From Phallusia mammillata (lineage: Eukaryota), in the NCBI GenBank assembly GCA_965637545.1, contig OZ281498.1, forward strand, positions 21,948,001 through 22,012,000: DNA of 64,000 nucleotides, written 5' to 3'. Both the position numbers and the translations under genes were made by a program. Shown one piece after another: positions 1-64,000 of the stretch. The notes beneath the pieces were generated by a model. The model saw nothing but the letters and a program-made list of their open reading frames with translations. It searched no databases and was not told the origin of the DNA. How positions within the stretch are numbered: position 1 is the stretch's first letter; every line of letters begins with the position of its first letter.

Positions 1-380
1 CGCACATTTTAATGCAAAGTTAGAAAAGCCAGACGTGCACAAACGCCCACATGGATTGCATCTAAATTATGTTGGACAAAAATTACTGAGTCATACTTTG
101 TTGGATTTAGAATCAGGAACTAAAACCAATTGTTCTTGCTTCCGTGATCGTTGGAACCTTCAGGTTATTTCCTCGTTCCTGAGTTGTCGGGAAGTTACAT
201 GCGCCACCTGAAAAGCTATTTGTACAAGGCCACGACTGTATAGGAGTCATTTGCTGATAAAAGAAGTTTTTATTAGTCGTTGTTTAGTTGAAAACGAAAT
301 GAATCAACCACATTTGTTTACAGTTCGTTCGTTTTTGTTTTTGAAAACAATTTTAGGTAGAAATAACAAAGTTTCGAAAG

Positions 381-474
381 ATGTCGGTTAATAACAGCTG
401 TGACGATAGCAAATTTTCAGGAAATACTTCAGTCAACAGCACCACGGGAAATGTTTATGAGTATAAATCATCAG
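381..474 (+). CDS. First coding exon carrying repeat type R1 (MSVNNSCDDSKFSGNTSVNSTTGNVYEYKSS, phase-1 donor)
   Basis: ATG at 381 and CAG|GTAAAA donor at 475. Peptide and upstream sequence (ttaggtagaaat...aaagatgtcg) are homologous to the exon at 2632 and to first exons at 27589, 33719, 44089 and 47786. Confidence 0.6.
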
Positions 475-1168
475 GTAAAATTTTTAGTCCAGGGAATGTT
501 TAAAGCGAGGCGTGCCAATCCACTTGTTATATGTATGTGGGAATTGCTTCGCGTGCCACTATTTTTCTGAGCAATAGTGATATCAGTAATAAACAGGAAG
601 CAGGCAGATGTGTACGTGTAGGCATCAGTGTATTGATTCCATTTAAGTAAGGCGAAATATATTTATTTAAAACTGGTAAGCTTCAATGACATAATGTTTT
701 TCATAATCTTGAATCAACAAGTAAGGCTCATTATAGTTTTCATCCACCAAGTAACGAGCTATAGGAGATTCTAGTTTTGAGATGCAGGTACCAGTATTTA
801 ATTTATCGCTTTTAAATTTAAAGTTTTAAAAGTGTTTGAATGATTTGTACATAACTTAACAGTTTGTGGATATAGTTATGTAGTTTTATAAATCGTTATG
901 TTTTTGGTGGTTTTGAAAATAAACAAATTAGTCAGTTGCTAGCTTAACGAACAGACTATTGTATTTTGTGCGTTACACATTAACCAGAAAGCCAAATTTA
1001 TTACAGTAAATACAGTATAGTTCAATAACGGTAGGTTGTAATTAGTTTGTCGACTAACTACAACGCATTGATGACGTTCAGTGTTGTTTATTGTACATAC
1101 TTGTAAAAGAAAGTTGTTCTATTTAGTATCAACCACTTTGCAGTAAAATTTGTCAATATTGGTTGCAG

Positions 1169-1672
1169 AACAACCCAAGGTGTTAAAAGATTTTTTTGTC
1201 ATCACAATGGCGGAAGTAGCACTTGCCGCAAATGTATTTGAAATAGACTTGCAAGTTTTGTATATCTCTCTCAGCGGCCCAGCGGCTGTTTTCGCGACAA
1301 GTGCCTCTTTTGGGATCGCTGGTTATGTTACTTACAAAGTGGTCAACACTAAGCAATATATGAGAGCAATACTGCAACCGTTTCAAGATCTTCCCGGTGT
1401 TATTCGAGCCTGGAGAGGGGGGAGCCTTGTGATAGAAGTTGTGGCTGAAAATGATAAAGTGGCAAAACAGATAAGGGAGAGCTGTAGGTCGGGAAAAATT
1501 TTGAGGGAAATCAACAAAAATCTTAAAGAGTACAAAAATAAATTCAAAGAAGATGCAGGCCATTTTGAAAAGGGAGCCATCGTTAAGTAAGAAAAGCTGA
1601 CAATGCCTTCGCAAGAAGAATGGGCCAAAGCCAAAATCCAATATCAGGTCAAAATCGAGAGAATCATGAAAA
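1169..1672 (+). CDS. TRADD-N-like domain exon, copy 1 (hydrophobic helix + GSLVIEV...SGKIL), with in-frame TAA at 1588-1590
   Basis: Acceptor ttgcag|1169 is phase-compatible with exon 381-474; own ATG at 1207. Clear paralogue of 8516-8987. Homology continues past the TAA (EKLTMPSQEEWAKAKIQY) to an AA|GTAAGT donor at 1673. Pattern GSLxIxV...SGxL resembles invertebrate TRADD-like N-terminal domains (recalled, not searched). Confidence 0.6.
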
Positions 1673-2631
1673 GTAAGTCAAAAACATTATGGGTTTAGAA
1701 AGCTTGAATCGAATTATCACCATGAAACTTTTTGCTACGTTGAGGTCATCGGTATTTTTGTAGTTGTGCAATTTTATGGACTTGTGAGGCTGACTTGTAG
1801 TTTCAGAGTAGGCTTGTGTTTGCGCACAGCATGGCTTGCGGAATCGGTGCAAGTAAAATACACACAAAACACCCACTGTAACGCGTTGAAATGACGCCGT
1901 ATGGCAAAATAATGAAATCAAAAAATATTTTTGTCACTTATGTAAATCAAGACACTTTTTGCAATTGAAATAAAAGCTACATACTACGCATCCAACAACG
2001 CAGATTTCAGACATTTCTCCTGATTTGAAAAACTTTCTTTCTCTGCACTCAATTAAGCATTTTTTATTGGGACGAATATTCTTTAACTATCGTCTTGCAA
2101 ACAAACCGTTCGTTTGTTTTTGGCGTGGGAAGCCTTATTTGACAGTTTGAGTACGTGACTAATGAGTTTGCTGTAAGTGCAAAACACCTGAGGTTGACCC
2201 GCATTTATTTGCATTAAGTTCACTGCCTGTCTGAACTATAAACCTTTTTTAAAAGAGCAGTTATCGGTTCCGCTTTTTACTTCAGGGCGCACGTGGGCCC
2301 CAGCGAACGAGTAAACACTTTTTTCAACAGTAAACACACGCCCCCTTAAAACACATTAGATGCAAATTTTGTTTTACAACAACAGTGCCATAATCGTTTA
2401 TTGAACTTTGGACAATAGCTTAACCTTTTTTGCGCCACTAATTCAACACCTATTTACACCCCTGAACATATAGGCCTGCAACTGCATAAAAATCACCTGG
2501 TGCGGCTTTACAGTAAAAAAGAAGTTTGGTATTGTTTAGTTAAAAACGAACGATTCTTTTGTTCTGAAGTTTTTGCGTGACGATATTAAGAATAAAGGCT
2601 TCTTAGGTAGAAATTGCCAAGGTTTTAAAGG

Positions 2632-2713
2632 ATGTCGTTTAACAACAACCTCCAGGCCAGAATTTCAGGAAATAGCATCAACAGCAATAACCGGTATGTG
2701 TATGAAGCAACAG
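2632..2713 (+). CDS. Upstream R1 exon of gene A (MSFNNNLQARISGNSINSNNRYVYEAT); alternative first exon or uORF
   Basis: ATG at 2632, CAG|GTAAAG donor at 2714, phase 1. Flanks homologous to 250-474. Confidence 0.55.
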
Positions 2714-2870
2714 GTAAAGGCCTAACTAGTTTATCAGTCACAACATGGGACTTTCAACAGCAACACGCATAGAAGAAGGATCGCAAGTGTTAATAAATAA
2801 GTGTACACAATTTAAACATTTTTGATTATCTGTCTTCAGCACACTAGGGCTTAACGTGTATTCTGTCAAA

Positions 2871-5151
2871 ATGCCTGGCGGTGTACACTTGAATATGAGT
2901 AACAATAAGTTTGATGGCAAAACCAATATTAATTCGGCTGATGGCGACATGAATGTGTATCAAGGACAAGGTGTGTTTCTTCAGGGTACTTGTTGGTAAA
3001 ATGATCTCAAAATAACGCGTGTTATCGCGCAAAACGACCCAACACCATTCTTACAAAGGAAAACCTTTTGTTTGTTTTGTGTTGCAGTGGATCAAAGCCA
3101 CCACGGAGACAGTTATACAATGCCACACGCAAACGTTACAGGAGGACACATTGGTCCACATCATGGTAACGGTAAGATGTCTTCGAGCCGTTTTTCATCC
3201 AAATGTTTACGTGTACATTGCAAGGCACAGTAGCAGTCCTTATTTTTTCTACGCTTGCACTTTTAATATAATTGTTGGGTGTGTTTGCTGGTAACAAATA
3301 ATGAGATATGGAAACTGCACTCCACTAAAACAAAAATTAAGCACGTTTGGAAACCAGCATGCAGCGACACGCTTTTTTAAGAAATATTACTTTAAACGAA
3401 TTTTTAATGTACTGTTTAACTATTTTTATTGCAGTGGATCGTCACGTGGGCAACATAACAATGCCACACGCAAACATTGGTGGATCCGTTGTATCCCATG
3501 GAGATACCAACATTGGACGCCGTAAGTGGTCGAAGCAAAAAAAATGTCTAGGTGTCAACGAAAAATTTGACCCACTTTTATTCTATGCAGAGGACGAGAG
3601 TCGACATAAACAGAACATCCAAATGAGAGACACACAAGTGTCTGGTGGCTCTTTGGTTGGAGTACAAGGCTCAGTAAACATCACAAGGGGTAAACTTGGA
3701 GGTTCGAGTATTATTGGTGTGGTGAAAAACACATCCTCAAGAAAAAACAGTCTTCGGTTTTCTTCAAATCCACAACAAAATCTTGGACATTAAAAAAACT
3801 CGACTATGATGTTCTCTCCTGGCTTGCCACATCCCTAACATTTGTTTATGTGCCTAGGTCAAGCACCAGCAAGCGCTGTTCATGACGATCAATCCACTAA
3901 ACGTTCATCGAGTTTAGCGGCAACAAAAGAGGAAGCATACATAAGGCAAGAAAAAGTATAGCCTAATATCTTTTGCATGTGTATACGCATGTTTGTGTTA
4001 ACCATCTGTAAAATTTAATCTAGTTCACCGGCAGCAGCAGGGAGCCCAAACGGAAAGTAAGTTCACAATATCTATTTATACTGCTTTATCCACTAACAAC
4101 GAAAGGATGTGTTAAGGTGTGATTGTAAACACTGCCCCGGAGGAGAAACTGAAGGTGTGTGTTGCAATGACGACGTGAACGCTCTAAAGATGATGAAAAA
4201 ATCTGCTTGGGACTGCATTGTTCAGCATCCTGCATTTGAACCCAATTGCCTTAATCCATACGTGCTTACCAACAGATACAAACGAGAGGCATCCACTGCT
4301 GGTCTTTCCCAGGCAGGGTGAGTACATGTGTTCGATATTCTACCACATTATATATAAATGGTTGCTATCCTTTTTTGGTCTGCAGTGTATATATAGGTAA
4401 ACTTCAAGCAATGCAAAAACTTAAGGCGCGTGAGCTTAACCAAGGCTTTTCGTCAGTGCTTGTCTAGCAGCATGGTCAAAGAGGGTAAATTGACGTTAAG
4501 CTTTCTTAGCTAAAAAGAAGTTAATTGCAGACAGTGTTCACTATTTCGACATATAATGCCTTTTAGTGCTGCTGGTAACAAAGAAATTGGCCGTACTGGT
4601 TGGTATAGCCACTTGTTATATTTATATGTGATACTTGGTCAGTTTGGTTTTAAGCATCTGATTGGCCATTGTGAATCTAGTTCCACCACGGTTTACACCC
4701 AGTTGTGACACAAATAATATGTGGTAAGGCACAGTATTTATTATGTGAGTCCAACAAACTGGAGTACCGTAGTCTGGCTATACTAGCCTGCTGCATGGCT
4801 AATGTCTGCCACCGTCTGCACTGACATGATAAGTCGAAACCGTTTATGTATCGGCATACTGCTTTACAAAAATTAACTTTTTAAGCACATGCATCAGCAC
4901 ATTAGAGTGTTATAGGCGTTTCGGTAGGGTAGGGGCAAAAAGGTTGAAAAACGCCGTTTATAAATTGCATTGAGGTAAATTTTTAGAAAACGAGTCCTGT
5001 TTTTTTACGCAGGAAATTTAAACTCACTGCTCGTAAAGAATACTTGGAGTGGGTGAAGTCGGATAAGGTGCCGTCGTGTGTCCAGAAAGCGATCGACGAG
5101 AAATTTCCGGATTCGTTCGGTCGAGATGGTTCCCAACCAACACTGGAATAA
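2871..5151 (+). CDS. Gene A: R1 + 3x R2 repeats + linker + P2X7 C-terminal (ballast)-like Cys/Zn domain, ~276 aa
   Basis: Exons 2871-2970, 3088-3171, 3435-3521, 3591-3689, 3858-3945 (GC donor), 4024-4056, 4117-4317, 5013-5151 join in one frame. C-terminus CDCKHC...VCC...CIVQHPAF...CL...EYLEW...VPSCV...EKFPD follows the P2RX7 tail pattern (CxCxxC...CC...CI...LPSC...FP). Confidence 0.75.
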
Positions 5152-5847
5152 ATTATGTGTACATAACTTATCCATTTGCAAAAAACAAAATGAAACTCAA
5201 ACCAAATTTGTTGACAAAAATTTCGCTGAATTGCATAATCGTTCTTGGAGTCTAATATAACATTCCGTTAGAAAACGGAACTAATGATTCGAAAAGGCAA
5301 AAGATACATTTTTTACGTAATACTCACTGGTTTTATTTTAACCAAAAGTTGTTTTAAGGCCCACCGATTTTACCGCTTCAAAGTAACAAACAGTGATCGC
5401 CAGCTACCCTGCTATTATGTTAAACAATGCTTGTGAAAATGTGTTTTTAGAAGTGCGAAAATATCTTGTTTTGAAATGATTGTATTTTTACGTGGTTCGT
5501 GTATAGCCGTGTGTGATCTTCCATGAAGCAAAATATACTCAGCGTAACCTTACTTTAAATGGTGGAACTATGTCCGATAACTTTGTAGTTGCAATATATT
5601 TTGTGTTACAAGCATCTTGTGGCGGGCGCCTATTTAGGATTGGTTAAAATTGTTTCCGTCTAAAAACGTCTTTTGTGTCCGCGAAAAGCTAAGTATAATG
5701 TCTTTTCAGGTCGTGCTGTAACCTTGTCAAGTCAACTAGTGCAGCTCACGACATGCGGACACTGGGGGCGCCATAGACATCACTAGTGACGTAATAACTA
5801 TATCAAACCCTGCGACATCCAGATTTTAAAAATAAAAAAATAGGTTT

Positions 5848-6039
5848 GACTAAAAGCCTGACTGCCTGACTGGCCTGACTTGGGCGTCCGTGTTTCACAA
5901 TACATTTTCGGACTGACTCTAACCCTCACCCTAACGACCCCAACGGTTAGCCAATTCTTAATCACCCAAGTCAGGTCTTCTGAGTTGCAGTCATGCCGTT
6001 CCCAGCCGTCAAAAATGTCGGGCAGTCAGGCTTTTAGTC
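5848..6039. mobile_element. MITE-like inverted-repeat element
   Basis: 19-bp perfect inverted repeat GACTAAAAGCCTGACTGCC (5848-5866) / 6021-6039; no coding capacity; TSD not resolved. Confidence 0.6.
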
Positions 6040-6128
6040 GACCTCTAAAAAACTGCTTACTTTAATCGTTAACAGCAATGGATTTCGTGTGTGGGGCGGT
6101 TGTAAGTTGCTTTATTTGAGCAGCAAGC

Positions 6129-6142
6129 GCTACCATGGTAAC
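6129..6142. promoter_or_regulatory. RFX X-box-like palindrome next to a GC box
   Basis: GCTACCATGGTAAC, one mismatch from GTTACCATGGTAAC; GGGGCGG at ~6093. Target gene unknown. Confidence 0.3.
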
Positions 6143-8515
6143 AAATTGTCCACAAACAAACGCCGTTTGACATTTTACATCCGCCACCTGATCTGCAATA
6201 TACGAGCGACAGGAGACTTAATTAAAAAAAGTCCCCGGGTTGATGCCTTTAGGTGAATCACCTGGGTTTTCTCGTCTGTTTTGCTGCAAAGGCTCAATAT
6301 GTGCTTTGTGTTGGCGTCATTGCACTGCGTTCTGGTTCTAGTACTGACAAAATATCGGACAAAGTCGAACAAAGACGAGTTAACTTAAATCTTTTGGGGT
6401 TACGGAAGAAGTTTTAATTATGTTTCCGATCATCCAGCAAGGTACAATAGGCGATAAACGTGTGTGTTAAAACAGAAACAGACATTTTGTTGTTTTACAG
6501 GGTTGTTGAAATGGAAATTCAAACTGAAATTTACGAAATTGTGACCAATTGCCAATATTGTATAAATCTTTACCATATCGGCCTATCAATATTGTACATA
6601 TACTTGCGTCTGCATATGCCCTCACACGAAATGAAGATATCGTATTTTTTGTATATATGTTTTATCCATTCAAATGTAACATGAAATACCATAAAGTTGT
6701 GTTTTGCAAACCTTTTGTTGTTGTAGGTATGGGTGATACACAGCTGATATTTTTTTAGTTTAACTTCCACTTTGTGGCGTATCAGAGAGAAATGAAAATG
6801 TGTAAATTTTAAGTGAAAGGTTAGGACCATAATAATGCACCAAAGTTCTGTTATTCGAAATATTTCGGGACAAGTTAAGACCATTGAGCTAAAGGTTAAG
6901 TGTTATTTGAAAAAGACCACACTGATTTTTCGGACTGTCTGTGTTTGACAAACTTCGTCTTGATCAATTTATCTATCAATATCTTATTGTTGTTTTATGG
7001 TTCGTAGATGTAATAACATATCTTTTTAAAAGTGAATCGAGTCGTACTTGGTCCCGAAAGTTTAATACGATAAAATGACATTACAGTACAGAAGTGATCT
7101 AAAGTGTGATGTTAGCCCATAATAAACCCCGTTTTATTTCAACTAAAGACTGACCCCAACCCAAAAAGTCTGTTCCCGCTAGAATTCCTTTACCCAAAAC
7201 AATTTGGAACTTAAACAATACGTGGGCGGACGACGGCGCGGGATTTACTTCTGAATAAAGGTTTGACATAATTACAAATCCAAAAAGTTAACAACAAGGT
7301 TATAAACATGACGTGCTTACCGGTCAAGAAATGCACAAGTCACACAATGTACGACAGGCAACAATTCAGTGTCGAACAGCATTAATTTCCTATTCGTTAC
7401 CTGAAGAAAACACATAACCGACCAGTTAATAAATACATGCGGCCTCCACAAGGTAATCTAGTCACTAATAAACACAAGGCAGCCTTGCGTACAAGTCGTG
7501 ATACCAATAACAATGCCATGGTTGTGACATCACAAGTACCGATAGTGTGACAGACAATGCTCCAGGTTGCACAAACAAGTTAATCAAGGCTATTGGCGGG
7601 AAACATAGAAAACATAAACGTCTGTACAATAGCAAAGAATGGAAAATATTTTTCTATAATTACGAAATCGGTCGATAAAAATTGTGGAATATATATATAT
7701 ATTGCCCAATGTCATCGTCAGTTCCTATAAAACCAAATAAAACATCTATAAAAGAAGAAGAAAACAATGGCGGTGTAACAGTTACTTTCCTGACCTTTCT
7801 TTCGATTCGATTTTACAGTCACTTTTAATAGCTCGGATTTACGACCCCTTTCGTATCATCTTGCGTGTTGAGACGAGTCTTCATTCAATAAAGCTGTTTG
7901 CTCACTAGCTGAAAAACGCAAGACTTTACCGTTAAATAACGTAATACCAAAAGTAACGCTCTTAAGTTCAGTGCTGTAATAATCTGAAGGGCCATGTACC
8001 GTAAACCTGTCGTAAGTTTTAATACCCTCTGTGTGTGTTAACTTCTACATGTACCACAACCTTGCTTTTTCAGCAACTTTCATCTAAGAAACCAGGTGTG
8101 TAGGCCTATTTGTTCGTTAGGCTACAAGTTTGGCTATTTCGTACAGCATTTAAACCAGTTAAACTAATGTGAAAAGCAAAACTGGAATTGCACCAGGTTG
8201 AAAAAGCTTTTTTAGTTTTGCTGTTTCGTATAAACACTACATACTTGATTTGAGGGGTGGATCTGGCAAAAAAGTAAAGTGGCTGTTTTGTGAACAGGAG
8301 TAAATCTTGGATCTGACTGAAAGTGACGCTCTCCAAAACAAAGTGACCAATTAAGATTCAGGAGTATATATTGTACTTTGGAAAAACCAACTGACCTCGT
8401 TTTTAAATGCATTTGTGCGATTTCTTTGCTAACGACGTTTATTACATTCATAAGATTTCTTACATTTACAGAAAAAAACAGGGTCTTAAAGTATTTGGTG
8501 ATCACAAATGTGTAA

Positions 8516-11500
8516 ATGACAGGCGTAGTTCCACTTCAGCTGGGCGCAAATTCTTTTAAAATAGATTTGCACGTTTTAAATATCTCCCTTAATGGCCCAG
8601 CGGCGGTTTTTGCGACAACTGCCACTTTTGGAGTTGGGAGCTATGTTGTCTATAAACTGGTAAACAGCGAGCAGTATATGAGAGCAATACTTCAACCTTT
8701 TCAAGATCTTGCTGGTGTTATTCGAGCGTGGAGAGATGGAAGCCTTGTTATAGAAGTTGTTGCTGAAAATGATGAAGTGTCAAATCGAATTAAGGAGGTT
8801 TGCCTGTCGGGGGAAATTTTGAGGGAAATCAACAAACGTCTTGAAAAGTATGAAGAAGAATATAAAGAAGATGTTGGTCGTTTTGATAAGCTTGATATCA
8901 TTACGGAAGAAACGCTTGCGATGTCGTTGGACAAATGGGCCAAAACAAAAGCCCAATATCAGATTACCATAAAAAAAATAATACAAAGTAAGTCAAAAAA
9001 ATGGTTGACAAATGTATACCTTTATGTTTTCTTTAATAAACAACCGAAAAATACATTTCATTTGGCCCAATAATAAAGCCACATTATTCAAATTCAAAAA
9101 ATAGCTTCAAGTGTGTCTCATCACAAGTCTTTTGACTGATTTTTACCAATGATGTCTTAGTTAATACAAATATACTGTTACCTTTTCGATACACAATTGT
9201 TTGAAAACCCATTTGTTTCTGCTTGAAGGAACAATTATGTTGTTTAAAGACAGGGGCCCTTTTAAAATTAGGCAATAAACATTTTTCCACGGAAAATGAT
9301 GAAGGTGGTTATTCATTACATAGGAAGTATAAATATAAATTACCAACATTTTAGGATCCATTTCTTGTGTGAACATAAGAACTGGTAGCAATGTGTTGCC
9401 AATGTTTGTATTTTTGCCAAACTTAAATCTAAAACCAAATTTGTATCCTCCCATTGATCCAGATTTTACAAAACAGACAAATTTTTAGCTGTACATGGGA
9501 AACATTAAAAATATGTTTATAAATTTTTTTTCTTGTGTAGAAATATCAGAAATAGGTAAGGGTCATCCAAACATGCCACCCACTCATTCACCTAAGTCAT
9601 CTTTGCTTGGGGTAAGTCTTATCACATTACTTTCACTTTAAAGTTCTTGGAAACCAATTGTTCTTTGCTTTTAAGTTTGCTTTAAACCAACTGTAGTAAA
9701 TATTGTATTCTGGATTGGTTTTATGGCAAGATTGCTGTCAATTGGTGTACTTAAGCAGTTAGGCTTAGTGGTGGTATAAAATAATAAAGAGTAAATTACA
9801 TATACCACTTTATTGTAGATTGATTAATTTGTTTTAATAATTTTAAATTTTATCAAGCAGATTGGCAAGCCAGAAGATTCACAAAGGCCGCCAAAGTCGG
9901 TCAATCAACCACAATGGTACGAACAAAAAGACTTGAACATAAAAGAGGATTCACCCGAGAGGTCAGTTTTCAAACTTGCAAAGATATACTGTTGCCCTCA
10001 TTTTCGTATGGTTTAATGGTTGCTTTGTTTATAGGCAACCGACACAGCCCCAAGGTATGTATCGCTATTTAATGGCCTTTTGAGGTACAGTCAAACTTCG
10101 ATACTGTGCCACCCTTTGGGACCGAAAGAAAGTGGCATAGTAGCGAGGGTGGCATAATAGCGAAGGTCGGTTGTAAAAATAGCCTTGTGACGTGACAATG
10201 TACTGTAATGCCACGTTGTGTTGTACGATTGCAATTTATTACAGTATACAGTATAAGGTACAGTATGCAGTATAATTTATTACAAAAAACGGATAGATCG
10301 TGCATAGAACAAACAGGATTTGTTAGTTTTGTCGTGACACAAGCACGGAACGGCGTTTGCATAACTCGCTGAAAAGCTGTGAAACCTCTTAACATGACCA
10401 CGTTTGTTTACTCAACGATTTGTTTTTCATGTTTTCTCTGTTTTATCATGAGTTCAAACCGAAAATTGTCAATTTTCAATCCGGAACCAGACCGTTAATA
10501 CAGTAATACTGTACTCTCATGTGTCATAGTATCAAGGGTAAGGGGTGGCATAGTAAATATATTTTCTATTGAATTTAGTTGGTGACGATCAAAAGTGGTA
10601 TAGTATCAAGGTGGCATAGTATCGAAGTTTGACTGTATATTTAAAAAACTTTGGTCAGTGCTGCCCTACAACAATAATCCATCCTCTCTAAATTAGCGAT
10701 TTTAACCAGGGAGTCGAACCAGAACTGAACCCGAACCCGCGAATTTCGATTTTCTACAAACACAAACCGGAGTTAAACCGCTTATTTTGCTTAGCGTTGG
10801 ACCCGAACCGGAACCGAACCAGTAAAAAATGCATTTTGTTTTATATTTTGCGATTTTTTTCAAAACAGTGCATGGAAGAATGCACCAGATAACACTTATA
10901 GGGCGTGTCAAAAATAAAACAGTGCACGGGCAAAAGGCTTTTGGAGTTTGATAAGGCCAGTTAGATGATGGGTAGAATTAAATTAAAACGAATAAAAATT
11001 TGAACCGGTTTAAAAACCGCAAACCGGTTCTGATCGGATAATTTGCCCAAACCGAAACAAAACCCGAACCCGAAAATATACATTTTTGAAAACCGAACCC
11101 GAACCCGAACCCTTAAAAACAAAACCAAGTGAACCCGAACCGAACCTGAACCCATATGACAAGCGGTTCGACTCCCTGATTTTAACACAATCTGCCTTTT
11201 TTACGTATGTGGCGTTTTTCCATATTATTTACTGTATTTCGAACAGACAAAATGATTCACGTGATAGACGCAAAGTTTTCTAACGGTGCCCATGGTCGGC
11301 AATATCAAACTTTGACCACAGTGTAAAACTCATTTCTGTACATGTGGTTATGTTGAAGGCGCAGTAGGTCCCTCTTACATCCAGTCCACATTTCGGAAGT
11401 TAAAAGTGTCAACGGAGGTTAAAAGCATTGACAGTGGATATGGGGAGTCATCCTCGTGCGATACCAGTCCACAAACATGCATCTTTCGCTCTGGAAGCAA

Positions 11501-14500
11501 CGGTGACTTTGTTTCAACATATCCTTAAAGCATACTTAAAGCAATGTTAACATTGCACACTGTTTCGACCTATAAGGTCTCTCATGTTAACATTAGCTTC
11601 AAAATTCAGGGGCGACCAAAACACAGCATTCGCTTGTCAATGTCGCTTAAAGAAACATGTCGTTTATGGCCTACAACAGTGGTTCTCAACCTTATAAGTT
11701 TGCGGACCGGTAAACTTTCAAACCAAATTTTGCGGACCAGTGTACTTTCAAAATCAACCCAAAATGTAATCCCGACAAAACACGCAATTCAAAAGAAGTA
11801 TGAAAAATTCAACTTAATGAGAAGTTTGCTGCTGTCTGTTTGATATCATACGTGTTAAATGAAGTTTCTACAAGGCGAAGTAGAGCGTTGACTTCCACAC
11901 GATTTCTCTGTCTTTTAACATCTTGCATTTTGCAATTGAGATATAAAATTGTAATATATTTGGCGGACCGGCAGAAAAGTTGACACGGACCGGCACCGGT
12001 CTGTGGACCGGCGGTTGAGAACCACTGGCGTTCAGCACCCTTGTTTCTGGAACATTGTAAACGAAATAATGTATTTCTTGAGAAATTGTGTTTGTTTAGT
12101 CACAGACAGTGGCAAAAGTTCCAAAGATGATGAACACGCGCCTTCAAGTTCAAGCCCGAGCCTACCAAAGCCACCAACCGATGTGTACCAGAAAGGAGAC
12201 CCTGGTAAATTGAATGATGTATCCATGGTACAGTTTTCTGAAAGTGTACTCAATTACGTTGTTTGGCGTCTACAAACCAATAATTTTGTTACGTATTAAC
12301 TCTGTATTGTATTGTCTGCATTTTGATAATTGAAATCATTTTTTGCCTTTTAGGAATAATAACGTGTCAAACTTTCCAGTAGTGTTTAAATTTTGTTGTT
12401 GGTTAAAAGGAGGAACACGAAGAAGCAATATTGAACATCAGTCATGGTACCACGATGTGTCCAGAGAAGTAGCCGAAGAAATGGTACTGAAATTAAGCAA
12501 GGTTAGTAGGATGACTGCAGGGACCTTGTTTAAACAAGTATTGTTTAGTTGAGATAAACATAAATTCATAACTGGGATCAGTCCTGAAGCGTCTATGCAG
12601 ACCAGCGATCACGGCACACTCATATATAAATCACAGTGGTGAATTCTTGCAAGAATCAAGCAAAAATGTCCGGGCCGTGTCCAAATACGTATGGCTTACA
12701 GGTGCAACCAAGTCTGGGTCGGACATGACAACCGTGTCTCAACCTTATATGAATGTATGGCTAAGGGTTGACATTGAAACACCCCCATACATGGGGCGTA
12801 CCTCAGGATTATGTTTGGTCCATGTACGTTCCGTACCAACGGCCATACAATTGTACCCTTGTATGGTCCACGCCTGACAATCCCTAGCTTGTTGCGTTGT
12901 TACGCCACACTTTACCTAACATGCACCGAACACCCACCTTGCTAGTTTTTCTATCGGCTTTCCGGAGATGTACGGAATATGACTCACACATTGCTTTTTT
13001 TCTTAATTTTATTGCCACAAATACGAACGCAAAATGGAAAATCACCAAAGGTAAACGTACGAAATACCGTTATTTAACGTCGACGCACAATGTTCGATTT
13101 CGGCGAGCGGTTGCAACTTGTTGTTGATGAAGGTTTTAGAAAAATCTCAATCGTTCACATTTTTACTTTCCCGCTGAACTTTGACGTGCGCCCATGAAAG
13201 ATATCTAAACAATAAATAAAATAGATTTAATCGATTTTACAAAACATGAAAATGCGCAGTAGTTTTTCAAAACTATTTACCGTTTAAATACTTTTCGCTA
13301 TTTCAAATGATGGCTCGCACGCAAATATAAAAAAATTTACGGTACAAATAAAGATACAACGAAATCAATAGGACAACAAGTGCTTACCTTTTCATACATG
13401 AATAAGTCGACGTCCAGTAACATGTTGCAGTTCGATGAGACAGAATAAAGTATATTCCTAAGGTGTATTCCGAAAAGTAGACTTAACTGGAAAGCTTAAG
13501 TAACGCATGCTGCCTCAACAACTCAAACTTCCACATTAACACAATGTGGCCACACAGCCAAGTAATACCACTAAGTTTCCTTAAGTTCCTTTTTCATCGT
13601 CACTTGGCCAATAGCACTGCTTGAGCTTAAACGCGCCTTTGTTCGAAAGTTGCACTGTGGCGCGAAAAGGAAGAGCAAAACTTCAAAGGCATGATTGATC
13701 GACGTCTCAAAACTGTGCGATGGTCGGCTTTTGTAGCTGCCAGCGGGGTGCGTCACTTACGGCAAAAAACATACGCCCTTAGCTGAACAATCGGTTGATA
13801 CATAAATCTTTAAAACTGCATTAACAGTTAAGCACCATTCAGGCGATTTCTTAACAAGTGTCGATGGAACGACAAAACAAAAACTTTTTTTACGTTTATG
13901 CAAACCATCAATTCAATTCAACACCTAACTTTATAAGTATACTTAATTCATTCCAGGATAACAGAAAATTCATTTTATAAGCAAATATTTAATTATAACT
14001 AGCCTACATGTTATGTTATTCCATTAGAGATTAGTACTTTTTTCCTAATTGCTAAACTTTCTGTCTTTATGTGACGTGAATCGAATCGATAAAAAATGTA
14101 GTGTTCACAAGCAACATCTGTGGCGCCGTACAAAATTGTGACATGGCCATGCTTGTCTTTTCATACCATAATCAATTGTACCAGACCGTCATTAATAACC
14201 GGACGAGGGCAGTGTATGATTATTCCAAGTCAGGACCAGGTATGGAAATCCGTTAGAAAATCTAAACTTATATGAATGGGAAAAGCTTGGGGCTGCCGTT
14301 CATTGGCCGTTTGGTACATATACAACAGATAATCGTGCCCAAGAGTCCAACGGCCGAGCGTAAAGGGTAGATAATTTTCGTCTGGGGGGTGACCGGCTGA
14401 TTCGGTATAGAGCCTTCAATGAGCCTGGCGTACAAGTATTGTTTAGTTTTGAATTAGTAGCAACCATCAGAGCTAATGGCAGTGTTTGTACAGTCCGAAC

Positions 14501-16815
14501 CTGATGTAAGATTTAATATTTAAAAGGCTCGTTTATGTATTTGTATGGGAATACAATAGAATTTCTGCTTTAAAAAGACCAAAGTCGAAATTAGGCACTG
14601 AACCACATAGGTGTAACTTAGCACGAAATTTACTTGGTTATTGCTCGTACGCACATGGAAAAGCAATCAGGTGATTTTTGTGCTGTGATAAGGCAACTGA
14701 AAGTGCTGCGTGTAACTGAAAGACTTACGTTTTATCTTTATTTTTTCTTCCTTAATTCGGTGCCAAGAATTTCGCTTGTTTGCTTTTGAGGTCGGTTAGG
14801 GTATAGTTGTAAACTACATTGTAACAGGTTCGTTTACTGGTACTTAATAACGACAATCCCTTGTTTTTCTGTCTTTTAGCTTTAAATCATTTTGTCGTGA
14901 TTGTTTTAGTACTAATTTTCATATCGATTTTAAAGAACTGATGATGCCACTTCGTTGAAATATATATTACTTTACATAAACCGACAAATTCTGTTTTAAC
15001 CAAGGATTTTATCGTCTATTGGTATGACTGTTAGGGATGTTCAAAGTAGAATAATTGGGTATTCTAGAATAATTGATTCTAATCTAGAATATCGAATCCA
15101 ATTCTTATATTATTTTTGACTGCGCAATCATTAATCTTGACAACAACTAAAGTAGACTAGTTTAATACATTATAAAACACATTTTTGATTTATAATGTAA
15201 AAAAAGAACCAAACAAAACAATGAAAAACAGTGGAAAAAAACTTTGCACAACTGCATTGAAACTAAATGACCCAAAATCCACTAAGCCAGAAAAATTAGC
15301 ATCAGGTTAAAAAATAACTTTTACGATTTTATTTAGTGATTATTATTGCCTTCAGTAGAAGTAACTATGTTGTAAGCATGCTGCGGTAATTCGATTTGTT
15401 GATTGTATAGGACTGACATAGACTCCCTAGTGTACTAATATATAACGTTTGTTAACCTAAAACAACTTCAAAACATACACCCTAGCAAAGTTAAAACATT
15501 GGGTGATGTAAAGCTGGGACATTAGGTGATTTTAAATTCCAATTAAGCTACCAGCGATTTTGCAACACAAAATGTGAACTTTGCAGCGTGTACTAACTGC
15601 ATTCTTATGATCGTATGGGGTTAAAAAATGATGCAAACGTCTTATGTTATGGGATTCCATCACTGTTTTTGCAATATTAACAGACAATCCCATGCTTCCA
15701 ATCGCTGCCTAACGCCACGACCGTTAAATTTTTGTTGTGTCAGAAAAAAAGTCCGAAACAATTAGATGCTGGTAAGACGTTGCAAGAAAGTCGCCGGTAC
15801 GTCATTTAATGGCATAAGCATAATCACATGATCAGATGCGTAACAAGTGCGCTAATCGTTAATTATGCCTCCAACGCACAACCGTCGCTATGGCGTTGTT
15901 GAAGCGACTCGTGACTTGGCGTTATATCGTACAGCGCTCACTGATTTGACGGCGACGATGCGCTTGCCGTTTTTGTAACTGGTACAATGACCGGGCGTCG
16001 ACCTTAAAGCGTAACACATGTGTTTACATTTTTTCCAACGAGAGCACACATTTATATCGGTTCCAATTACCCGAAATAAACGGCAAAAATGGATTCGAAT
16101 CTAACTGGATTCGTTATTCTACTTTGAACATCACTAATGACTGTGTTATAGTTAAAAAGGTAAACAGTGATAGTCAGTTTACCGAAAACTGATGATGCCA
16201 TTTAGGCAAAATACATTTCTTCACCGGTTTTGTCGTCTATTGGTTTTAATGTTTTATGACCGAAAACTGTCTTGTTGTCCAGGACGGCTCCTTCCTGGTT
16301 CGACCGGGACGTGGTAAGGACAACCCGTACACCATTACAGGCTGTGATGGCAAGTTCTCTTGTTACAATCTGCGCATTAGGAAGAGAGACGACCGGCAAT
16401 ACGCCCTTGGCTCTAGAAAGGTACGAAATCACTTCCTACCTGTATTAAGTGTCTGCAAGATATGATTTTCACAAACTGTCGTAAAAGATATTAAGCTCAA
16501 TATATTGTCCTTATATAAAACTCAATTAAACCTAAACCCAAACCCAAAAATTTGCCTAAAATGAGTGCTATTATAATGTAATTATCCTTATTACGCTATT
16601 AATCATTCATTTTAATGTAAGTTTGTCTTAGAACTTAGTCCTTAAAATAATAATTGTTGCTTGTCAAGCTAAACCAACTAAATACAGTATTGGTCTGTTT
16701 ACAGCCGCACGAGCGGACATTTACCTCCGTAAGCGATTTAATCGAGTACTACAAGACTCATCCACTTACGCTCGCCAACGCTGAAGGTTCGATAACTCTC
16801 GCTGGGCCCCTTTGA
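8516..16815 (+). CDS. Gene D: hydrophobic helix + TRADD-N-like domain + Pro/Ser linker + C-terminal SLP-76/BLNK-type SH2 domain, ~367 aa
   Basis: Exons 8516-8987, 9541-9611, 9861-9961, 10035-10054, 12106-12204, 12410-12501, 16283-16420, 16705-16815 are phase-consistent (1104 nt). SH2: WYHDVSREVAEEMV / DGSFLVRPG...NPYTI...YNLRIR / FTSVSDLIEYYKTHPL. The SH2 call is strong; the join to the TRADD-N exon is inferred from phase only. Confidence 0.7.
10088..10635. mobile_element. Tc1/mariner (pogo/Tigger-like) MITE
   Basis: TIR CAGTCAAACTTCGATAC / GTATCGAAGTTTGACTG flanked by TA on both sides. Confidence 0.85.
10707..11178. mobile_element. hAT MITE with internal GAACCC/CCGAAC repeats
   Basis: TIR CAGGGAGTCGAACC / GGTTCGACTCCCTG; 8-bp TSD ATTTTAAC on both sides. 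Confidence 0.9.
11677..12027. mobile_element. hAT (Charlie-like) MITE
   Basis: TIR CAGTGGTTCTCAACC / GGTTGAGAACCACTG; TSD degenerate. Confidence 0.8.
12572..12637 (+). repeat. Short dispersed repeat of unknown class, also at 62760-62825
   Basis: CTGGGATCAG(T/G)CCTGAAGCGTCTATGCAGACCAGCGATCACGGCACACTC...AAATCACAGT is near-identical at both intronic sites. Confidence 0.7.
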
Positions 16816-17331
16816 TGTGAAACGTTTGTTCGTAAAAGCAGGTGGAATCAAACACTGCTCCATAACGGCAGAAATGTCGTGTAAGTCTTTTGTGTGCCTT
16901 TTAATCGGTTTTATTGTTTACCAGCAAGTTTTAGGTGTTTCATTTACGAATTTTAAAAACAAAGGAATGTTGCTGTATATTTTGCGCTATGTTTAACATA
17001 TCTTGTCGTAATGTGTCGTTTTTCCGTCGTCTTAACCATAGTTATAGATAGTTTTATTTTTTCCCCCGATACATTTTTACGCCACATCGTGCAATTTTCT
17101 TTAACATGTGGAATTCCACATTGAAGCAGAATACTTTAACCTACTGATTGTTTTCTATAACGATACCTAGATGTCTGTGAACTTTGCCCCAATTTGCGTC
17201 AAACTCTTATCGCCCGCCATTACTTTAATCAATGCACGAAGGCGTATTACATACGCAACGGCTTTTTACCATTTGAAATCAGAGTAAATATTCGCTAAAA
17301 AGTTTTTTTGCACTAAATTAGAGCCTTGCTT

Positions 17332-17644
17332 TAGCGGTTCTCAAACTGGGGTCCACGGTCGATCCAGGGGTCCGTGAGGCTCCATTGCTAAGCAATAACC
17401 TTTATTGCATGCAACTAACAAAAATGCAATTGTTCGCGCAGAGTATTAATGTTTTTGTCTTGTCTATGATGTCACAAGCTGTCGTTGGATCATAGTTATG
17501 CGCATTTTTGCTTAACGAGCTAACATCTTACCTTCAACGTTAGTTTTTCTGAAATACACAGATTCAGGCTTAAGGACCGCGAGCCCTCAAAATAATGGCA
17601 AAGGGACCGTTTTGAATTTTTTTAAAAAAGTTTGAGGACCACTG
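17332..17644. mobile_element. hAT (Charlie-like) MITE, degenerate
   Basis: Ends TAGCGGTTCTCAAACT / AGTTTGAGGACCACTG; TSD not seen. Confidence 0.65.
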
Positions 17645-20018
17645 CTCCGGCATATCATTAGCCAAAATCTTGTTTTTGTTTTAAACCGGCTGTTCACTGT
17701 TTGTACCAAGGCTGTTTTATTTTGTTGCCGCTTTTGTCTTTTGCTTTCTTTAGGACACAGTTTCATAGCGTGCTGACCAGTTAAATTTTAAAATGTATTT
17801 ACAACCCGGAGACCTATTATTAAGTCTTTACTTAAAACAGATAATAAGTGATGTCCTTGCCGTACAGATCCCATGAAATTAATTCAAATTAATTAATACG
17901 CGCTGCATGTTGTCACGCCTTAATGTTGCAAATTAAATCAATTTGAAATTGTTAAAAAGTACAACTGATCAAAAAGAAAGTAAAAGATTAAAATTTATGG
18001 TCACTATTAGGCGTAAGAGATATGCACTTTTCAGGCGGCTCCGTTAGGTTTTCTGTCAAACCGTAGAGCACTAATATAAATACTTTATGGTCAAACTATA
18101 GTGCTAATTTCATTAAAGAAACAGCAAAATTCTTCTTGAGAGCATTGTTTGTCCAAAAACCCGCGAAAATGCGAGAAGCTTATTTTGTATTGTAATGTTA
18201 TTGTGTTTCGCTTTCGCACCTATTAGGACTTTCAAGATTTAAAAACATTCAATGGAACATTTGCATCAAAGAAACAGAATCAGGAACGGCTGCAAAAATC
18301 TCAGGTATTAAAATACGTCTAATTAAAACAAAGGGGTTAGGCAACAATTTTGCTATTTGTATTGACATCAGAAAAGTCTTCAAGTACAGAGTTTCAAGTT
18401 ATAACATAGTCTTCAAATGACAAATATGGTAATATTTTCCAAAATGGTCGAAATAGTATTTCTGCATTCATATCTACCGGCATGCATAATCGTAGTTGTT
18501 ACATTTTTGCCAAAACTACACTCATGATCAAATGTCGTGTAGCTGTAATTATTTATTGATCGAGAAGAAAAAAGCGGAACTTCCAATCACAGCAGTAACC
18601 AATTAATATCCGGTTTCTTCGAAAAAAATAAGTTTTGAAATATAAGGGCTTCAGAAAATAAGTTTATTCGATTTTATATGATTTCTATAAAACTTTTGGC
18701 GCTAATATCACACGTGACGTTTCAAAACGTACCGTATTTAAAAACTCACGAACCGAAATCGTGTATATAAACCTTGATTATCGATATTTGTAAATTATTT
18801 GTTCTTTTGCTGTTAGACGGTGCAAAATTTTAGGGGAAAACTATTTGTTTGAGGAAAAAAGATAATCTGGTAAGTTATTACAGGCAGAAGTACTGAAGCC
18901 CTGCAACAGCAATTCTGGCATAAGTGGACAAGAGAAACAAATGAAAAGTATGTAGTGATCAACTTATGGCACTAAGGAACCCTGATATTAAACGGTAAAG
19001 GGTTGAAATATACTTCATACATGAGATTATTAGGTATAACAGACATTATAAAAACAAATAAATTAGTTAAGACATACTTTACCTAATAGCATAATCGTTT
19101 TCATTTTACATAGATATTTCTCATGAATACCAAACCACTACCTGTAACTTAAATAGTTGTTCAGTCAATCACATACCACTTAATACAGAGTACAAGAATT
19201 GTTTATATTTTGAACAAACAATTCTTTACACAGTCTAATGTTGTGTTTTAGCATATTTATAGCAATAACTGACTATCACCACAGCGTTTTTTCTCTTAAA
19301 AGAGTGTAAATTAGTTTACAGTTTGTATTTTTTATCTCCCAGGCAAAAAGCAGGTGAACATGCTTTTATCTGGATTGTTTAAATGTTTAAATGCAAACAT
19401 ATGTAAAGCTATGTAAAAATCTATGGGTTAAAGTCAAAATCCAAGCAATATATTTATGCTGTAAATGAATTGTTTGTAATGTAATTTGTAAAAGTGCATC
19501 CATTTTCATGAGATAAATTTATACCCCAAACAACAATACAATGAGGACTTTTCTCTGTGTTCAGGAAAACAGAAAATGGAGACGGAAAAGGAAAATAAAA
19601 GCACTAAATGGATATTAGCAGATACTGTGCAACTGCTGGAAAGAAGGACATATGTTACATTATAACATCGCTTTTTTAACAAAGTGGTAGGCACAAACTT
19701 ATACAGTCGATATTACATAAAAGTTGGAAATCTTTTTTTGCTTTTTGAAGCTCTCAAATGCTAAATTTAGTTTATGTAGAAACAACCAACTCCTGATGTG
19801 CTCATGTACTTTGTCCAAATGGTGATGTGGTAACAAGCAAAGCAGAATTTTAATGCCGACTTACAGAATGTAACTTCTCTAATTATTGCCCTGGAAATAT
19901 TTGGACCGATGGTCTTGCATCACTGAAGGGCCAACATCCAACATAAAAAGGTAAAGAACTTAAAAACAGATATGTCTATTATGGGTCCTTGTTTGTAAAG
20001 AGAACATATTGTTTAAAG

Positions 20019-23000
20019 TAGGGTTGGGCATTTGACCGGTCAAATAAAATCTGGTCAATTGACCGGTCAAATACTTGTCAAATAGGTCAAATATCGGTCA
20101 AATACTATTCCCATTATTAAGTTGCAATTTTAGTTAAAAGTTGGAAGTTTAATCTTCTTCTAGACCACAAGTAATGGAAATGAAGGTTTCAACTCATTTA
20201 AATTTGTTTGTAAAATAGGAAATGTTCAGTTTATATTATATTACAGACTTTTCCGACTGCATTGCATGCTTCATTTCATCACTGGCCCCTTTTATATTTG
20301 AAATAAATTCTTATAATATTTGAAATAAATTAGTTTAAAGTCTAATTTTGACTAAGATTTAACTGCAAACCTTGCATATCCTGCTTAAAATCGTAATTTA
20401 TACTGGGGTCATTCCATGTCAAACGTCCCAGAAAAATGGCAAAATGTAACCCACCCTCTCAGATTTTTATCAAATTTCATATGTCCATGCAGCTAGTTGC
20501 ACTGATTTCAACAAAAAAAATTTTTTTGAAATCTATCAATGTTTCACGAAGTTATGACATTTTGAAAATATGTCAAATATGTGATCACGCAGCGACGCGC
20601 ATCAATGCTTTTTGATAATACTGTGTTTAAAATGTCATATTTCTTTCTAATTTGTATATTGTGGTCATTTTAGTAGGTTAGGTGAACCTTTAGGACATTC
20701 TCAATCACCTCATTACAGTTTTTCATGTTTTTGAAATATGGGTCAGTAATTGAGGGGGGTTCAGTTTGGGGGTATGCGAATGTGCATTCATGCATAACGA
20801 CAACTTTAAAAGCTCATATCTTGAAGAGCACACTAGCTAGAAAGTTAAGTAATGGCTCAAATGAAAGCTCTTGCTGAGTACTTTCCTTGTTCTTAATTTT
20901 ATGATGCTTCTCTGTAATTTGTTTAAAGGAGGGTCATAATAAAACACAGGTTCATTTTTCGGATATTTTTGTGATACTGCGTCTATTATCTATACTTTAT
21001 GTGCCCTAATTTGTTATTAAAAGTTGTTAAGATGCAAAAGTTTAGTGTAGGTGTCTCACTGGATACTGAATGCCACAAAAAGACATATCCAACACAAAAA
21101 CAAGGTATTTTACCAATTGACTTTCTAACAGATGAAGAGCAAGTGCTTCTGAATATTCGAGTAGCTGCTGATAAGGGTAATGAATGTTGTTTGGAGAACA
21201 TATGTATTTTCCACAGGTACAATTACATTGGTCGGTACCCTTTCTTGCAGAAGAAGTGTTGTGATCCTTTTCGAGTCCACAGTAAACCAGTCAAAAATCT
21301 TAATATACGTCCTATCACTTGGGAATATTACCAAAAATATAAAAATTACAATTTAAACACTGTACCGTGAAAAGGTGTGATTTTCCCTTTTGAGGTAGTC
21401 TTTTCTCTTGACCAGTTGCTTGGGTATCATTGTGGGGACTTGTATTTTTCTGCTATCGTACTGTCACTGTTCCTAATTTTTTTTCATTTTAGAGATAATG
21501 TTGTCAAAAGATTTTATTTTCATTTTGTCTTCGTCTTTAGTGTCAGGTTGGTCTTGCTATAGGTCTACATCACTGACATTAAAAAAACTGGACATCTTTG
21601 CATGAAGGGTATCATGAATTTGACATAATTTTCTTTGCCCATAGAAAATGTTACTGCTTGAAGGCACACTATGCAACTTCACAGGTAATCACCTCAACGC
21701 TCTGTAAACTTTCATTAAGCTTGCTGAAAGATGCGTTTGCTTTAACAGTAGATGCAATGTTACATATTTCACTGTCAGTCGAACTCGAAGCTTCTTCATT
21801 TGATGATACATTTTGAAGGATAGTTTCTTTAAGTCTTGTACTGCATTTGGCACACACCTTTTTTTTTCTGGTACAATATTTAAATTACAATTTTTATATT
21901 TTGGTAACATTCCCAAGTGAGTGGACGTATATTACGATTTTTGACTGGTTAACTGTGAACTTGAAAAGGATCACAACACTACTTCTGCAAGAAAGGGTAC
22001 CGACCAATGTAATTGTACCTGTGGAAAATACATACGTTCTTCAAACAACATTCATTACCCTTATCAGCAGCAACTCGAATATTCAGAAGCACTTGCTCTT
22101 CATCTGTTAGAAAGTCAATTGGTTAAATACCTAGTTTTTGTGTTGGATATGTCTTTTTGTGGCATTCAGTATCCAGTGAGACACCTGCACTACACTTTTG
22201 CATCTTAACAACTTTTAAAAACAAATTAGGGCACATAAAGTATAGATAATAGACGCAGTATCACAAAAATATCCGAAAAATGAACCTGTGTTTTATTATG
22301 ACCCTCCTTTAAACAAATTACAGAGAAGCATCATAAAATTAAGAACAAGGAAAGTACTCAGCAAGAGCTTTCATTTGAGCCATTACTTAACTTTCTAGCT
22401 AGTGTGCTCTTCAAGATATGAGCTTTTAAAGTTGTCGTTACGCATGAATGCACATTTGCATACCCCCAAACTGAACCCCCTTTAATTACTGACCCATATT
22501 TCAAAAACATGAAAAACTGTAATGAGGTGATTGAGAATGTCCTAAAGGTTCACCTAACCTACTAAAATGACCACAATATACAAATTAGAAAGAAATATGA
22601 CATTTTAAACACAGTATTATCAAAAAGCATTGATGCGCGTCGCTGCAGTGATCACATATTTGACATATTTTCAAAATGTCATAACTTCGTGAAACATTGA
22701 TAGATTTCAAAAATTTTGTTGTTGTTGAAATCAGTGTAACTAGCTGCATGGACATATGAAATTTGATAAAAATCTGAGGGGGTGGGTTATATGGCCTGGG
22801 CAGTTGACATGGAATGACCCACTGTTAAGCTACTGATACATCTCCATTCATGACAAAAAAGGAATATACAAAAGCTTGATATGTACGTACTTTATCCCAA
22901 TAAGTACTGACCTGTGACTTGTTTACACAGAAGCTTTAAATTACTTAGATTTTTTATCTGTCAGTCAAAATGTGCAACATTTGCAAAAATGCCCAAGTAA

Positions 23001-23425
23001 ATTCTAATGAACTAACTTCCCCTCATGGGGACCTATCACACCCGATTTTTATTAAGATAAAACGGTGCTAGAAGTGATGCATGTTTTTTAATTGCATTGT
23101 AAACCTTTGCCGTAACGTAAATCAGATCTTAATTTCAAATGAAAATTATCCCCTAATTGTTATGGGATTTATTTCAAATGAACAAAACGCATCTACATTG
23201 GCTTAAAAAGCACTTATTAATACAACAGTATGCCCTAAACTGTTCTACCTGAGGGTTATTAGAATTAAATTACCCTTTTCAACAACCAAAAAGCAAGTCC
23301 AAGAAAATTTACCACATTTGATTTTTAAAATTAAAAATAGTATTTGACCGGTTAAATAAAGTGCTGTCAATTGACCGGTCAATTGACCGTATTTGACCGG
23401 TCAATTGACCGGCTTGCCAACCCTA
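20019..23425. mobile_element. Non-autonomous hAT element (~1 kb) carrying a nested insertion
   Basis: Termini TAGGGTTG...CAACCCTA; exact 8-bp TSD GTTTAAAG (20011-20018, 23426-23433); subterminal TTGACCGGTCAA arrays. Confidence 0.9.
20406..22820. mobile_element. Sola2-like DNA transposon derivative with ~960-bp TIRs and a decayed transposase 5' part
   Basis: Termini GGGTCATTCCATGTCAA / TTGACATGGAATGACCC; 4-bp TSD ACTG. Arms ~20406-21367 and ~21870-22820 are inverted copies. Each encodes CCDPFxxHxKxVK...PGKxxCxxC-like sequence; the minus strand continues with stops into KIQVPTMIPK. Superfamily call rests on GRG termini, 4-bp TSD and long TIRs. Confidence 0.75.
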
Positions 23426-25744
23426 GTTTAAAGGCTTGATTTTCTTTGTACAAAAACACAACTGTTTACATGTTTTGGTGAAGAAATGTCATTTTTTCCT
23501 GGGTTCACATACCAAAAATTGGTATGATTTTAAAGGTGGCTTTCCTATATATTTCCATTCTCTATGTGCTATATGCCATTTACTGATGTATATACTATGT
23601 ACACCATTGACCTACAAACATGATTGTTTTGTCGGCAAAAACGAATTGGTCCCCACACACCTGTTTCTGCAAATTAGTTACAGTGCAAAGATGGTGCAAT
23701 AATTTTTAGATTCTTAAAGGCGAATTAGTAGAAAGCATCAGCCCAAACTTTAAAAGGTTTTGTTCATAATGTTTTTCCATTATTATACTAATACCATATA
23801 ATAAAAAGTGGTAAAAGTAGAGTAGTAAAACGAAAGGTAAAAAAAACACTTCCAATCATCAGAGAATTTAACATCTAGCTTTGCTCTCGATATTGCTGTC
23901 TAAGGCTTGTTTTAAAACTGTTAAAAATTCTCCCAGAAAACCCACCACAAACACTAAAAAATTAGGCAGTGATTTTGCAGCAAAGTTATATACATTAAAT
24001 TCATTACTCAAGTATTGTTGCTCAAGTGTATTTGTTCAAAATAAAGAAAGCTACATTGCGACAAAAGAAGTTTTCAACCATGTTTTGTCGTACCTAAAAG
24101 TTGACTTTCAGTAACTCCGCTCATGCTAAGACACCTTATAGCAGGGTTGTCATACAACCTTTAAAATTTTTTCTGCAGCCCGCGAAGTAACTTTCAAAAA
24201 TGTTAAGTCTTAGGCGGAATACCTTGTCAGGCCTCTCATGGTTTTAATACGATGATCGAAATAACCCATCTTTAGAATCAGCAATGGCGATTGTTGCGTC
24301 ATTGTATGCCATTGTTTTCACACAAAACCATATAGCACAGTTGGTTCTTTTACTCTTCTATATGTTTGATATTTAAAACAATATTTTTTTAATGTAGTTA
24401 ATGGCATTAATGAACATTTTACTTTTTAATCATGCAATGTTTTTTGTTGTGATGTTACACTTTAACAAATTTTTCGATAGTGCAGCCCTCCACTTACTAA
24501 AAAGTTTACTAAAAAAACTTTGTAACTATGTCAAGCAGAGACCACCTACCCTGCAATGATTAAATGGATTTATCTTTTGTTTATAGGTGCATGAACCAGA
24601 ATCATAGCAAAGCATTTGATCAGGGTGGAATTATGGATTTTACAAGTGAATTTCAAAGCTGGGTAAAAGTGTACAAATGGAAAACACAAGTTTAAACCAT
24701 TCAAACAACACAAGAATAAATTGGTAAGCATGTAGTTGATTTATAGCATTGCTGTTTTTTTGCAAGCAGAAATATATTGTTCCCCACACAAGCTATGCAG
24801 AGGCCAATGTCTTCCTGCTGGCAAACTGTTTTGTTGTTTAACATTAGAAAAAACAGGCAGCCTAATCAATGTGGGAAAGGTACTTATGTATTTATACATA
24901 CAGTATATTTTGTAATTGTATGCTCTAAAACAGTAACTACGGTAATTGCATTGTTGCTAAGAGCACTGTTTACCAACCTTTTTTTGGTGAAACCCAACTA
25001 CATCTAAACAAATCTGTGGTTTTTATGCCCCATGGGTATATACATTATTACTACTTCAGTTGTATTTTGGTCTGTGAAAGAGAAAATCTTTCGAGAAATT
25101 TTGTTTTATTGGAAATTACTACGCCAGGTATGGAAATAATTAGATATCAAACATTTATTATGTTTTTTTTTCTACATTTAGCCAGAACTTTGGAGCGGGT
25201 TTTATGCATTATCAGCCAGACTACACTAAACAGTTAGCCGACAAATAACGTATTACCTAACGTTTCACAAGCAAGATCGACTATAATTATGGGTCCCCTT
25301 CCCTGAAGGGGACACATCTTGATTTCACTCTGTTTTTTTCTTTTTTTTGTCTTTTTTCTGCCGAAGCATTTCCAGGCACTTTTGGAATGAAATCTTTGGT
25401 GGATTTGGATGAAACTTTCACAGATGGTAGATATAGTTATGTAGATGTGCCATCTGCTTCGTTTGAGTTAATAACCCCAGTATTTACCCCGCTAGCCCCC
25501 AAAATGTAAAACGTTTTTGCAGGTTGCTGCGCACCACAACCGAAAAAATTCTGCGGAGTAACAGTATAGTAAAGGTACCAGAGAATATGCTACTTGTGTT
25601 TGTGCAATACTTGGAAGGCATTTTTGCATATGCCAGTGAGAGGGGTGTTAACAGTCTTATGATGTCAGACGTGTTAACAAATGTTGATCCTCTAGTGGCC
25701 AGAAATTTCATATTTTTTACTTATGGGTGTAGAACCCCATTAGT

Positions 25745-26145
25745 TGCCCCACTAACCCCCTAAAATGGGTGAGTTTTTTAAACGGTGTCGGAATTAGATG
25801 AAATTTTGACAGCTTGTAGAATTTGTCATTTATAGGTGTCAATTGTTGTGTTTAACCCCGTAGCCCCAATATTACCTCTATAGCCCCCTAAAATGGGTGA
25901 ATGTTTTAAACAATGTCTGAATTTTATAAAAATTTCAACAGTTTATAGAATGTGCCATTTATAGTTGTCCATTGTTTTGTTCAACCCTTTGACATCATCA
26001 TTTACTCCACTAGCCCCCAAAATGGGTCAATTTTTTAAACAATGTCTGAATTGAATAAAATTTAGACAGCTTCTGGAGTGTGCCACTTATAGCTGTCGAT
26101 TGTTGTTTTACCCTGTAGCACTATCATTTACCCCACTACCCCTTA
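25745..26145. repeat. Diverged tandem repeat, ~130-bp unit, ~3 copies
   Basis: Recurrent CTAGCCCCC(T)AAAATGGGT...TTTAAACAATGTCTGAATT...GTGCCA(T/C)TTATAG blocks; boundaries approximate. Confidence 0.65.
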
Positions 26146-26245
26146 CAATCAGGTGCAATTCGCAATTAAAAGGAGCTGATTGTTGTGTTTAGCCTTTTTT
26201 TTTCTCAGACAGAGAAAAACCTTGTATGAATGGAATGAATATTCA

Positions 26246-26428
26246 TAACTGTGAGAAAGTTTGTTGTTGTCAGATAAAACACAGTGACCGGTACCGAGCG
26301 TAAAATAATATGCTATTTGGATGAATGGAATGAAATTTGAATAGTTTGTAGTCCATACAGCATATTTATTTATGCTCAGTACCAGTCACTGTGTTTTACC
26401 TTACAATAACAAACTTTCTCATAGTTAT
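26246..26428. mobile_element. Palindromic MITE-like element
   Basis: Inverted arms ATAACTGTGAGAAAGTTTGTT...AAAACACAGTGAC.GGTAC.GAGC versus their complement ending CAAACTTTCTCATAGTTAT. Confidence 0.6.
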
Positions 26429-26667
26429 CTCTTGAAATGCATTATTTACAACTTTGCATGTGTGGGGACCCATGAGTTTCTGCCTGCAGAAACAACCAAT
26501 GTTATAAAGACAGTAGATAATATGGGACCCATTATAAAATAAGTGTAGGAAATATAGTAATGTTTTAAAGTAGGTTATAATGTATATACAATGGCAAATC
26601 CAAGTATCAGGTAGTTGTGTAATTGTTCACCTCAAATACACTGTAAATTATATGCGATGGTCTTACC

Positions 26668-27160
26668 CAGGGGTCACCAAACTACGGCCCGCGAGGTCAT
26701 TTCATCCGGCCCCCGACCACATTTTTTGGTTTGCCAAATCGTATTGATAACTTTGTAACATTCAAAATAACCCTTCTCCTCACGAAAGTTTTCCTGTCGC
26801 GATATGTAAAATAATATTACCTAGTTTTATACGATTACAACACCCAGGATTGATCCAAAGCCAGTTTGTTACGTCACAGACAAAACTACAAGTGTCAATT
26901 GTGCCCAAACAATTGCCTTTTTTGTTACTTGTGACGTAAGATACCAGCATTGCTCGTAAGAGACCTAGACCTATACAATTCAACAGTCGCATCACCAGCT
27001 TTTAAAAGGGGTTGTAGAAAAACCATTTCTTGGCGCACCTAAAAAATCGCCTCGCATGCTAAGTTTGGAGAGGCGGCGTTAGGGCAGGTAAACTATGCGG
27101 CCCGCGCGAATCATTTTTTAACTTATCCGGCCCGCAGTGAAAAAAGTTTGGTGAGCCCTG
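26668..27160. mobile_element. hAT (Charlie-like) MITE
   Basis: TIR CAGGGGTCACCAAACT / AGTTTGGTGAGCCCTG; exact 8-bp TSD GTCTTACC. Confidence 0.9.
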
Positions 27161-27367
27161 GTCTTACCCATCTCGCGACAAGCAAAATTTTGGGTTTTTT
27201 GTGACGTCATATAAAGTGGCTTACCTGAAAAAATGTAAACAGTAACGTTTTGATATAGTCCGATATGTATTTAATATAGACTCAATTACGTTCAAGTTAA
27301 GACAATTTTTTTTCTGCGTTTGTGAGTTTGAGTATTGTTAGTGAATTTAACAGGAACCGATGGCCGA

Positions 27368-27429
27368 GGGGTACTTTTCCAGGAGTTATGCTTGTACAAC
27401 CGAGTGGTACATTCATAAGGGAATTTCCC
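27368..27429. promoter_or_regulatory. Paired NF-kB-like sites upstream of gene B
   Basis: GGGAATTTCCC (27419-27429, consensus GGGRNWYYCC) and GGGGTACTTTTCC (27368-27380), 160-220 bp before ATG 27589. Confidence 0.4.
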
Positions 27430-27588
27430 AGGGTATTGCTGGTGGTCTTGTCCCATATATGTCGGTTACACACTTGCCTTTGACCAATACGAGGTCAGTG
27501 TGATAAGGTCTTCAGGTCTTACATGTTAGAGTAACTGAAGCAAATTGGCTTTTTAATAAAGTCAGTTAGGCGGAAATTAGCAGTAACA

Positions 27589-27682
27589 ATGTCTGTTAAG
27601 AGCAACTTTCAACATTGTCGTTTTACTGGAGAAAACTCGTTTAACAGCAGTCAACGAGATATCAATATCTACAGAGCTCCAG
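27589..27682 (+). CDS. Upstream R1 exon of gene B (MSVKSNFQHCRFTGENSFNSSQRDINIYRAP); alternative first exon or uORF
   Basis: ATG at 27589, CAG|GTAGCG donor, phase 1; peptide aligns with the other R1 exons. Confidence 0.6.
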
Positions 27683-28059
27683 GTAGCGGAGAAATAGTAG
27701 ATTGAAAATAACCTATATCCTATGTCAAGATTGCAATAATGTTACAGTCTAAAGTTTGGGTAAAACTAGCTTAAACCAGGGCCTTCACGCTTGGTTACGA
27801 TGCTCTTGTAAACCCGACTTTTGGGTTCGCTCACAGTTCTATGCCTTTGTCATGGCTAAGTAAAAATTACTTGATGCAATATGACACAGTATTGGTAAAA
27901 CCTTCGTTTCATTATCAGTCACAGGAAATGAAGTGGTTAACCGGAAATAGTTATAGTGTTGGAAAATAAGAAAATCTATGAACTACAGAATTTATTGTGT
28001 TTATGTTTTGCTGTTTAGCCTTTATTTCTTCAATAAACCAAATCGTGTAACACATCATT

Positions 28060-30026
28060 ATGTCCAAACGTGTTGGAATAGAAATGACTAACTGTCAATT
28101 ATCAGACAATGTAACTTTCAACTCGAGCGAACGTGACATGAGCATCTACAACGGCCCAGGTGTGTTAAAAAACACAACGTTACCAAAACTGTACTGTTCT
28201 ACTTGGTAACCCAGCTGGCAAACTCAACAGCAAACGAAAAGTTAATGTTTGATATTTTTCACACAGTTGATCAGAGCAAACACGAACAGCACATCGACGC
28301 GAGCAACGCCAAGATATCAGGAAACTCAGTTGTGGGTGCAAAATCCGTCACAGTTACTAATTGTAAGTTCGCTTAAATTCATAACTTAATGGTATAGGAC
28401 ATAGGTACACCCTCTTGAATTTGTCAACAAAAAATTAATTCTCCTAAATTTGTCAGCGATGTTTTTCTGTAGGTTGGATAAACGTTTTAACATTCCAACG
28501 AAAACAAAAATTCGAACATGCAAAATCAAATGCTTGAATTGGTACACGTCTCGCAAGTTCGTTGCGCGTGCATGATATTGTCGGGAAGTGTGTGTGTGTG
28601 AATTTATGTTTTTTCCTGACTTGCACGTGACTCATTTCGCGCCCTTTACCACCACTTGAAAGTGTGACGTCATTTCCTGCCCTGCTGTGAACATTTTGAT
28701 CCAGGTTTTCGGGAATAATATATTTTATTTTTTAGTCGGAGGTGTGATTAAGTGTAAAACAATAAATAAAACGAGAATCGATTACGAAAATAGACCCTAA
28801 ATGCCACTTTATTCTTGCTAATCTAAAAAAATACATTCACCCCACTTTAAATGGGCCACAGCAAAAGTGCTAACTGAAACAAACCTTTATTTTATGTGTG
28901 ACCACAGCTACTAATCAAGTATACTTGTGGCAAACTTTCTTCAATTTATGCATTTAGAGACACTTTTAGATGCAAATTACAATCATGATAAAACTATCAC
29001 AGCATGCAATTTTTTTCCAGATGTTACCCATATGGGTGCATATTGCTTTGCGCTAACATTCCTTTGTGTGTAGATGCTGCACCGCCGCCAGCACCAACTA
29101 ATCCACCAGCACAGGCTCCACAAACCTCGCCCCCTGCTGCAGCAACGCCACAGACCGAACCACAGCAAAACCCGTGAGAAAAGTTTGGAAAAGTTTACCA
29201 ACATAGTGTTTTTTAACCCTTAAAGGTCGCAGGCTGCATCGTTTGTTTAATTTTTGTCGTCGGTGGGCAACTGTGCCCACAAAGAGTCCGCTGTAGAGCT
29301 GCCTATAATTGTTCCAGGTCCGTTGAATCATTTTTATGTGATGTTTTTGGACACAAAAGTTGGTGACCTCAATTTAGTTTAACCCATCGAGTTCCACTGG
29401 GTTGGAGCAATGCTGCTCAAGAAAACACAAGTGGCACAGACTGGAAACAACTCGTAAACACAAGGCGGTTGCGCTAACAATCCGGCCTTCTTGGCGACTA
29501 CTATTTCAGTAGAATAACCAAAACAAATCTCCAAAACTCATTAACGACTTTTTAAACTTTCACGAATACGTTACTGTTGTTTAGATGTGACTGTGGAAAA
29601 TGTCCGGATGAAAATGTCGGCAACCGTGTGTGTTGTCGAACCGACGCTATGGTATGGAGAAAAATGAGCACCTTTCCCATTACCACGTGCATTAGGGAGC
29701 ACCCAGCCTTCAATGCATGTTGTTTGGATAAATATATGCTTGAAAAGAATTACAATCGAAACAAACGACGCTTCCCGAATGCAATTCCTGGAGGACTTTC
29801 CCAACCAAAGTAGGTGTTATTAAAATGGAGAAAAACCTCTCATTCGTGATTTTGTTCTATATTGCACAGGAAATACAAGCGAACAGCAGAAGGCGAGTAC
29901 TTGGATTGGTTAAACCCAGATAACCAGAACAGAGATGCTACACTGCCATCCTGTGTCAAAGAGGCTTTTGATGTGAAATTTCCCGATTCAACTGTCCGTG
30001 ATGCCTCTTGGCCTGTGCTACAGTGA
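28060..30026 (+). CDS. Gene B: R1 + R2 + Pro/Ala/Gln linker + P2X7 C-terminal (ballast)-like domain, ~225 aa
   Basis: Exons 28060-28159, 28267-28362, 29074-29173, 29585-29809, 29870-30026 join in frame (an extra small phase-2 exon is possible). CDCGKC...VCC...CIREHPAF...CL...EYLDW...LPSCVKEAFDVKFPD; same intron positions as gene A. Confidence 0.75.
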
Positions 30027-30207
30027 AAGAAATGTCGATTGCTCCAGTCCATTTTTAGTGTATACATACGACGTTTGTTTTTGATAAACTTTTGTACATA
30101 TTCTTTTCTCGTTTGTTAAATAGCGTACCGATTGAGATGTGCACGATCAAGTTTCATTTTACAGGGCTGTGCTACAAACCAAAACACTGATTTTTTGTTG
30201 AAAACAG

Positions 30208-30301
30208 GCTTTCTACATTGCCATATTGTGCCAAAGAGGCTTTTGATGAGAAATTTCCACATGCAATTGTTATAATGATGCCTCGGCCTGCGCTGCAGTA
30301 G
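30208..30301 (+). CDS. Partial duplicate of the gene B last exon; possible alternative terminal exon
   Basis: Acceptor ttgaaaacag|, phase-2 frame open: LSTLPYCAKEAFDEKFPHAIVIMMPRPALQ*, homologous to TLPSCVKEAFDVKFPD...WPVLQ*. Confidence 0.4.
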
Positions 30302-33300
30302 AAAATATGTCGAATGTTACATTCCATTATTTGTGCATATGTATGCGTAGTTTTTTTGTTTGTGAAAATCTCGTTTGCTCAACAACTTACAATTTAGTAA
30401 ATGTATTACAAGTAACATAACGAGTTCGAACATAAAAACATATATTTTTATATCACAGCGATTGATTGCAATGTATAAACGACAAACCAGCTCTATGGCA
30501 GTTTTGGTTTTGATAATCCCTTTTTTTAAGTCGGTGCCTATCCTTTTTAACACGTTTTATGAATCAAAATTCACTTGTATTTTGATTATTCCCTTCAAAC
30601 AGAACCATCAGCACTTGATTTAATAAAAAATGACACCCGACGAAATATTGTATGTCCAATAAATGTCGGCTGTACCCAAAGCCAACATGCGTCATTGCCT
30701 GAACGCTCGAATTTCCTGATAAACAACGAATTGCGCCACGCTTTGTTTGTCGTTAAACATTACCAGGGAAATCCCCTTAATTTGGGAACCGTCTGGCCGA
30801 AAGTCAATTTACGACAAGCTTTGCTTTAGTTTCATTTCAACGTTTACAATATTACATCGTTGGACTAGTTGAGTTTCATACCCTCCTATATTCATTGTTG
30901 AGTTATGAAAAGACTTTGTGGACGGATTGTTTATGTTATCGGAGTAATATTGGCTCAGAAAAGACTTTGGTCTTTTTACTCGATGACTATTCATTGTGTT
31001 CTTGCGCAAACTGCATGACATCGCTTTGTAATCCTAAATCCTGGGGATGATTTTCAGCTTCAGGCCAAACAAATTCAACTCATAAATCCTGACTTCATCT
31101 TCTTTACTATGGATGTAATATAAATGTTATGACTGAAAACATCGATTTTTTTCGCTAAATACATTTAGAACGTCAAATCCTTTGGTTTAGACCGGCTTTC
31201 GAAGAAAGTGGTATCCATGGAAAAACAACTAAACAAACCAAAAATACCAGCAGTTTTAAACCACATTTTTACACTATAGTTTAAAAATATACCACAGTTT
31301 AACTTTACAGCACCAATAGTTCTGAGATCATGTAAATAAAAACAGTACATCACGTCAAAAATGGCTTTTAGAGTTCTTTGTGTTATAAATGTATGTAGGC
31401 CAGATTTCTCACCTTTTCGGCATGCGAGAGAGTGACGTCACGTTCTGCGATGCTTTGGGAAGTGAAAATTGGTGACGCCCATTCAACGGTTAAGTGTGGT
31501 TTTCAGCTAACATTTAATAAACCAATAGGCTCATGTCGTGGTTAAGAATCCCACACATTGTAGCCATAGGCGTCCGCAGCGGGGGGCAAGAGGGGGCACG
31601 TGCCCCCCCCCTGGAAAAAAGAAAAACGCAAACGGTCGGAGAATCCGCAACTTAAAACAAAACACAATAAACATTTACACAGTGTTATACAAAACTATTC
31701 CTGGAATGGAAGACGTCGTGGGTCTCCACCTCTTTATTACAAGTGTAACTGTAACAGAACAGAATACGGTTTTACAACAAATTAAATGAATCGAACATTT
31801 ATACTTAACAATAGTTCGGTAACAAGCATATTATTACGTCATTGATGGATGTGACAAACAGGCATAATGTGATATCTTCACTGTATTTGTTGTTACATCA
31901 GAAAAAGTATTTGCCAACCTACCACATACTTCAGTGATATTTAATATTGTGTTTATTGTATTATTTTGCTACTTTGGAATTGGCAAGAATGAGTATAGCA
32001 CAGTCAGATGATTTTTGTTCTGAAATACCGTTTATCGAACGGCCATGTGAAGATAGTTTTGCCCTCCCCTGTATTTTTTCCTGCGGACGCCCATGATTGT
32101 AGCCTATATTTTACCACATGAAAATAAGAACAGACTGATTCTGTCGTACAATAGCCCACCTCACATACATGAGTATTAATGTGTTCTTGCACATTTATTC
32201 ATACTTGGTGGTGTTTGACAAAGGTTAAAAGCTGTTTAAGGTTAAACAGAATTCCTTTATTTTTAGATTTTAATCTTTATTGTTGCATGATCACTGGAAA
32301 GAAGAACCTATTCGCAGGTCGCACAGTCTTTCATGCACTTGTCATTTAGAGTATTTTTGCCTCGTTTTTTACACCGGCTACCCCCTTTAAAGCACAAACG
32401 TTAATGATAAAACAGGATATTATATCGTTGATTGACTTGTTGTTGTATATTATACCTTAGGTGCTTATGTTGATCAAGGATTTAAGTTCATTTGGGCTGA
32501 AATTGCTTTTAGGTGTTTTCGCTCGTGTATTTTTGTTTGGGACGCGTATCTATGACGTAACCAAAGCAAGTCATATGGGTGGACAAAGTCTTTTACCGTC
32601 GCATGGCCAAGTTAATACATGTTACACTAGTTTAAGTACAGAACATTAATAGTTTGTGGTAGAAACTGTTGTATAATCTTCATGTTTCTGTGAAAATACT
32701 CCTGCTGGTTTTATGGTACTTTTTGGTCTACAACAGATTTAGGATAATCATTGTATTTTTTCTGTGTTTTATTACGCGTACCACGTACCACAAGCACTAT
32801 ATATACAGCAACGTCACACAAACTCTATTTACACTATTATACAGAAGTTCTTCATTTCTCGTGAGGGCAGGCGACAATATAAAAGTTAGGCTATAAAACA
32901 GTAATGAATTGCACAAAAATACGGTGAACAAGGAAACTCATGCTTGGACTGAAGTCGTTTTCCAGTTGTTCGTTGTTAGATTTCTTTTCGTCTTGTCTTT
33001 TTCCATTGCCAACAACCTGGATAAACACACAAGTTAATAAGTGAACAAAAAGTAGGCTACATCATTTATTTGTTTGTACCTAGTTTGCCGTTGTTTACTT
33101 TGTCCATTGTCGCAGCCATGAGATTGCAGTCCATGAAAGAAGGAAAACAACTATATTTAGATTTTTTGGTTGTGCCTGCTTCGTTACTTCACACAAAAAT
33201 AACGGCTCAACTCGCCCATGAGACTATAACGTTACATTTACCAATAAGGAAAAAACAAGTTTCGCAGTCCCGTATAATATTTCCCCGGGGAAGTACCTCG

Positions 33301-33718
33301 TACTCTACCAGTCTGTGCTGTTTGCGCTTCCAATCCCCTTTTTTTGCAAGGTCTTGTGAATGCACGTGCTAGGTTTTCAGGTTATCAAATCTTGTTTTTT
33401 AGATTTAATGCACATTTGCAGTGAAAATCTGACATAATCTTTTATGTGACGTTTAATCTAAGTTATAGGCATGTGGTTTAGCTGCTACGTCATGAAATTT
33501 ACCAGGGGATTCACCTAGGAAAAAACTGAAAATAGCCTCTTGCTGTACGGTTACCAGCAGTTACTGGCAAACTAGCCTTAGGCTTTTCAAGTTTGATTGA
33601 GGCAAAGGTCAAAATGTAATGGGTGTATTCTTATATGGTAGTTGTTTGTAACCTTTTTATTTGTTTTTTTAGCCATAGATTGTTTTGTAACTGAGATAAC
33701 TTCCTGTTTTGTCTCATT

Positions 33719-34257
33719 ATGTCTGGTGCTAAGAACGCTTTCAATGGATGCACATTTGGGAACGACACCAAGATTTTTCAAAATGAAGGCGACGTACACA
33801 ACTATAACGGCGAAAAGGCTCAAAGTAAATCAGTGTTTAAGTTATATTATTGCTTCAGTAGTCAGCACTAGACTCGGACTTAAATTAGTGACTAAATAAA
33901 AAAAATCACCGTGGAAGCTTACGTCGTAAAGACATATGATTGTCAAACGTTTGCAATAAATGTATTTTTACATTGTTGGTAATGTATTTAATCGAGCTTG
34001 GCTTCAAATTGAGTGTAACTTCTATAAAGGTAGTCCAGTAATTTGAGTTGTAGTTGCCGAGCGATTTGGCTATCAGCCACCAATTGTTTCCTCTACTGTT
34101 TTGTGATTGCCAAATCACGTTAATTTTTTGTCGTGTAACTTTGCACTTTGTTGCACCACAGTTGACAAGAGCGAACACAAACAGGTGATTGATATGAGGG
34201 ACTCAAATGTTGAAAACTCAGTGCTTGGTGTCCAAGGGAATGTAAACATGAATGTTG
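33719..34257 (+). CDS. Gene C: R1 + R2 microprotein; last exon unresolved
   Basis: Exon 33719-33824 (MSGAKNAFNGCTFGNDTKIFQNEGDVHNYNGEKAQ) and exon 34162-34257 (IDKSEHKQVIDMRDSNVENSVLGVQGNVNMNV), both with phase-1 GT donors. Possible ends: read-through stop at ~34266, acceptor at 34293, or exon 35949-36163. Confidence 0.7.
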
Positions 34258-34587
34258 GTAAGTTATAGTGCTGACGTTTCTCACTCCTTTTAGGTCCTAT
34301 CAAATTTTTGCCTCTGATTTTGTAACCGATTTTGCTCAGTCACTGTTAGTAGCTACTGTTTCCATATGATAGATACTGTTATTGCATACTGACTTGGATT
34401 TTTAGCCTAGTCTATTAAAATGGTGATATAGATACGTAAATACTGTTATAAATTTGTAGATTCGACGGAAAAGAAAGGATAAACAGACTACGGTATTGAC
34501 AAGCTGTACAGTGTAGCCTACATAGCCTACTGCCTTATTCACTGTACAACAATTCCTTCGGCATTCGTCAAAGGTGGCGCCCAATCA

Positions 34588-34731
34588 TGTGCCAAAACAC
34601 TCTTTTCTACTTGTGCCAAAACACTCTTTTCTACTTGTGCCAAAACACTCTTTTCTACTTGTGCCAAAACACTCTTTTCTACTTGTGCCAAAACACTCTT
34701 TTCTACTTGTGCCAAAACACTCTTTTCTACT
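34588..34731. repeat. Minisatellite, 6 perfect copies of 24-bp TGTGCCAAAACACTCTTTTCTACT
   Basis: Head-to-tail identical units with no spacers. Confidence 0.95.
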
Positions 34732-36978
34732 TACTTGTTTTATTATCTACGGCCAAATTTGTTATGAATGACCAAATTAGGCCATTTTGGCGATTTTAGG
34801 TTTTTATAAATTCATATATGCACGTTTTTACAAACAAATTTCCATCTTAGTTTCTTCAGCGAGAACAATCATTCAAAAAAATCTGCCTTAATTTCACTTT
34901 GCCTCATTTTGAATCGAATAAAAAGAGATCAAGCCTCCTGTGTCGATGTGAACTTAAACACCGCCATTCATTCGAAACGAGCGGTTTTCAATCACTTTTG
35001 TCATGTCGTTCTGTGGATATTTAAAACCTTCGTGACTTTAATCAATCAAGAATACATCTTTGCGTAGACGTTTTAACAACCGATTCTGTCATATCAGGTC
35101 TTCAAGTGAGCTTGAACAAGTGTTCATGTAGGCACTACGGAAAAAAGATATTCAAGACGCGTGGCGTAAAGTCACAGAAAGCACACGGACCGGATCTAGG
35201 GGTCAGGTATTGAACTAATGCAAAGATATGGACTCTTTGGCGACGTTGGCCTATTGAATGTAAGAGTTTTAAGCTCAACGTCGACACAGCGTCCATGCCT
35301 TTGCGTTTGTTCAACACCTGACTCTTATAACCGGTTCTTTTCTGCCTAATAGTGTGCTATCTAAGACGTTATCCACGCGTTTTGGGTTTCCTCTATTTCT
35401 GTAGTGCATATATTAACACTGTTACAAACTCAATTAATAACCTACACTAATGACATTCACAGCGATTGTTGAAACGTCTGTATTACGATGTATCTGAAAA
35501 TACAACCTCGTTGTCTGTTTTGTTTTTAATTATTCTACTTTTTAAGTCCGTCCGTGTATACTGTTCTCAAGTTTTGTGTGGCTTGCTTTGACAAGTACTG
35601 AAATTTAAATTTTTAGGATCAAAATCTGATCAAATGGTGCGTGTGATTGTAAATAAATTTGCAACATTGTTAACAAGACAAAAAAGAAAACGCCAAATGA
35701 GTTAACACTTTCTGAAATTTGAGACCTTCATTGCACACAAGCTGGCAAACATAATAATATATATAAGTGACTGTATGGTCGTCAGATTCGGCATGTTTAT
35801 ACAGGTAATACAGCTAATTGTAATACAGGGGTTTTTACCACTTTGCAAAAAAGTGAAGAATTTGCATAAGGTCACAAATACATTAAAATAAAATATGTGG
35901 TATTGACTTGGTGTTCATCTTAAGGCAGCTTTTCATTGCTGGTTGCAGACAGACCTACAACACGAGGGATAATAACATCCTGTGCTAAACCAAGCATTTC
36001 CTGGTTCCTAAAGTTCACGTTACAATGCTATTGGCTCACAGATGTTGGCATTTCTGGAATTTCTGTAACAACGAAAAGTCTTAAACTTTCACAATATCAG
36101 ATGTGTTCTATTTTTGAGAAAACTCTTTCGAGCAGTCGATTTCTAAACTCAGAAGCGGGCTAACCTGAATACTGATGGGTCGTCATATATAGTTCAGACT
36201 GTAAAAGATAAAAGCATTGCAATTACGCATGTCACTTTGTGTTAATCAAATAACGTGAACTAATTGGAGAAAACGTTTTTAAATGGCAATTTCGGAATAA
36301 GCGGTGTACTGAAAAGAAGCCTCGTTTATCTAATGGAATTATACATTCTGCATAAATTTAAATACTGCATGTAAAAACAGTACGGAATAGCACAAAACAC
36401 CACACTGTAGTGAAACACCAAACACCCTTTTGGTGGTGCAGGTACAACCAATTTTTTTTCAGTGTAGTGACACAGATTTAGGAATATATGGACTTGGTTT
36501 GGCATTTCTGATTGTTGTGTTGAACCAAATGGGGCAATACAAGTTGTTTTTTCAAGTACTTATGTTTGGGTTGTTTGTTTGGTGTAACCTAGTAGGTGGA
36601 TCTAAGTTATGCCTCGTTGAACGTGGCGTTCCGTTTTGTTACGCGTGAAGTGCAAAACACAAAGTCTATCTTGCACCGACCGAAGCCCAACGAATGTATG
36701 TCAGCAGAGTAGAAACCATAATGTTAGCAGATAAACTTGGCATAAAGTATGTAACCCATTGTGGTCAATGGGTACGTTTGCGTATTCTGACTTTGGTGCA
36801 TGTTAAGAGTAACCTACAGCGTTTTAAAATTGTTCTGTCATCTAATCTTTGTTTTTTCACTTAGCAGCTTGCTTAGACTTTTGTGTTGTAGCTGGCTTTT
36901 GTTTTTAGACTAGACTTTGCTAAAAACCGTTTTGGTATTCACATTGACCATTCGGTATCGGATAGTAGTTGAGACGCC

Positions 36979-37488
36979 ATGGATAAAAAACAGACTCCTT
37001 CCGCGCGATTCATACCAAGTAAGTTTTGTCGTTGTTAAATTTAGTTGTTGCAAACTAGTGGTTATGATCAGGTAAACTTTTTAAAGTTGACAGTTAAATG
37101 TTTCTTATGAAGCAAATGTATTTTATGCTGCAACCTTATTTAAGTTAAATGCATACATTCGTATGTTTAAATGCAAGTCGCTTTAAGGTTAACAGTCTAC
37201 TATTTTATTCATATAGTCAAGTATCCAACCAAAACCCCGAACCAGACAGCAAAGCCTAAACCACCTCCTTCAAACCCAAACCCGCAACCAAATAGAGGTA
37301 CGGTATATTAGATGTTAGATGGCAATGTAAATGTGTTTATCTTAAGTGCTGAATAGGTGGCTCAGATGTGGTGTGAAATAGGATATTCATAATAAACAAT
37401 ATCACTGTCAAAACTAATTAATTCTTTGCTTGTTTTACTAGGAGGAGGCAATCCAGGTAGTGCCTTTGTGCCGACTCGTCGTGTATAA
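36979..37488 (+). CDS. Pro-rich microprotein P1, 55 aa (MDKKQTPSARFIPIKYPTKTPNQTAKPKPPPSNPNPQPNRGGGNPGSAFVPTRRV)
   Basis: Exons 36979-37018, 37217-37297, 37442-37488; canonical GT-AG, phase 1-1; structure conserved in three paralogues. Confidence 0.75.
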
Positions 37489-38452
37489 TGAAGTCATGGA
37501 CCAATTCATGTGGCTTTTTGTGTGTAAATAAATGAAAAGAGTGTTTTGTGGGCTTAATCAATCTTTTTCCTCAAGATTAAAGAGCTACTAGTATAAAATC
37601 AATTCATAGAAGTGTTACAAAATACTATACACGTGAGTGGCATATGATGAGAGAGGATAGAAGCTATTAAAAAGGCACGAGTACCTGTTACAAATGCGTT
37701 AGGCAGGTGCAGGGGACTTGTGTTCAAATTTGTTCGTTACAGATTGACCTATGCGGCATAAGGTATCGTACTATTTCAATCAAGTATTCCTGGGTTCTTG
37801 GTACGGTGTTGTGGATGTCAGCATATTTTGGAGGCTTAAAAAAGAAAGAAAAGACTTGAAATCTTGCAAGTTCCAAGTTTGTCGTTCTATTGTGTGTAGA
37901 AAATTCTTGGTTATAAATGTGTTGTATTATATTGTGACAAGACCGAAGACATTTCGCCTCGCTGTAAGTGAGTTCATGTTCGTTACGCGTAGCTGCAAGA
38001 TATCGTAATATAAACAGATCCAAACAAAAAAGTTTTCTATGTGGCCAAGCGACCGTTGGCCTACAGCAGACCTGGGCATTTTACGGACCGCGGGCCCCAG
38101 CGGCTTCCCTGTCTGGCCCGCGTGAGGTGAAGTAAATAACACATAAATAAAAAACAGGTATAGTTATGCTGTGCATGAAATACGACACTATTGCTTTTAT
38201 ATTGAAAAAACTGTCATTGCTTTTTTATATATTGACGTAAGTGACGCACATGCGTAGGCAAACAGCTACATTTTTGATTTAAACTATATAATTGCGCGAA
38301 TTCAGCGTGAACTAATCCACGCTCAAATGAACCTAAAATAATTAATACTGAACAGAATTAACTACACAGTGTTTTCGTGGCGTTGTGAAGTGCTTGCGTT
38401 TAATTCTTTTGTCCTTTTCTTATCGTGCATTCTACTAAGCGCATTCACTGTT

Positions 38453-38503
38453 ATTTACCCTGATGAAGGCGACTTGTATAGGACGTCGAAACGTCGGCAT
38501 AAA
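38453..38503 (+). ncRNA. Penelope-type minimal type-I hammerhead ribozyme motif within a solo PLE-LTR-like repeat
   Basis: CC-CTGATGA-A-GGCGAC(loop)GACGTC-GAAA-C-GTC-GG; palindromic ACGT stem III is typical of PLE hammerheads. Flanks shared with 59745-59860. Confidence 0.65.
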
Positions 38504-38714
38504 AAACAATTGCAAGAAGAGTTCTATACAGTTGATACTTGGCAGCAATAGATAAGTTGAAGGTATTGTTGGTTTGGCCCTATAACACAGGTCAGTTTTC
38601 TTCCCTTTTTAAAAACTAATTGCCCAACTCCTGCTTTATACAAGGAAACTTGCAAACAACTGGCTTATTTTTGCTAACATCAGTAACTTAGTATTGTGCT
38701 GTAGTTCGAACAAT

Positions 38715-39337
38715 ATGGATAAGCCAAACCCTTCATTTGAGAGCAAAGAGACAGGCAAAACAAGTAAGTTTTTGTCAATTTACTCAAATTATAAAGCAGT
38801 AGTCAGTAGTTAAACATTGCATTTTGGTTGCTTGTATAAGTTATTGCATTTCGTTACCTTTTTTAGTCCATTCAATTTCTGCTGCAAATTTACTAAGGTA
38901 GAATGTATACACCCGCATAATGTAAAAACATCGTTTACGTAAAACGGTCTTGTCATTGAAACACTTGTTTTCCCCTTGACAGTTGACAATCCAGCCAAAA
39001 CCGATCCTAATCAGACACCGAAACCTAGGGCACCACCACCCGATCCAGACCGAAACACAGGTATATTAATACAACATGACAGTTATCAAGTCTAATGTGC
39101 TGAAAAGGTTGCTTAAAATAGGTGGTAATTCGAATAGGTATAGTTGTCATCATAATTACTTAACAAATAGGCTATTCAAAAATGCTATTCAAAAATGTAG
39201 AAACAACTTTGTGTCAATTATTTTTAGGATGAGGGAATATATTTGTAGGTGTATTTTTGCTTAAAGAGTATCATTATCAATTGTGTTTTTACCCCACAGG
39301 TGGAGGTAGCCCAGGTGGTTCGTTCATACCATCTTAA
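38715..39337 (+). CDS. Pro-rich microprotein P2, 54 aa (MDKPNPSFESKETGKTIDNPAKTDPNQTPKPRAPPPDPDRNTGGGSPGGSFIPS)
   Basis: Exons 38715-38763, 38983-39060, 39300-39337; phase 1-1. Confidence 0.7.
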
Positions 39338-39584
39338 CATGCATGAATGCTGAGAACCAAACTTCCTGATTTGTTTGTAATGAATTGAATAAAACAGCAA
39401 TTATAAAAGCGTTTTCCTTTATTGTGCCCACTGTTTTACTAAAAAACTTCAGATATTTGATACACATTCGAGGTATTGTAAAGGCGTCACACCAAACAAA
39501 AAAAAACATATCTGGTTAAAATCGAAAAATCTACTAACACTATACCTCACCGCAGACCCAAGTTTAGCTAAATTTCAAAAATGG

Positions 39585-39683
39585 GCGCAAAGAGCAGCGA
39601 CGCGCCTAACCCACATACAGACTTAAAAAAATCGATCGGAATTCGTCCACGAGAGTGTCGCGGATTCGAACCTCGTGAAAAAA
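39585..39683 (+). mobile_element. tRNA-derived SINE, older copy
   Basis: Diverged homologue of 39801-39924 (gcgcctaacccacatacagac...ggattcgaacctcgtgaaaaaa); 5' boundary approximate. Confidence 0.6.
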
Positions 39684-39800
39684 TCCAAAATGCTAACAAT
39701 TAGGGATTAGGAAGAAGTTGAAAATTCAATAAAACCACTTTTGAAACCTAGTTTTTTATGTAAATTTTGTCAAAAATTAATTCCCAACCCCACTCATTTT

Positions 39801-39924
39801 TTTTTTTTTTTTTTTTTTTTTTTCACGGGGTTCGAACCCAGGACTCTCCCGGGGACGAATCCCGATCAGGTTTTTTATGTCTGTATATGGGTCAGGCGCG
39901 CCAGACCGTTCGGCCAAGTTCCTG
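39801..39924 (-). mobile_element. Young tRNA-derived SINE with poly(A) tail and TSD
   Basis: Minus strand: A-box TGGCCGAACGG, B-box GGTTCGAACC, 27-nt A tail; flanked by direct repeat CCCAACCCCACTCATTTT (39783-39800, 39925-39942). Confidence 0.85.
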
Positions 39925-41048
39925 CCCAACCCCACTCATTTTAAGCTGCTAAATTTATAATTCAGCTTATTGCGCCACCTGTCAAGATTTAGATAAATAT
40001 GGGTCAGCTGTGAGGTAGGGTGTTGAAACCTCTACCGCTTAAGTCACCCCTTTTGCTTGCCAATGTGCAAAGAGCTATTTTACGGCAAAATGTGGCTTCA
40101 ACTATGTGTATTATCTTTCTTGCTGATGTTATTACTTGCCACAACAAAGATAGTATGACTTTATTATTTTTTGAAACTAAAGTTTTTACGAGGGGGAGTT
40201 TTTTTCTGGGTTGCTACACCGTGACAACTTTTTCAGTTCCTCTTGTCATGGATCACTGCCTTGCAAAGGTTGAATACGTTAGCACGTTCTACTACTTTTG
40301 TGTTGTGTTAAAAAACTCTTTTGTTGTTTTTCAATGCTGTTCAAGTTTACCTGTCTGCTTGTAAACGATTTTGAATTGTGTACTGCATTTTTTTTACTAT
40401 ACTGCTTCTGTTTGCTTCTTTCCACTACTGTTTTATTACTGATGACCCTGTTTTCCATTAATGCGTTTAGTCTTTTTCGGACTGTCGCCTGATTGTCGAA
40501 AAATACAAAAAAAAAATACAAAAAAAAATAAAAAAGGGTATGGCGCAAGATTCTCAAGGGTAAAAGATGTTTGACCTCGGCTCGATTAAGGGATATAGTT
40601 GCATTTAGAAAAACGTTAGCTCTTTGTCCCCTTAAGTATGGTGCCTCGATTTGTTTCCAATCCGCCACTACGCTAACTTGGGAATATTGCCGTTAAACGC
40701 AAAGTTACCTCAGGAATTTTACCTAAGTGGTTTACAGTGTACGTTGTGCTTTGCTGAAGGTGACGTCAAGGTTCACTTTTGTAACTCATGATTGCTTTAC
40801 AAAGTGCCCTACGAGTACAAAACACAAAGCTAAGAGCAGCCTATTGTTTTTTTTCAAATTCTGTATGTTCTTTCGTCTTTGTTTTTTGACCCTACATTGT
40901 TCTACGCCCTCTGAGTTTTGACTGGCTTTTGTTTTTAGGTTAGATTTTTTCTGTGTTGTAAGGTTTATGTGTTCTGACTTACAACTAATTACCATCTTGG
41001 TGTTAACGTTGGCGGTCAGGCATCAGGTAGTCTAGTAGTTTAAACAAC

Positions 41049-41732
41049 ATGGATAACAAACAACAGACTTCTCCTGGGCGATACATAGGTAAGTATAATC
41101 GTTGTAAAGTTATTCGTTGCAAACTATTGGTTATGATCAGGTCAATTTCCTAAGATGGTACTTTTCCTTACAAAGCCAATGCATTTTATGCTGCAACCTA
41201 ATTTATATTCATTCTTACATTGATATGAATAAGTATGTGTCATGTCATAACAGGCTACAGGAATCAGCCTGTGTAACAGGACCAAGGTAACCGACTGATC
41301 TTTCTCGATCAGCGTCAGTGCAATCTTTTATTTGTGAAAAAGAATTTTGCCTGTTTTGGCATCGTCAGTTTCCATCGGAAAGAATTTTTTTTTGTATTTC
41401 ATATTCATATGAGAATATGCAGGTTGCCTCGAGGTTAACAGTGTACAATTTTATCCATAGTCCAGATACCAACCAAAACCCCGAACCAGGCACCGAAGCC
41501 TAAAGCACCTTCAAACCCAAATCCACAACCAAGAGGTACAGTATATTATATATTAATGTAAATGTAAATGTGTTTGTTTGTGTCATGCGGAATAGATTGC
41601 CAAGATTTTGTGTGAATTAGGATATTCTTTGTGAAAATAATATAACTGTCAAACCAAATTAATTCTTTGCTTGTTTTACTAGAAGGAGGCAATCCAGGTG
41701 GTGCCTTTGTGCCGTCCCGTCTTCCATCATAA
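41049..41732 (+). CDS. Pro-rich microprotein P3, 54 aa (MDNKQQTSPGRYIVQIPTKTPNQAPKPKAPSNPNPQPREGGNPGGAFVPSRLPS)
   Basis: Exons 41049-41088, 41461-41535, 41683-41732; introns and 3' UTR homologous to P1. Confidence 0.75.
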
Positions 41733-42058
41733 CGAAGTCATGGACCAATTTCGCAGTCTTTTGTGTGTAAATAAATAAACAAAAAGTGTTTTCCGAAATT
41801 GGCCAATCTTTTTCTGTAATTTTTTAATTTCAGAGCCCCACATTAAACTAAATTCTGGCAACAATACCGGCTTTAAATTGCACGTTTTTATCGTCTACTC
41901 CAGTCAGGGTTTTTTAAGGTTTGGTTTGGGTGACCGATAAGTAGTTTTAAGAGACCGCAAGTGTTTCATTTAAGTACCAAGAACTGTAGTTGTAGTTGCA
42001 AGTCCAAATTTTTGGGACCGTTTCGGTCCCCCAAAACACCCAAAAAAAACACTGACTC

Positions 42059-42266
42059 CAGTGGTTCTTAAACTGTGCGCCCTGGTGCGTCGTTTAAATT
42101 TTTCAAAGGCGTCGCAAAAAAGTTTTGTTTCATGGCTTTTTGTTGTTGTATCAATAAATCCAACTTTAATACTAAGTTTCCACATTAACTTTTATTTGCT
42201 GGTGCGTCGCAAGTCCAGAAAAATTTGTCCAGGGGCGTCGCAACAAAAAACGTTTGAGAACCACTG
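42059..42266. mobile_element. hAT (Charlie-like) MITE
   Basis: TIR CAGTGGTTCTTAAAC / GTTTGAGAACCACTG; TSD partly decayed. Confidence 0.75.
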
Positions 42267-42568
42267 GTCTACTCTATAGCAATGTCAAGAGCTTTTGTTA
42301 TCGAAACCAATTAATAAAAGCGAGGAGACATGTGTTCAAGTTTGTTAGTTACAGATTGATCTGTGGCATATAAGGTATAGTGTCGTCTTATTCTGAACCA
42401 AGCATTCCGGGTGTTAGGTACAGTGTTGTTAATGTCGGCCTACATTGGAGGCTTAAAAAAGAAAAGGATTAAACTTTCGCACTAAACGTTGTTTCAAGTT
42501 TGTCATTCTATTTTAGACAATTCTTGATAAAACGGTCGCTTTGTAAATATTACTGCAATCTGATAACA

Positions 42569-43132
42569 ATGTTAAAGTCTAACCAAGTAAGTTTTTATAA
42601 TCACTGTAGTAATGTATTGCAACAATTTCAAACCAGTTGTTGTCAGTAGCTCAACAATTCAGTTTATCTGGTACGTTTTGGGTGCTTTGTTAGTCTTTTC
42701 TTAGTTTTGAACTTTTGGTGCAGACTTTATAAATAAGTATATACACATGCACAGATGAGCGGATCGTCTGCAAACAGCCTTTTAATTGAATCTTCTGTTT
42801 CCCTATAACAGTCAAGCATCCAGTCAAAACCCAGAATCAGACAGTGGAACCTAAAGTACCACCATCCAATCCAAATTCTCAACAAAATAGAGAAACAGCG
42901 GTAAAATATGGCAATTACTATGTCTTACATGCAGTTGAGAATTACTAAACAAGTATTCAAAAATGCACAAACAACTTTAAGTCACTGATGTTTACGACCA
43001 GGATATATATTTTTAGGTATGTATTTCGCTTCAAGAATGTCGTTAGCAATGGTGTTTTTACTACAGGTGGGAACAACCCAGGTGCTTTCGTTCATACCAA
43101 CGTGCATGAACAGTGAAAAACAAACTTCCTGA
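42569..43132 (+). pseudogene. Pro-rich microprotein copy P4, frameshifted or diverged
   Basis: Exon 42812-42900 (KHPVKTQNQTVEPKVPPSNPNSQQNR) and exon from 43067 are homologous to P2. The first exon has TAA in the homologous frame and exon phases are altered. Confidence 0.5.
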
Positions 43133-44088
43133 TTTGTAATGAAGTGAACGAAAAGAAGCAATTATAAAAGCGTTTCACTTTTGCCAGGTCAACTGCTAAA
43201 ATATATTCAGATTTTGTCATGAGAAATGTTCGAGGTACTGTAAAGGCGTCACACCAAAAAGAAAACAATAGGCGGTTTGAACTACTTATTTTTAATGTCT
43301 GCAAAAATGTGTAAGAGACTTTACGGCGATGCTTCAACTCGTCTGTTCTGTTATACATTTAAGCACAAGTAGTTTATTGAAAAGGGGAGTTTATATGAAA
43401 CGAGAAAGGATAAAAGTAAAGTTCTACTGATTGGGGTTTGGGAAAAATCCATCTTGAAACGTGTGTCCCCAAGATTTTGTAAAGATTCACGAGAGCAAAG
43501 ATGAAAATACTTACCACAACACAAGTAGTAACTGATATGTTAAGTAAAACTATTTAACAAGTCAGGCAATTCGCACTAGCAAAAAAATCATGAATAGCTT
43601 TGCCAAAGTAGTGATATAAATATCGTCTAAGATCCAGTGAAAACTTAAAATTTAGAGAATTTTGAATACATTTAGAATTTTAGACCTGAATATAATTTTT
43701 TTGGCACGCTTGGCTAGGTTTAAATCAATGTTTATGCAAATCGTACGTATTTACTGGGTTGCTACACGGTTACACAGTTTTTCAGTTCCTCTCGTCACAG
43801 TTCACTGCACCGCCAAAATATATTACATCTGCAACAATGATAAACTTCTTAAAAAACTGTGAGCGACACAAGGTTAATCTAAGTGACTACGAGTTAGTAA
43901 TATTTTTATTTAAGTGTTGTTTTGCCACAAAGCTTAGAAACAGGTTTCTCACTTTGAACAAATAAATTACTCGTCAGCGTCAAAACAAAATCGACACAAA
44001 AAGTGCTTTTGTGTTTTATTTGCTAGAAATAGGGCCAGGCAGATGAAAAATTACATCTTTTAAACCCGAAACAACCTGTGTTTAATTC

Positions 44089-45941
44089 ATGTCTGCTCAA
44101 AGCAACAATAACAGTGGAGATGTAAACTACTACAGTGCTGGGGTAATAAACGGTAAGAAAAAAACGCTTTGTACTCTTTACGTTCAAACCGATGCTTATA
44201 ATTTTTTTTTTTTTTCAGTACAGCTTGTAATTTGTAAATGTCCCGTAACAGAAAATGTCAATATACCTCTTAAATGTAAAGAAGAACTACTGGCCCCAAT
44301 GGTAAAGAACTATTCATTCACTGTTTTTAAATCGTGTCTTTCGGTGTTGTAACAGTGGTATTGTTGGTGCGGTTAAGTTTTTCGTTTTATTGGACACAAA
44401 TCAGAAGCCACAGTTCGAGCCAGGCCGACAACTTTATTAATTCTGACATAGTTAACTCCCGAAGAGACGAACAGCATGTAGACATGAGAAGCGCAACCCT
44501 TAACGATTCAGCAGCTGCAGTACAAGGAGATGTAAATCGCTCCAAACGTGAACGTGAACGTGATAAAAATGATGGTAACTGTTTCAAACAGATTTTTCTT
44601 GTATCTTGCGTATACTTATTACGTTTCAGACTTTGGACAACAATAATCGTATGTGCTTTGGTCACACTCCGGTTTATGCGCGACTATGGTTTTTAAGGTT
44701 ATATACATCATTACCAGCTCCCAGGGTACACTAAAACCCGCTATGAGCAACGTTAGACTAACATACTGTTACCACACACCAGTTCATGTTGTACAATGTA
44801 CAGCATACACTTTTTAACAAGCATAATATTAGAGGGGCATTTGTCCTGATTTTAATGTTTCCTTTCTTTGTGGGTTAATAATGGTGCAAGCGTTTGGCGT
44901 AGGGAACCAGTTTCTTTTCTGACCTGCACACAATTTAATGTGGTCAATCTTTAACCGATCTCTTTAACCTTTTTGAAACAAACACTGTGACAACGGATAC
45001 ACAAATAAAGACACGGGCATTGTGACTTTTTATTAGGGTTTTCTAAGTTTTATGACAAGGAACCAACCTAAGCAAACAGAACTTGTCTTGTGTGGGTCTG
45101 TGCCGTTTGGGTTAATGGCATGTCGTAATGATTTTAAACAACGCGGACCAAAGAAATCTGTTGCTGCAAGGCATGATGTTAAGTAATGCTTTTCCAGCAG
45201 TTTTTGTCATTAATAATTACCGACGTTTCGACGTCCCATACGAGACGCCTTTATCGGATAATGGCTTATTTTGAAAGACTAACTTCTAATAATGCTACAA
45301 AAGAAACAAAACACACACAAAAGCAGCATTCGTTTATGATATGTCATTACATCAAAATTCAACAAAACTTGGCTACACGCCATTAACGGGTGCTATTGGC
45401 CTTGCCTTTGCACTCCGGGCTGCGCCGTCGTTGTCTACTATTTGCGAACCTCTTGCCTAAAGGCTTCTCGATTATTTATTACATTAACTGCTGGAAGAGC
45501 AATACGCTTTTATTGTGGAATAAACTCGATTATTTTAAATTTGCAGAGCAGCACCCTTCTGACGATTTTAATCTGTACGACGAAAGTCCACGCTCAGTCC
45601 ACTATAGCGACAACGATTTTGGTGTTTCACCTTTTTTGTCCACGCCAGCATACATACCTGGTTTCAAAGCACCACCGAGAAGGGCAGTATTAGTGCATAG
45701 GCATGTTCCTGTTAGCACAAACCACTTTGGCTTAGCACACTCAAGGTCTTCTCAGCCCCCTATTGCTTTGCCCGCCCGGTCCCCGCCGCCAGGAGCAGGT
45801 TATAGATCTGGCGTTATGCACGCTCGACCTATTCCTGGTCGTCCAATGGCTCCTATGTATAGTTCACCGTCGCAACATTTTCACGGCGCTTCTCATGGAA
45901 GGATTAATCCCATGAGCGGAGGAGGTCATTTTCGGCGATAA
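44089..45941 (+). CDS. Gene F: internally deleted R1 + R2 + Pro/His/Gly/Ser-rich disordered tail, ~184 aa
   Basis: Exons 44089-44152 (MSAQSNNNSGDVNYYSAGVIN), 44452-44547 (alternative donor 44574) and 45547-45941, all phase 1. The join to the last exon is inferred from phase. Confidence 0.6.
45216..45262 (-). ncRNA. Degenerate Penelope-type hammerhead motif
   Basis: Minus strand ATTATC-CGATAAA-GGCGTC(loop)GACGTC-GAAACGTC-GGTAAT: stems I and II intact, catalytic core mutated. Confidence 0.5.
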
Positions 45942-46619
45942 AGATGACCACAGTGATATTTAAATATACAAAATGCAATATATTCATCACGTACAAACTG
46001 ACTGGTAATTTTTTCAAGCTACTGTTACGGTCGATGTCTTGCGTTATAAATGTTGTATGTATGTCGCATACAGTCACAATCAATAGTTGTTTTTTTATGG
46101 TTCATTTGGTAAACATGCTTTTTGTGTGTTTGGACTTTAAATATATTACTCAACTGTGACTCTGCTTTTGTTACCATTCAAAGAAATTGTCTTTTCAATC
46201 CAACGGCGCATAATTTTAATTAGAGTATAGCTGTTGTTGTATGAATCAGGGTCAAGAGGGAGCGGTTCCAGTTTACAAAATAGGGTTTATTAGGGCAATA
46301 CCACGTTAAATGTAATTTTGAAGGTCGTTGAGACCTAAGATAAAAAGTTTTGGGTTCAAGGCCTGATGTTGTGGTTGTACGTTTTTCCAAATAAAAAATC
46401 TAACAGGTGGATACGTAGATGTTCTGGAGAAATATTCCCTAACACGGGTGGTTAGATTCTAGGGCCCCCGCGACTGGTCTCACCATCGTTTCCCCCCCAG
46501 TCGTGTTATACTCTCTCTGCGCCACACTCACTTTCTTGTGAGCACCCGACACATAACGCCTTGTAATACGGTGTAGCTGCAGCGCGTTCAACTACTATCC
46601 ACCAATTGTGCCCGACACT

Positions 46620-46730
46620 TTTTTGTGCTTCATAACGTCTTAACGTTGCGCAGCTATTTCCAGCTTGGTGATTGTTTTTAGTGCAATTTTGTTGCTATGT
46701 TGTCTTTCACCAAGCGAAATAAACTCAACT
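46620..46730 (+). repeat. Dispersed repeat, also at ~63590-63702
   Basis: Shared CATAACGT.TTAACGTTGC.CAGCTATTTCC.GCTTGGTGATTGTT...TTTCACC.AGCGAAATAAACTCAACT; boundaries approximate. Confidence 0.65.
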
Positions 46731-47785
46731 TAACTCAAATACGACGTTATTTAACACAATTTTTTATGACCGCACGAGGTCGTACAAGCGCTAGTTGTGC
46801 AACCTCTTTAAAATGGGTTTTTACCACCCATACAAGCATATTTGTTAGTGGTGTTTAAGAGCAAAGACTTTGCGAGGACATCGACCATTGTGTTGTAAAA
46901 TATTGCGACTTAGGCACAGCAAACCTTACGCAACAAAGCGGAACAAAACTACAGTGAAAAGGGGGAACCGAAACTTTCACGCCGTAGTCGTTCTAGCTGC
47001 CAAGCCTTGTGATCAAGCAGATTAAAATTCAAAAATCACTATCAAAAACTAGGTTGTATGAATTTGCACAGTACATAAACAACTTATTAAGCAAAAATTA
47101 ACCCAAAAACGTAGCTGCTGTGGCATTAATTCCCTACAAAGCGAAAAAATATTAAGACAAAGGCCACGTTTGCAGGGAAGTTACGTGAAAAAAATCCCCG
47201 AATTCTTTCCCTGGTATTTTGCTTGGGTTGATTCTCTATTAAAATTACCTAGTGGTTGTTGGATGTAACACGAGAACATTTTGATACAGTGGCTTATCGC
47301 TAGCAACTTATGTAATGCAGCAAAAGCAAGGTTGCAAAAGATGATAAGTAAAAGTATTGCTTTTAATATTGCTTGGTACGAACAAAACTGGCAATAAAGT
47401 AGCTAAAAGAGGTTGCTTTTTTTACTTGAATATTTTAAATAAACTATTGCTGTGATCAGTTTACTGTTTTTACGTATTAGTTAACTACGATTTACACTAC
47501 TTTTTTGAAATGCAGATTAAGTAAGGCATAATAATTGACTACCGTCTTTTGCTACTTCAATTTGCTGTTAGTAAAAGAACTAACTTTGTCACCAAAACTT
47601 ATGCTACAATAATCTTCGCTCTTTTATCATTACAAACAGGCAGAAATAAATTCTGATTTCAGATAAAAACGTTATAGCAGTCAGTTTCATTTTGAAGTTT
47701 TTTTTTATGATTTCTTTATCGCAGATTTAAGTTAGGCAAAATAACTTTTTTTAGTTGTACAAAAAAACAACTAAAAATCGAAATA

Positions 47786-48993
47786 ATGTCAGTTTCAAAC
47801 ACCTATAACGGTTGCAAGTTTGATGGAAAAACTCAAATATACTCAAACAGTGGGGATGTGAACAATTACAATGCACCAACTGTAAAAGGTGAGAGACAGT
47901 TGATTGCTTGTTAAGTACATAAGCATTTGATCTAAATTTGTTTTTTATTTGATATTTTAGTTGATAAAAGCAAACATGAACAACACATTGATATGAGAGG
48001 CGCTCGTATAAGCGGCTCAATAGTTGGTGTACAAGGAAACGTCAATATTGGCAAAGGTAAGGAACAAACGTTTTGATCTCACCGATCATTTTCGAAATAA
48101 ACAAGAATTTTGTAAATTGTATTTATTTGTTACTGTCAGCACAGAGTTTCTTAACCGGGAGTAAATTAAACCTAAAAAAGTAAATTTGACATGCTTTAGT
48201 CCAGTGGTGCTCAACCAGGGCCCATGACCCCCAGGGGCGTTCCGGGGGGGCACACTTGAAGGGGGCCACAAGGCCAAAAAATTACTTTTAGGGGGTCACG
48301 CTCCACGAAAGGGTGAGAACCACTGCTTTAATCGTTCATTTTATTAAGCCCAAAGAAATTTGCGTATGTATGATTAGTGAGGGAAATTTCATTTTCAAAA
48401 TCTTCTCAGGTGTAAACGGGAGAAAATTGATTAAAAATTTCCAATTGCCATAAAATCGACATGCATAATGGCTTTTAAAGCCTCAATTCTTTATTATTTG
48501 AATACAATTTTTAGGGTTAAATTTCAAACACGTTCAACTGAATCATATATTTGTCCTAAAAGTGCAATTTTCCCCATATTAAACAGTACCAGTCAATGAT
48601 AAAACAAAGGCTAGTTATGTACGTTCCGTTCCGGGAAATACCCCCGTAGTTGGTACCCGTAAATATTTAAATGTTACAGTTCCTCCTCTGCGTTTCAATT
48701 CCTCTTGCGAAATCAGTCAAACGTTTACAAGGGGCAGTAAAACTTTATAAGCTATTGGAGGGCTATAAGAGAAAACTCATCAGCTGGAATGGAATACAGC
48801 GACAAACCCGTCAAATAAATATGTTATTGTTTGTGTCTGTTAAAAGGGGGCATTTATATATCTCTTGTTTGTTCATGGGCAGTACAGATAACAACGTTAC
48901 AATAAACTTGTAAAAGAGTCGGACAAGATTATTATTTTAATTTAAAGCTCATGGTCCAATTTATATTTTTCAGGTGAAAATGGAAAATACTGA
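47786..48993 (+). CDS. Gene E: R1 + R2 microprotein, ~72 aa (MSVSNTYNGCKFDGKTQIYSNSGDVNNYNAPTVKVDKSKHEQHIDMRGARISGSIVGVQGNVNIGKGENGKY)
   Basis: Exons 47786-47888, 47961-48056 with strong GTGAG/GTAAG donors; last exon 48974-48993 (alternative acceptor at 48410). Confidence 0.7.
48202..48325. mobile_element. Short hAT MITE in gene E intron
   Basis: TIR CAGTGGTGCTCAACC / GGTGAGAACCACTG; TSD CTTTAGTC/CTTTAATC (7/8). Confidence 0.85.
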
Positions 48994-50987
48994 TTGCCAG
49001 CCGTCTCTATACATCTTGTACATTATTCTGAGTGGTTTCAAGCCGCACGATTTTCTTATCAAACGAAACAAACACAATGTAATTACACACCAAAGGATTT
49101 CCGTCATAACCATTTCTTTTATGTTCATTCATTTCAAGTTATTCATCTAAAGCTAGGAACGTAGTAAGGAATTAATTAATCCTTGTTATGTTCTTTATGT
49201 GGGTTATGCACTTTTTTAAACAATCCTTCTGCTTTTTTGTTACAATAATGTTTCATATGCGTTTGTTCTGGCGCTATATTCTGCTTGCACTATATGATAT
49301 TTTTCCATTGTATTTTTGTGCATAAGTGTTTTGCCACATGTTTAGAATATATTTAGAAAATAAATCTATTGTATTTTAAACAATAAAAAAACATTGCAAG
49401 TACAGCATATTTCATTCATTTCTGAATATGCCCTATAATGTACAACTGCGGCATTATGAGAGCCGTGTTTCTAACATTATTAGTACGAACTAACTATTTC
49501 CGCTTCAGCTTGGCAACATCTAAGTTTATTAAAAAAAAATCAAATAAAAAACAGAATAAACATGAAAAAATAAGTTGTCCGTCGTGTAGCGATCATGAAC
49601 GAAATTGTTTCCCGGATTCATATGAGTCTTGGGTTAGGAACACTGTGCAACCATTTATAGCGATTACCATGTTTATGTATATATATACAGCATATATGCT
49701 CATGTCATCAGCTACACCTGTATATGTCATATCCCTGACCGTGGCATGAGCATTTGCCGAAACGTTTGAACAGTAGAGCATGTCGCTTTTTTACGTATAA
49801 ACTTTGTGCTCAAAAACGCAATGAAATTGTAAGCTAACTGCCCTTGACCCAATAATCAGTTGCTTGTTCAGCGCGAAGTCTGTAGAATTAGGGTAATTAG
49901 AATTGTTCTAGTGCAGGGGATAAGCCGACCTTGATTGCCGTAATTAACTTCAAGTTACTTTCACCGGTACAGGTTCGTTATTCTCCGCTGTATAATTACT
50001 CGCTGTTACCGCCCTACTTACGTGCATAATTACTGACGACAGGTCACGGCCAGTTCTGTGGTATCTCTAAAGTAAATTGTAGCTAGTGGTTGCAAATCAT
50101 GCCCATGTCTTTGTATAGTGCCTTACCCCAAACCCTTATAACCTTGTAATAAATGTATTAAGTTTAGAAAACACAGTATTTTTTTAATTATAATCAATTT
50201 TTGGTGTTTTTTGCTCAGGAAGGAAAAAGCGATTTTATGCTAGTACAGGTTTGTGGCCATGCATTACCATTACGTGATTACACACACAAAGTGTTTGCGG
50301 TCTGTTATACGATTTTTTTTAACCTTATTAAAAAGCACAAATCCTTGCTTTGGAATGACCCACTCTGTTTGCTAAGTCATGTGTTACATTTGGGCTGCTA
50401 GTCGAATAGTAATTTGTGTAGATTTATTGCCAAGCACTCGATTCTGCAAATACGATGCGCGCTTTGTTGCCATCTAACGAATAAAATCACAAATCAGGTA
50501 TTTTCTCCAGTTGTATTTAAACACACGCTTTTTAACACAGGCAAAAACGTGTTTCACATGTTCCAGAAAACCCATATTCGTGCAGTTCTGTCCATCGCCT
50601 GAGAACTCTTCTGCACCAGATGCATCTTTCAAGCATCGACGTCATCTCACGTGACCTTCCTCGTCACGGTTCACTGATCATCCTGCGTCATAAAAGAAAA
50701 CACCTTGAGTTATTGCCTGCGTCCCAATTACTTGCACAAACAGTGGCAATAAACCAAGTCTTATTGTTTTAGAAGTAAATCTTTTCCTTGTGACGTTACC
50801 AAGTTTAACAACATAAACGTTTTGGCTGTTACAAACTTTAGTTGTCTTTTGAGTTTGGTCAAATTCGTGACCTTAAAACTTGACTAGAATACGTTGTCTA
50901 ACATATTGTTACGGAAAAAAAGGCATGGTTACGGAAATATTACCTTCAATCAGATGTGATTCACTTCTCGGTTCTTGAAATTGTTGA

Positions 50988-51914
50988 TCAAGAAAGTTCC
51001 TGAAAACAAATCAAGTTTACAAATCGTGCACATAACAAAGTAAAGGAAGACGTTTTTTGCAACACTTAAAACGTTTACAAAATTGCTTTCTAAAATTCCC
51101 TTTTACCCCATACACATTAAAACTTACCCCATACACATTAAAATTCTGGTTCAGGCACTAATAAAATGACAAAATGTAGAAATCGGAGAATAAAAAAAAT
51201 TCTACAAAGCAGAAAAATGCACGAAGTTTACCTTTGGCAAAATTTGAATTCTTTCTGGCCCACAGAGATTGCGCAACATTTCAAGGTCGCTGTTAGTTTT
51301 TCCCGATGCCAACAACTTATCTTCGAGCATTGAATGGAGGTCACGAATGTAATCGACCGCTCCCAGTACGATGTCTACACTTGACGTGGGTTTGCTCTGA
51401 CACGAAGGTATGATGTCGCGGAGTTTGCCGTACAAGAACCTGGAACATTGATATTACTGATTAGTTGTGCAATGGTTACTTGTGCCACAAAGTTACAACT
51501 AACATTATTTCCACTTATTAAGGTCGTATCTTAGTTCGAAAACGGTGGATACAGACATAAAAACTATAGCTTGATGATAAAACTGCCTAATACTTTGTAA
51601 ATAGTCAATATATTTTGTTCAATAAACAATAGCTGTTGCTGCCAATCGCTGAAAACGTACAGACTCCAAATTGTTTTAAAACAAACGTTTAAACCTACAG
51701 CCAATATATTGCAGAACTTTAATATTATTTTTTTGTGCAAAGTTGACACAAATAGCTCTTACCTTAATTCTTCTCTTTCGTTGGATTTGGAAATCTTTTC
51801 ATCTGAACTATTTTCCATCGGTGATCTTGCCAAAACCCTACCCGCTTTTTGCTGGTGATAAAAAGGTTCATACCTCATTGCACGAGATGAAATGGACTTT
51901 GGTGCCTTGACCAT
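50988..51914 (-). CDS. Id: Inhibitor of DNA binding (Id/emc) HLH protein, paralogue 1, ~123 aa
   Basis: Exons 51914-51763, 51439-51232, 50999-50988. HLH without basic region: EELRFLYGKLRDIIPSCQSKPTSSVDIVLGAVDYIRDLHSML. Confidence 0.85.
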
Positions 51915-53567
51915 TGTGAAGATTCAGCGGTTGCAATGCAGTGAAATAAAATAGTAACTCGAAAACGCTTTGTGATGCTGCTGATGTGAATCCCCATCGT
52001 TTATGTACTGTGTTTTCCTTTTTTCTTTCTCTCTCGTTTTTTCACATCCGTCTCTCTCGTATTGCTTTTCCCAAGAGTAGAATTGCCTTTTTTGTTTTTT
52101 CTCTCGTCCAGCGGGGGTCCAGCCAATTTCAAAGCTTCATTTCCGCTTTACCTCGGCGTCGTGGAACCAAACAAACAACTACCTACGTCCTGTTGGCGTC
52201 CAGTTGGCCCATAGAGTATTGATTTCAGTCAGTTTAACGCGACATTAATTGGCTAAATAAAAACGCGGTAACATCTATAGAACATTTGCTTTTAGCGGAT
52301 TGCAGTTTGAATTACGGTCCGACCGAGTAATCTGGACTGTAAATCTCAAACCTCAAAGGCCTTTAACTTTCCCATGAGACCAAACCAGGAAACTTATAAG
52401 CTTTGGTAAAATGCAACTGTATTTTTTTATTTGTAATATTGAGTAAACTTGATCGTACCGAAAAAATATCGAATCTAATATAATTTTTAAGTTTTGATTT
52501 GTATGGAAGTTTTTTATGAAGGTTAGATTGAAATATTAAGAAATTTCCAAAGTTAAATAGTTGTTTGAACTTTTTTCAAATATAACAAAATGTTTTTTTT
52601 TGCACCAAATGTCAAATCAATTTGCGATGCTTTTACACCAAATCTAATCAATTTCACACACAAACAAGATTTACCTGGATAGAGGAAATACTTCCAGCAG
52701 GTAGCCTAATATCATGCACTCTTAGTAAACTTCGTTCATTTTCGGTGATCCTCGGCAATACCATTCCCACGGAACTTATTGTTCACATGCTGTTACACCG
52801 AACCGCGGGTTACTTGTCATACAAACGAGAAAAGTCAACAAAACAAGGCTCCAGTTTCCGGCAAAAAAGTTTATTTCCAATACCACAGCATTAGTGTACG
52901 GTTGTAGTTTTTTCGATTAACTTGAGCCAGCAAAAAGTTGATTGACGTTGTGACATATTGAAAGCCTATCCGTCTTTGCGGTTAGCATGAAACAAAGTCC
53001 TAATATGCGATGTTAGGCATCCTTTTAATTATCCTGTTTTTTCGCCAATACTAATTTTTGTGAAGTATCGTTGCAACGCAAAAAAGGGCGCTGGAAAGTC
53101 ATTAAAACGATTTTTGAAGAAACCTACTGCACGTAACCGTTACTAACTTTTCGGTTTACTAGTTTTTTTACACTTAAGATATGGCACATAATGTTACTGG
53201 GCCGTTTTGTGTCACATTTAAACCCGCAGTAGATTTCAAAGCTAAAATTGCCACTCATTGTTAGATACAATAATTTGTCAAGAAAATTTACTAACTTGTA
53301 TTTCAACCGCAAGCACAGGTAAAATATAAATTGCTTCAAACAGGTTTGATGTTCCGCAAAAGAACACAAATCGATTTGTTTTGCGTCGCAATTCAAATTA
53401 GGAGCTTTTGTGTTGTGAGAAAAATCCACGTCCCTTTGGGTGTCACGGCGCCGAAACGAATAGCCATTGATGGACAACGCATTATTCGGTAACAATTATC
53501 AATCGCGCTAGCCGCCGGTCAGTTCTACAGCGATTGATAAGAGGGCGGGGATCGCAAAACGGGGAAA

Positions 53568-53586
53568 GTCTAGACAGGTCGGCGCC
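53568..53586. promoter_or_regulatory. BMP/Smad response element upstream of Id paralogue 1
   Basis: GTCTAGAC palindrome overlapping an exact GGCGCC-N5-GTCT (minus strand); further GGCGCC at ~53447 and ~53650. Confidence 0.55.
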
Positions 53587-56500
53587 AAAAAACTAGATTC
53601 AAAATTATGGATTTAGAAAATTGGTTGCATGAGACTTGGTAATCCGACTGGCGCCAAATGCAATTCACATTGCCACTTCACATGTTGCAAAATGTAAACA
53701 CGCCCCGTGTGAGCAACCATTTAACAGCGATGCAGTCGGATTAAAAGGTGCGCTTAATAGCGTTTAAATGCGATGCAATGCATTAGGACGATCGGACTCG
53801 TAAACAACCTTAAGTGGACGTCTACTCTCGCTGGTCACGTGGCTGTTACGTAAAATGCAATAAGTGGTAATTGTTCCAAACTTTTTTACGGACCTGTATG
53901 AATGGATTAAAACTTTGTTAGGATTCACCCAATGCTTTGAATGTAAATCGTGTTCAACAACATTTTTGCAACCTTTAGCGTAGTGTAGTTTAATATTCAC
54001 CATATATAAGCATGTGGAGTAATTTGTATGCCTCGTATATGAAGGAAACGACATAGAATTTTTGCGATCGGTAGTTGAGGCGGGGTGATCCGTCTTCATA
54101 GAAGAGGAAGAATGCAACCTTTAACAGTACGGAAATGTTTACCACTTAACTGCAAAACAGAAATTGTTTGAATATCGCCTTGATCCAAAACGATGTGCCC
54201 CAATCTAATACACTAAAACGGCACAAATCTTTGTGATGTTTTCATTTCTTACTCGGGCAAAGAGAAACCCACAAAGACATCAATCATATACCCGTCGCTT
54301 GAGTGTCTTTGTTTTGACGCGTGCGCAGACAGTTACGACATAATTCACTGATTCCGAGCCATATCCTTGACCTGGCATTGGCTGGACGCATGGGTTCCTG
54401 CCCCACTGGCCTGGACAAAAACCACGCTGGTGCCCCGGATCGTTCATGCGTCAAATCGGTTTATGACAGTTGGGAAATATTAAAAGTCAATTGTAATGGA
54501 ACTGATAATGATATCAAACTGCTTCGGTTTTGACTATCTAGGTTAAAAACTTGGCGCGTTCAAGGGTTGAGACGCGACGTTGGTAAAATGCGTGACGAAT
54601 AATTTGATTTGTGACCTCGTAGTTTATGGATAAGTGGTTTTTATTGGGACGATACTATAGCTGACTTTTATTACACCGAAAAATACAAGGCCCTTAAATG
54701 TGTAAAAGAAAGCTACAGCCTTATGTTTTATTCTCTAGTGGATTTTTTGAAATGAACCAACAAATTTCGAATTGGCTGACTTACTCGTTAGTTTGTTTTC
54801 CAAAATTACAATTTATAGTCTTCAGTAATTAAAGTAAAACGACACAATGTTATTTCTTATGCCCAAGATGAAAAAAATTTAGAAGTGAAGTGGGTTGGAA
54901 GTTATAAGTTACCTTCCGAAATCTTACGTTTAGTAATCTTTTGTTTGCTTTAGATTTTTTTTATATTCACACTGGAACCTAAGTCGAGTTGGTAAACCGT
55001 ATAACCCAAGAGTCATGCCACTGTAAATAACAACTATCCTAACTGCCTTTGTAAACAACCGTTTGCTGTTTTTGGACAATTCAAGTCGTCATTTAATTGC
55101 CCTTGCAAGAGAAAACTTCACGCTGGTACTTCTAATTAAATTAAGAAAGTCATGCCTTCGCTCAGCGGGATAGGCTTTGTGCGTTGAAAGTTTAATATAC
55201 GTTGCAGCTGCGTGCTTATCCCGTCCAGTAAAAATGAAGCGTATATCCGATACAGTCTCTTTCACAGCGGGACTCTAAACTTTTCCATGACACGGGTACA
55301 GCCGTTATGATACGACGAGGCCTTAATCTAAAAGCCGGATATGGAGAATGAGAGAACCCACTGCTGTTGTTTTGTCGTTGTCTTGTATTAAGATCACGAC
55401 CGATCATGGAAATACAATTATTAACTGCGCGATAATGCCTATTTAAACCGATTTAATGCGACTCAAAGCACGCACAATTTAAAAAAATCTAGAATTTATT
55501 TCTTCGCTTCCGTTTCACTTTGGTGCAGTAGACAAAAAATAATCTTTATTTTATAAAGTATATTTCTAAACACTTTTTCCAAAACCCAGCATCCCTTTTC
55601 CTTAAAAAAATTAAATATTTTTTTATTTCTATGAGTGGCCGTTGTTATAACAACCAAATATGTTTAATCCGGACCTGTGAAAGACTACGTTATTGTTTTG
55701 ACTGGTTTATAACTTTGGCCCAAAACCGGTTGAATATGTTGAAACTAAACCAAACTTAGCAGGTAGAGATATTATCAATTTCACATTTGTGTTTTTATTT
55801 ACATATTTTATTATCACATAGCTAATATAGTGCAACTAGTGCGTTATTATCCAATCGTTTTCAAATCAAAATTTTAAGTTTGGTAAATTTTAACAACATG
55901 ATTGTAGAGCTGCCATTTAGCTGTGTACAGTCACTAGGCAGGTCCTTTTAATAGTGCACACATCTGCTTAAACAGCTAACACCATACAAAACTATATGTA
56001 AAATTGAAAAAAAGTGTGAATAAAGATTAAATTTATTTTGCTGTATAAATGATATTGATCTGCAGTCAGACTTTCAGGATTACCAGCTTTCTCTGTGTTT
56101 TAATTGCCAATTAGAATTCTTTACAGTGATACATTCGATAAACCCACACCCGCCCAAAAATTAAAACATAAACACCTCTTGAAAGATTTAAACTGATTTT
56201 ATCTTTTGTTGTCAGAAGAATGGTATTATTTTAGCCAATTGCATGTAGACTTGGATTAGGGGACACACTTTTGAATGTCACATGCCAATATACTTATTTT
56301 ACCAAAATGACTATGGTTTCACATGGCAACTTTTGAGCGAAAAATCGAAGTTTTTAGCAGCTGATTTAAATAATACCGAAAAGTAGACAGCTTTGTAATT
56401 AAAGGCTAATGTTCTAAGACTCATACATCATAACATAATTAAAACAAGCAAATTATATTAGAGGTACTTGCTTACAAACTTGCAAATCAATATTGGCATG

Positions 56501-56713
56501 CCAGGTGTTGCCAAACCTGATGTGATGTATATTCTGGGTTATATCTATTTGAGTAAAGCGATACCTACCTTGTTATGCCTGTACTCTGTTCAGAATAAAG
56601 CTGCAGTTTTTTGTTTTGTTTTTACTTTTTAAGTTGGTATCATGTTTTATTACATTGACTGCAAATCTGATTTACAGCATTAGATTAGGTTGCTAGGTAA
56701 TAAGTGTTTAAAT

Positions 56714-57841
56714 ATGGATGAAACTGAACCACAAGAACCACAAACTGCTGAGATAGATGAAGCCCAACCAAACAAAGAAGAAGATCAGGCAAAAGCAGGA
56801 GAAAGTGCATTAAAATTTCTGGAAAAAATTGACCAGGAAAATTTGAACCTGTGTATTTTCAAAGATGAGTTAGTCACAGTTTCAGATGATGGCAAAACTT
56901 TGGGTGAGTTTCACACAAGTGTTGAAAAGGTTACTCGCTCAGGAGATGTCTTGTTTCTTGTGCATGCAAACAGCCATGGAAAAGTGGAAGACACTCCTAT
57001 GGGGACTACGATTACAGCCTACTTGAACCCAAATGACCTTTCATTAGTAAAACAGGAGCACACTGAGTATGTTAAAGTTCCTGGACATGAATTAGAAAAG
57101 AAAACAGAAATGTTTGTTGATCCCGACACTGGCACTCTCACAGTTAAAAGACAGGTAATACAGGGGGATGAAATTAAACGTTCAGTGCACAACTTTTCAG
57201 CTGATCAGTTGGGTGGATTTATTACTGAAGGCACAAACCTACTCCTCCAGCGCCTCATGATTAGACAAGAGGTGCGTGATGAAATGACCTTTATCACTTT
57301 AGATTCTGAATCAGGAAAATTGGTTGAAACTGAGTACAAACCAATACCTGAGCGAAAACAGCAAGTTAGTAAGCAAGAGCTGCAAGTGTATGGAATTGAA
57401 AGGAGCATTGCCTCGCATAGGGACTTGCCTTACACTTGGCAAACATTCTTCATGGAAGACGGACACATGACTATGAGAGTTCAAGTGGGTTCACCGGCGA
57501 TCGCCACGCTTGAGAAGGTACCGCGCCTGATAGAACGTGACGAAGTCGAGGTAAAACCGGTGTTTGGCAAAAAACCTATGAATTGGGAGGAAGACATGGA
57601 AATGAATTCGCGCTTTTTGCAACGTAAGGAGGAATTAAAAGCTGGTCATGAGACCTATCTTAGAGAGCACCCTGAAGCTTCGGCCTTGCTTGCCGACTTT
57701 TTTCAGTTTTTACTGCTACGCCGACCTGATGATGTAGTATGTTTTGCGGCCGACTTTTTTTCAACCTTTTCATCGTCTTTCCCTGATGCATCGTCGTACA
57801 AACATTCTACCACGGAACTGGCCAGTACGGACAAAGCATAA
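56714..57841 (+). CDS. CATIP: Ciliogenesis-associated TTC17-interacting protein (C2orf62) homologue, single coding exon, 375 aa
   Basis: Long ORF with FKDELVTVSDDGKTLGEF, FLVHANSHG, ITEGTNLLLQR, MTMRVQVGSP and a C-terminal RIIa-like dimerisation segment (YLREHPEASALLADFFQFLLLRRPDDVVCFAADFF). Confidence 0.85.
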   Translation: MDETEPQEPQTAEIDEAQPNKEEDQAKAGESALKFLEKIDQENLNLCIFKDELVTVSDDGKTLGEFHTSVEKVTRSGDVLFLVHANSHGKVEDTPMGTTITAYLNPNDLSLVKQEHTEYVKVPGHELEKKTEMFVDPDTGTLTVKRQVIQGDEIKRSVHNFSADQLGGFITEGTNLLLQRLMIRQEVRDEMTFITLDSESGKLVETEYKPIPERKQQVSKQELQVYGIERSIASHRDLPYTWQTFFMEDGHMTMRVQVGSPAIATLEKVPRLIERDEVEVKPVFGKKPMNWEEDMEMNSRFLQRKEELKAGHETYLREHPEASALLADFFQFLLLRRPDDVVCFAADFFSTFSSSFPDASSYKHSTTELASTDKA

Positions 57842-59421
57842 CAATTCCCCAATTTTTGTACACCGATTTTAGGTTTTAAGTTTCTGAAAATGTACTTTTT
57901 AGCCGCATTATTGTCTTTAAACTGTAATCTTTAAATCATTAAAAGTGTTTGAATTTGGTTAGACATAAACTCTGACAAACTTCCCAAAATTCTGATTTTT
58001 GCATGATTTAGGCTAAGATTAAAAAAGCAAATTTGAATGATATTTTTACTTCTCAATACCATGTGTGGGTATTTGCCTATGCAGGCGTTGACCCCGCTAT
58101 CTTCTAAAGCAAACAAATTTGTAAGCAGTAAACTCCATATAACCTAGACACGCATTTTGCTGCTTCCTTTCAACATTAGCATACGCTTTTACCAATTTCC
58201 TATGTAACTCCCAGCGACCCGGTCAAATCCTATGCGAGGTGTGTGTGGGAATGGCGCGCTATCAAAGGGTCACGGCAGTGTTAATAGTAAACAAACACAT
58301 GTCGGCTGGGGGTCAGGGGCTGTTTTTGCTGCACCCGCCGACTTTTCACGGTTAATTGTCGGCGGCGAGCTTCTGATGCTCCCGATCCGTGAAAATCGCT
58401 GTGATTACTTCAACACCTGACGGCCCGTGTCGCACTATCTTGGCGAGGTCAGTGTGGGTTTACTGCAACATTTTGTTGCAAAGATAAAAACGATCTAGTA
58501 AAATTGTGTTTATGGCCACTGTTTAAAGTTGAACAAGACTCTACTGTACCATTTTCGGAAAGTTTTAAATCGTAAAAAAGTTAAAACGATGTCCAAACTT
58601 CGACCGGCGCACTTTTTACGCGATATGCGCAGAACAATGTGACCATTACTATATATTTTATGCTCTGTGCCAGACTACAATAAACATCGTATGATGAAAA
58701 TCCGGTATGCAAAGCAGGACTAACTATTTTGTGCCCCAAAATCGACTAAGGAGCACATAACCAGCATAATAATAGTTTTCGACTTTTTAGTCTTCATTGT
58801 CATAGTTTTAATTGTCTTAGACCAATTTGCATCTGTCTTTTCATACAAACGTATTTAAATATGTAATAGTATAGATTTCAGTTTTGGTCAACAAAATCAC
58901 GGCTGTTGATTAACTGTTAAATTTTTGACCACTTCCTAGTTTCTTCTTAAGGACAACTTATGGCAAGGCTTGTTTTTAAAAGTGTTTTCAATTGCCTACA
59001 TGCGTATGTCCGCAAAATTCAGAACAAGCATTTGCAAGTCGAACAAAAGGTGTAAAAAACATATGGGTCTTAAATTGATGCGTCGACGCGTACATAACGA
59101 GTGCCTAGGCGCCATTTAGGAAATCCGTTCGGTCATTTTACAGCGTCGGAAAGGGAAACGGTCGGTTAATGAGGTAACGGTCGGCGCAACAAAAGGTGAC
59201 GACCGCGGGAAGACAAAAGGTGAACTGCTAATGAACGGCAATCCTTTAGAACTACCCGGTCCGAACTGTAAACCGACAGATTGCAAGCGACGGCGGAAAC
59301 AAATGCAACTGTTGCTTGTCGTTGAGTATAAAACACGCTGTGCTTTGCAGAACAGCATCATTCGTTCATTAACCATCAGATCAACATCAGCTACTAAGTT
59401 CGTTAAGCACTGACTCCAAAA

Positions 59422-60229
59422 ATGGTAAAATCAGCAAAACTCATCAAGATGGCAATCTCACGTCAGGGAATTACCCGTATGGAAAGAAGCTCACCGGAAA
59501 AGTTTTCGGCAAAAAGATCGCCGCTTGCAAAGTCTCAGCAATCGATGAAAACAATGAGGAAAAGCAACGAAAACGAGGAAATTAAGTAAGTATATCCTAA
59601 GAGTTACGCTGTAAATCTAACGCAATCTGACCACTTAATTGGCTTTAAATCAGTTTTACTATGAAACCTAGGCTAGCTATAACGGTTTTCGTTTATCAAA
59701 AAAGCGTTGATATGCAATAAAACCAATGGACTTACTATCGTGCACTGTGCTACGCGCATTCCGTGTTATTTACCCTAATGAAGGCGACCTGAATAGGACG
59801 TCGAAAAGTTGGGATAAAAATACCCGAATTGCCAGAAGAGCTCTATAAAGTTGAAAACCAATGCACGTTGGACCTTTTGGCTTAAATAAAATCATTATTC
59901 GAATAGAATCATTTTTAATATCAACAAATTAACTGGTGTCGAAAGAGTGGTGATTTTCCGGGCTGATCATTAACAAGTCTTTTAACCCTTTTAGATTGCT
60001 TTTCTCGCGTCTACGGGAAATCGTACCAACCTGTACAGGTAGCACTTCATCCAACACTACTGTAGTTGTCGAGGCAGCCAAGTACATCTGCAAACTGCAA
60101 GACCTCTTGCAACTTCAAGCCCCGCACTTGTCACCGCAAGACTTGAGAGGACTCCTGGAAGACCACAGTACCAGGGAAACCCCCGAAAACGATGTTCCTG
60201 TGTCGCGTGATGTTGCGCAATTTCGCTAA
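59422..60229 (+). CDS. Id: Inhibitor of DNA binding (Id/emc) HLH protein, paralogue 2, ~132 aa
   Basis: Exons 59422-59585 and 59995-60229. NEEIKLLFSRLREIVPTC...VVVEAAKYICKLQDLL; same phase-2 intron in helix 1 as paralogue 1; MVK start. Confidence 0.8.
59768..59820 (+). repeat. Degenerate copy of the PLE/hammerhead repeat, in Id paralogue 2 intron
   Basis: CCCTAATGAAGGCGACCTGAATAGGACGTCGAAAAGTT; core mutated relative to 38453-38503; flanks homologous. Confidence 0.6.
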
Positions 60230-60555
60230 AACTCGACTTCGAACTTGTAGGCCCGCTAAACTTCGCGAATTGTTCCAATGTTATCGCGAAGCTGTGGGGC
60301 GCCACCAATCACAACAGACGCCTTAATCACGTGACTCTGCGTTTGTTTATCGCTTGTCATTGTTTTCTATTTATCTTTTTTCTACTTTTTTGTAATAAAC
60401 TCCCACAAGGAAAGTCTGTATTCTGTTACACTTTACAAGTTTACATAATCTATGACTAGGTCGAAACTATTCAAAAATGTTTTGTTTGGCCAAGCATTAA
60501 GCATTACATATAATACACTACTATACTGGATCATACTAGGGCTGTTGTGCTGTCA

Positions 60556-61046
60556 CATGGGCGCCGGCAGAAAATTTTGCAAGAGGGGGCAAATTTTGGC
60601 TGATACTTTACCGCAGGGGTCGGCAACCTTTTGTGCACGGCGGACCGTTTTTGAAACTAAAATTTTATCGCGGACCGGTCTTCAAAAAACTACAAATATT
60701 TAGCAATAAAAACGCTTAAATTATTCATCATCCCCGGGATACATGGGCCAAACGTTTTATAACATCTAACCTAAAAATTCATACGGCCTGGTAACGCAAC
60801 CCTCGCGGACCGGTACCGGGCCGCGGACCGGCGGTTGCCGACCACTGCTTTACCTTTGTTACATATGAAGCCATAAATCGTGTACTTCACAATTGAGTTG
60901 CCTAAAAGTTAAAGCATTGAACGACGTCACAAATCCCCGCGCTGCCAATTTAATTAGGTTTGCTGCTAAATATGTTAAATTGAGGTACACTGAAATTCCA
61001 AGGGGGGGCAAGTGCCCCCTCTTGCCCATACGTGGCGGCGCCCATG
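60556..61046. mobile_element. MITE with 8-bp TSD (hAT/P-like) hosting a nested hAT MITE
   Basis: TIR CATGGGCGCC / GGCGCCCATG; exact TSD TGCTGTCA. Related fragments at ~31565 and ~32050-32095. Confidence 0.85.
60614..60847. mobile_element. Nested hAT (Charlie-like) MITE
   Basis: TIR CAGGGGTCGGCAACC / GGTTGCCGACCACTG; TSD CTTTACCG/CTTTACCT. Confidence 0.9.
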
Positions 61047-61345
61047 TGCTGTCATGCACAGATAATAACAATAAGTCAATAGCCGTATTCACTATTCATC
61101 AGAACTAATATTTTCTTGTTTTACCTTAGTAAAGAGCGTGTTTATATGATGGTACTCGCCAGTTCTATGTGGTGTATAACTCAAATACTCAGCAGTGAGC
61201 AATATTAGATGTGCACACTGTGGCAACACACCAGTTTATAACCAGCATGCATTTTTTCTTCCTAACCTAGCTTTTTTTAATACGCACAAAAAATCAGATT
61301 CAACAAGCAAATTTGATTGTAATTTGCGGAAAAAAACTGCGAAAT

Positions 61346-63960
61346 TTAATTCGTGTAAGTAACTGCGGGTCCAAGTAAAGGTAACGGCAATGACGCAACA
61401 CCGTCCAGCCAATCGTTTTTCGCCACGTCATAGCATTCAACCGTTTCGAGATTTTTTATGACGCCGCTATCGCAGTGTTTTCCACCGACGATGTAAATTC
61501 GAGGACCTAAAACGAAAATGTCCCATTTACATGTCTTGCTTTAAGATTTAAGATAAAGTTAGGATTTTTTAATCGACTACAGTAAACTTCGGTTCATCCG
61601 GACCCGTTTGGACCAAAATTTTTGTCCGGATTAGGCGAAGATCTAGATTAAATGATGTCGAAGAGTAAGTCTTACCACATTACAAATCATTTGTACCTCA
61701 AGTTTTGTTCGAATATGTCAGTTTGACGGAGGTTTACTGTATGTGTTAAAATAAATTTGTTAAAACTATTAAGGCTCACGTAACTTTTTAAACATATCAT
61801 TTCAATAAAACATCTTGTCCAAGACACTTTAAAAAACAGACTAAACCGGTTAGTTGCATACTGGTTAATCGCGAATTTCGTTTAATTGCACAAAACTGTA
61901 AATCTCAATCTTTTGCACAAAAGTTTTGCAAATTATAAATGCAATTAACCGGATTCGTCCGTAGTTATTCCATGGCACAATGGTAATTTCTTTCGCATTT
62001 CGTAACGACCTGTTTTTTAGCAAATAGTAAAAATAAATATGTTCATTCACAAAAAATACCTAAAACGGCGATTCCAGCGTCGTGGCGACTGAGCCTCAGT
62101 GCAGTGACACCCTCCCAAACTTTGCTGACGTCATTGAAAACGTCGACGTCATAAACACTGCTGAAAGTCGTGCAGTCAAGATCGGGGTCGAGCCAGGCGC
62201 CACCTAGGAGGTGCAGTCGACCACGGCAAACAGCCACGTTGGCAAAACACCGTGGAAATCTTAATGGGATGTTGTCCTCCCAACTAAACACAAGGCAGAG
62301 TTTTTTTGATGTGCCAAGTACGTGGTTTAAATAGACAATGTCTTTAGGCTTGAGTCACATTATTAAACTGTACATAAGCTGTTGCTGCCAGGCATAATAT
62401 AAATTTTATAGAGCTCTTCCGGCAATTGTAAAAAGTTGTTTGAATGAATTGGAACTAACATAAAATTGCAGTTTTATTGCTTCGCCATGCACATCTTTAT
62501 TTCTGGGCAGACCTTCATTCAACTGCTATAGGACTCTAGTTTTTAACCGTTTGGGCGAGTTAAAGGCTTATAAAGCTTATAAATATGAGCATGAAGACCC
62601 CTATACAGAGTAAGAAGACCGAACACAAATTCGATTGATAAATGTTCTTATCTTTGCCAATAGAAAGTTCTGCTTAAATTTTACTCCACATCATAAAAAT
62701 ATGAAGAAAAACAAAATTTTCTTCAATACTCTAAGTCTAAGATGAACATAAATTGATTGCTGGGATCAGGCCTGAAGCGTCTATGCAGACCAGCGATCAC
62801 GGCACACTCGTTTATAAATCACAGTACGCCAGGTCTATTGAAGGCATTATACCCAATCAGGCGGTAACCAAGCATTTCCATACGCTATAGGTTTTTCTAT
62901 CCTACGCCATAATATGGGAATGCTTGGTGACCGACTGATTCGGTATAATGCCTTCAATATAGGCCTGGCGTACTGTGATTTCTTTGGTTCTCTTTAATAC
63001 AAATTGCGAATCAGCCTAATGGGACGAATTTTAAAAAACAATTTCGACAACGTCTAACCCAGTGGTTCTTAACCGGGGTTCGGCAACGTTGAATCAGGGG
63101 TTCGACGAAGAGGTCTTTTGAAGTACAAATACTCGTGTTAGTAAAACTTTAGGGTTTTATGGTCGCTAAAAAAAATTAATTTGCTGCATATCAAAACACA
63201 GAAAGGTTACACTAAGATTTTGTTTTCTTCTTTGTGACGTAACAAAGAGCATTGTGAGCGTGTTCGTATGCAGCAACACAACGAAATTTTGTTGGCAGCA
63301 AAAACTTATTACTCCACCTTTTTCATGTTTGTGCACAGTCGCTAAAAATGCAATGCTTCATTTTGATAAAAACTAAAAATTGCCGGAATTAAAGCAATCC
63401 TGAAACAAGTTGCTTAAACAAAATGACAAACAGTTGCCACTATGTTTGGTCAAAAGCTAATTGTGACACACACAAACAAATGGGTTAAAAATCCAGGATG
63501 CAATTTGTTGGGGTTCGACCAAAGGGTGAAGAATTTCGTAGGGGTTCGGCGGTGATAAAAAGGTTAAGAACCACTAACCGCTGTATCGCTATTTTGCGCT
63601 CCATAACGTTTTAACGTTGCCCAGCTATTTCCGGCTTGGTGATTGTTCGGTGCAATGGTGTCGCTATGTGTTTTTTTTCACCGAGCGAAATAAACTCAAC
63701 TCAACCCAAACATACCTTTCCATGTCTTCATCAAACGTTTCAACGGTGTCCAGGACTTCACCACGCTTGTGGCAGTAGCCCCCTAGCGCCCATAAGCGAT
63801 TGTCAAACGCACAAGCCGCCATCCCAGCTCGAGCCTTCGAAAGCGTTCCCGAATACTCCCACGTGCATGTGGATAACGAATAACGCTCAACATCTCTAAG
63901 CATTCTTTGTTTGTGGTCTTGGCCCCCAATCGCGTATATATACCCGTTAAGGTAAACTGC
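61346..63960 (-). CDS. Kelch-repeat (KLHL-like) protein, last three exons; gene continues beyond the window
   Basis: Exons 63960-63716, 62283-62060, 61506-61346 join in frame; kelch signatures IYAIGG...VERY...W, LWALGG, LHLLGG, IYIVGG...VECYD...W. Confidence 0.9.
62817..62980. mobile_element. Palindromic MITE
   Basis: AATCACAGTACGCCAGG...CCTGGCGTACTGTGATT with ~70-bp inverted arms; a single arm recurs at ~14385-14430. Confidence 0.75.
63060..63575. mobile_element. hAT (Charlie-like) MITE
   Basis: TIR CAGTGGTTCTTAACC / GGTTAAGAACCACT; right end and TSD (GTCTAACC) partly deleted. Confidence 0.8.
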
Positions 63961-64000
63961 CTGTGATGAAAACAAGCTTTTTTGTATGGGAAACGTTATC

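What the first reader, a model, noticed from the sequence alone, without database searches (positions are those of the whole stretch)
381..48993. Candidate undescribed system: exon-shuffled amyloid/beta-solenoid-like repeat modules shared by at least six genes with different C-terminal domains
Seen in sequence: eight R1 exons (381, 2632, 2871, 27589, 28060, 33719, 44089, 47786; rough consensus MS..N.F.gc.F.G.t.i.s..GDvn.Y) and seven R2 exons (3088, 3435, 3591, 28267, 34162, 44452, 47961; consensus vD.S.H.q.idM..a.i.gs.vgvqG.vni). Every exon ends in a phase-1 donor and the R2 exons are symmetric (84-99 nt, four exactly 96 nt). The module is always N-terminal and is followed by a P2X7-tail-like domain (A, B), a disordered tail (F), nothing (C, E) or possibly a TRADD-N-like domain (381). 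Established: short N/G/V/I-rich pseudo-repeats with alternating hydrophobic residues mediate templated amyloid signalling in RHIM proteins (RIPK1/3) and fungal HET-s/NLR systems. Inference: R1/R2 form a two-rung beta-solenoid that lets these proteins co-polymerise as an immune or cell-death signalosome. GVQG-[NS]-VNI resembles but does not match the RHIM (I/V)Q(I/V/L)G core. No receptor, kinase or pore-former is visible in the window.
Basis: partly seen in the sequence, partly recalled or inferred. Interest (0 to 1): 0.9.

Follow-up and report, generated by a model that had tools for sequence, protein, structure and literature searches.

The report
Sea-squirt mini-exon N-terminal motif family
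A sea squirt (Phallusia mammillata) carries a 48-kb row of genes that share two short, protein-level-conserved starter exons found in no known family; the exons look real, but their joining is not yet seen in RNA and the idea that they form signalling amyloid is untested.

Summary
The observation largely holds. All 15 exon-like modules (8 R1, 7 R2) lie at the stated coordinates on the + strand. Each keeps one open frame and ends in a phase-1 GT donor. All R2 exons have an AG acceptor and run phase 1 to phase 1. Leave-one-out HMMs recover 6 of 8 R1 and at least 4 of 7 R2 independently. Synonymous sites are saturated and introns are at random identity, while protein similarity persists, so the modules behave as old coding exons under constraint.

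RNA contigs from 4 runs in 4 studies prove that R2 exon 28267-28362 is spliced to a linker exon and two exons of a P2X7-ballast-type (ZCD) domain. In all four, R2 is joined upstream to a non-coding exon ending at 24723, not to either R1. The public protein model (105 aa) also starts downstream. No R1-to-R2 junction is therefore confirmed.

No Pfam family and no homologue in 1.84 billion proteins matched. The RHIM/PP/BASS3 signature is absent. Only the ZCD tail (genes A and B) has support; "TRADD-N-like" has none.

The amyloid signalosome remains speculation. One untested lead is that other notes on this genome report NLR-type genes headed by short motif exons without a partner.

The parts
381..474 (+). 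R1 exon (start exon type a). Its partner is unknown: it may be an orphan or an alternative first exon.
   Evidence: ATG with A at -3 and donor CAG|GTAAAA in phase 1. Leave-one-out E 9e-4.
2632..2713 (+). R1 exon, a weak member. It is 67% nt-identical to the R1 at 381 and shares upstream sequence with it.
   Evidence: Leave-one-out E=11, so not significant alone.
2871..2970 (+). R1 exon (type b) of gene A.
   Evidence: Donor AAG|GTGTGT in phase 1. Leave-one-out E 5.5e-7.
3088..3171 (+). R2 exon, His-rich variant, gene A.
   Evidence: Acceptor TTGCAG| and donor ACG|GTAAGA, 84 nt, phase 1-1. Leave-one-out E 0.19.
3435..3521 (+). R2 exon, His-rich variant, gene A. It is a tandem duplicate of the exon at 3088.
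   Evidence: 87 nt, phase 1-1. Closest to 3088 (59% nt).
3591..3689 (+). R2 exon, canonical (…VGVQGSVNI…), gene A.
   Evidence: 99 nt, phase 1-1. Alignment A1.
4117..4317 (+). Gene A, ZCD (P2X7-ballast-type) exon 1. The borders are approximate.
   Evidence: tblastn/tblastx to gene B. Contains CDCKHC and VCC…DCI clusters.
5013..5151 (+). Gene A, ZCD exon 2, ending in a stop codon.
   Evidence: 48-58% identity to gene B. VPSC-x10-FP.
24589..24723 (+). Upstream exon that RNA contigs join to the R2 of gene B. It has stops in all three frames. The 5' border is inferred.
   Evidence: The loose-end 30-mer from 4 runs maps uniquely to 24693-24722, followed by G|GTAAGC.
27589..27682 (+). R1 exon (type a) of gene B. 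It is not covered by RNA contigs.
   Evidence: E 2e-9. Zero contig depth.
28060..28159 (+). R1 exon (type b) of gene B. It is not covered by RNA contigs.
   Evidence: E 3e-5. Zero contig depth.
28267..28362 (+). R2 exon of gene B, a degenerate motif (VVGAKSVTVTN). It is proven to be in spliced RNA.
   Evidence: Joint 28362|29074 GT..AG in 4 of 4 runs. The piece starts at 28266/7.
29074..29173 (+). Gene B, Pro-rich linker exon.
   Evidence: RNA joints in 3-4 runs. In frame with R2 and the ZCD.
29585..29809 (+). Gene B, ZCD exon 1.
   Evidence: RNA joints. 100% identical to UniProt A0A6F9DNZ1 'P2X purinoceptor 7-like', Phallusia mammillata. CDCGKC and VCCR clusters.
29870..30026 (+). Gene B, ZCD exon 2 coding part. 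The exon runs on as 3' UTR to at least 30557.
   Evidence: RNA. LPSC-x10-FP.
33719..33824 (+). R1 exon of gene C.
   Evidence: E 3.5e-5.
34162..34257 (+). R2 exon of gene C, canonical.
   Evidence: 96 nt, phase 1-1. Leave-one-out E 1.4e-10.
44089..44152 (+). Short R1 exon of gene F. Only the GDVNYY half is present; weak member.
   Evidence: Leave-one-out E 2.9.
44452..44547 (+). R2 exon of gene F. The donor is ambiguous: 44547, 44553, 44559 and 44574 are all phase 1.
   Evidence: Leave-one-out E 2e-3.
47786..47888 (+). R1 exon of gene E, closest to the consensus.
   Evidence: E 7e-13.
47961..48056 (+). R2 exon of gene E, closest to the consensus.
   Evidence: 96 nt, phase 1-1. Leave-one-out E 1e-17.

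Best explanation
R1 and R2 are genuine protein-coding mini-exons of an old, lineage-restricted tandem gene family in the ascidian Phallusia mammillata.

R1 is a translation-start exon: ATG, then an Asn/Ser/Gly-rich strand-like stretch, …F.G.T.I.S..GDVN.Y. R2 is a phase 1-1 cassette exon (VD.S.H.Q.IDM…VGVQGNVNI) that can be duplicated in tandem, as it is three times in gene A.

The family grew by whole-gene tandem duplication and intragenic exon duplication, not by shuffling between unrelated genes. In genes A and B the module precedes a Pro-rich linker and a Zn-cysteine 'ballast' domain (ZCD, of the nanor/P2X7-tail type). Genes C, E and F are short paralogues that keep only the module.

Inferred, not shown: the module is a short, uncharged-cored, beta-strand-prone tag. 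Through it the ZCD proteins and the module-only paralogues would associate with each other or with a partner carrying a like motif. Whether that association is amyloid-like templating is open.
For: - All 15 modules keep one open frame, canonical splice sites and phase 1, with a Val/Ile junction codon.
- All 8 R1 ATGs are the first ATG after a stop, and 7 of 8 have A at -3.
- Most members are recovered by leave-one-out HMMs.
- dS is saturated with dN 0.35-0.6.
- Identity by codon position is 0.50/0.64/0.41 for R2 and 0.48/0.56/0.35 for R1, while flanking introns are at random level. No DNA-level duplication links the loci.
- The R2 of gene B is spliced in RNA from 4 studies, in frame with the linker and ZCD.
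- About 88 codons upstream of the annotated Met of P0005 are open. They hold the first two Cys clusters conserved with gene A, so an upstream start exon is required.
- Genes A and B share the order R1a-R1b-R2…ZCD.
- ZCD proteins are known to have variable N-terminal parts without homologues (PMC7016195).
Against: - No R1-R2 junction was seen. The only observed gene B isoform joins a stop-filled upstream exon to R2 and skips both R1 exons.
- The public protein model is the 105-aa downstream ORF.
- There is no expression evidence for genes A, C, E or F.
- No protein sharing three 5-residue words with gene E's R1 open frame was found among proteins of 37-117 aa.
- The R2 profile found no real homologue in 1.84 billion representatives.
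- R1 2632, R1 44089 and R2 3088 are statistically weak.
- The interaction role is pure inference.
Confidence: 0.45

Rival explanations
1. One reading: R1 and R2 form a two-rung beta-solenoid or amyloid motif. It would let these proteins co-polymerise by templating as an immune or cell-death signalosome, as with RHIM, HET-s/NWD2 and BASS.
For: - The uncharged, Gly/Asn/Val/Ile-rich C-terminal half of R2 (…ISGSIVGVQGNVNIG…) and R1 (…IYSNSGDVNNY…) is of the length and composition of known amyloid signalling motifs. GVQG is present in genes A, C and E.
- Module-only paralogues sit beside module-plus-domain paralogues in one cluster.
- Unverified notes on the same genome describe NLR, NB-ARC-TPR and ZU5 genes with short motif heads or tails and no partner, and ZCD modules fused to caspases.
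Against: - The RHIM tetrad, G-phi-Q-phi-G and the PP pattern are absent from every module.
- No Pfam RHIM, HET-s, sigma or PP match.
- R1 versus R2 similarity is not significant.
- The lag-2 conservation periodicity is not significant.
- The N-terminal half of R2 is highly charged.
- No receptor, kinase or pore-former lies in the window.
- R1-R2 joining is unproven.
- No biophysical or structural test was possible.
Confidence: 0.15
2. The exons are coding, but the module is only a flexible, fast-evolving N-terminal extension of nanor-like ZCD proteins with no assembly role. Genes C, E and F and the R1 at 381 would be partial gene duplicates without function.
For: - ZCD proteins generally carry variable N-terminal parts without homologues (PMC7016195).
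- Only genes A and B have a verifiable downstream domain.
- No expression evidence exists for genes C, E or F.
- Gene B's R2 has lost the VQG core, and gene A's middle R2 exons are divergent His-rich variants.
Against: The module-only copies E and C are the best-conserved members: their leave-one-out E-values are the lowest and synonymous sites are saturated. That is not expected of decaying fragments. ATG, phase and splice sites are intact in all of them.
Confidence: 0.25
3. R1 exons are not used and R2 is a 5'-UTR exon. The apparent coding conservation would be a relic of an ancestral coding state.
For: In 4 runs from 4 studies R2 follows a stop-filled exon and both R1 exons have zero contig depth. 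The public model starts at a downstream Met.
Against: - The R2-linker-ZCD frame is open for about 88 codons upstream of that Met and contains conserved Zn-cysteine clusters.
- 15 of 15 modules have intact frames after synonymous saturation.
- Contigs cannot show absence of minor or tissue-specific isoforms (stated).
Confidence: 0.15

Closest known systems
Stand-alone ZCD ('ballast') proteins: nanor/nanor-like, PANTHER PTHR36981, Pfam P2RX7_C
   Same: Genes A and B end in a domain with the CxCx2C, (V)CC…C-I and (L/V)PSC-x10-FP cysteine clusters, at the C-terminus, behind a variable N-terminal part (PMC7016195). Gene B's product is named 'P2X purinoceptor 7-like' in UniProt.
   Different: The Pfam HMM and PDB sequence searches do not detect the domain on single exons or on the truncated 105-aa model. 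Cluster 2 has longer spacing than the vertebrate consensus. The N-terminal part here is itself a conserved, duplicated exon module shared with genes that have no ZCD.
RHIM / cRHIM / fungal PP / bacterial BASS3 amyloid signalling motifs
   Same: A short (about 20-30 aa) Asn/Gly/Ser/Val/Ile-rich segment containing G-V-Q-G, at a protein terminus, in genes that look immune- or cell-death-related.
   Different: The defining (V/I)-Q-(V/I/L/C)-G tetrad and the G-phi-Q-phi-G signature are absent. There is no Pfam match. No motif-sharing receptor is known, and no fibril evidence exists.
HET-s/HET-S prion-forming domain (HRAM) with NWD2
   Same: The idea of two successive short rungs (r1, r2) on the effector side.
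   Different: R1 and R2 are not detectably homologous to each other. They are N-terminal rather than C-terminal, no adjacent NLR is present, and there is no sequence match.
Symmetric-phase (1-1) cassette exons that spread by exon duplication in metazoan genes
   Same: R2 is 1-1 symmetric, has been triplicated in tandem in gene A, and is present once in four other loci.
   Different: Classical 1-1 shuffled modules are folded extracellular domains. This one is a 28-33-aa cytosolic-looking peptide.

Membership tests
RHIM (Pfam RHIM; definition in PMC13506858) | Core tetrad (V/I)-Q-(V/I/L/C)-G within an 18-20-residue amyloidogenic segment | tested here: not met
   Regex on all spliced R1R2 modules gave no match. 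Only G-V-Q-G, with no hydrophobic residue after Q, occurs in genes A, C and E.
RHIM / PP / BASS3 superfamily (Dyrka et al., 10.1101/2020.01.06.895854) | Central G-phi-Q-phi-G signature | tested here: not met
   Absent from all modules.
Pfam amyloid-signalling families (RHIM, HET-s_218-289, Ses_B/PP, NACHT_sigma) | Profile HMM match | tested here: not met
   hmmscan of all 15 modules at E up to 10 gave no such family.
NLR-associated amyloid signalling motifs in general | The same motif on a receptor (NLR) and on an effector, usually encoded nearby | not testable with these tools
   No NLR lies in the window. The rest of the genome could not be fetched. The R2 profile found no NLR in 1.84 billion representatives at E<=1e-3, but a 31-column profile is weak. 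R1 was not searched.
NLR-associated amyloid signalling motifs in general | Forms cross-beta fibrils or prion-like foci and cross-seeds | not testable with these tools
   This needs experiment.
ZCD / P2X7 ballast domain (PMC7016195) | Cys cluster 1: (PxW)CxCx2C | tested here: met
   CDCGKC in gene B and CDCKHC in gene A. The P-x-W prefix is absent.
ZCD / P2X7 ballast domain (PMC7016195) | Cys cluster 2: LCCRx3GxCITT(S/T) | tested here: inconclusive
   VCCR/VCCN are present and a later C-I is present, but 16-17 residues on instead of 5.
ZCD / P2X7 ballast domain (PMC7016195) | Cys cluster 3: (L/I/V)PSC(C/S)x3IRx2(F/Y)P… | tested here: met
   LPSCVKEAFDVKFP in gene B and VPSCVQKAIDEKFP in gene A, with the same spacing. 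The trailing Y(S/T)G is absent.
ZCD / P2X7 ballast domain | Pfam P2RX7_C HMM or fold match to the P2X7 ballast | tested here: not met
   No Pfam hit on the exons or on P0005. No PDB sequence hit. The AF2 model was too poor to search (pLDDT 43). The full spliced domain could not be submitted because it has no reference.
TRADD-N domain (claimed for the ORF after the R1 at 381) | Pfam TRADD_N match or fold match | tested here: not met
   No Pfam hit at E<=0.1 for 1147-1587 or 8516-9070. The AF2 model had pLDDT 46. The paralogue at 8516 has its own ATG and no R1.

The most novel reading that the evidence does not exclude
R1/R2 is the effector-side copy of the short head or tail motifs that other (unverified) notes report on dozens of NLR, NB-ARC-TPR, TIR and ZU5-UPA genes of this same genome. 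Those genes lack death-fold domains. On this reading, sea squirts would run receptor-to-adaptor signalling through a new, non-RHIM templating motif, with ZCD proteins and motif-only microproteins as adaptors or regulators. This would be an animal counterpart of fungal and bacterial NLR amyloid signalling.
Probability: 0.1. Interest if true: 0.9.

Novelty: new variant of a known kind. Interest (0 to 1): 0.5.

Why it matters
Stand-alone P2X7-ballast (ZCD) proteins occur across animals, but their function is unknown and their N-terminal parts are described as unrelated to one another. This window shows a ZCD subfamily whose N-terminal part is a conserved, duplicable exon module, and that module also exists on its own. 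That gives a handle on what such proteins bind.

If the module proves to be shared with the death-fold-less NLR-type receptors of the same genome, it would point to a so far undescribed signalling motif in the closest invertebrate relatives of vertebrates. If not, it is an ordinary lineage-specific gene family, with incomplete public gene models.

Tried and rejected
**Homology searches**
- The open frame around gene E's R1 found no candidate.
- ORF 1147-1587 found no hit.
- Gene B's ZCD exon found only P0005.
- The R2 profile against 1.84 billion representatives gave four hits. Three are sums of weak repeats. One is a DUF4781 protein with a duplicated 20-bit match, which is chance level.
- The ESM Atlas gave nothing for R1 or R2 and only a weak P2RX7_C lead for the ZCD exon.

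**Structure**
- AF2 of P0005 and of ORF 1207-1587 gave pLDDT 43 and 46, too poor for a fold search.

**Fetching transcripts**
- Exact-product look-ups of P0005 and of single-exon ORFs from the gene B transcript found nothing on record.
- P0005's cluster has a single member.

**Weak or negative statistics**
- The i,i+2 conservation periodicity was not significant.
- tblastx between the downstream regions of C, E, F, A, B and 381 showed homology only between A and B.

**Left out**
So I ran no joined-module profile search, no fold of R1R2 and no Pfam scan of the full ZCD.
- Only the gene B region was laid, so genes A, C, E and F have no RNA test.

Full report
**Source and setting**

The window is eukaryotic (37% GC, no N runs). 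Gene B's ZCD exon is 100% identical to UniProt A0A6F9DNZ1 / CAB3264615.1, 'P2X purinoceptor 7-like' of Phallusia mammillata. The window is therefore from this ascidian or a very close relative. Flanking genes are ordinary: a CATIP_N exon at 56684-57838 (+) and Kelch exons at 62046-63999 (-).

**Check of the observation**

- Each R1 begins with an ATG that is the first in-frame ATG after a stop. Seven of eight have A at -3, against a background A frequency of about 0.31.
- Each R1 ends at a plausible GT donor in phase 1.
- Each R2 follows a pyrimidine tract and AG. It is read with two bases completing a split codon and ends at a GT donor in phase 1.
- R2 lengths are 84, 87, 99, 96, 96, 96 and 96 nt.
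- For every adjacent R1/R2 pair the split codon is GTG/GTT (Val) or ATT (Ile).
- HMMs built from the modules find no further copy in the six-frame translation. All copies are on the + strand.

Leave-one-out HMMs show the family is not an artefact of picking.

- Six R1 are recovered independently, with E from 7e-13 to 9e-4.
- Four R2 are recovered independently, with E from 1e-17 to 2e-3.
- R1 2632 (E=11), R1 44089 (E=2.9) and R2 3088 (E=0.19) are marginal alone.
- R2 3435 and 3591 sit in one open frame, so their test is confounded.

**Selection**

There is no DNA-level similarity between the loci. The only duplicated DNA in the first 9 kb is 1227-1687 versus 8545-9002.

- Pairwise dS is saturated or above 1, while dN is 0.35-0.6 among canonical members.
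- Identity by codon position is 0.50/0.64/0.41 for R2 and 0.48/0.56/0.35 for R1.
- The 90 nt of intron on either side is at the random level of the aligner.

The copies are therefore old and have been kept at the protein level. The caveat is that the alignment is amino-acid-guided and the sample is small.

**RNA evidence**

The contigs came from four RNA-like runs in four studies and were laid on 27400-33399. They carry GT..AG joints at 28362|29074, 29173|29585 and 29809|29870. This proves that R2 28267-28362 is an exon with exactly the predicted borders. It is spliced in frame to a Pro-rich linker exon and two ZCD exons.

In all four runs, however, the sequence before R2 is not R1.

- The 30 loose letters map uniquely to 24693-24722, followed by G|GTAAGC.
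- That exon has stops in all three frames. One is a TAA two codons before the junction in the R2 frame.
- Contig depth over both R1 exons of gene B is zero.
- The public protein model (P0005, 105 aa) begins at the first downstream Met, MVWRKM. So the deposited transcript model also lacks an upstream in-frame start.

The frame from that TAA to this Met is open for about 88 codons. It contains the CDCGKC and VCCR cysteine clusters that are conserved with gene A. The 105-aa model would lack those clusters, so a functional product needs an upstream start exon. R1a or R1b are the only conserved candidates.

I read the observed isoform as a non-productive or alternative-promoter form. This is inference. 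Contigs cannot exclude minor isoforms, and my one read-laying run is spent. Genes A, C, E and F have no RNA test.

**C-terminal parts**

Only genes A and B share downstream homology. Pfam and PDB sequence searches on the single exons and on P0005 find nothing, and the single-sequence AF2 model is useless.

The three cysteine clusters that define the ZCD in PMC7016195 are present as follows:

- CxCx2C is met.
- (V)CC plus a later C-I is partly met, with longer spacing.
- (L/V)PSC-x10-FP is met, with the correct spacing.

Together with the UniProt name and a weak Atlas lead, I accept 'ZCD / P2X7-ballast-type' for A and B with moderate confidence. The same paper states that the ZCD is always C-terminal, behind variable N-terminal parts without homologues. 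This is the known frame into which A and B fit.

'TRADD-N-like' for the ORF after the R1 at 381 has no support. There is no Pfam hit and the AF2 model has pLDDT 46. That ORF and its paralogue at 8516 each have their own ATG, and the paralogue has no R1. The R1 at 381 may be an orphan or an alternative first exon. The tails of C, E and F are unverified.

**Shuffling or duplication**

Genes A and B share the order R1a - R1b - R2 … ZCD, so they are whole-gene duplicates. The R2 exons at 3088 and 3435 are each other's closest relatives and share a His-rich TMPHAN variant, which indicates an intragenic tandem exon duplication made possible by the 1-1 phase. Nothing here demonstrates transfer of the module onto unrelated genes.

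**Comparison with known motifs**

- No module matches any Pfam family, including RHIM, HET-s, Ses_B/PP and NACHT_sigma.
- The RHIM tetrad (PMC13506858), the G-phi-Q-phi-G signature of RHIM/PP/BASS3 (10.1101/2020.01.06.895854) and the PP pattern are absent. Only G-V-Q-G occurs, in genes A, C and E.
- R1 and R2 are not demonstrably related to each other (hhalign probability 15%).
- The alternating conservation visible by eye is not significant with so few sequences.

**Search for relatives**

- The R2 profile against 1.84 billion representatives returned no true relative. A 31-column profile needs roughly 43 bits to pass, so only close relatives would have been seen.
- R1 and the joined module could not be searched.
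- Word-based searches, the Atlas and a metagenome pattern scan gave nothing.

**Context from earlier notes (unverified AI notes)**

The same genome is reported to hold several families that bear on this finding:

- many NLR, NB-ARC-TPR, TIR and ZU5-UPA genes that carry short motif exons in place of death-fold domains;
- one case where an agent found 'no matching partner';
- ZCD modules fused to caspases.

I could not fetch those sequences, so a link to R1/R2 is only a lead. It is the basis of the novel case, at probability about 0.1.

**Verdict**

This is a real, previously undescribed, protein-level-conserved pair of mini-exon modules in a tandem family of ZCD and module-only genes. It arose by duplication. 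The R1-R2 joining, the expression of most members and any amyloid behaviour all remain to be shown.

Noticed in passing
window 24589-24723 (+): This exon is joined to gene B's R2 in RNA contigs of four studies. It holds a 34-codon ORF (24591-24692) and has stops in all frames. At least 380 nt of further upstream transcript were not located. It may be a long 5' UTR from an upstream promoter, or the end of an upstream gene.
   Followed up: partly
window 30200-30301 (+): A degenerate second copy of the last ZCD segment (LPYCAKEAFDEKFP…PALQ*) lies inside the transcribed 3' UTR of gene B. It is a duplicated terminal-exon relic.
   Followed up: partly
window 1227-1687 and 8545-9002 (+): The only DNA-level duplication in the first 9 kb (76% nt, 65% aa). 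The two ORFs have a hydrophobic N-terminal stretch and a conserved core (…ILQPFQDL.GVIRAWR.GSLVIEVVAEND…). There is no Pfam match and no database homologue of 81-257 aa.
   Followed up: partly
window 31565-32099 (-): RNA contigs on the minus strand have high word depth (up to 78) and non-canonical joints, with long loose ends. This looks like a repeat or a transcript from a related locus rather than a gene here.
   Followed up: no
window 34483-34796 (+): A tandem repeat with a 24-nt unit, read as AKTLFSTC in one frame, lies just downstream of gene C.
   Followed up: no
window 25-50 nt upstream of most R1 ATGs (e.g. 2848, 28019, 33679, 44027): Pyrimidine-tract plus AG acceptor-like sites precede most R1 start codons. 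A shared TTAGG(T/C)(A/G)GAAAT lies before the R1 exons at 381, 2632 and 27589. These are possible spliced-leader or 5'-UTR-exon acceptors.
   Followed up: partly
window 56684-57838 (+); 62046-63999 (-): Ordinary neighbours: a CATIP_N domain exon (E 7e-78) and Kelch-repeat exons.
   Followed up: no
window 29973-29975: The window encodes Val where the public protein A0A6F9DNZ1 has Gly (FDVKFP versus FDGKFP). RNA contigs also show C>T at 29943. These are allelic differences.
   Followed up: no

What the first reader, a model, noticed from the sequence alone, without database searches (positions are those of the whole stretch)
2871..5151. Gene A: four repeat modules fused to a free-standing P2X7 ballast-like domain
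Seen: eight-exon ORF with no channel or transmembrane region. Established: the P2RX7 cytoplasmic ballast binds Zn and guanine nucleotide, and related free-standing domains occur in invertebrates and in fish nanor. A fusion to N-terminal amyloid-like repeats is not something I know to be described. Inference: the ballast domain acts as an oligomerisation-activated effector or sensor, which could hint at its ancestral function.
Basis: partly seen in the sequence, partly recalled or inferred. Interest (0 to 1): 0.75.

Follow-up and report, generated by a model that had tools for sequence, protein, structure and literature searches.

The report
Sea-squirt repeat protein with ballast-type zinc domain
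A sea-squirt gene joins short Gly/Asn/His-rich repeat exons to a zinc-binding domain related to the tail of the P2X7 receptor, and a related protein carries the same cassette where immune sensors normally carry a death domain, which makes this poorly understood domain's role testable.

Summary
The gene looks real, but no RNA confirms it. It has eight + strand exons and reads as one 283-aa ORF only if exon 7 starts at 4106, not 4117. There is no membrane segment.

The host is the ascidian Phallusia mammillata. Two public cDNA-derived proteins show this: one is gene B's product, and P0002 is a 603-aa paralogue.

The C-terminal domain is a diverged member of the P2X7 ballast / ZCD / KolX family:
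- A profile of exon 7 finds 142 relatives. All 20 full-length ones tested match Pfam P2RX7_C.
- Profile-profile probability is 99.4% for exon 7 and 86% for exon 8.
- Pfam itself misses this subfamily.
- The zinc cysteines are kept. The GDP-binding basic residues are replaced.

The "four repeats" are one distinct head module (R1) plus three mutually similar R2-type modules. Nothing supports a RHIM or amyloid nature.

Exons 2-8 are collinear with the C-terminal end of P0002. There the cassette follows a ZU5 domain with a His-Phe-Ser motif. I read gene A as a free adaptor of a lineage-specific ZU5-type signalling system; this is inferred.

The scan had already noted ballast-like domains elsewhere in this genome, as caspase prodomains, and gene B in this window.

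The parts
2632..2713 (+). Extra R1-type first exon (R1') 157 nt upstream of gene A's ATG. It has its own ATG and ends in phase 1. It is a candidate alternative first exon or a remnant.
   Evidence: R1 profile hit, E 7.6e-11. Coordinates and phase. Gene B has the same arrangement at 27589-27682.
2871..2970 (+). Exon 1: ATG plus the R1 head module (33 codons, ends in phase 1).
   Evidence: R1 family alignment of six heads in the window. It is not similar to modules 2-4 pairwise.
3088..3171 (+). Exon 2: R2-type module 2 (His/Gly-rich), phase 1 to phase 1.
   Evidence: z 5.0 and 6.3 against modules 3 and 4. Matches P0002 356-373, E 1.7e-5.
3435..3521 (+). Exon 3: R2-type module 3, phase 1 to phase 1.
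   Evidence: E 1.6e-11 to the R2 profile.
3591..3689 (+). Exon 4: R2-type module 4, the one closest to the R2 modules of genes B, C and E. Phase 1 to phase 1.
   Evidence: tblastn to 47963, 34164 and 28269 with E 9e-8 to 7e-5. Also.
3858..3955 (+). Exon 5: Ser/Ala/Lys-rich linker. An alternative GC donor would end it at 3945.
   Evidence: Collinear with P0002 458-479.
4024..4056 (+). Exon 6: 11-codon linker ending in PKRK.
   Evidence: The frame-0 reading matches P0002 477-484. Borders.
4106..4317 (+). Exon 7: first half of the zinc-cysteine (ballast-core) domain, with CxCxxC, CC and C-I-x-x-H-P-x-F-x-x-x-C-L. The start is 4106 in the in-frame canonical model.
   Evidence: Profile search. hhalign 99.4%, E 3e-21, against 20 PF20478-positive domains. 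48% identical to P0002 486-555.
5013..5151 (+). Exon 8: second half of the domain (helix with ..TA..EY..W, then V-P-S-C...I-D-E-K-F-P) and the TAA stop at 5149-5151. An AATAAA overlaps the stop at 5147-5152.
   Evidence: hhalign 86%, E 5e-6. 54% identical to P0002 557-603. AATAAA read.
28060..30026 (+). Gene B, a paralogue with the same layout in five exons: R1 28060-28159, R2 28267-28362, Pro-rich linker 29074-29173, zinc domain 29585-29809 and 29870-30026. It reads as 225 aa with no internal stop.
   Evidence: Its last exon translates 50/51 identical to P0001 residues 55-105. P0001 is the public cDNA-derived protein named 'P2X purinoceptor 7-like [Phallusia mammillata]', and its sequence reads across the predicted junction of the two zinc-domain exons.

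Best explanation
Gene A is a lineage-specific ascidian gene for a soluble protein of about 283 aa. It has four parts: an Asn/Gly-rich R1 head; three R2-type modules of about 30 aa, each on its own phase-1/phase-1 exon; a Ser/Lys-rich linker ending in PKRK; and a C-terminal domain of about 115 aa. That domain is a diverged homologue of the zinc-cysteine core (ZCD) of the P2X7 ballast, the fold also found in transposon KolX and fish nanor. It keeps every conserved cysteine of the zinc site but has lost the basic residues that hold GDP in P2X7. I therefore take it to be a zinc-stabilised protein-binding module, not a nucleotide sensor. The same cassette (R2 modules, linker, ZCD) is collinear with gene A at the C-terminal end of a 603-aa cDNA-derived paralogue. 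There it follows a ZU5 domain with a His-Phe-Ser motif, which is the slot where PIDD1, UNC5CL, NLRP1 and CARD8 carry a death-fold domain. I read gene A as the free adaptor form of that cassette. The R modules would associate with other R-bearing proteins. The same 64 kb holds seven R1 heads, including what look like R1R2-only microprotein genes. The ZCD would recruit ZCD-bearing partners. Shown: exon structure, homology, fold, ligand substitutions, collinearity with a transcript-derived ORF. Inferred: expression of gene A as one mRNA, both binding activities, and the adaptor role.
For: Gene structure and frame.

Homology of the Cys domain:
- A profile of exon 7 from genes A and B finds 142 proteins at E <= 1e-3 among 1.84 billion.
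- Hits P0004-P0008, P0021, P0024 and P0133 carry PF20478. All 20 full-length domain hits carry it.
- hhalign of window-only exons against those 20: 99.4% with E 3e-21 for exon 7, 86% with E 5e-6 for exon 8.
- A profile of the hits matches P2X7 residues 475-594 in the PDB at E 1.5e-13.

One coding unit:
- Exons 2, 4, 5, 6, 7 and 8 hit P0002 in order, from 356 to 603.
- Gene B has the same intact layout, and both introns of the domain are in phase 2 at the same places.
- The Cys-domain exons have no start codon of their own ahead of the Cys cluster.

ZU5 context: Pfam ZU5 at E 1.3e-8, PDB ZU5 hits, HFS at residue 182.

R family census.

Self-association of the fold: the soluble human ballast domain is a trimer in solution (PMC9574498).

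Leads not tested here: earlier notes of ZCD-headed caspases (s1-399080, s1-399056) and of ZU5-UPA proteins ending in Asn/Gly-rich tails (s1-349151, s1-349158, s1-382229, s1-399062) in this genome.
Against: - No RNA of gene A was seen. The only runs holding it are genomic.
- P0001, the cDNA-derived product of gene B, starts at a Met inside the first zinc-domain exon. Gene B may therefore also give a ZCD-only transcript, or that cDNA is truncated.
- The R modules match no known family or structure. Their single-sequence model has pLDDT 37, so their binding role is conjecture.
- The P2X7 ballast trimer involves residues before 475, which gene A lacks.
- Most relatives of the domain sit in transposon-type proteins with THAP, integrase or Mutator domains (Kojima 2022, PMC9587614). 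A role tied to nucleic acids or transposon control is therefore possible.
- UPA was not detected after the ZU5 of P0002.
- The link to ZCD-caspases and to ZU5-UPA tails rests on unverified notes.
Confidence: 0.4

Rival explanations
1. The repeats are amyloid-forming signalling motifs of the RHIM or HET-s type. Their templated polymerisation would activate the ballast-like domain as an effector.
For: The modules are short and Gly/Asn/Gln-rich with alternating hydrophobic residues, e.g. ..S-L-V-G-V-Q-G-S-V-N-I... R1R2-only microprotein genes lie nearby. No stable monomer fold is predicted. Amyloid signalling motifs are established in necroptosis and in fungal NLR systems (own knowledge).
Against: The RHIM core (I/V)-Q-(I/V)-G is absent; the modules have G-V-Q-G. 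There is no Pfam hit at E <= 1. The R2 profile hits no RHIM structure in the PDB at E <= 10. The low pLDDT comes from a single sequence and proves nothing. Earlier follow-ups on related tails in this genome also found the likeness to RHIM no better than chance. The ZCD has no known enzymatic or pore-forming activity.
Confidence: 0.15
2. It is a domesticated transposon KolX domain with a nuclear or nucleic-acid-linked role, for example control of Kolobok-type elements. The repeats would be a lineage-specific low-complexity extension with no signalling role.
For: The closest non-Phallusia relatives are often fused to THAP, integrase zinc-binding or Mutator domains. Kojima 2022 shows that free ballast-fold proteins are KolX proteins of Kolobok transposons (PMC9587614). 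A PKRK motif, which looks like a nuclear localisation signal, sits directly before the domain in gene A and P0002.
Against: Genes A and B are multi-exon host genes with conserved intron phases. No ORF of 110 aa or more that could encode a transposase lies between 1641 and 8516. The cassette follows a ZU5 domain in P0002, a signalling context and not a transposon one. Gene B lacks the PKRK motif.
Confidence: 0.15
3. The locus gives separate products: R-only microproteins from the 5' exons and a ZCD-only protein from exons 7-8. The fusion protein would then be a prediction artefact.
For: R1R2-only genes appear to exist in the window (genes C and E). The cDNA-derived product of gene B begins inside the zinc-domain exon. 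Reading through the exon-4 donor adds 34 codons and then a stop (ORF 3347-3793). No RNA evidence exists for gene A.
Against: Exons 7-8 have no ATG ahead of the Cys cluster. All junction phases fit. The linker exons 5 and 6 and the cassette order are collinear with one ORF of P0002.
Confidence: 0.15
4. It is a metal-handling protein. His-rich modules plus a Cys-rich zinc domain would buffer or carry metals in a metal-accumulating ascidian.
For: Modules 2 and 3 are His-rich. P0002 has a run of five His residues before its modules. The domain is a zinc site. That Phallusia accumulates vanadium is my own knowledge.
Against: His richness is not conserved in genes B, C and E. There is no signal peptide or vacuolar targeting feature. 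The ZU5 context of P0002 argues for signalling.
Confidence: 0.07

Closest known systems
P2X7 receptor cytoplasmic ballast, C-terminal core (human/rat residues about 475-595; Pfam PF20478 P2RX7_C)
   Different: There is no channel and no palmitoylated anchor. The first 80 or so residues of the ballast are absent. The GDP ligands R546, H547, R574, R578 and K583 read K, L, Q, D and D. An extra conserved His and Cys (C-I-x-x-H...C-L) are shared with free ZCDs but not with P2X7. Pfam's own model does not reach this subfamily.
Free-standing ZCD proteins, zebrafish nanor, and KolX of Kolobok transposons (Rump 2020, PMC7016195; Kojima 2022, PMC9587614)
   Same: The domain sits at the C-terminus of a soluble protein with a lineage-specific N-terminal part. 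The hits are homologous by direct profile search.
   Different: Gene A is a multi-exon host gene with two conserved introns inside the domain. It is fused to repeat modules and, in a paralogue, to ZU5. R578, one of only two GDP ligands kept across invertebrate ZCDs, is Asp here. Rump et al. name no tunicate among the species they report ZCDs from, and list only TolA and THAP as partner domains.
ZU5-UPA-death-fold proteins (PIDD1, UNC5CL, NLRP1, CARD8) and their adaptors such as ASC
   Same: The paralogue P0002 has a ZU5 domain with an HFS motif followed by a C-terminal signalling cassette. Gene A is that cassette alone, as an adaptor would be.
   Different: The C-terminal cassette is R modules plus ZCD, not a CARD or death domain. 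UPA was not detected. Self-cleavage and recruitment are untested.
RHIM and HET-s-type amyloid signalling motifs
   Same: Both are short Gly/Asn/Gln-rich modules at protein ends, also found as stand-alone small proteins.
   Different: There is no (I/V)-Q-(I/V)-G core and no profile or structure match. Polymerisation is untested.

Membership tests
P2RX7_C / ZCD (ballast core) | Cys cluster 1, (P)xWCxCxxC (Rump 2020) | tested here: met
   Exon 7 reads R-C-D-C-K-H-C. All three Cys are invariant in the alignments, and Trp is replaced by Arg.
P2RX7_C / ZCD (ballast core) | Cys cluster 2, CC followed by C-I-T | tested here: met
   V-C-C...D-C-I-V-Q-H-P-A-F...C-L. It aligns to the invariant CC, C-I and H columns of 20 PF20478-positive domains.
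P2RX7_C / ZCD (ballast core) | Cluster 3, (L/I/V)PSC(C/S)xxxIRxx(F/Y)P | tested here: inconclusive
   V-P-S-C-V-Q-K-A-I-D-E-K-F-P. PSC, Ile and F-P are present, but the Arg of I-R is Asp in gene A, gene B and P0002.
P2RX7_C / ZCD (ballast core) | Score above Pfam PF20478 gathering threshold | tested here: not met
No hit for exons 7 or 8 at E <= 1, nor for the whole paralogue P0002 at E <= 0.01. Profile-profile comparison against PF20478-positive domains gives 99.4% and 86%.
P2RX7_C / ZCD (ballast core) | Ballast fold | tested here: met
P2RX7_C / ZCD (ballast core) | Guanine-nucleotide site (R546, H547, R574, R578, K583 of rat P2X7) | tested here: not met
   Through the alignments these positions read K, L, Q, D and D in gene A.
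KolX protein of a Kolobok transposon | Encoded inside a transposon next to a THAP or DDE transposase | tested here: not met
   It is a multi-exon gene with introns shared with gene B. No ORF of 110 aa or more that could encode a transposase lies between 1641 and 8516. Terminal inverted repeats were not searched.
RHIM amyloid motif | Core tetrad (I/V)-Q-(I/V)-G in a motif of about 18 residues; Pfam RHIM match | tested here: not met
   The modules carry G-V-Q-G, not the tetrad. No Pfam hit. No RHIM chain in the PDB at E <= 10.
RHIM / HET-s-type functional amyloid | Forms cross-beta polymers that template partners | not testable with these tools
   Only a single-sequence AlphaFold run was possible (pLDDT 37), and it does not inform.
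ZU5-UPA-death-fold self-cleaving proteins (asked of the paralogue P0002) | ZU5 with an HFS cleavage motif, a UPA domain, and a C-terminal death-fold | tested here: inconclusive
   ZU5 is met. HFS is present at residue 182. UPA is not detected by Pfam. The death-fold is replaced by R modules plus ZCD.

The most novel reading that the evidence does not exclude
In ascidians the ballast/ZCD fold would be a homotypic signalling domain that does the job of a CARD or death domain. Self-cleaving ZU5 sensors would release or expose an R-module/ZCD cassette. Free R-ZCD proteins such as genes A and B would bridge R-bearing proteins to ZCD-headed caspases. R1R2-only microproteins would tune the assembly. 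That would give the P2X7 ballast an ancestral role as a cell-death or immune adaptor.
Probability: 0.2. Interest if true: 0.85.

Novelty: new variant of a known kind. Interest (0 to 1): 0.58.

Why it matters
Nobody knows what the P2X7 ballast does. Its free relatives are known only as short proteins of unknown role or as transposon passengers. Here the fold has lost its nucleotide site and kept its zinc site. It is wired into a gene family with modular repeat exons, and in one paralogue it follows a ZU5 domain where a death-fold normally sits. That gives concrete partners to test: R-bearing proteins, other ZCD proteins and ZU5 sensors, in a chordate that is easy to manipulate. Such tests could show whether the domain P2X7 captured was originally a protein-recruitment module.

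Tried and rejected
- Pfam on each exon found nothing at E <= 1.
- phmmer of exons 7 and 8 against the PDB gave only chance hits.
- The word-index protein search was blank three times: with exon 7, with P0002:330-603, and with whole P0002, which found only itself. I therefore could not find gene A's own annotated product or other R-module proteins.
- The look-up of encoding contigs for P0001 and P0002 found nothing on record.
- Sequencing runs: two genomic holders and no RNA. Two small runs, guessed to be RNA, had no contig on the stretch.
- Foldseek alone gave weak E-values (0.3 and above), although the top 12 rows were all P2X7. The VIA second look settled it.
- A RHIM or amyloid reading of the repeats is rejected as unsupported.
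- A transposon-borne KolX copy is rejected for lack of a transposase and because of shared introns.
- The unknown domain of the neighbouring R1 gene at 1171-1587 has no Pfam or PDB match.
- McCarthy 2019 (PMC7053488) is not held in the library. The zinc and GDP residues are cited from Rump 2020.
Full report
WHAT IS THERE. The stretch is eukaryotic DNA with 37% G+C and short GT-AG introns. On the + strand I placed eight exons:
- exon 1, 2871-2970
- exon 2, 3088-3171
- exon 3, 3435-3521
- exon 4, 3591-3689
- exon 5, 3858-3955
- exon 6, 4024-4056
- exon 7, 4106-4317
- exon 8, 5013-5151

The first four junctions are all in phase 1. Two in-frame models exist. One has all-canonical sites, with exon 7 starting at 4106 after the AG at 4104-4105, and gives 283 aa. 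The other uses a GC donor at 3945 with 4117 and gives 276 aa. I favour the first because exon 6 in frame 0 (..SSREPKRK) matches the linker ..SEKPPKRK of a cDNA-derived paralogue. The second keeps the phase-2 intron position of gene B, so the junction stays open. An AATAAA overlaps the stop codon. No exon has a membrane-like stretch; the highest 19-residue hydropathy mean is 0.34.

ORGANISM AND PUBLIC RELATIVES. I built a profile from exon 7 of gene A and its paralogue gene B (alignment A1) and searched it against 1.84 billion representative proteins. It found 142 proteins at E <= 1e-3. The two best are from the ascidian Phallusia mammillata.
- P0001 is named 'P2X purinoceptor 7-like' in NCBI. 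Its residues 55-105 are 50/51 identical to the translation of gene B's last exon. Its sequence reads across the predicted junction of gene B's two zinc-domain exons.
- P0002 is a 603-aa 'uncharacterized protein'.
The window is therefore Phallusia or a very close relative. I take these CAB-numbered entries to be translations of transcript models; that rests on my own knowledge of the submission.

IS THE C-TERMINAL DOMAIN BALLAST-LIKE? Yes, but it is diverged.
- Pfam finds nothing in exons 7 or 8. It does not find P2RX7_C even in whole P0002. phmmer of the exons against the PDB finds nothing.
- The relatives found with the exon-7 profile carry PF20478: P0004-P0008, P0021, P0024 and P0133. All 20 hits that hold the full domain carry it, best E 6e-18.
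- Profile-profile comparison of window-only alignments against those 20 gives 99.4% with E 3e-21 for exon 7, and 86% with E 5e-6 for exon 8.
- A profile of the hits matches P2X7 residues 475-594 in the PDB at E 1.5e-13.
- An AlphaFold model of P0002:480-603 has pLDDT 84. This is the closest paralogue domain that has a reference, 48% and 54% identical to exons 7 and 8.
- Foldseek's top 12 rows for that model are all P2X7, though at weak E-values.

LIGANDS. Rump et al. 2020 (PMC7016195) define the zinc-cysteine domain by three clusters: PxWCxCxxC; CC...C-I-T; and PSC...IR..FP. Gene A has C-D-C-K-H-C, V-C-C, D-C-I-V-Q-H-P-A-F...C-L and V-P-S-C...I-D-E-K-F-P. Every conserved Cys is present, and so are the extra His and Cys typical of free ZCDs. 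The GDP site is a different matter. Following the alignments, rat R546, H547, R574, R578 and K583 correspond to K, L, Q, D and D. R578 is one of only two GDP ligands kept across invertebrate ZCDs. It is Asp in gene A, gene B and P0002. Zinc binding is therefore likely and guanine-nucleotide binding is unlikely. The domain covers only the last 115 or so residues of the roughly 200-residue ballast.

THE REPEATS. Modules 2, 3 and 4 are similar to each other well above shuffled controls (z 5.0-6.3). Each occupies a symmetric phase-1/phase-1 exon of 84-99 nt. Exon 1 is not similar to them pairwise (z about 0). It belongs to a separate R1 head family, related to R2 only at profile level (54%).

A census with both profiles finds seven R1 first exons in the window, at 381, 2632, 2871, 27589, 28060, 33719 and 47786. 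Each has its own ATG and ends in phase 1. It also finds seven R2-type exons: three in gene A, plus 28267, 34162, 44463 and 47961. Genes A and B each have a second R1-type exon just upstream, at 2632 and 27589.

The modules match no Pfam family and no PDB chain. They lack the RHIM tetrad. A single-sequence model of P0002's module region is unstructured (pLDDT 37), which proves nothing. 'Amyloid-like' therefore remains a guess.

ONE TRANSCRIPT OR TWO? No RNA run holds the stretch, and the two holders are genomic contigs with introns. The indirect evidence favours one coding unit.
- Exons 2, 4, 5, 6, 7 and 8 match P0002 in order along a single ORF, residues 356 to 603.
- The exon 7/8 junction (..GLSQA | G | KFKL..) corresponds to ..GLSQA-E-KYKL.. 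in P0002.
- Gene B has the same layout and reads as an intact 225-aa ORF.
- Exons 7-8 have no ATG ahead of the Cys cluster.
Against this, P0001 begins at a Met inside gene B's first zinc-domain exon. Either that cDNA is 5'-truncated or a ZCD-only transcript exists.

CONTEXT AND MECHANISM. P0002 has a ZU5 domain (Pfam E 1.3e-8; PDB ZO-1 and ankyrin ZU5 hits). It has a His-Phe-Ser motif at residue 182, then about 150 unassigned residues in which UPA was not detected. After those come three R2 modules, the linker and the ZCD. In PIDD1, UNC5CL, NLRP1 and CARD8 an HFS-type site after ZU5 is where the protein cuts itself, and a death-fold domain ends the chain (established knowledge). Here the R-ZCD cassette takes that place.

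Gene A is the cassette on its own, with an R1 head. Genes C and E look like R1R2-only microproteins. I therefore read gene A as an adaptor. The R modules would pair with other R-bearing proteins, and the ZCD would serve as a zinc-stabilised recruitment module. The soluble human ballast domain does self-associate as a trimer (PMC9574498), although that construct includes residues that gene A lacks.

Earlier notes of this scan, which I could not check, report ZCD-headed caspases and many ZU5-UPA proteins ending in Asn/Gly-rich tails in the same genome. If both hold, a sensor-adaptor-caspase chain is conceivable. This is inference. I put the adaptor reading at about 0.4.

RIVALS. Most non-Phallusia relatives of the domain are fused to THAP, integrase or Mutator domains. 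Kojima 2022 (PMC9587614) shows that free ballast-fold proteins are KolX proteins of Kolobok transposons. The domain here is thus probably a domesticated transposon module, and a nuclear role is possible; a PKRK motif precedes it. Genes A and B are nonetheless host genes, with shared introns and no transposase-sized ORF nearby. Separate transcripts, an amyloid mechanism and metal handling are the other rivals listed.

NOVELTY. Free ZCD proteins with variable N-terminal parts are known. Gene B's product is already labelled P2X7-like in NCBI. What is new is the subfamily: loss of the GDP residues, fusion to modular R exons, and placement after ZU5. Rump et al. list only TolA and THAP as partner domains and name no tunicate among their species. 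No paper in the library holds both 'ZU5' and 'ballast'. I class it as a new variant of a known kind.

LIMITS. Joined sequences were built only inside scripts to test reading frames, and one search printed the translation of exons 1-4 joined. The fold evidence is from the paralogue P0002, not from gene A itself.

Noticed in passing
window 381-474 and 1169-1590 (+): Another R1 head exon (ATG at 381, ends in phase 1) can splice in frame to an ORF of about 140 codons starting at 1169. That ORF has a hydrophobic stretch (..SGPAAVFATSASFGIAGYV..) and no Pfam or PDB match. The R1 head therefore seems to be used with a different C-terminal domain.
   Followed up: partly
window 2632-2713 and 27589-27682 (+): Genes A and B each have a second R1-type first exon, with its own ATG, 157 and 377 nt upstream of the main one. 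The 5' leader of the exon at 2632 resembles that of the R1 exon at 381. These may be alternative first exons.
   Followed up: partly
upstream of each R1 ATG (e.g. 2831-2840, 28010-28018, 47745-47753): A pyrimidine-rich tract ending in AG lies 25-55 nt before every R1 start codon. This looks like a spliced-leader trans-splice acceptor, which is common in ascidians (own knowledge).
   Followed up: no
window 30218-30298 (+): A degenerate second copy of the end of gene B's last exon (..P-Y-C-A-K-E-A-F-D-E-K-F-P..) lies 190 nt after gene B's stop. It is probably a pseudo-exon left by a local duplication.
   Followed up: no
window 33719-34257, 44463-44537, 47786-48993 (+): Genes C and E look like R1 plus R2 microproteins without a zinc domain. 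For gene E, a short last exon that I read by eye near 48973 would add six codons and give about 72 aa. A lone R2-type exon lies at 44463.
   Followed up: partly
window 2876-2954, 3623-3693, 5093-5184: The genomic read contigs include second versions of exon 1, exon 4 and the end of exon 8. They have about 9-11% mismatches and the same depth as the main contigs. At least one more close paralogue of gene A therefore exists elsewhere in the genome.
   Followed up: no
window 3690-3793 (+): If the exon-4 donor is not used, the frame runs on for 34 codons (..G-G-S-S-I-I-G-V-V..) to a stop. That would be a possible repeat-only isoform.
   Followed up: no
P0002 residues 59-190: This Phallusia paralogue has a ZU5 domain followed by His-Phe-Ser at residue 182, the self-cleavage motif of PIDD1 and UNC5CL. 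A run of five His residues precedes its repeat modules.
   Followed up: partly

What the first reader, a model, noticed from the sequence alone, without database searches (positions are those of the whole stretch)
8516..16815. TRADD-N-like domain joined to an SLP-76/BLNK-type SH2 domain
Seen: eight exons join in frame from a hydrophobic GxxxG-like helix (GPAAVFATTATFGVGSYVVYKLV) and GSLVIEV...SGEILREI domain, through a PxxP/Tyr linker (QWYEQK, PSLPKPP, DVYQK), to a C-terminal SH2. Established: vertebrate SLP-76-family adaptors have this C-terminal SH2 but a different N-terminus (SAM in SLP-76); TRADD-N-like domains occur in invertebrate death/immune proteins. Inference: a possibly membrane-anchored adaptor bridging phosphotyrosine signalling and death-type signalling, sitting inside the repeat-module cluster.
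Basis: partly seen in the sequence, partly recalled or inferred. Interest (0 to 1): 0.72.

Follow-up and report, generated by a model that had tools for sequence, protein, structure and literature searches.

The report
TRADD-fold module fused to BLNK-like adaptor
A sea-squirt (Phallusia) gene really does splice an exon encoding a TRADD-N-shaped interaction domain onto a BLNK/SLP-76-like phosphotyrosine adaptor, a lineage-specific exon-shuffled fusion that may link tyrosine-kinase signalling to TRAF/RIPK-type immune or death signalling.

Summary
The core of the finding holds. Spliced RNA contigs from three studies join exon 1 (from 8621) through GT..AG introns to the first SH2 exon. A public Phallusia mammillata protein (CAB3265127.1, 363 aa, misnamed "basic salivary proline-rich protein 2", 97% identical) carries both parts.

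Corrections:
- There are nine coding exons, not eight, giving 1254 nt and 417 aa.
- No RNA covers 8516-8620, and the public model starts at M55.
- The hydrophobic stretch is not a credible membrane anchor.

N-terminal module: no Pfam model hits it. An AlphaFold model (pLDDT 79) matches TRADD-N (1f3v_A) best: Z 9.2, 122 residues, next hit 6.6. It has the GS turn typical of TRADD-N.

SH2 domain: nearest to BLNK.

Origin: a Phallusia paralogue (491 aa) shares the linker and SH2 but not the module, and homology starts exactly at exon 2. This points to exon shuffling.

The same module occurs 7 kb upstream (1207-1672). In Ciona it is fused to a RIPK1-like kinase.

TRADD-N plus SH2 was reported once in a sponge expansion (PMC8195603). 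I therefore rate this a new variant of a known kind. The bridging mechanism is inferred, not shown.

The parts
8516..8987 (+). Coding exon 1 (157 codons + 1 nt, phase 1 donor): TRADD-N-fold module. Model elements: b1 aa15-26, insert aa27-50, a1 51-62, b2 66-73, b3 76-83, a2 86-116, b4 125-137, a3 138-156.
   Evidence: ORF. RNA contigs cover 8621-8987 and join 8987>9541. AF2 model pLDDT 79, pTM 0.72. TRADD-N 1f3v_A Z 9.2. Homologues align from aa 11-29 onward. dN/dS against the paralogue is 0.20 for aa 1-54.
8594..8662 (+). Read here as a family-specific insert between b1 and a1, not a membrane anchor.
   Evidence: KD19 maximum 1.25; homologues 0.49-2.21. Model shows short helix/strands with pLDDT 56-65, below 50 for aa 38-42. 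The Ciona homologues carry charged residues here.
8738..8743 (+). G75-S76, the 'uS' motif in the b2-b3 hairpin turn.
   Evidence: The turn lies between E66-73 and E76-83. GS is kept in 7 of 8 family members, and P0004 has G-A-S. Kaur et al. 2021 give this motif as the conserved TRADD-N signature (PMC8195603).
9541..9611 (+). Coding exon 2 (linker start, (K)ISEIGKGHPNMPP...). Homology to the module-less paralogue P0010 begins here.
   Evidence: Joints 8987>9541 and 9611>9861 are GT..AG. Translation. BLASTP P0001 106-230 against P0010 129-257.
9861..9961 (+). Coding exon 3 (linker: RPPK, QWYEQK).
   Evidence: pieces 9860-9959; translation; tblastn.
10035..10054 (+). Coding exon 4, a 20-nt micro-exon ((R)QPTQPQ(G)).
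   Evidence: There are 19 unaligned contig letters between 9959 and 11356, and about 19 nt of depth in bin 10000-10199. AG/GT flank it in the sequence. P0001 reads ERQPTQPQGAVG.
11359..11502 (+). Coding exon 5 (linker: PSYIQS, DSGYGES).
   Evidence: Present in contigs of all four runs; joint 11502>12100 is GT..AG. Translation. Homologous to P0010 ~190-245.
12100..12204 (+). Coding exon 6 (linker: PSLPKPP, DVYQKG).
   Evidence: Joints seen in all four runs; translation.
12410..12501 (+). Coding exon 7: start of the SH2 (WYHDVSREVAEEMVLKLSK, aA arginine).
   Evidence: pieces 12409-12502; alignment A3.
16283..16420 (+). Coding exon 8: SH2 core (FLVR arginine, NPYT, YNLRIR, QYALG).
   Evidence: Pfam SH2 E 5.5e-5. 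The sole PDB hit is BLNK 2eo6 at E 0.0044. tblastn with P0001.
16705..16815 (+). Coding exon 9: SH2 C-terminal part and stop codon.
   Evidence: tblastn P0001 322-363; generic SH2 matches.
1207..1672 (+). Paralogous copy of the module exon, with the same phase-1 donor. It has an in-frame TAA at 1588-1590 in this haplotype.
   Evidence: tblastn 64% identity, E 4e-63; translation; dN/dS 0.25.

Best explanation
This is an expressed nine-exon gene of the ascidian Phallusia mammillata. It encodes a roughly 417-aa cytosolic adaptor made by exon shuffling.

Origin. A duplicate of the tunicate BLNK/SLP-76-like linker gene kept its Tyr/Pro-rich disordered linker and C-terminal SH2. It exchanged its proline-rich N-terminal ~128 residues for one exon encoding a TRADD-N-fold (RRM-like) interaction module. 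A copy of that module exon lies 7 kb upstream.

Likely mechanism (inferred):
- The SH2 docks the protein on a tyrosine-phosphorylated receptor or scaffold.
- The linker tyrosines (YEQK, YIQS, YGES, YQKG) and the PxxP/RPPK motifs are phosphorylated or bound by SH2 and SH3 partners, as in BLNK and SLP-76.
- The TRADD-N-fold module recruits a TRAF/RIPK-type partner through its exposed sheet, using the GS-turn surface.
- Phosphotyrosine signalling would thereby feed an NF-kB or death-type innate immune output.

What is shown: the splicing, the domain identities and the paralogy. What is inferred: the partners and the signalling output.
For: One transcript: spliced contigs from three studies, and public protein P0001 / CAB3265127.1.

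Module fold: AF2 pLDDT 79. TRADD-N 1f3v_A ranks first at Z 9.2 over 122 residues, next hit 6.6. Foldseek prob 0.96, TM 0.43. ESM Atlas shape row 1 is a DED + TRADD-like_N cluster at TM 0.51. The Atlas feature search gives 15 of 30 hits in TRADD-like_N clusters, score 0.93. The GS sits in the b2-b3 turn.

SH2 type: Pfam E 3.1e-11. Shark BLNK is the only non-tunicate hit (E 1.7e-8; 35-39% identity). Three BLNK clusters lead the Atlas structure search at TM 0.88-0.90.

Exon shuffling: homology to paralogue P0010 starts at exon 2, and a second module copy lies at 1207-1672.

N-terminus is coding: homologues align from aa 11. dN/dS for aa 1-54 is 0.20, p 5e-4.

Death/NF-kB context: the Ciona homologue fuses the module to a kinase closest to RIPK1, 73.6 bits against 56 for IRAK4.
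Against: - No Pfam TRADD_N or TRADD-like_N hit for the module or any of seven homologues, even at E<=10.
- A family profile finds no TRADD in PDB sequences.
- The Foldseek E-value is only 8e-3, and many generic ferredoxin-like folds score Z 5-7.
- TRADD was not in the top 50 of the representative-based wide search.
- The model rests on an 8-sequence alignment.
- RNA contigs and the public model all lack 8516-8620/8677. The expressed protein might therefore start at M55 and lack b1.
- Against PDB sequences the SH2 ties with PLC-gamma C-SH2 and SHP2 N-SH2, at 48.5, 47.6 and 47.3 bits.
- The bB7 serine of the pTyr pocket is glycine (FLVRPG) in both tunicate paralogues.
- No binding partner was tested.
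Confidence: 0.66

Rival explanations
1. The expressed protein starts at M55 (window 8678). The module is then truncated, lacking b1, the insert and the start of a1, and probably does not fold. The gene would act simply as a second BLNK/SLP-76-like adaptor with a vestigial leader.
For: All four runs' contigs end at 8621-8680, with zero depth over 8000-8620. The public transcript-derived model P0001 starts at M55. A 3-codon uORF (ATG 8508) overlaps the 8516 ATG.
Against: Codons 1-54 are under purifying selection against the paralogue: dN/dS 0.20, p 5e-4, the same as the rest of the exon. Four homologues, including Ciona, align upstream of M55. In the model b1 (aa 15-26) is an integral strand with pLDDT 75-89. 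Contig starts move 5'-ward as depth rises, as expected from coverage decay at a transcript end.
Confidence: 0.2
2. One reading: residues 27-49 form a transmembrane helix. The protein would be a membrane-anchored (LAT-like or type II) adaptor.
For: There is a 23-residue uncharged stretch. The homologous stretches in P0002 and P0005 reach KD 2.21 and 1.76. An earlier unchecked note (s1-388514) reports the same module with a hydrophobic segment elsewhere in this genome.
Against: KD19 maximum is 1.25, below 1.6. P0004, P0006 and P0009 score 0.49-1.39 and carry charged residues in this stretch. The stretch lies between b1 and a1 of one globular domain, so a membrane span would split the sheet. There is no signal peptide-like N-terminus.
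Confidence: 0.1
3. The N-terminal module is a generic ferredoxin-like/ACT-like domain that only converges on the TRADD-N shape. It would have no evolutionary or functional tie to TRADD-type signalling.
For: No sequence-level link exists to PF09034 or PF20694. Dozens of ferredoxin-fold proteins score Z 5-7. The alignment behind the model is shallow.
Against: TRADD-N stands 2.6 Z units above all other folds and aligns over 122 residues, including the C-terminal helix. The language-model feature search independently points to TRADD-like_N clusters. The GS turn motif is present. The Ciona fusion partner is RIPK1-like.
Confidence: 0.15

Closest known systems
BLNK / SLP-76 (LCP2) / CLNK adaptor family
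   Same: Both have a C-terminal SH2 closing the protein and a long disordered Tyr- and Pro-rich linker. The SH2 is 35-39% identical to shark BLNK and shares the PYT, YN(I/L)x(I/V)R, (Q/E)YALG and F(P/T)S(I/V)xD(I/L)IE motifs. BLNK clusters are the top structural matches. The paralogue P0010 has the ordinary family layout.
   Different: The N-terminal SAM domain or acidic YxxP region is replaced by a TRADD-N-fold module. The linker is short, about 150 aa. The bB7 Ser is Gly. Against PDB sequences the SH2 is not uniquely BLNK-like.
TRADD N-terminal domain (PDB 1F3V; Pfam PF09034) and the TRADD-like_N superfamily (PF20694; Kaur et al. 2021, PMC8195603)
   Same: The same RRM-like a+b sandwich with a trailing helix, best structural match at Z 9.2. 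The GS is in the b2-b3 turn. It is a single-copy domain placed next to a variable signalling region, which is the architecture theme described for metazoan TRADD-N expansions.
   Different: No HMM-level sequence match. There is an extra small-residue/hydrophobic insert between b1 and a1. No Death or DED domain is present in the protein. Tunicates are not mentioned in that survey.
Amphimedon (sponge) Death-TRADD-N-SH2 proteins listed by Kaur et al. 2021
   Same: A TRADD-N domain and an SH2 domain occur in one polypeptide.
   Different: The sponge proteins start with one to three Death-like domains and belong to the NCOA6 clade expansion. Here there is no Death-like domain. The SH2 and linker are of BLNK/SLP-76 descent, shown by the paralogue.
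Ciona intestinalis XP_018672854.1 (P0006), annotated 'G-type lectin S-receptor-like serine/threonine-protein kinase RLK1'
   Same: It has the same N-terminal module, including the b1 region, the insert and the GS turn.
   Different: The C-terminal partner is a RIPK1-like kinase domain rather than a linker plus SH2.

Membership tests
TRADD-N superfamily (PF09034 / PF20694; Kaur et al. 2021) | RRM-like two-layer b-a-b-b-a-b sandwich resembling TRADD-N | tested here: met
   AF2 model pLDDT 79, pTM 0.72. 1f3v_A ranks first at Z 9.2, rmsd 3.3 A, 122 aligned residues; next hit 6.6. Foldseek prob 0.96. ESM Atlas DED + TRADD-like_N cluster at TM 0.51.
TRADD-N superfamily (PF09034 / PF20694; Kaur et al. 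2021) | Conserved tiny-residue + Ser (uS, usually GS) motif in the b2-b3 turn | tested here: met
   G75-S76 lies between strands 66-73 and 76-83. GS is present in 7 of 8 family members. The motif definition comes from PMC8195603. Residue-level equivalence to TRADD Ser67 was not checked.
TRADD-N superfamily (PF09034 / PF20694; Kaur et al. 2021) | Significant match to the Pfam family HMMs | tested here: not met
   No hit for exon 1 at E<=1. No hit for homologues at E<=0.1. No hit for any of the 8 members at E<=10.
TRADD-N superfamily (PF09034 / PF20694; Kaur et al. 2021) | Binding of a partner (TRAF2 MATH domain in TRADD) through the exposed sheet | not testable with these tools
   Needs pull-down or yeast two-hybrid assays with Phallusia TRAFs and RIPK-like proteins.
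BLNK / SLP-76 / CLNK adaptors | SH2 domain at the C-terminal end | tested here: met
   Pfam SH2 on P0001 residues 263-343, E 3.1e-11. Exon 8 alone gives E 5.5e-5. The stop codon lies about 20 residues after the domain.
BLNK / SLP-76 / CLNK adaptors | SH2 closer to this family than to other SH2 families | tested here: inconclusive
   For: shark BLNK is the only non-tunicate hit; exon 8's sole PDB hit is BLNK; three BLNK clusters lead the structure search. Against: PDB phmmer ties PLC-gamma, BLNK and SHP2 at 48.5, 47.6 and 47.3 bits. No phylogeny was possible.
BLNK / SLP-76 / CLNK adaptors | Disordered linker with phosphorylatable tyrosines and proline-rich SH3 ligands | tested here: met
   Exons 2-6 encode YEQK, YIQS, YGES, YQKG, RPPK and PSLPKPP. 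They are homologous to the linker of paralogue P0010. Phosphorylation itself was not tested.
BLNK / SLP-76 / CLNK adaptors | N-terminal SAM domain and/or acidic YxxP region | tested here: not met
   No SAM hit. Homology to P0010 begins at its residue 129, after its DDVYLPID motif. The N-terminus is the TRADD-N-fold module instead.

The most novel reading that the evidence does not exclude
The module may be a tunicate-specific, Pfam-invisible branch of the TRADD-N superfamily, marked by a b1-a1 small-residue/hydrophobic insert. It would behave as a mobile N-terminal exon cassette placed ahead of diverse signalling domains. Examples are the BLNK-like SH2 adaptor here, a RIPK1-like kinase in Ciona, possibly the neighbouring 'gene A', and a GTPase elsewhere in this genome. 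Together these would define an undescribed innate-immune or allorecognition adaptor network in the sister group of vertebrates. In that network Syk/ITAM-type phosphotyrosine scaffolds would be wired directly to TRAF/RIPK-type outputs.
Probability: 0.3. Interest if true: 0.72.

Novelty: new variant of a known kind. Interest (0 to 1): 0.52.

Why it matters
BLNK and SLP-76 are the central scaffolds of vertebrate antigen-receptor signalling. TRADD is the entry adaptor of TNFR1 signalling to TRAF2 and RIPK1. In vertebrates these two systems sit on separate proteins.

A tunicate gene that joins a TRADD-N-fold domain to a BLNK-like linker and SH2 gives a concrete, testable case of how invertebrate chordates rewire these modules. 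A Ciona relative joins the same domain to a RIPK1-like kinase.

The finding also shows three further things:
- The tunicate TRADD-N-like family escapes current Pfam models.
- The public Phallusia protein is misnamed and probably N-terminally truncated.
- A canonical BLNK/SLP-76-like paralogue exists in ascidians.

The fusion is so far seen only in Phallusia, and its partners are unknown. Its general importance is therefore moderate.

Tried and rejected
- Pfam on exon 1, on the paralogous exon and on all homologues gave no TRADD family.
- phmmer and a family profile against PDB sequences gave nothing relevant; best were ESCRT-II at E 1.3 and an antitoxin at E 0.06.
- The word-index search with exon 1 found nothing. 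With alignment A1 it added only one new member, P0009.
- Single-sequence AlphaFold of exon 1 was unusable at pLDDT 39.6. Only the 8-sequence alignment gave a usable model.
- The representative-based VIA wide search listed only generic ferredoxin-like folds, Z at most 7.1, and did not show TRADD. The match appeared in Foldseek and its VIA second look.
- P0003, a bacterial TIR-STAND-TPR protein, hit only through a 39-residue repeat stretch. I rejected it as spurious.
- The look-up of encoding contigs found no record for P0001, so the public mRNA's 5' end could not be read. The P0002 contig (Logan DRR090687) gave no useful context.
- ORFs of 'gene A' at 3347-3790 and 4109-4318 gave no Pfam hit.
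- Literature searches found no paper on a tunicate TRADD-N/BLNK fusion.
- Whole-protein analyses used the public protein P0001 instead.

Full report
**Observation**

I found candidate RNA runs of the same organism and laid contigs of four runs from three studies on 8000-13999.

The contigs carry canonical GT..AG joints at 8987>9541, 9611>9861, 11502>12100 and 12204>12410. X5 record 13 (1355 nt) and X1 record 1 (1369 nt) run from exon 1 into the first SH2 exon. They then continue about 487 nt beyond the stretch I laid.

Nineteen contig letters between 9959 and 11356 fit 'ag' plus the first 17 nt of a 20-nt micro-exon at 10035-10054. An additional 144-nt exon at 11359-11502 is present in all four runs.

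The coding model has nine exons:

| Exon | Coordinates |
|---|---|
| 1 | 8516-8987 |
| 2 | 9541-9611 |
| 3 | 9861-9961 |
| 4 | 10035-10054 |
| 5 | 11359-11502 |
| 6 | 12100-12204 |
| 7 | 12410-12501 |
| 8 | 16283-16420 |
| 9 | 16705-16815 |

This totals 1254 nt, or 417 codons plus stop. Every exon is open in its phase.

I did not send the joined model to any tool. Each exon was searched by reference.

**Identity of the gene**

An exhaustive HMMER search with exon 1 returned P0001, which is 363 aa and 97% identical. P0001 is Phallusia mammillata CAB3265127.1 / A0A6F9DNW2, automatically named 'basic salivary proline-rich protein 2'.

P0001 contains all nine exons (tblastn) but begins at M55 of my model. 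The window is therefore ascidian DNA and the gene is already in public databases, misnamed. The differences from the window (for example QWYEQK against QWYQQK) also appear in the RNA contigs (table 3) and look allelic.

**The 5' end**

No contig of any run covers 8000-8620. Contig ends lie at 8621, 8645, 8654 and 8680, and they reach further 5' as depth rises. With P0001 starting at M55, the expressed start is uncertain.

Three results argue that 8516-8677 is coding:
- Homologues P0002 and P0005 align from residue 11, P0004 from 22, and Ciona P0006 from 29.
- Against the paralogous exon at 1207-1672, dN/dS for codons 1-54 is 0.20. Twenty of 41 changes are synonymous against 24% expected, p 5e-4. 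This is no weaker than the rest of the exon at 0.29.
- In the structure model residues 15-26 form strand b1 of the sheet, with pLDDT 75-89.

I put about 0.7-0.75 on M1 as the functional start.

**The N-terminal module**

No Pfam family matches it or any of seven relatives, even at E<=10. Sequence and profile searches of the PDB found nothing.

The language-model search of the ESM Atlas pointed to TRADD-like_N clusters: score 0.93, 212 of 256 shared features, 15 of 30 hits.

Single-sequence AlphaFold failed at pLDDT 39.6. With an 8-sequence family alignment (A2) the model reached pLDDT 79 and pTM 0.72. Its order of elements is b1(15-26), insert(27-50), a1(51-62), b2(66-73), b3(76-83), a2(86-116), b4(125-137), a3(138-156).

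Structure searches with that model gave:
- Foldseek against the PDB ranked TRADD-N (1f3v_A) second, at E 8e-3, prob 0.96, and the highest TM (0.43) among the top hits.
- The VIA second look ranked 1f3v_A first, at Z 9.2, rmsd 3.3 A and 122 aligned residues (model 14-157, chain 8-157). It stands 2.6 units above the IS200 transposases, acylphosphatases and PII-like proteins that follow.
- The Atlas shape search put a DED + TRADD-like_N (DEDD) cluster first, at TM 0.51.

G75-S76 sits in the b2-b3 turn. That is where Kaur et al. 2021 place the conserved 'uS' signature of the superfamily (PMC8195603). It is kept in 7 of 8 family members.

The second refutation condition, no TRADD-N fold similarity, is also not met. 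Membership in the superfamily is likely. It rests on fold, motif and language-model evidence, not on an HMM match.

**The hydrophobic stretch**

GPAAVFATTATFGVGSYVVYKLV (aa 27-49) reaches only 1.25 on a 19-residue Kyte-Doolittle window. The homologous stretches range from 0.49 to 2.21 and carry charges in the Ciona proteins.

In the model it is a poorly defined insert between b1 and a1 of one globular domain. A membrane-spanning helix there would separate b1 from the rest of the sheet. I rate a true membrane anchor at about 0.1. A peripheral, membrane-touching or partner-binding loop cannot be excluded.

**The SH2 and linker**

Pfam SH2 matches P0001 263-343 at E 3.1e-11.

Evidence for the BLNK/SLP-76 type:
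- The only PDB hit of exon 8 is BLNK 2eo6.
- The only non-tunicate hit of the full-length word search is shark BLNK, at E 1.7e-8 and 35-39% identity.
- The three best structural neighbours of the Atlas model are BLNK clusters at TM 0.88-0.90, including a mollusc SAM-SH2 cluster.

Against this, the whole SH2 ties with PLC-gamma C-SH2 and SHP2 N-SH2 when compared with PDB sequences. I could not build a phylogeny. The type is supported but not proven.

Both phosphotyrosine-binding arginines (aA, and bB5 of FLVR) are present. The bB7 serine is glycine in both tunicate paralogues.

**Origin**

P0010, a second Phallusia protein of 491 aa, shares the SH2 (66% identity) and the linker. P0001 106-230 aligns with P0010 129-257, including SE(I/V)GKGHPN, RPPK, DSGYGE and GSN. 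P0010 has a proline-rich N-terminus instead of the module.

Homology begins at the first residues of exon 2. A 64%-identical copy of the module exon, with the same phase-1 donor, lies at 1207-1672.

The simplest history is a duplication of the BLNK-like gene followed by capture of a locally duplicated module exon. Among 1.84 billion representative proteins, no other protein combined this module with an SH2. At this sensitivity the fusion looks Phallusia-specific.

**Mechanism (inferred)**

By analogy with BLNK and SLP-76, the SH2 docks on a phosphotyrosine site. The linker is phosphorylated and binds SH2 and SH3 effectors.

By analogy with TRADD (1F3V), the module's sheet and GS turn recruit a partner such as a TRAF.

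The Ciona homologue P0006 fuses the same module directly to a kinase domain whose best solved relatives are RIPK1 (E 1.7e-19, 73.6 bits, against IRAK4 at 56 bits). This ties the module to RIPK/TRADD-type signalling by association. No partner has been tested.

**Comparison and novelty**

Kaur et al. list SH2 among the variable C-terminal domains of the Amphimedon Death-TRADD-N expansion. TRADD-N plus SH2 is therefore not unprecedented. That paper does not mention tunicates, and I found no paper on this fusion.

What is new here:
- the BLNK/SLP-76 descent of the partner;
- the absence of any Death-like domain;
- the Pfam-invisible tunicate branch of the module, with its insert;
- the clear exon-shuffling history.

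I class it as a new variant of a known kind, with moderate interest.

An earlier unchecked note of this scan (s1-388514) reports the same module ahead of a GTPase domain elsewhere in this genome. If confirmed, it would support the cassette reading.

Noticed in passing
window 1207-1672 (+): A paralogous copy of the TRADD-N-fold module exon: 64% aa identity, the same phase-1 donor AAA|GTAAGTC, and its own ATG at 1207. It carries an in-frame TAA at 1588-1590 in this haplotype. A possible alternative donor GTAAGA at 1587 would give phase 2.
   Followed up: partly
P0006 (Ciona intestinalis XP_018672854.1) and P0009: In Ciona the same module is fused to a kinase domain closest to RIPK1 among solved structures. 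The public name 'G-type lectin S-receptor-like kinase RLK1' is misleading. P0009 looks like a fragment of the same type, ending in a GxGxxG kinase start.
   Followed up: partly
P0010 (Phallusia mammillata, 491 aa, 'basic salivary proline-rich protein 4'): This is apparently the canonical ascidian BLNK/SLP-76-like adaptor: a Pro-rich N-terminus, DDVYLPID and QDVYEQED tyrosine motifs, and a C-terminal SH2. It is misnamed in public databases and its gene is not in this window.
   Followed up: partly
window 8508-8519 and 8643-8663: A 3-codon uORF (ATG TGT AAA TGA) overlaps the 8516 start codon. An out-of-frame ATG at 8643 opens a 6-codon ORF ahead of M55. Either could modulate start-site choice.
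   Followed up: no
window 10600-11200, 11550-11800, 12550-13200: Intronic stretches are covered at high depth by many unrelated RNA contigs with loose ends, including the CCGAAC-rich repeat around 10700-11180. These are expressed dispersed repeats inside introns 4, 5 and 7, not part of this mRNA.
   Followed up: no
window 8687, 8735, 8904, 9921: The RNA contigs and the public protein share alleles that differ from the window: I58V, D74N, T130K, and E>Q in the QWYEQK motif. One of the linker tyrosine motifs is therefore polymorphic.
   Followed up: partly
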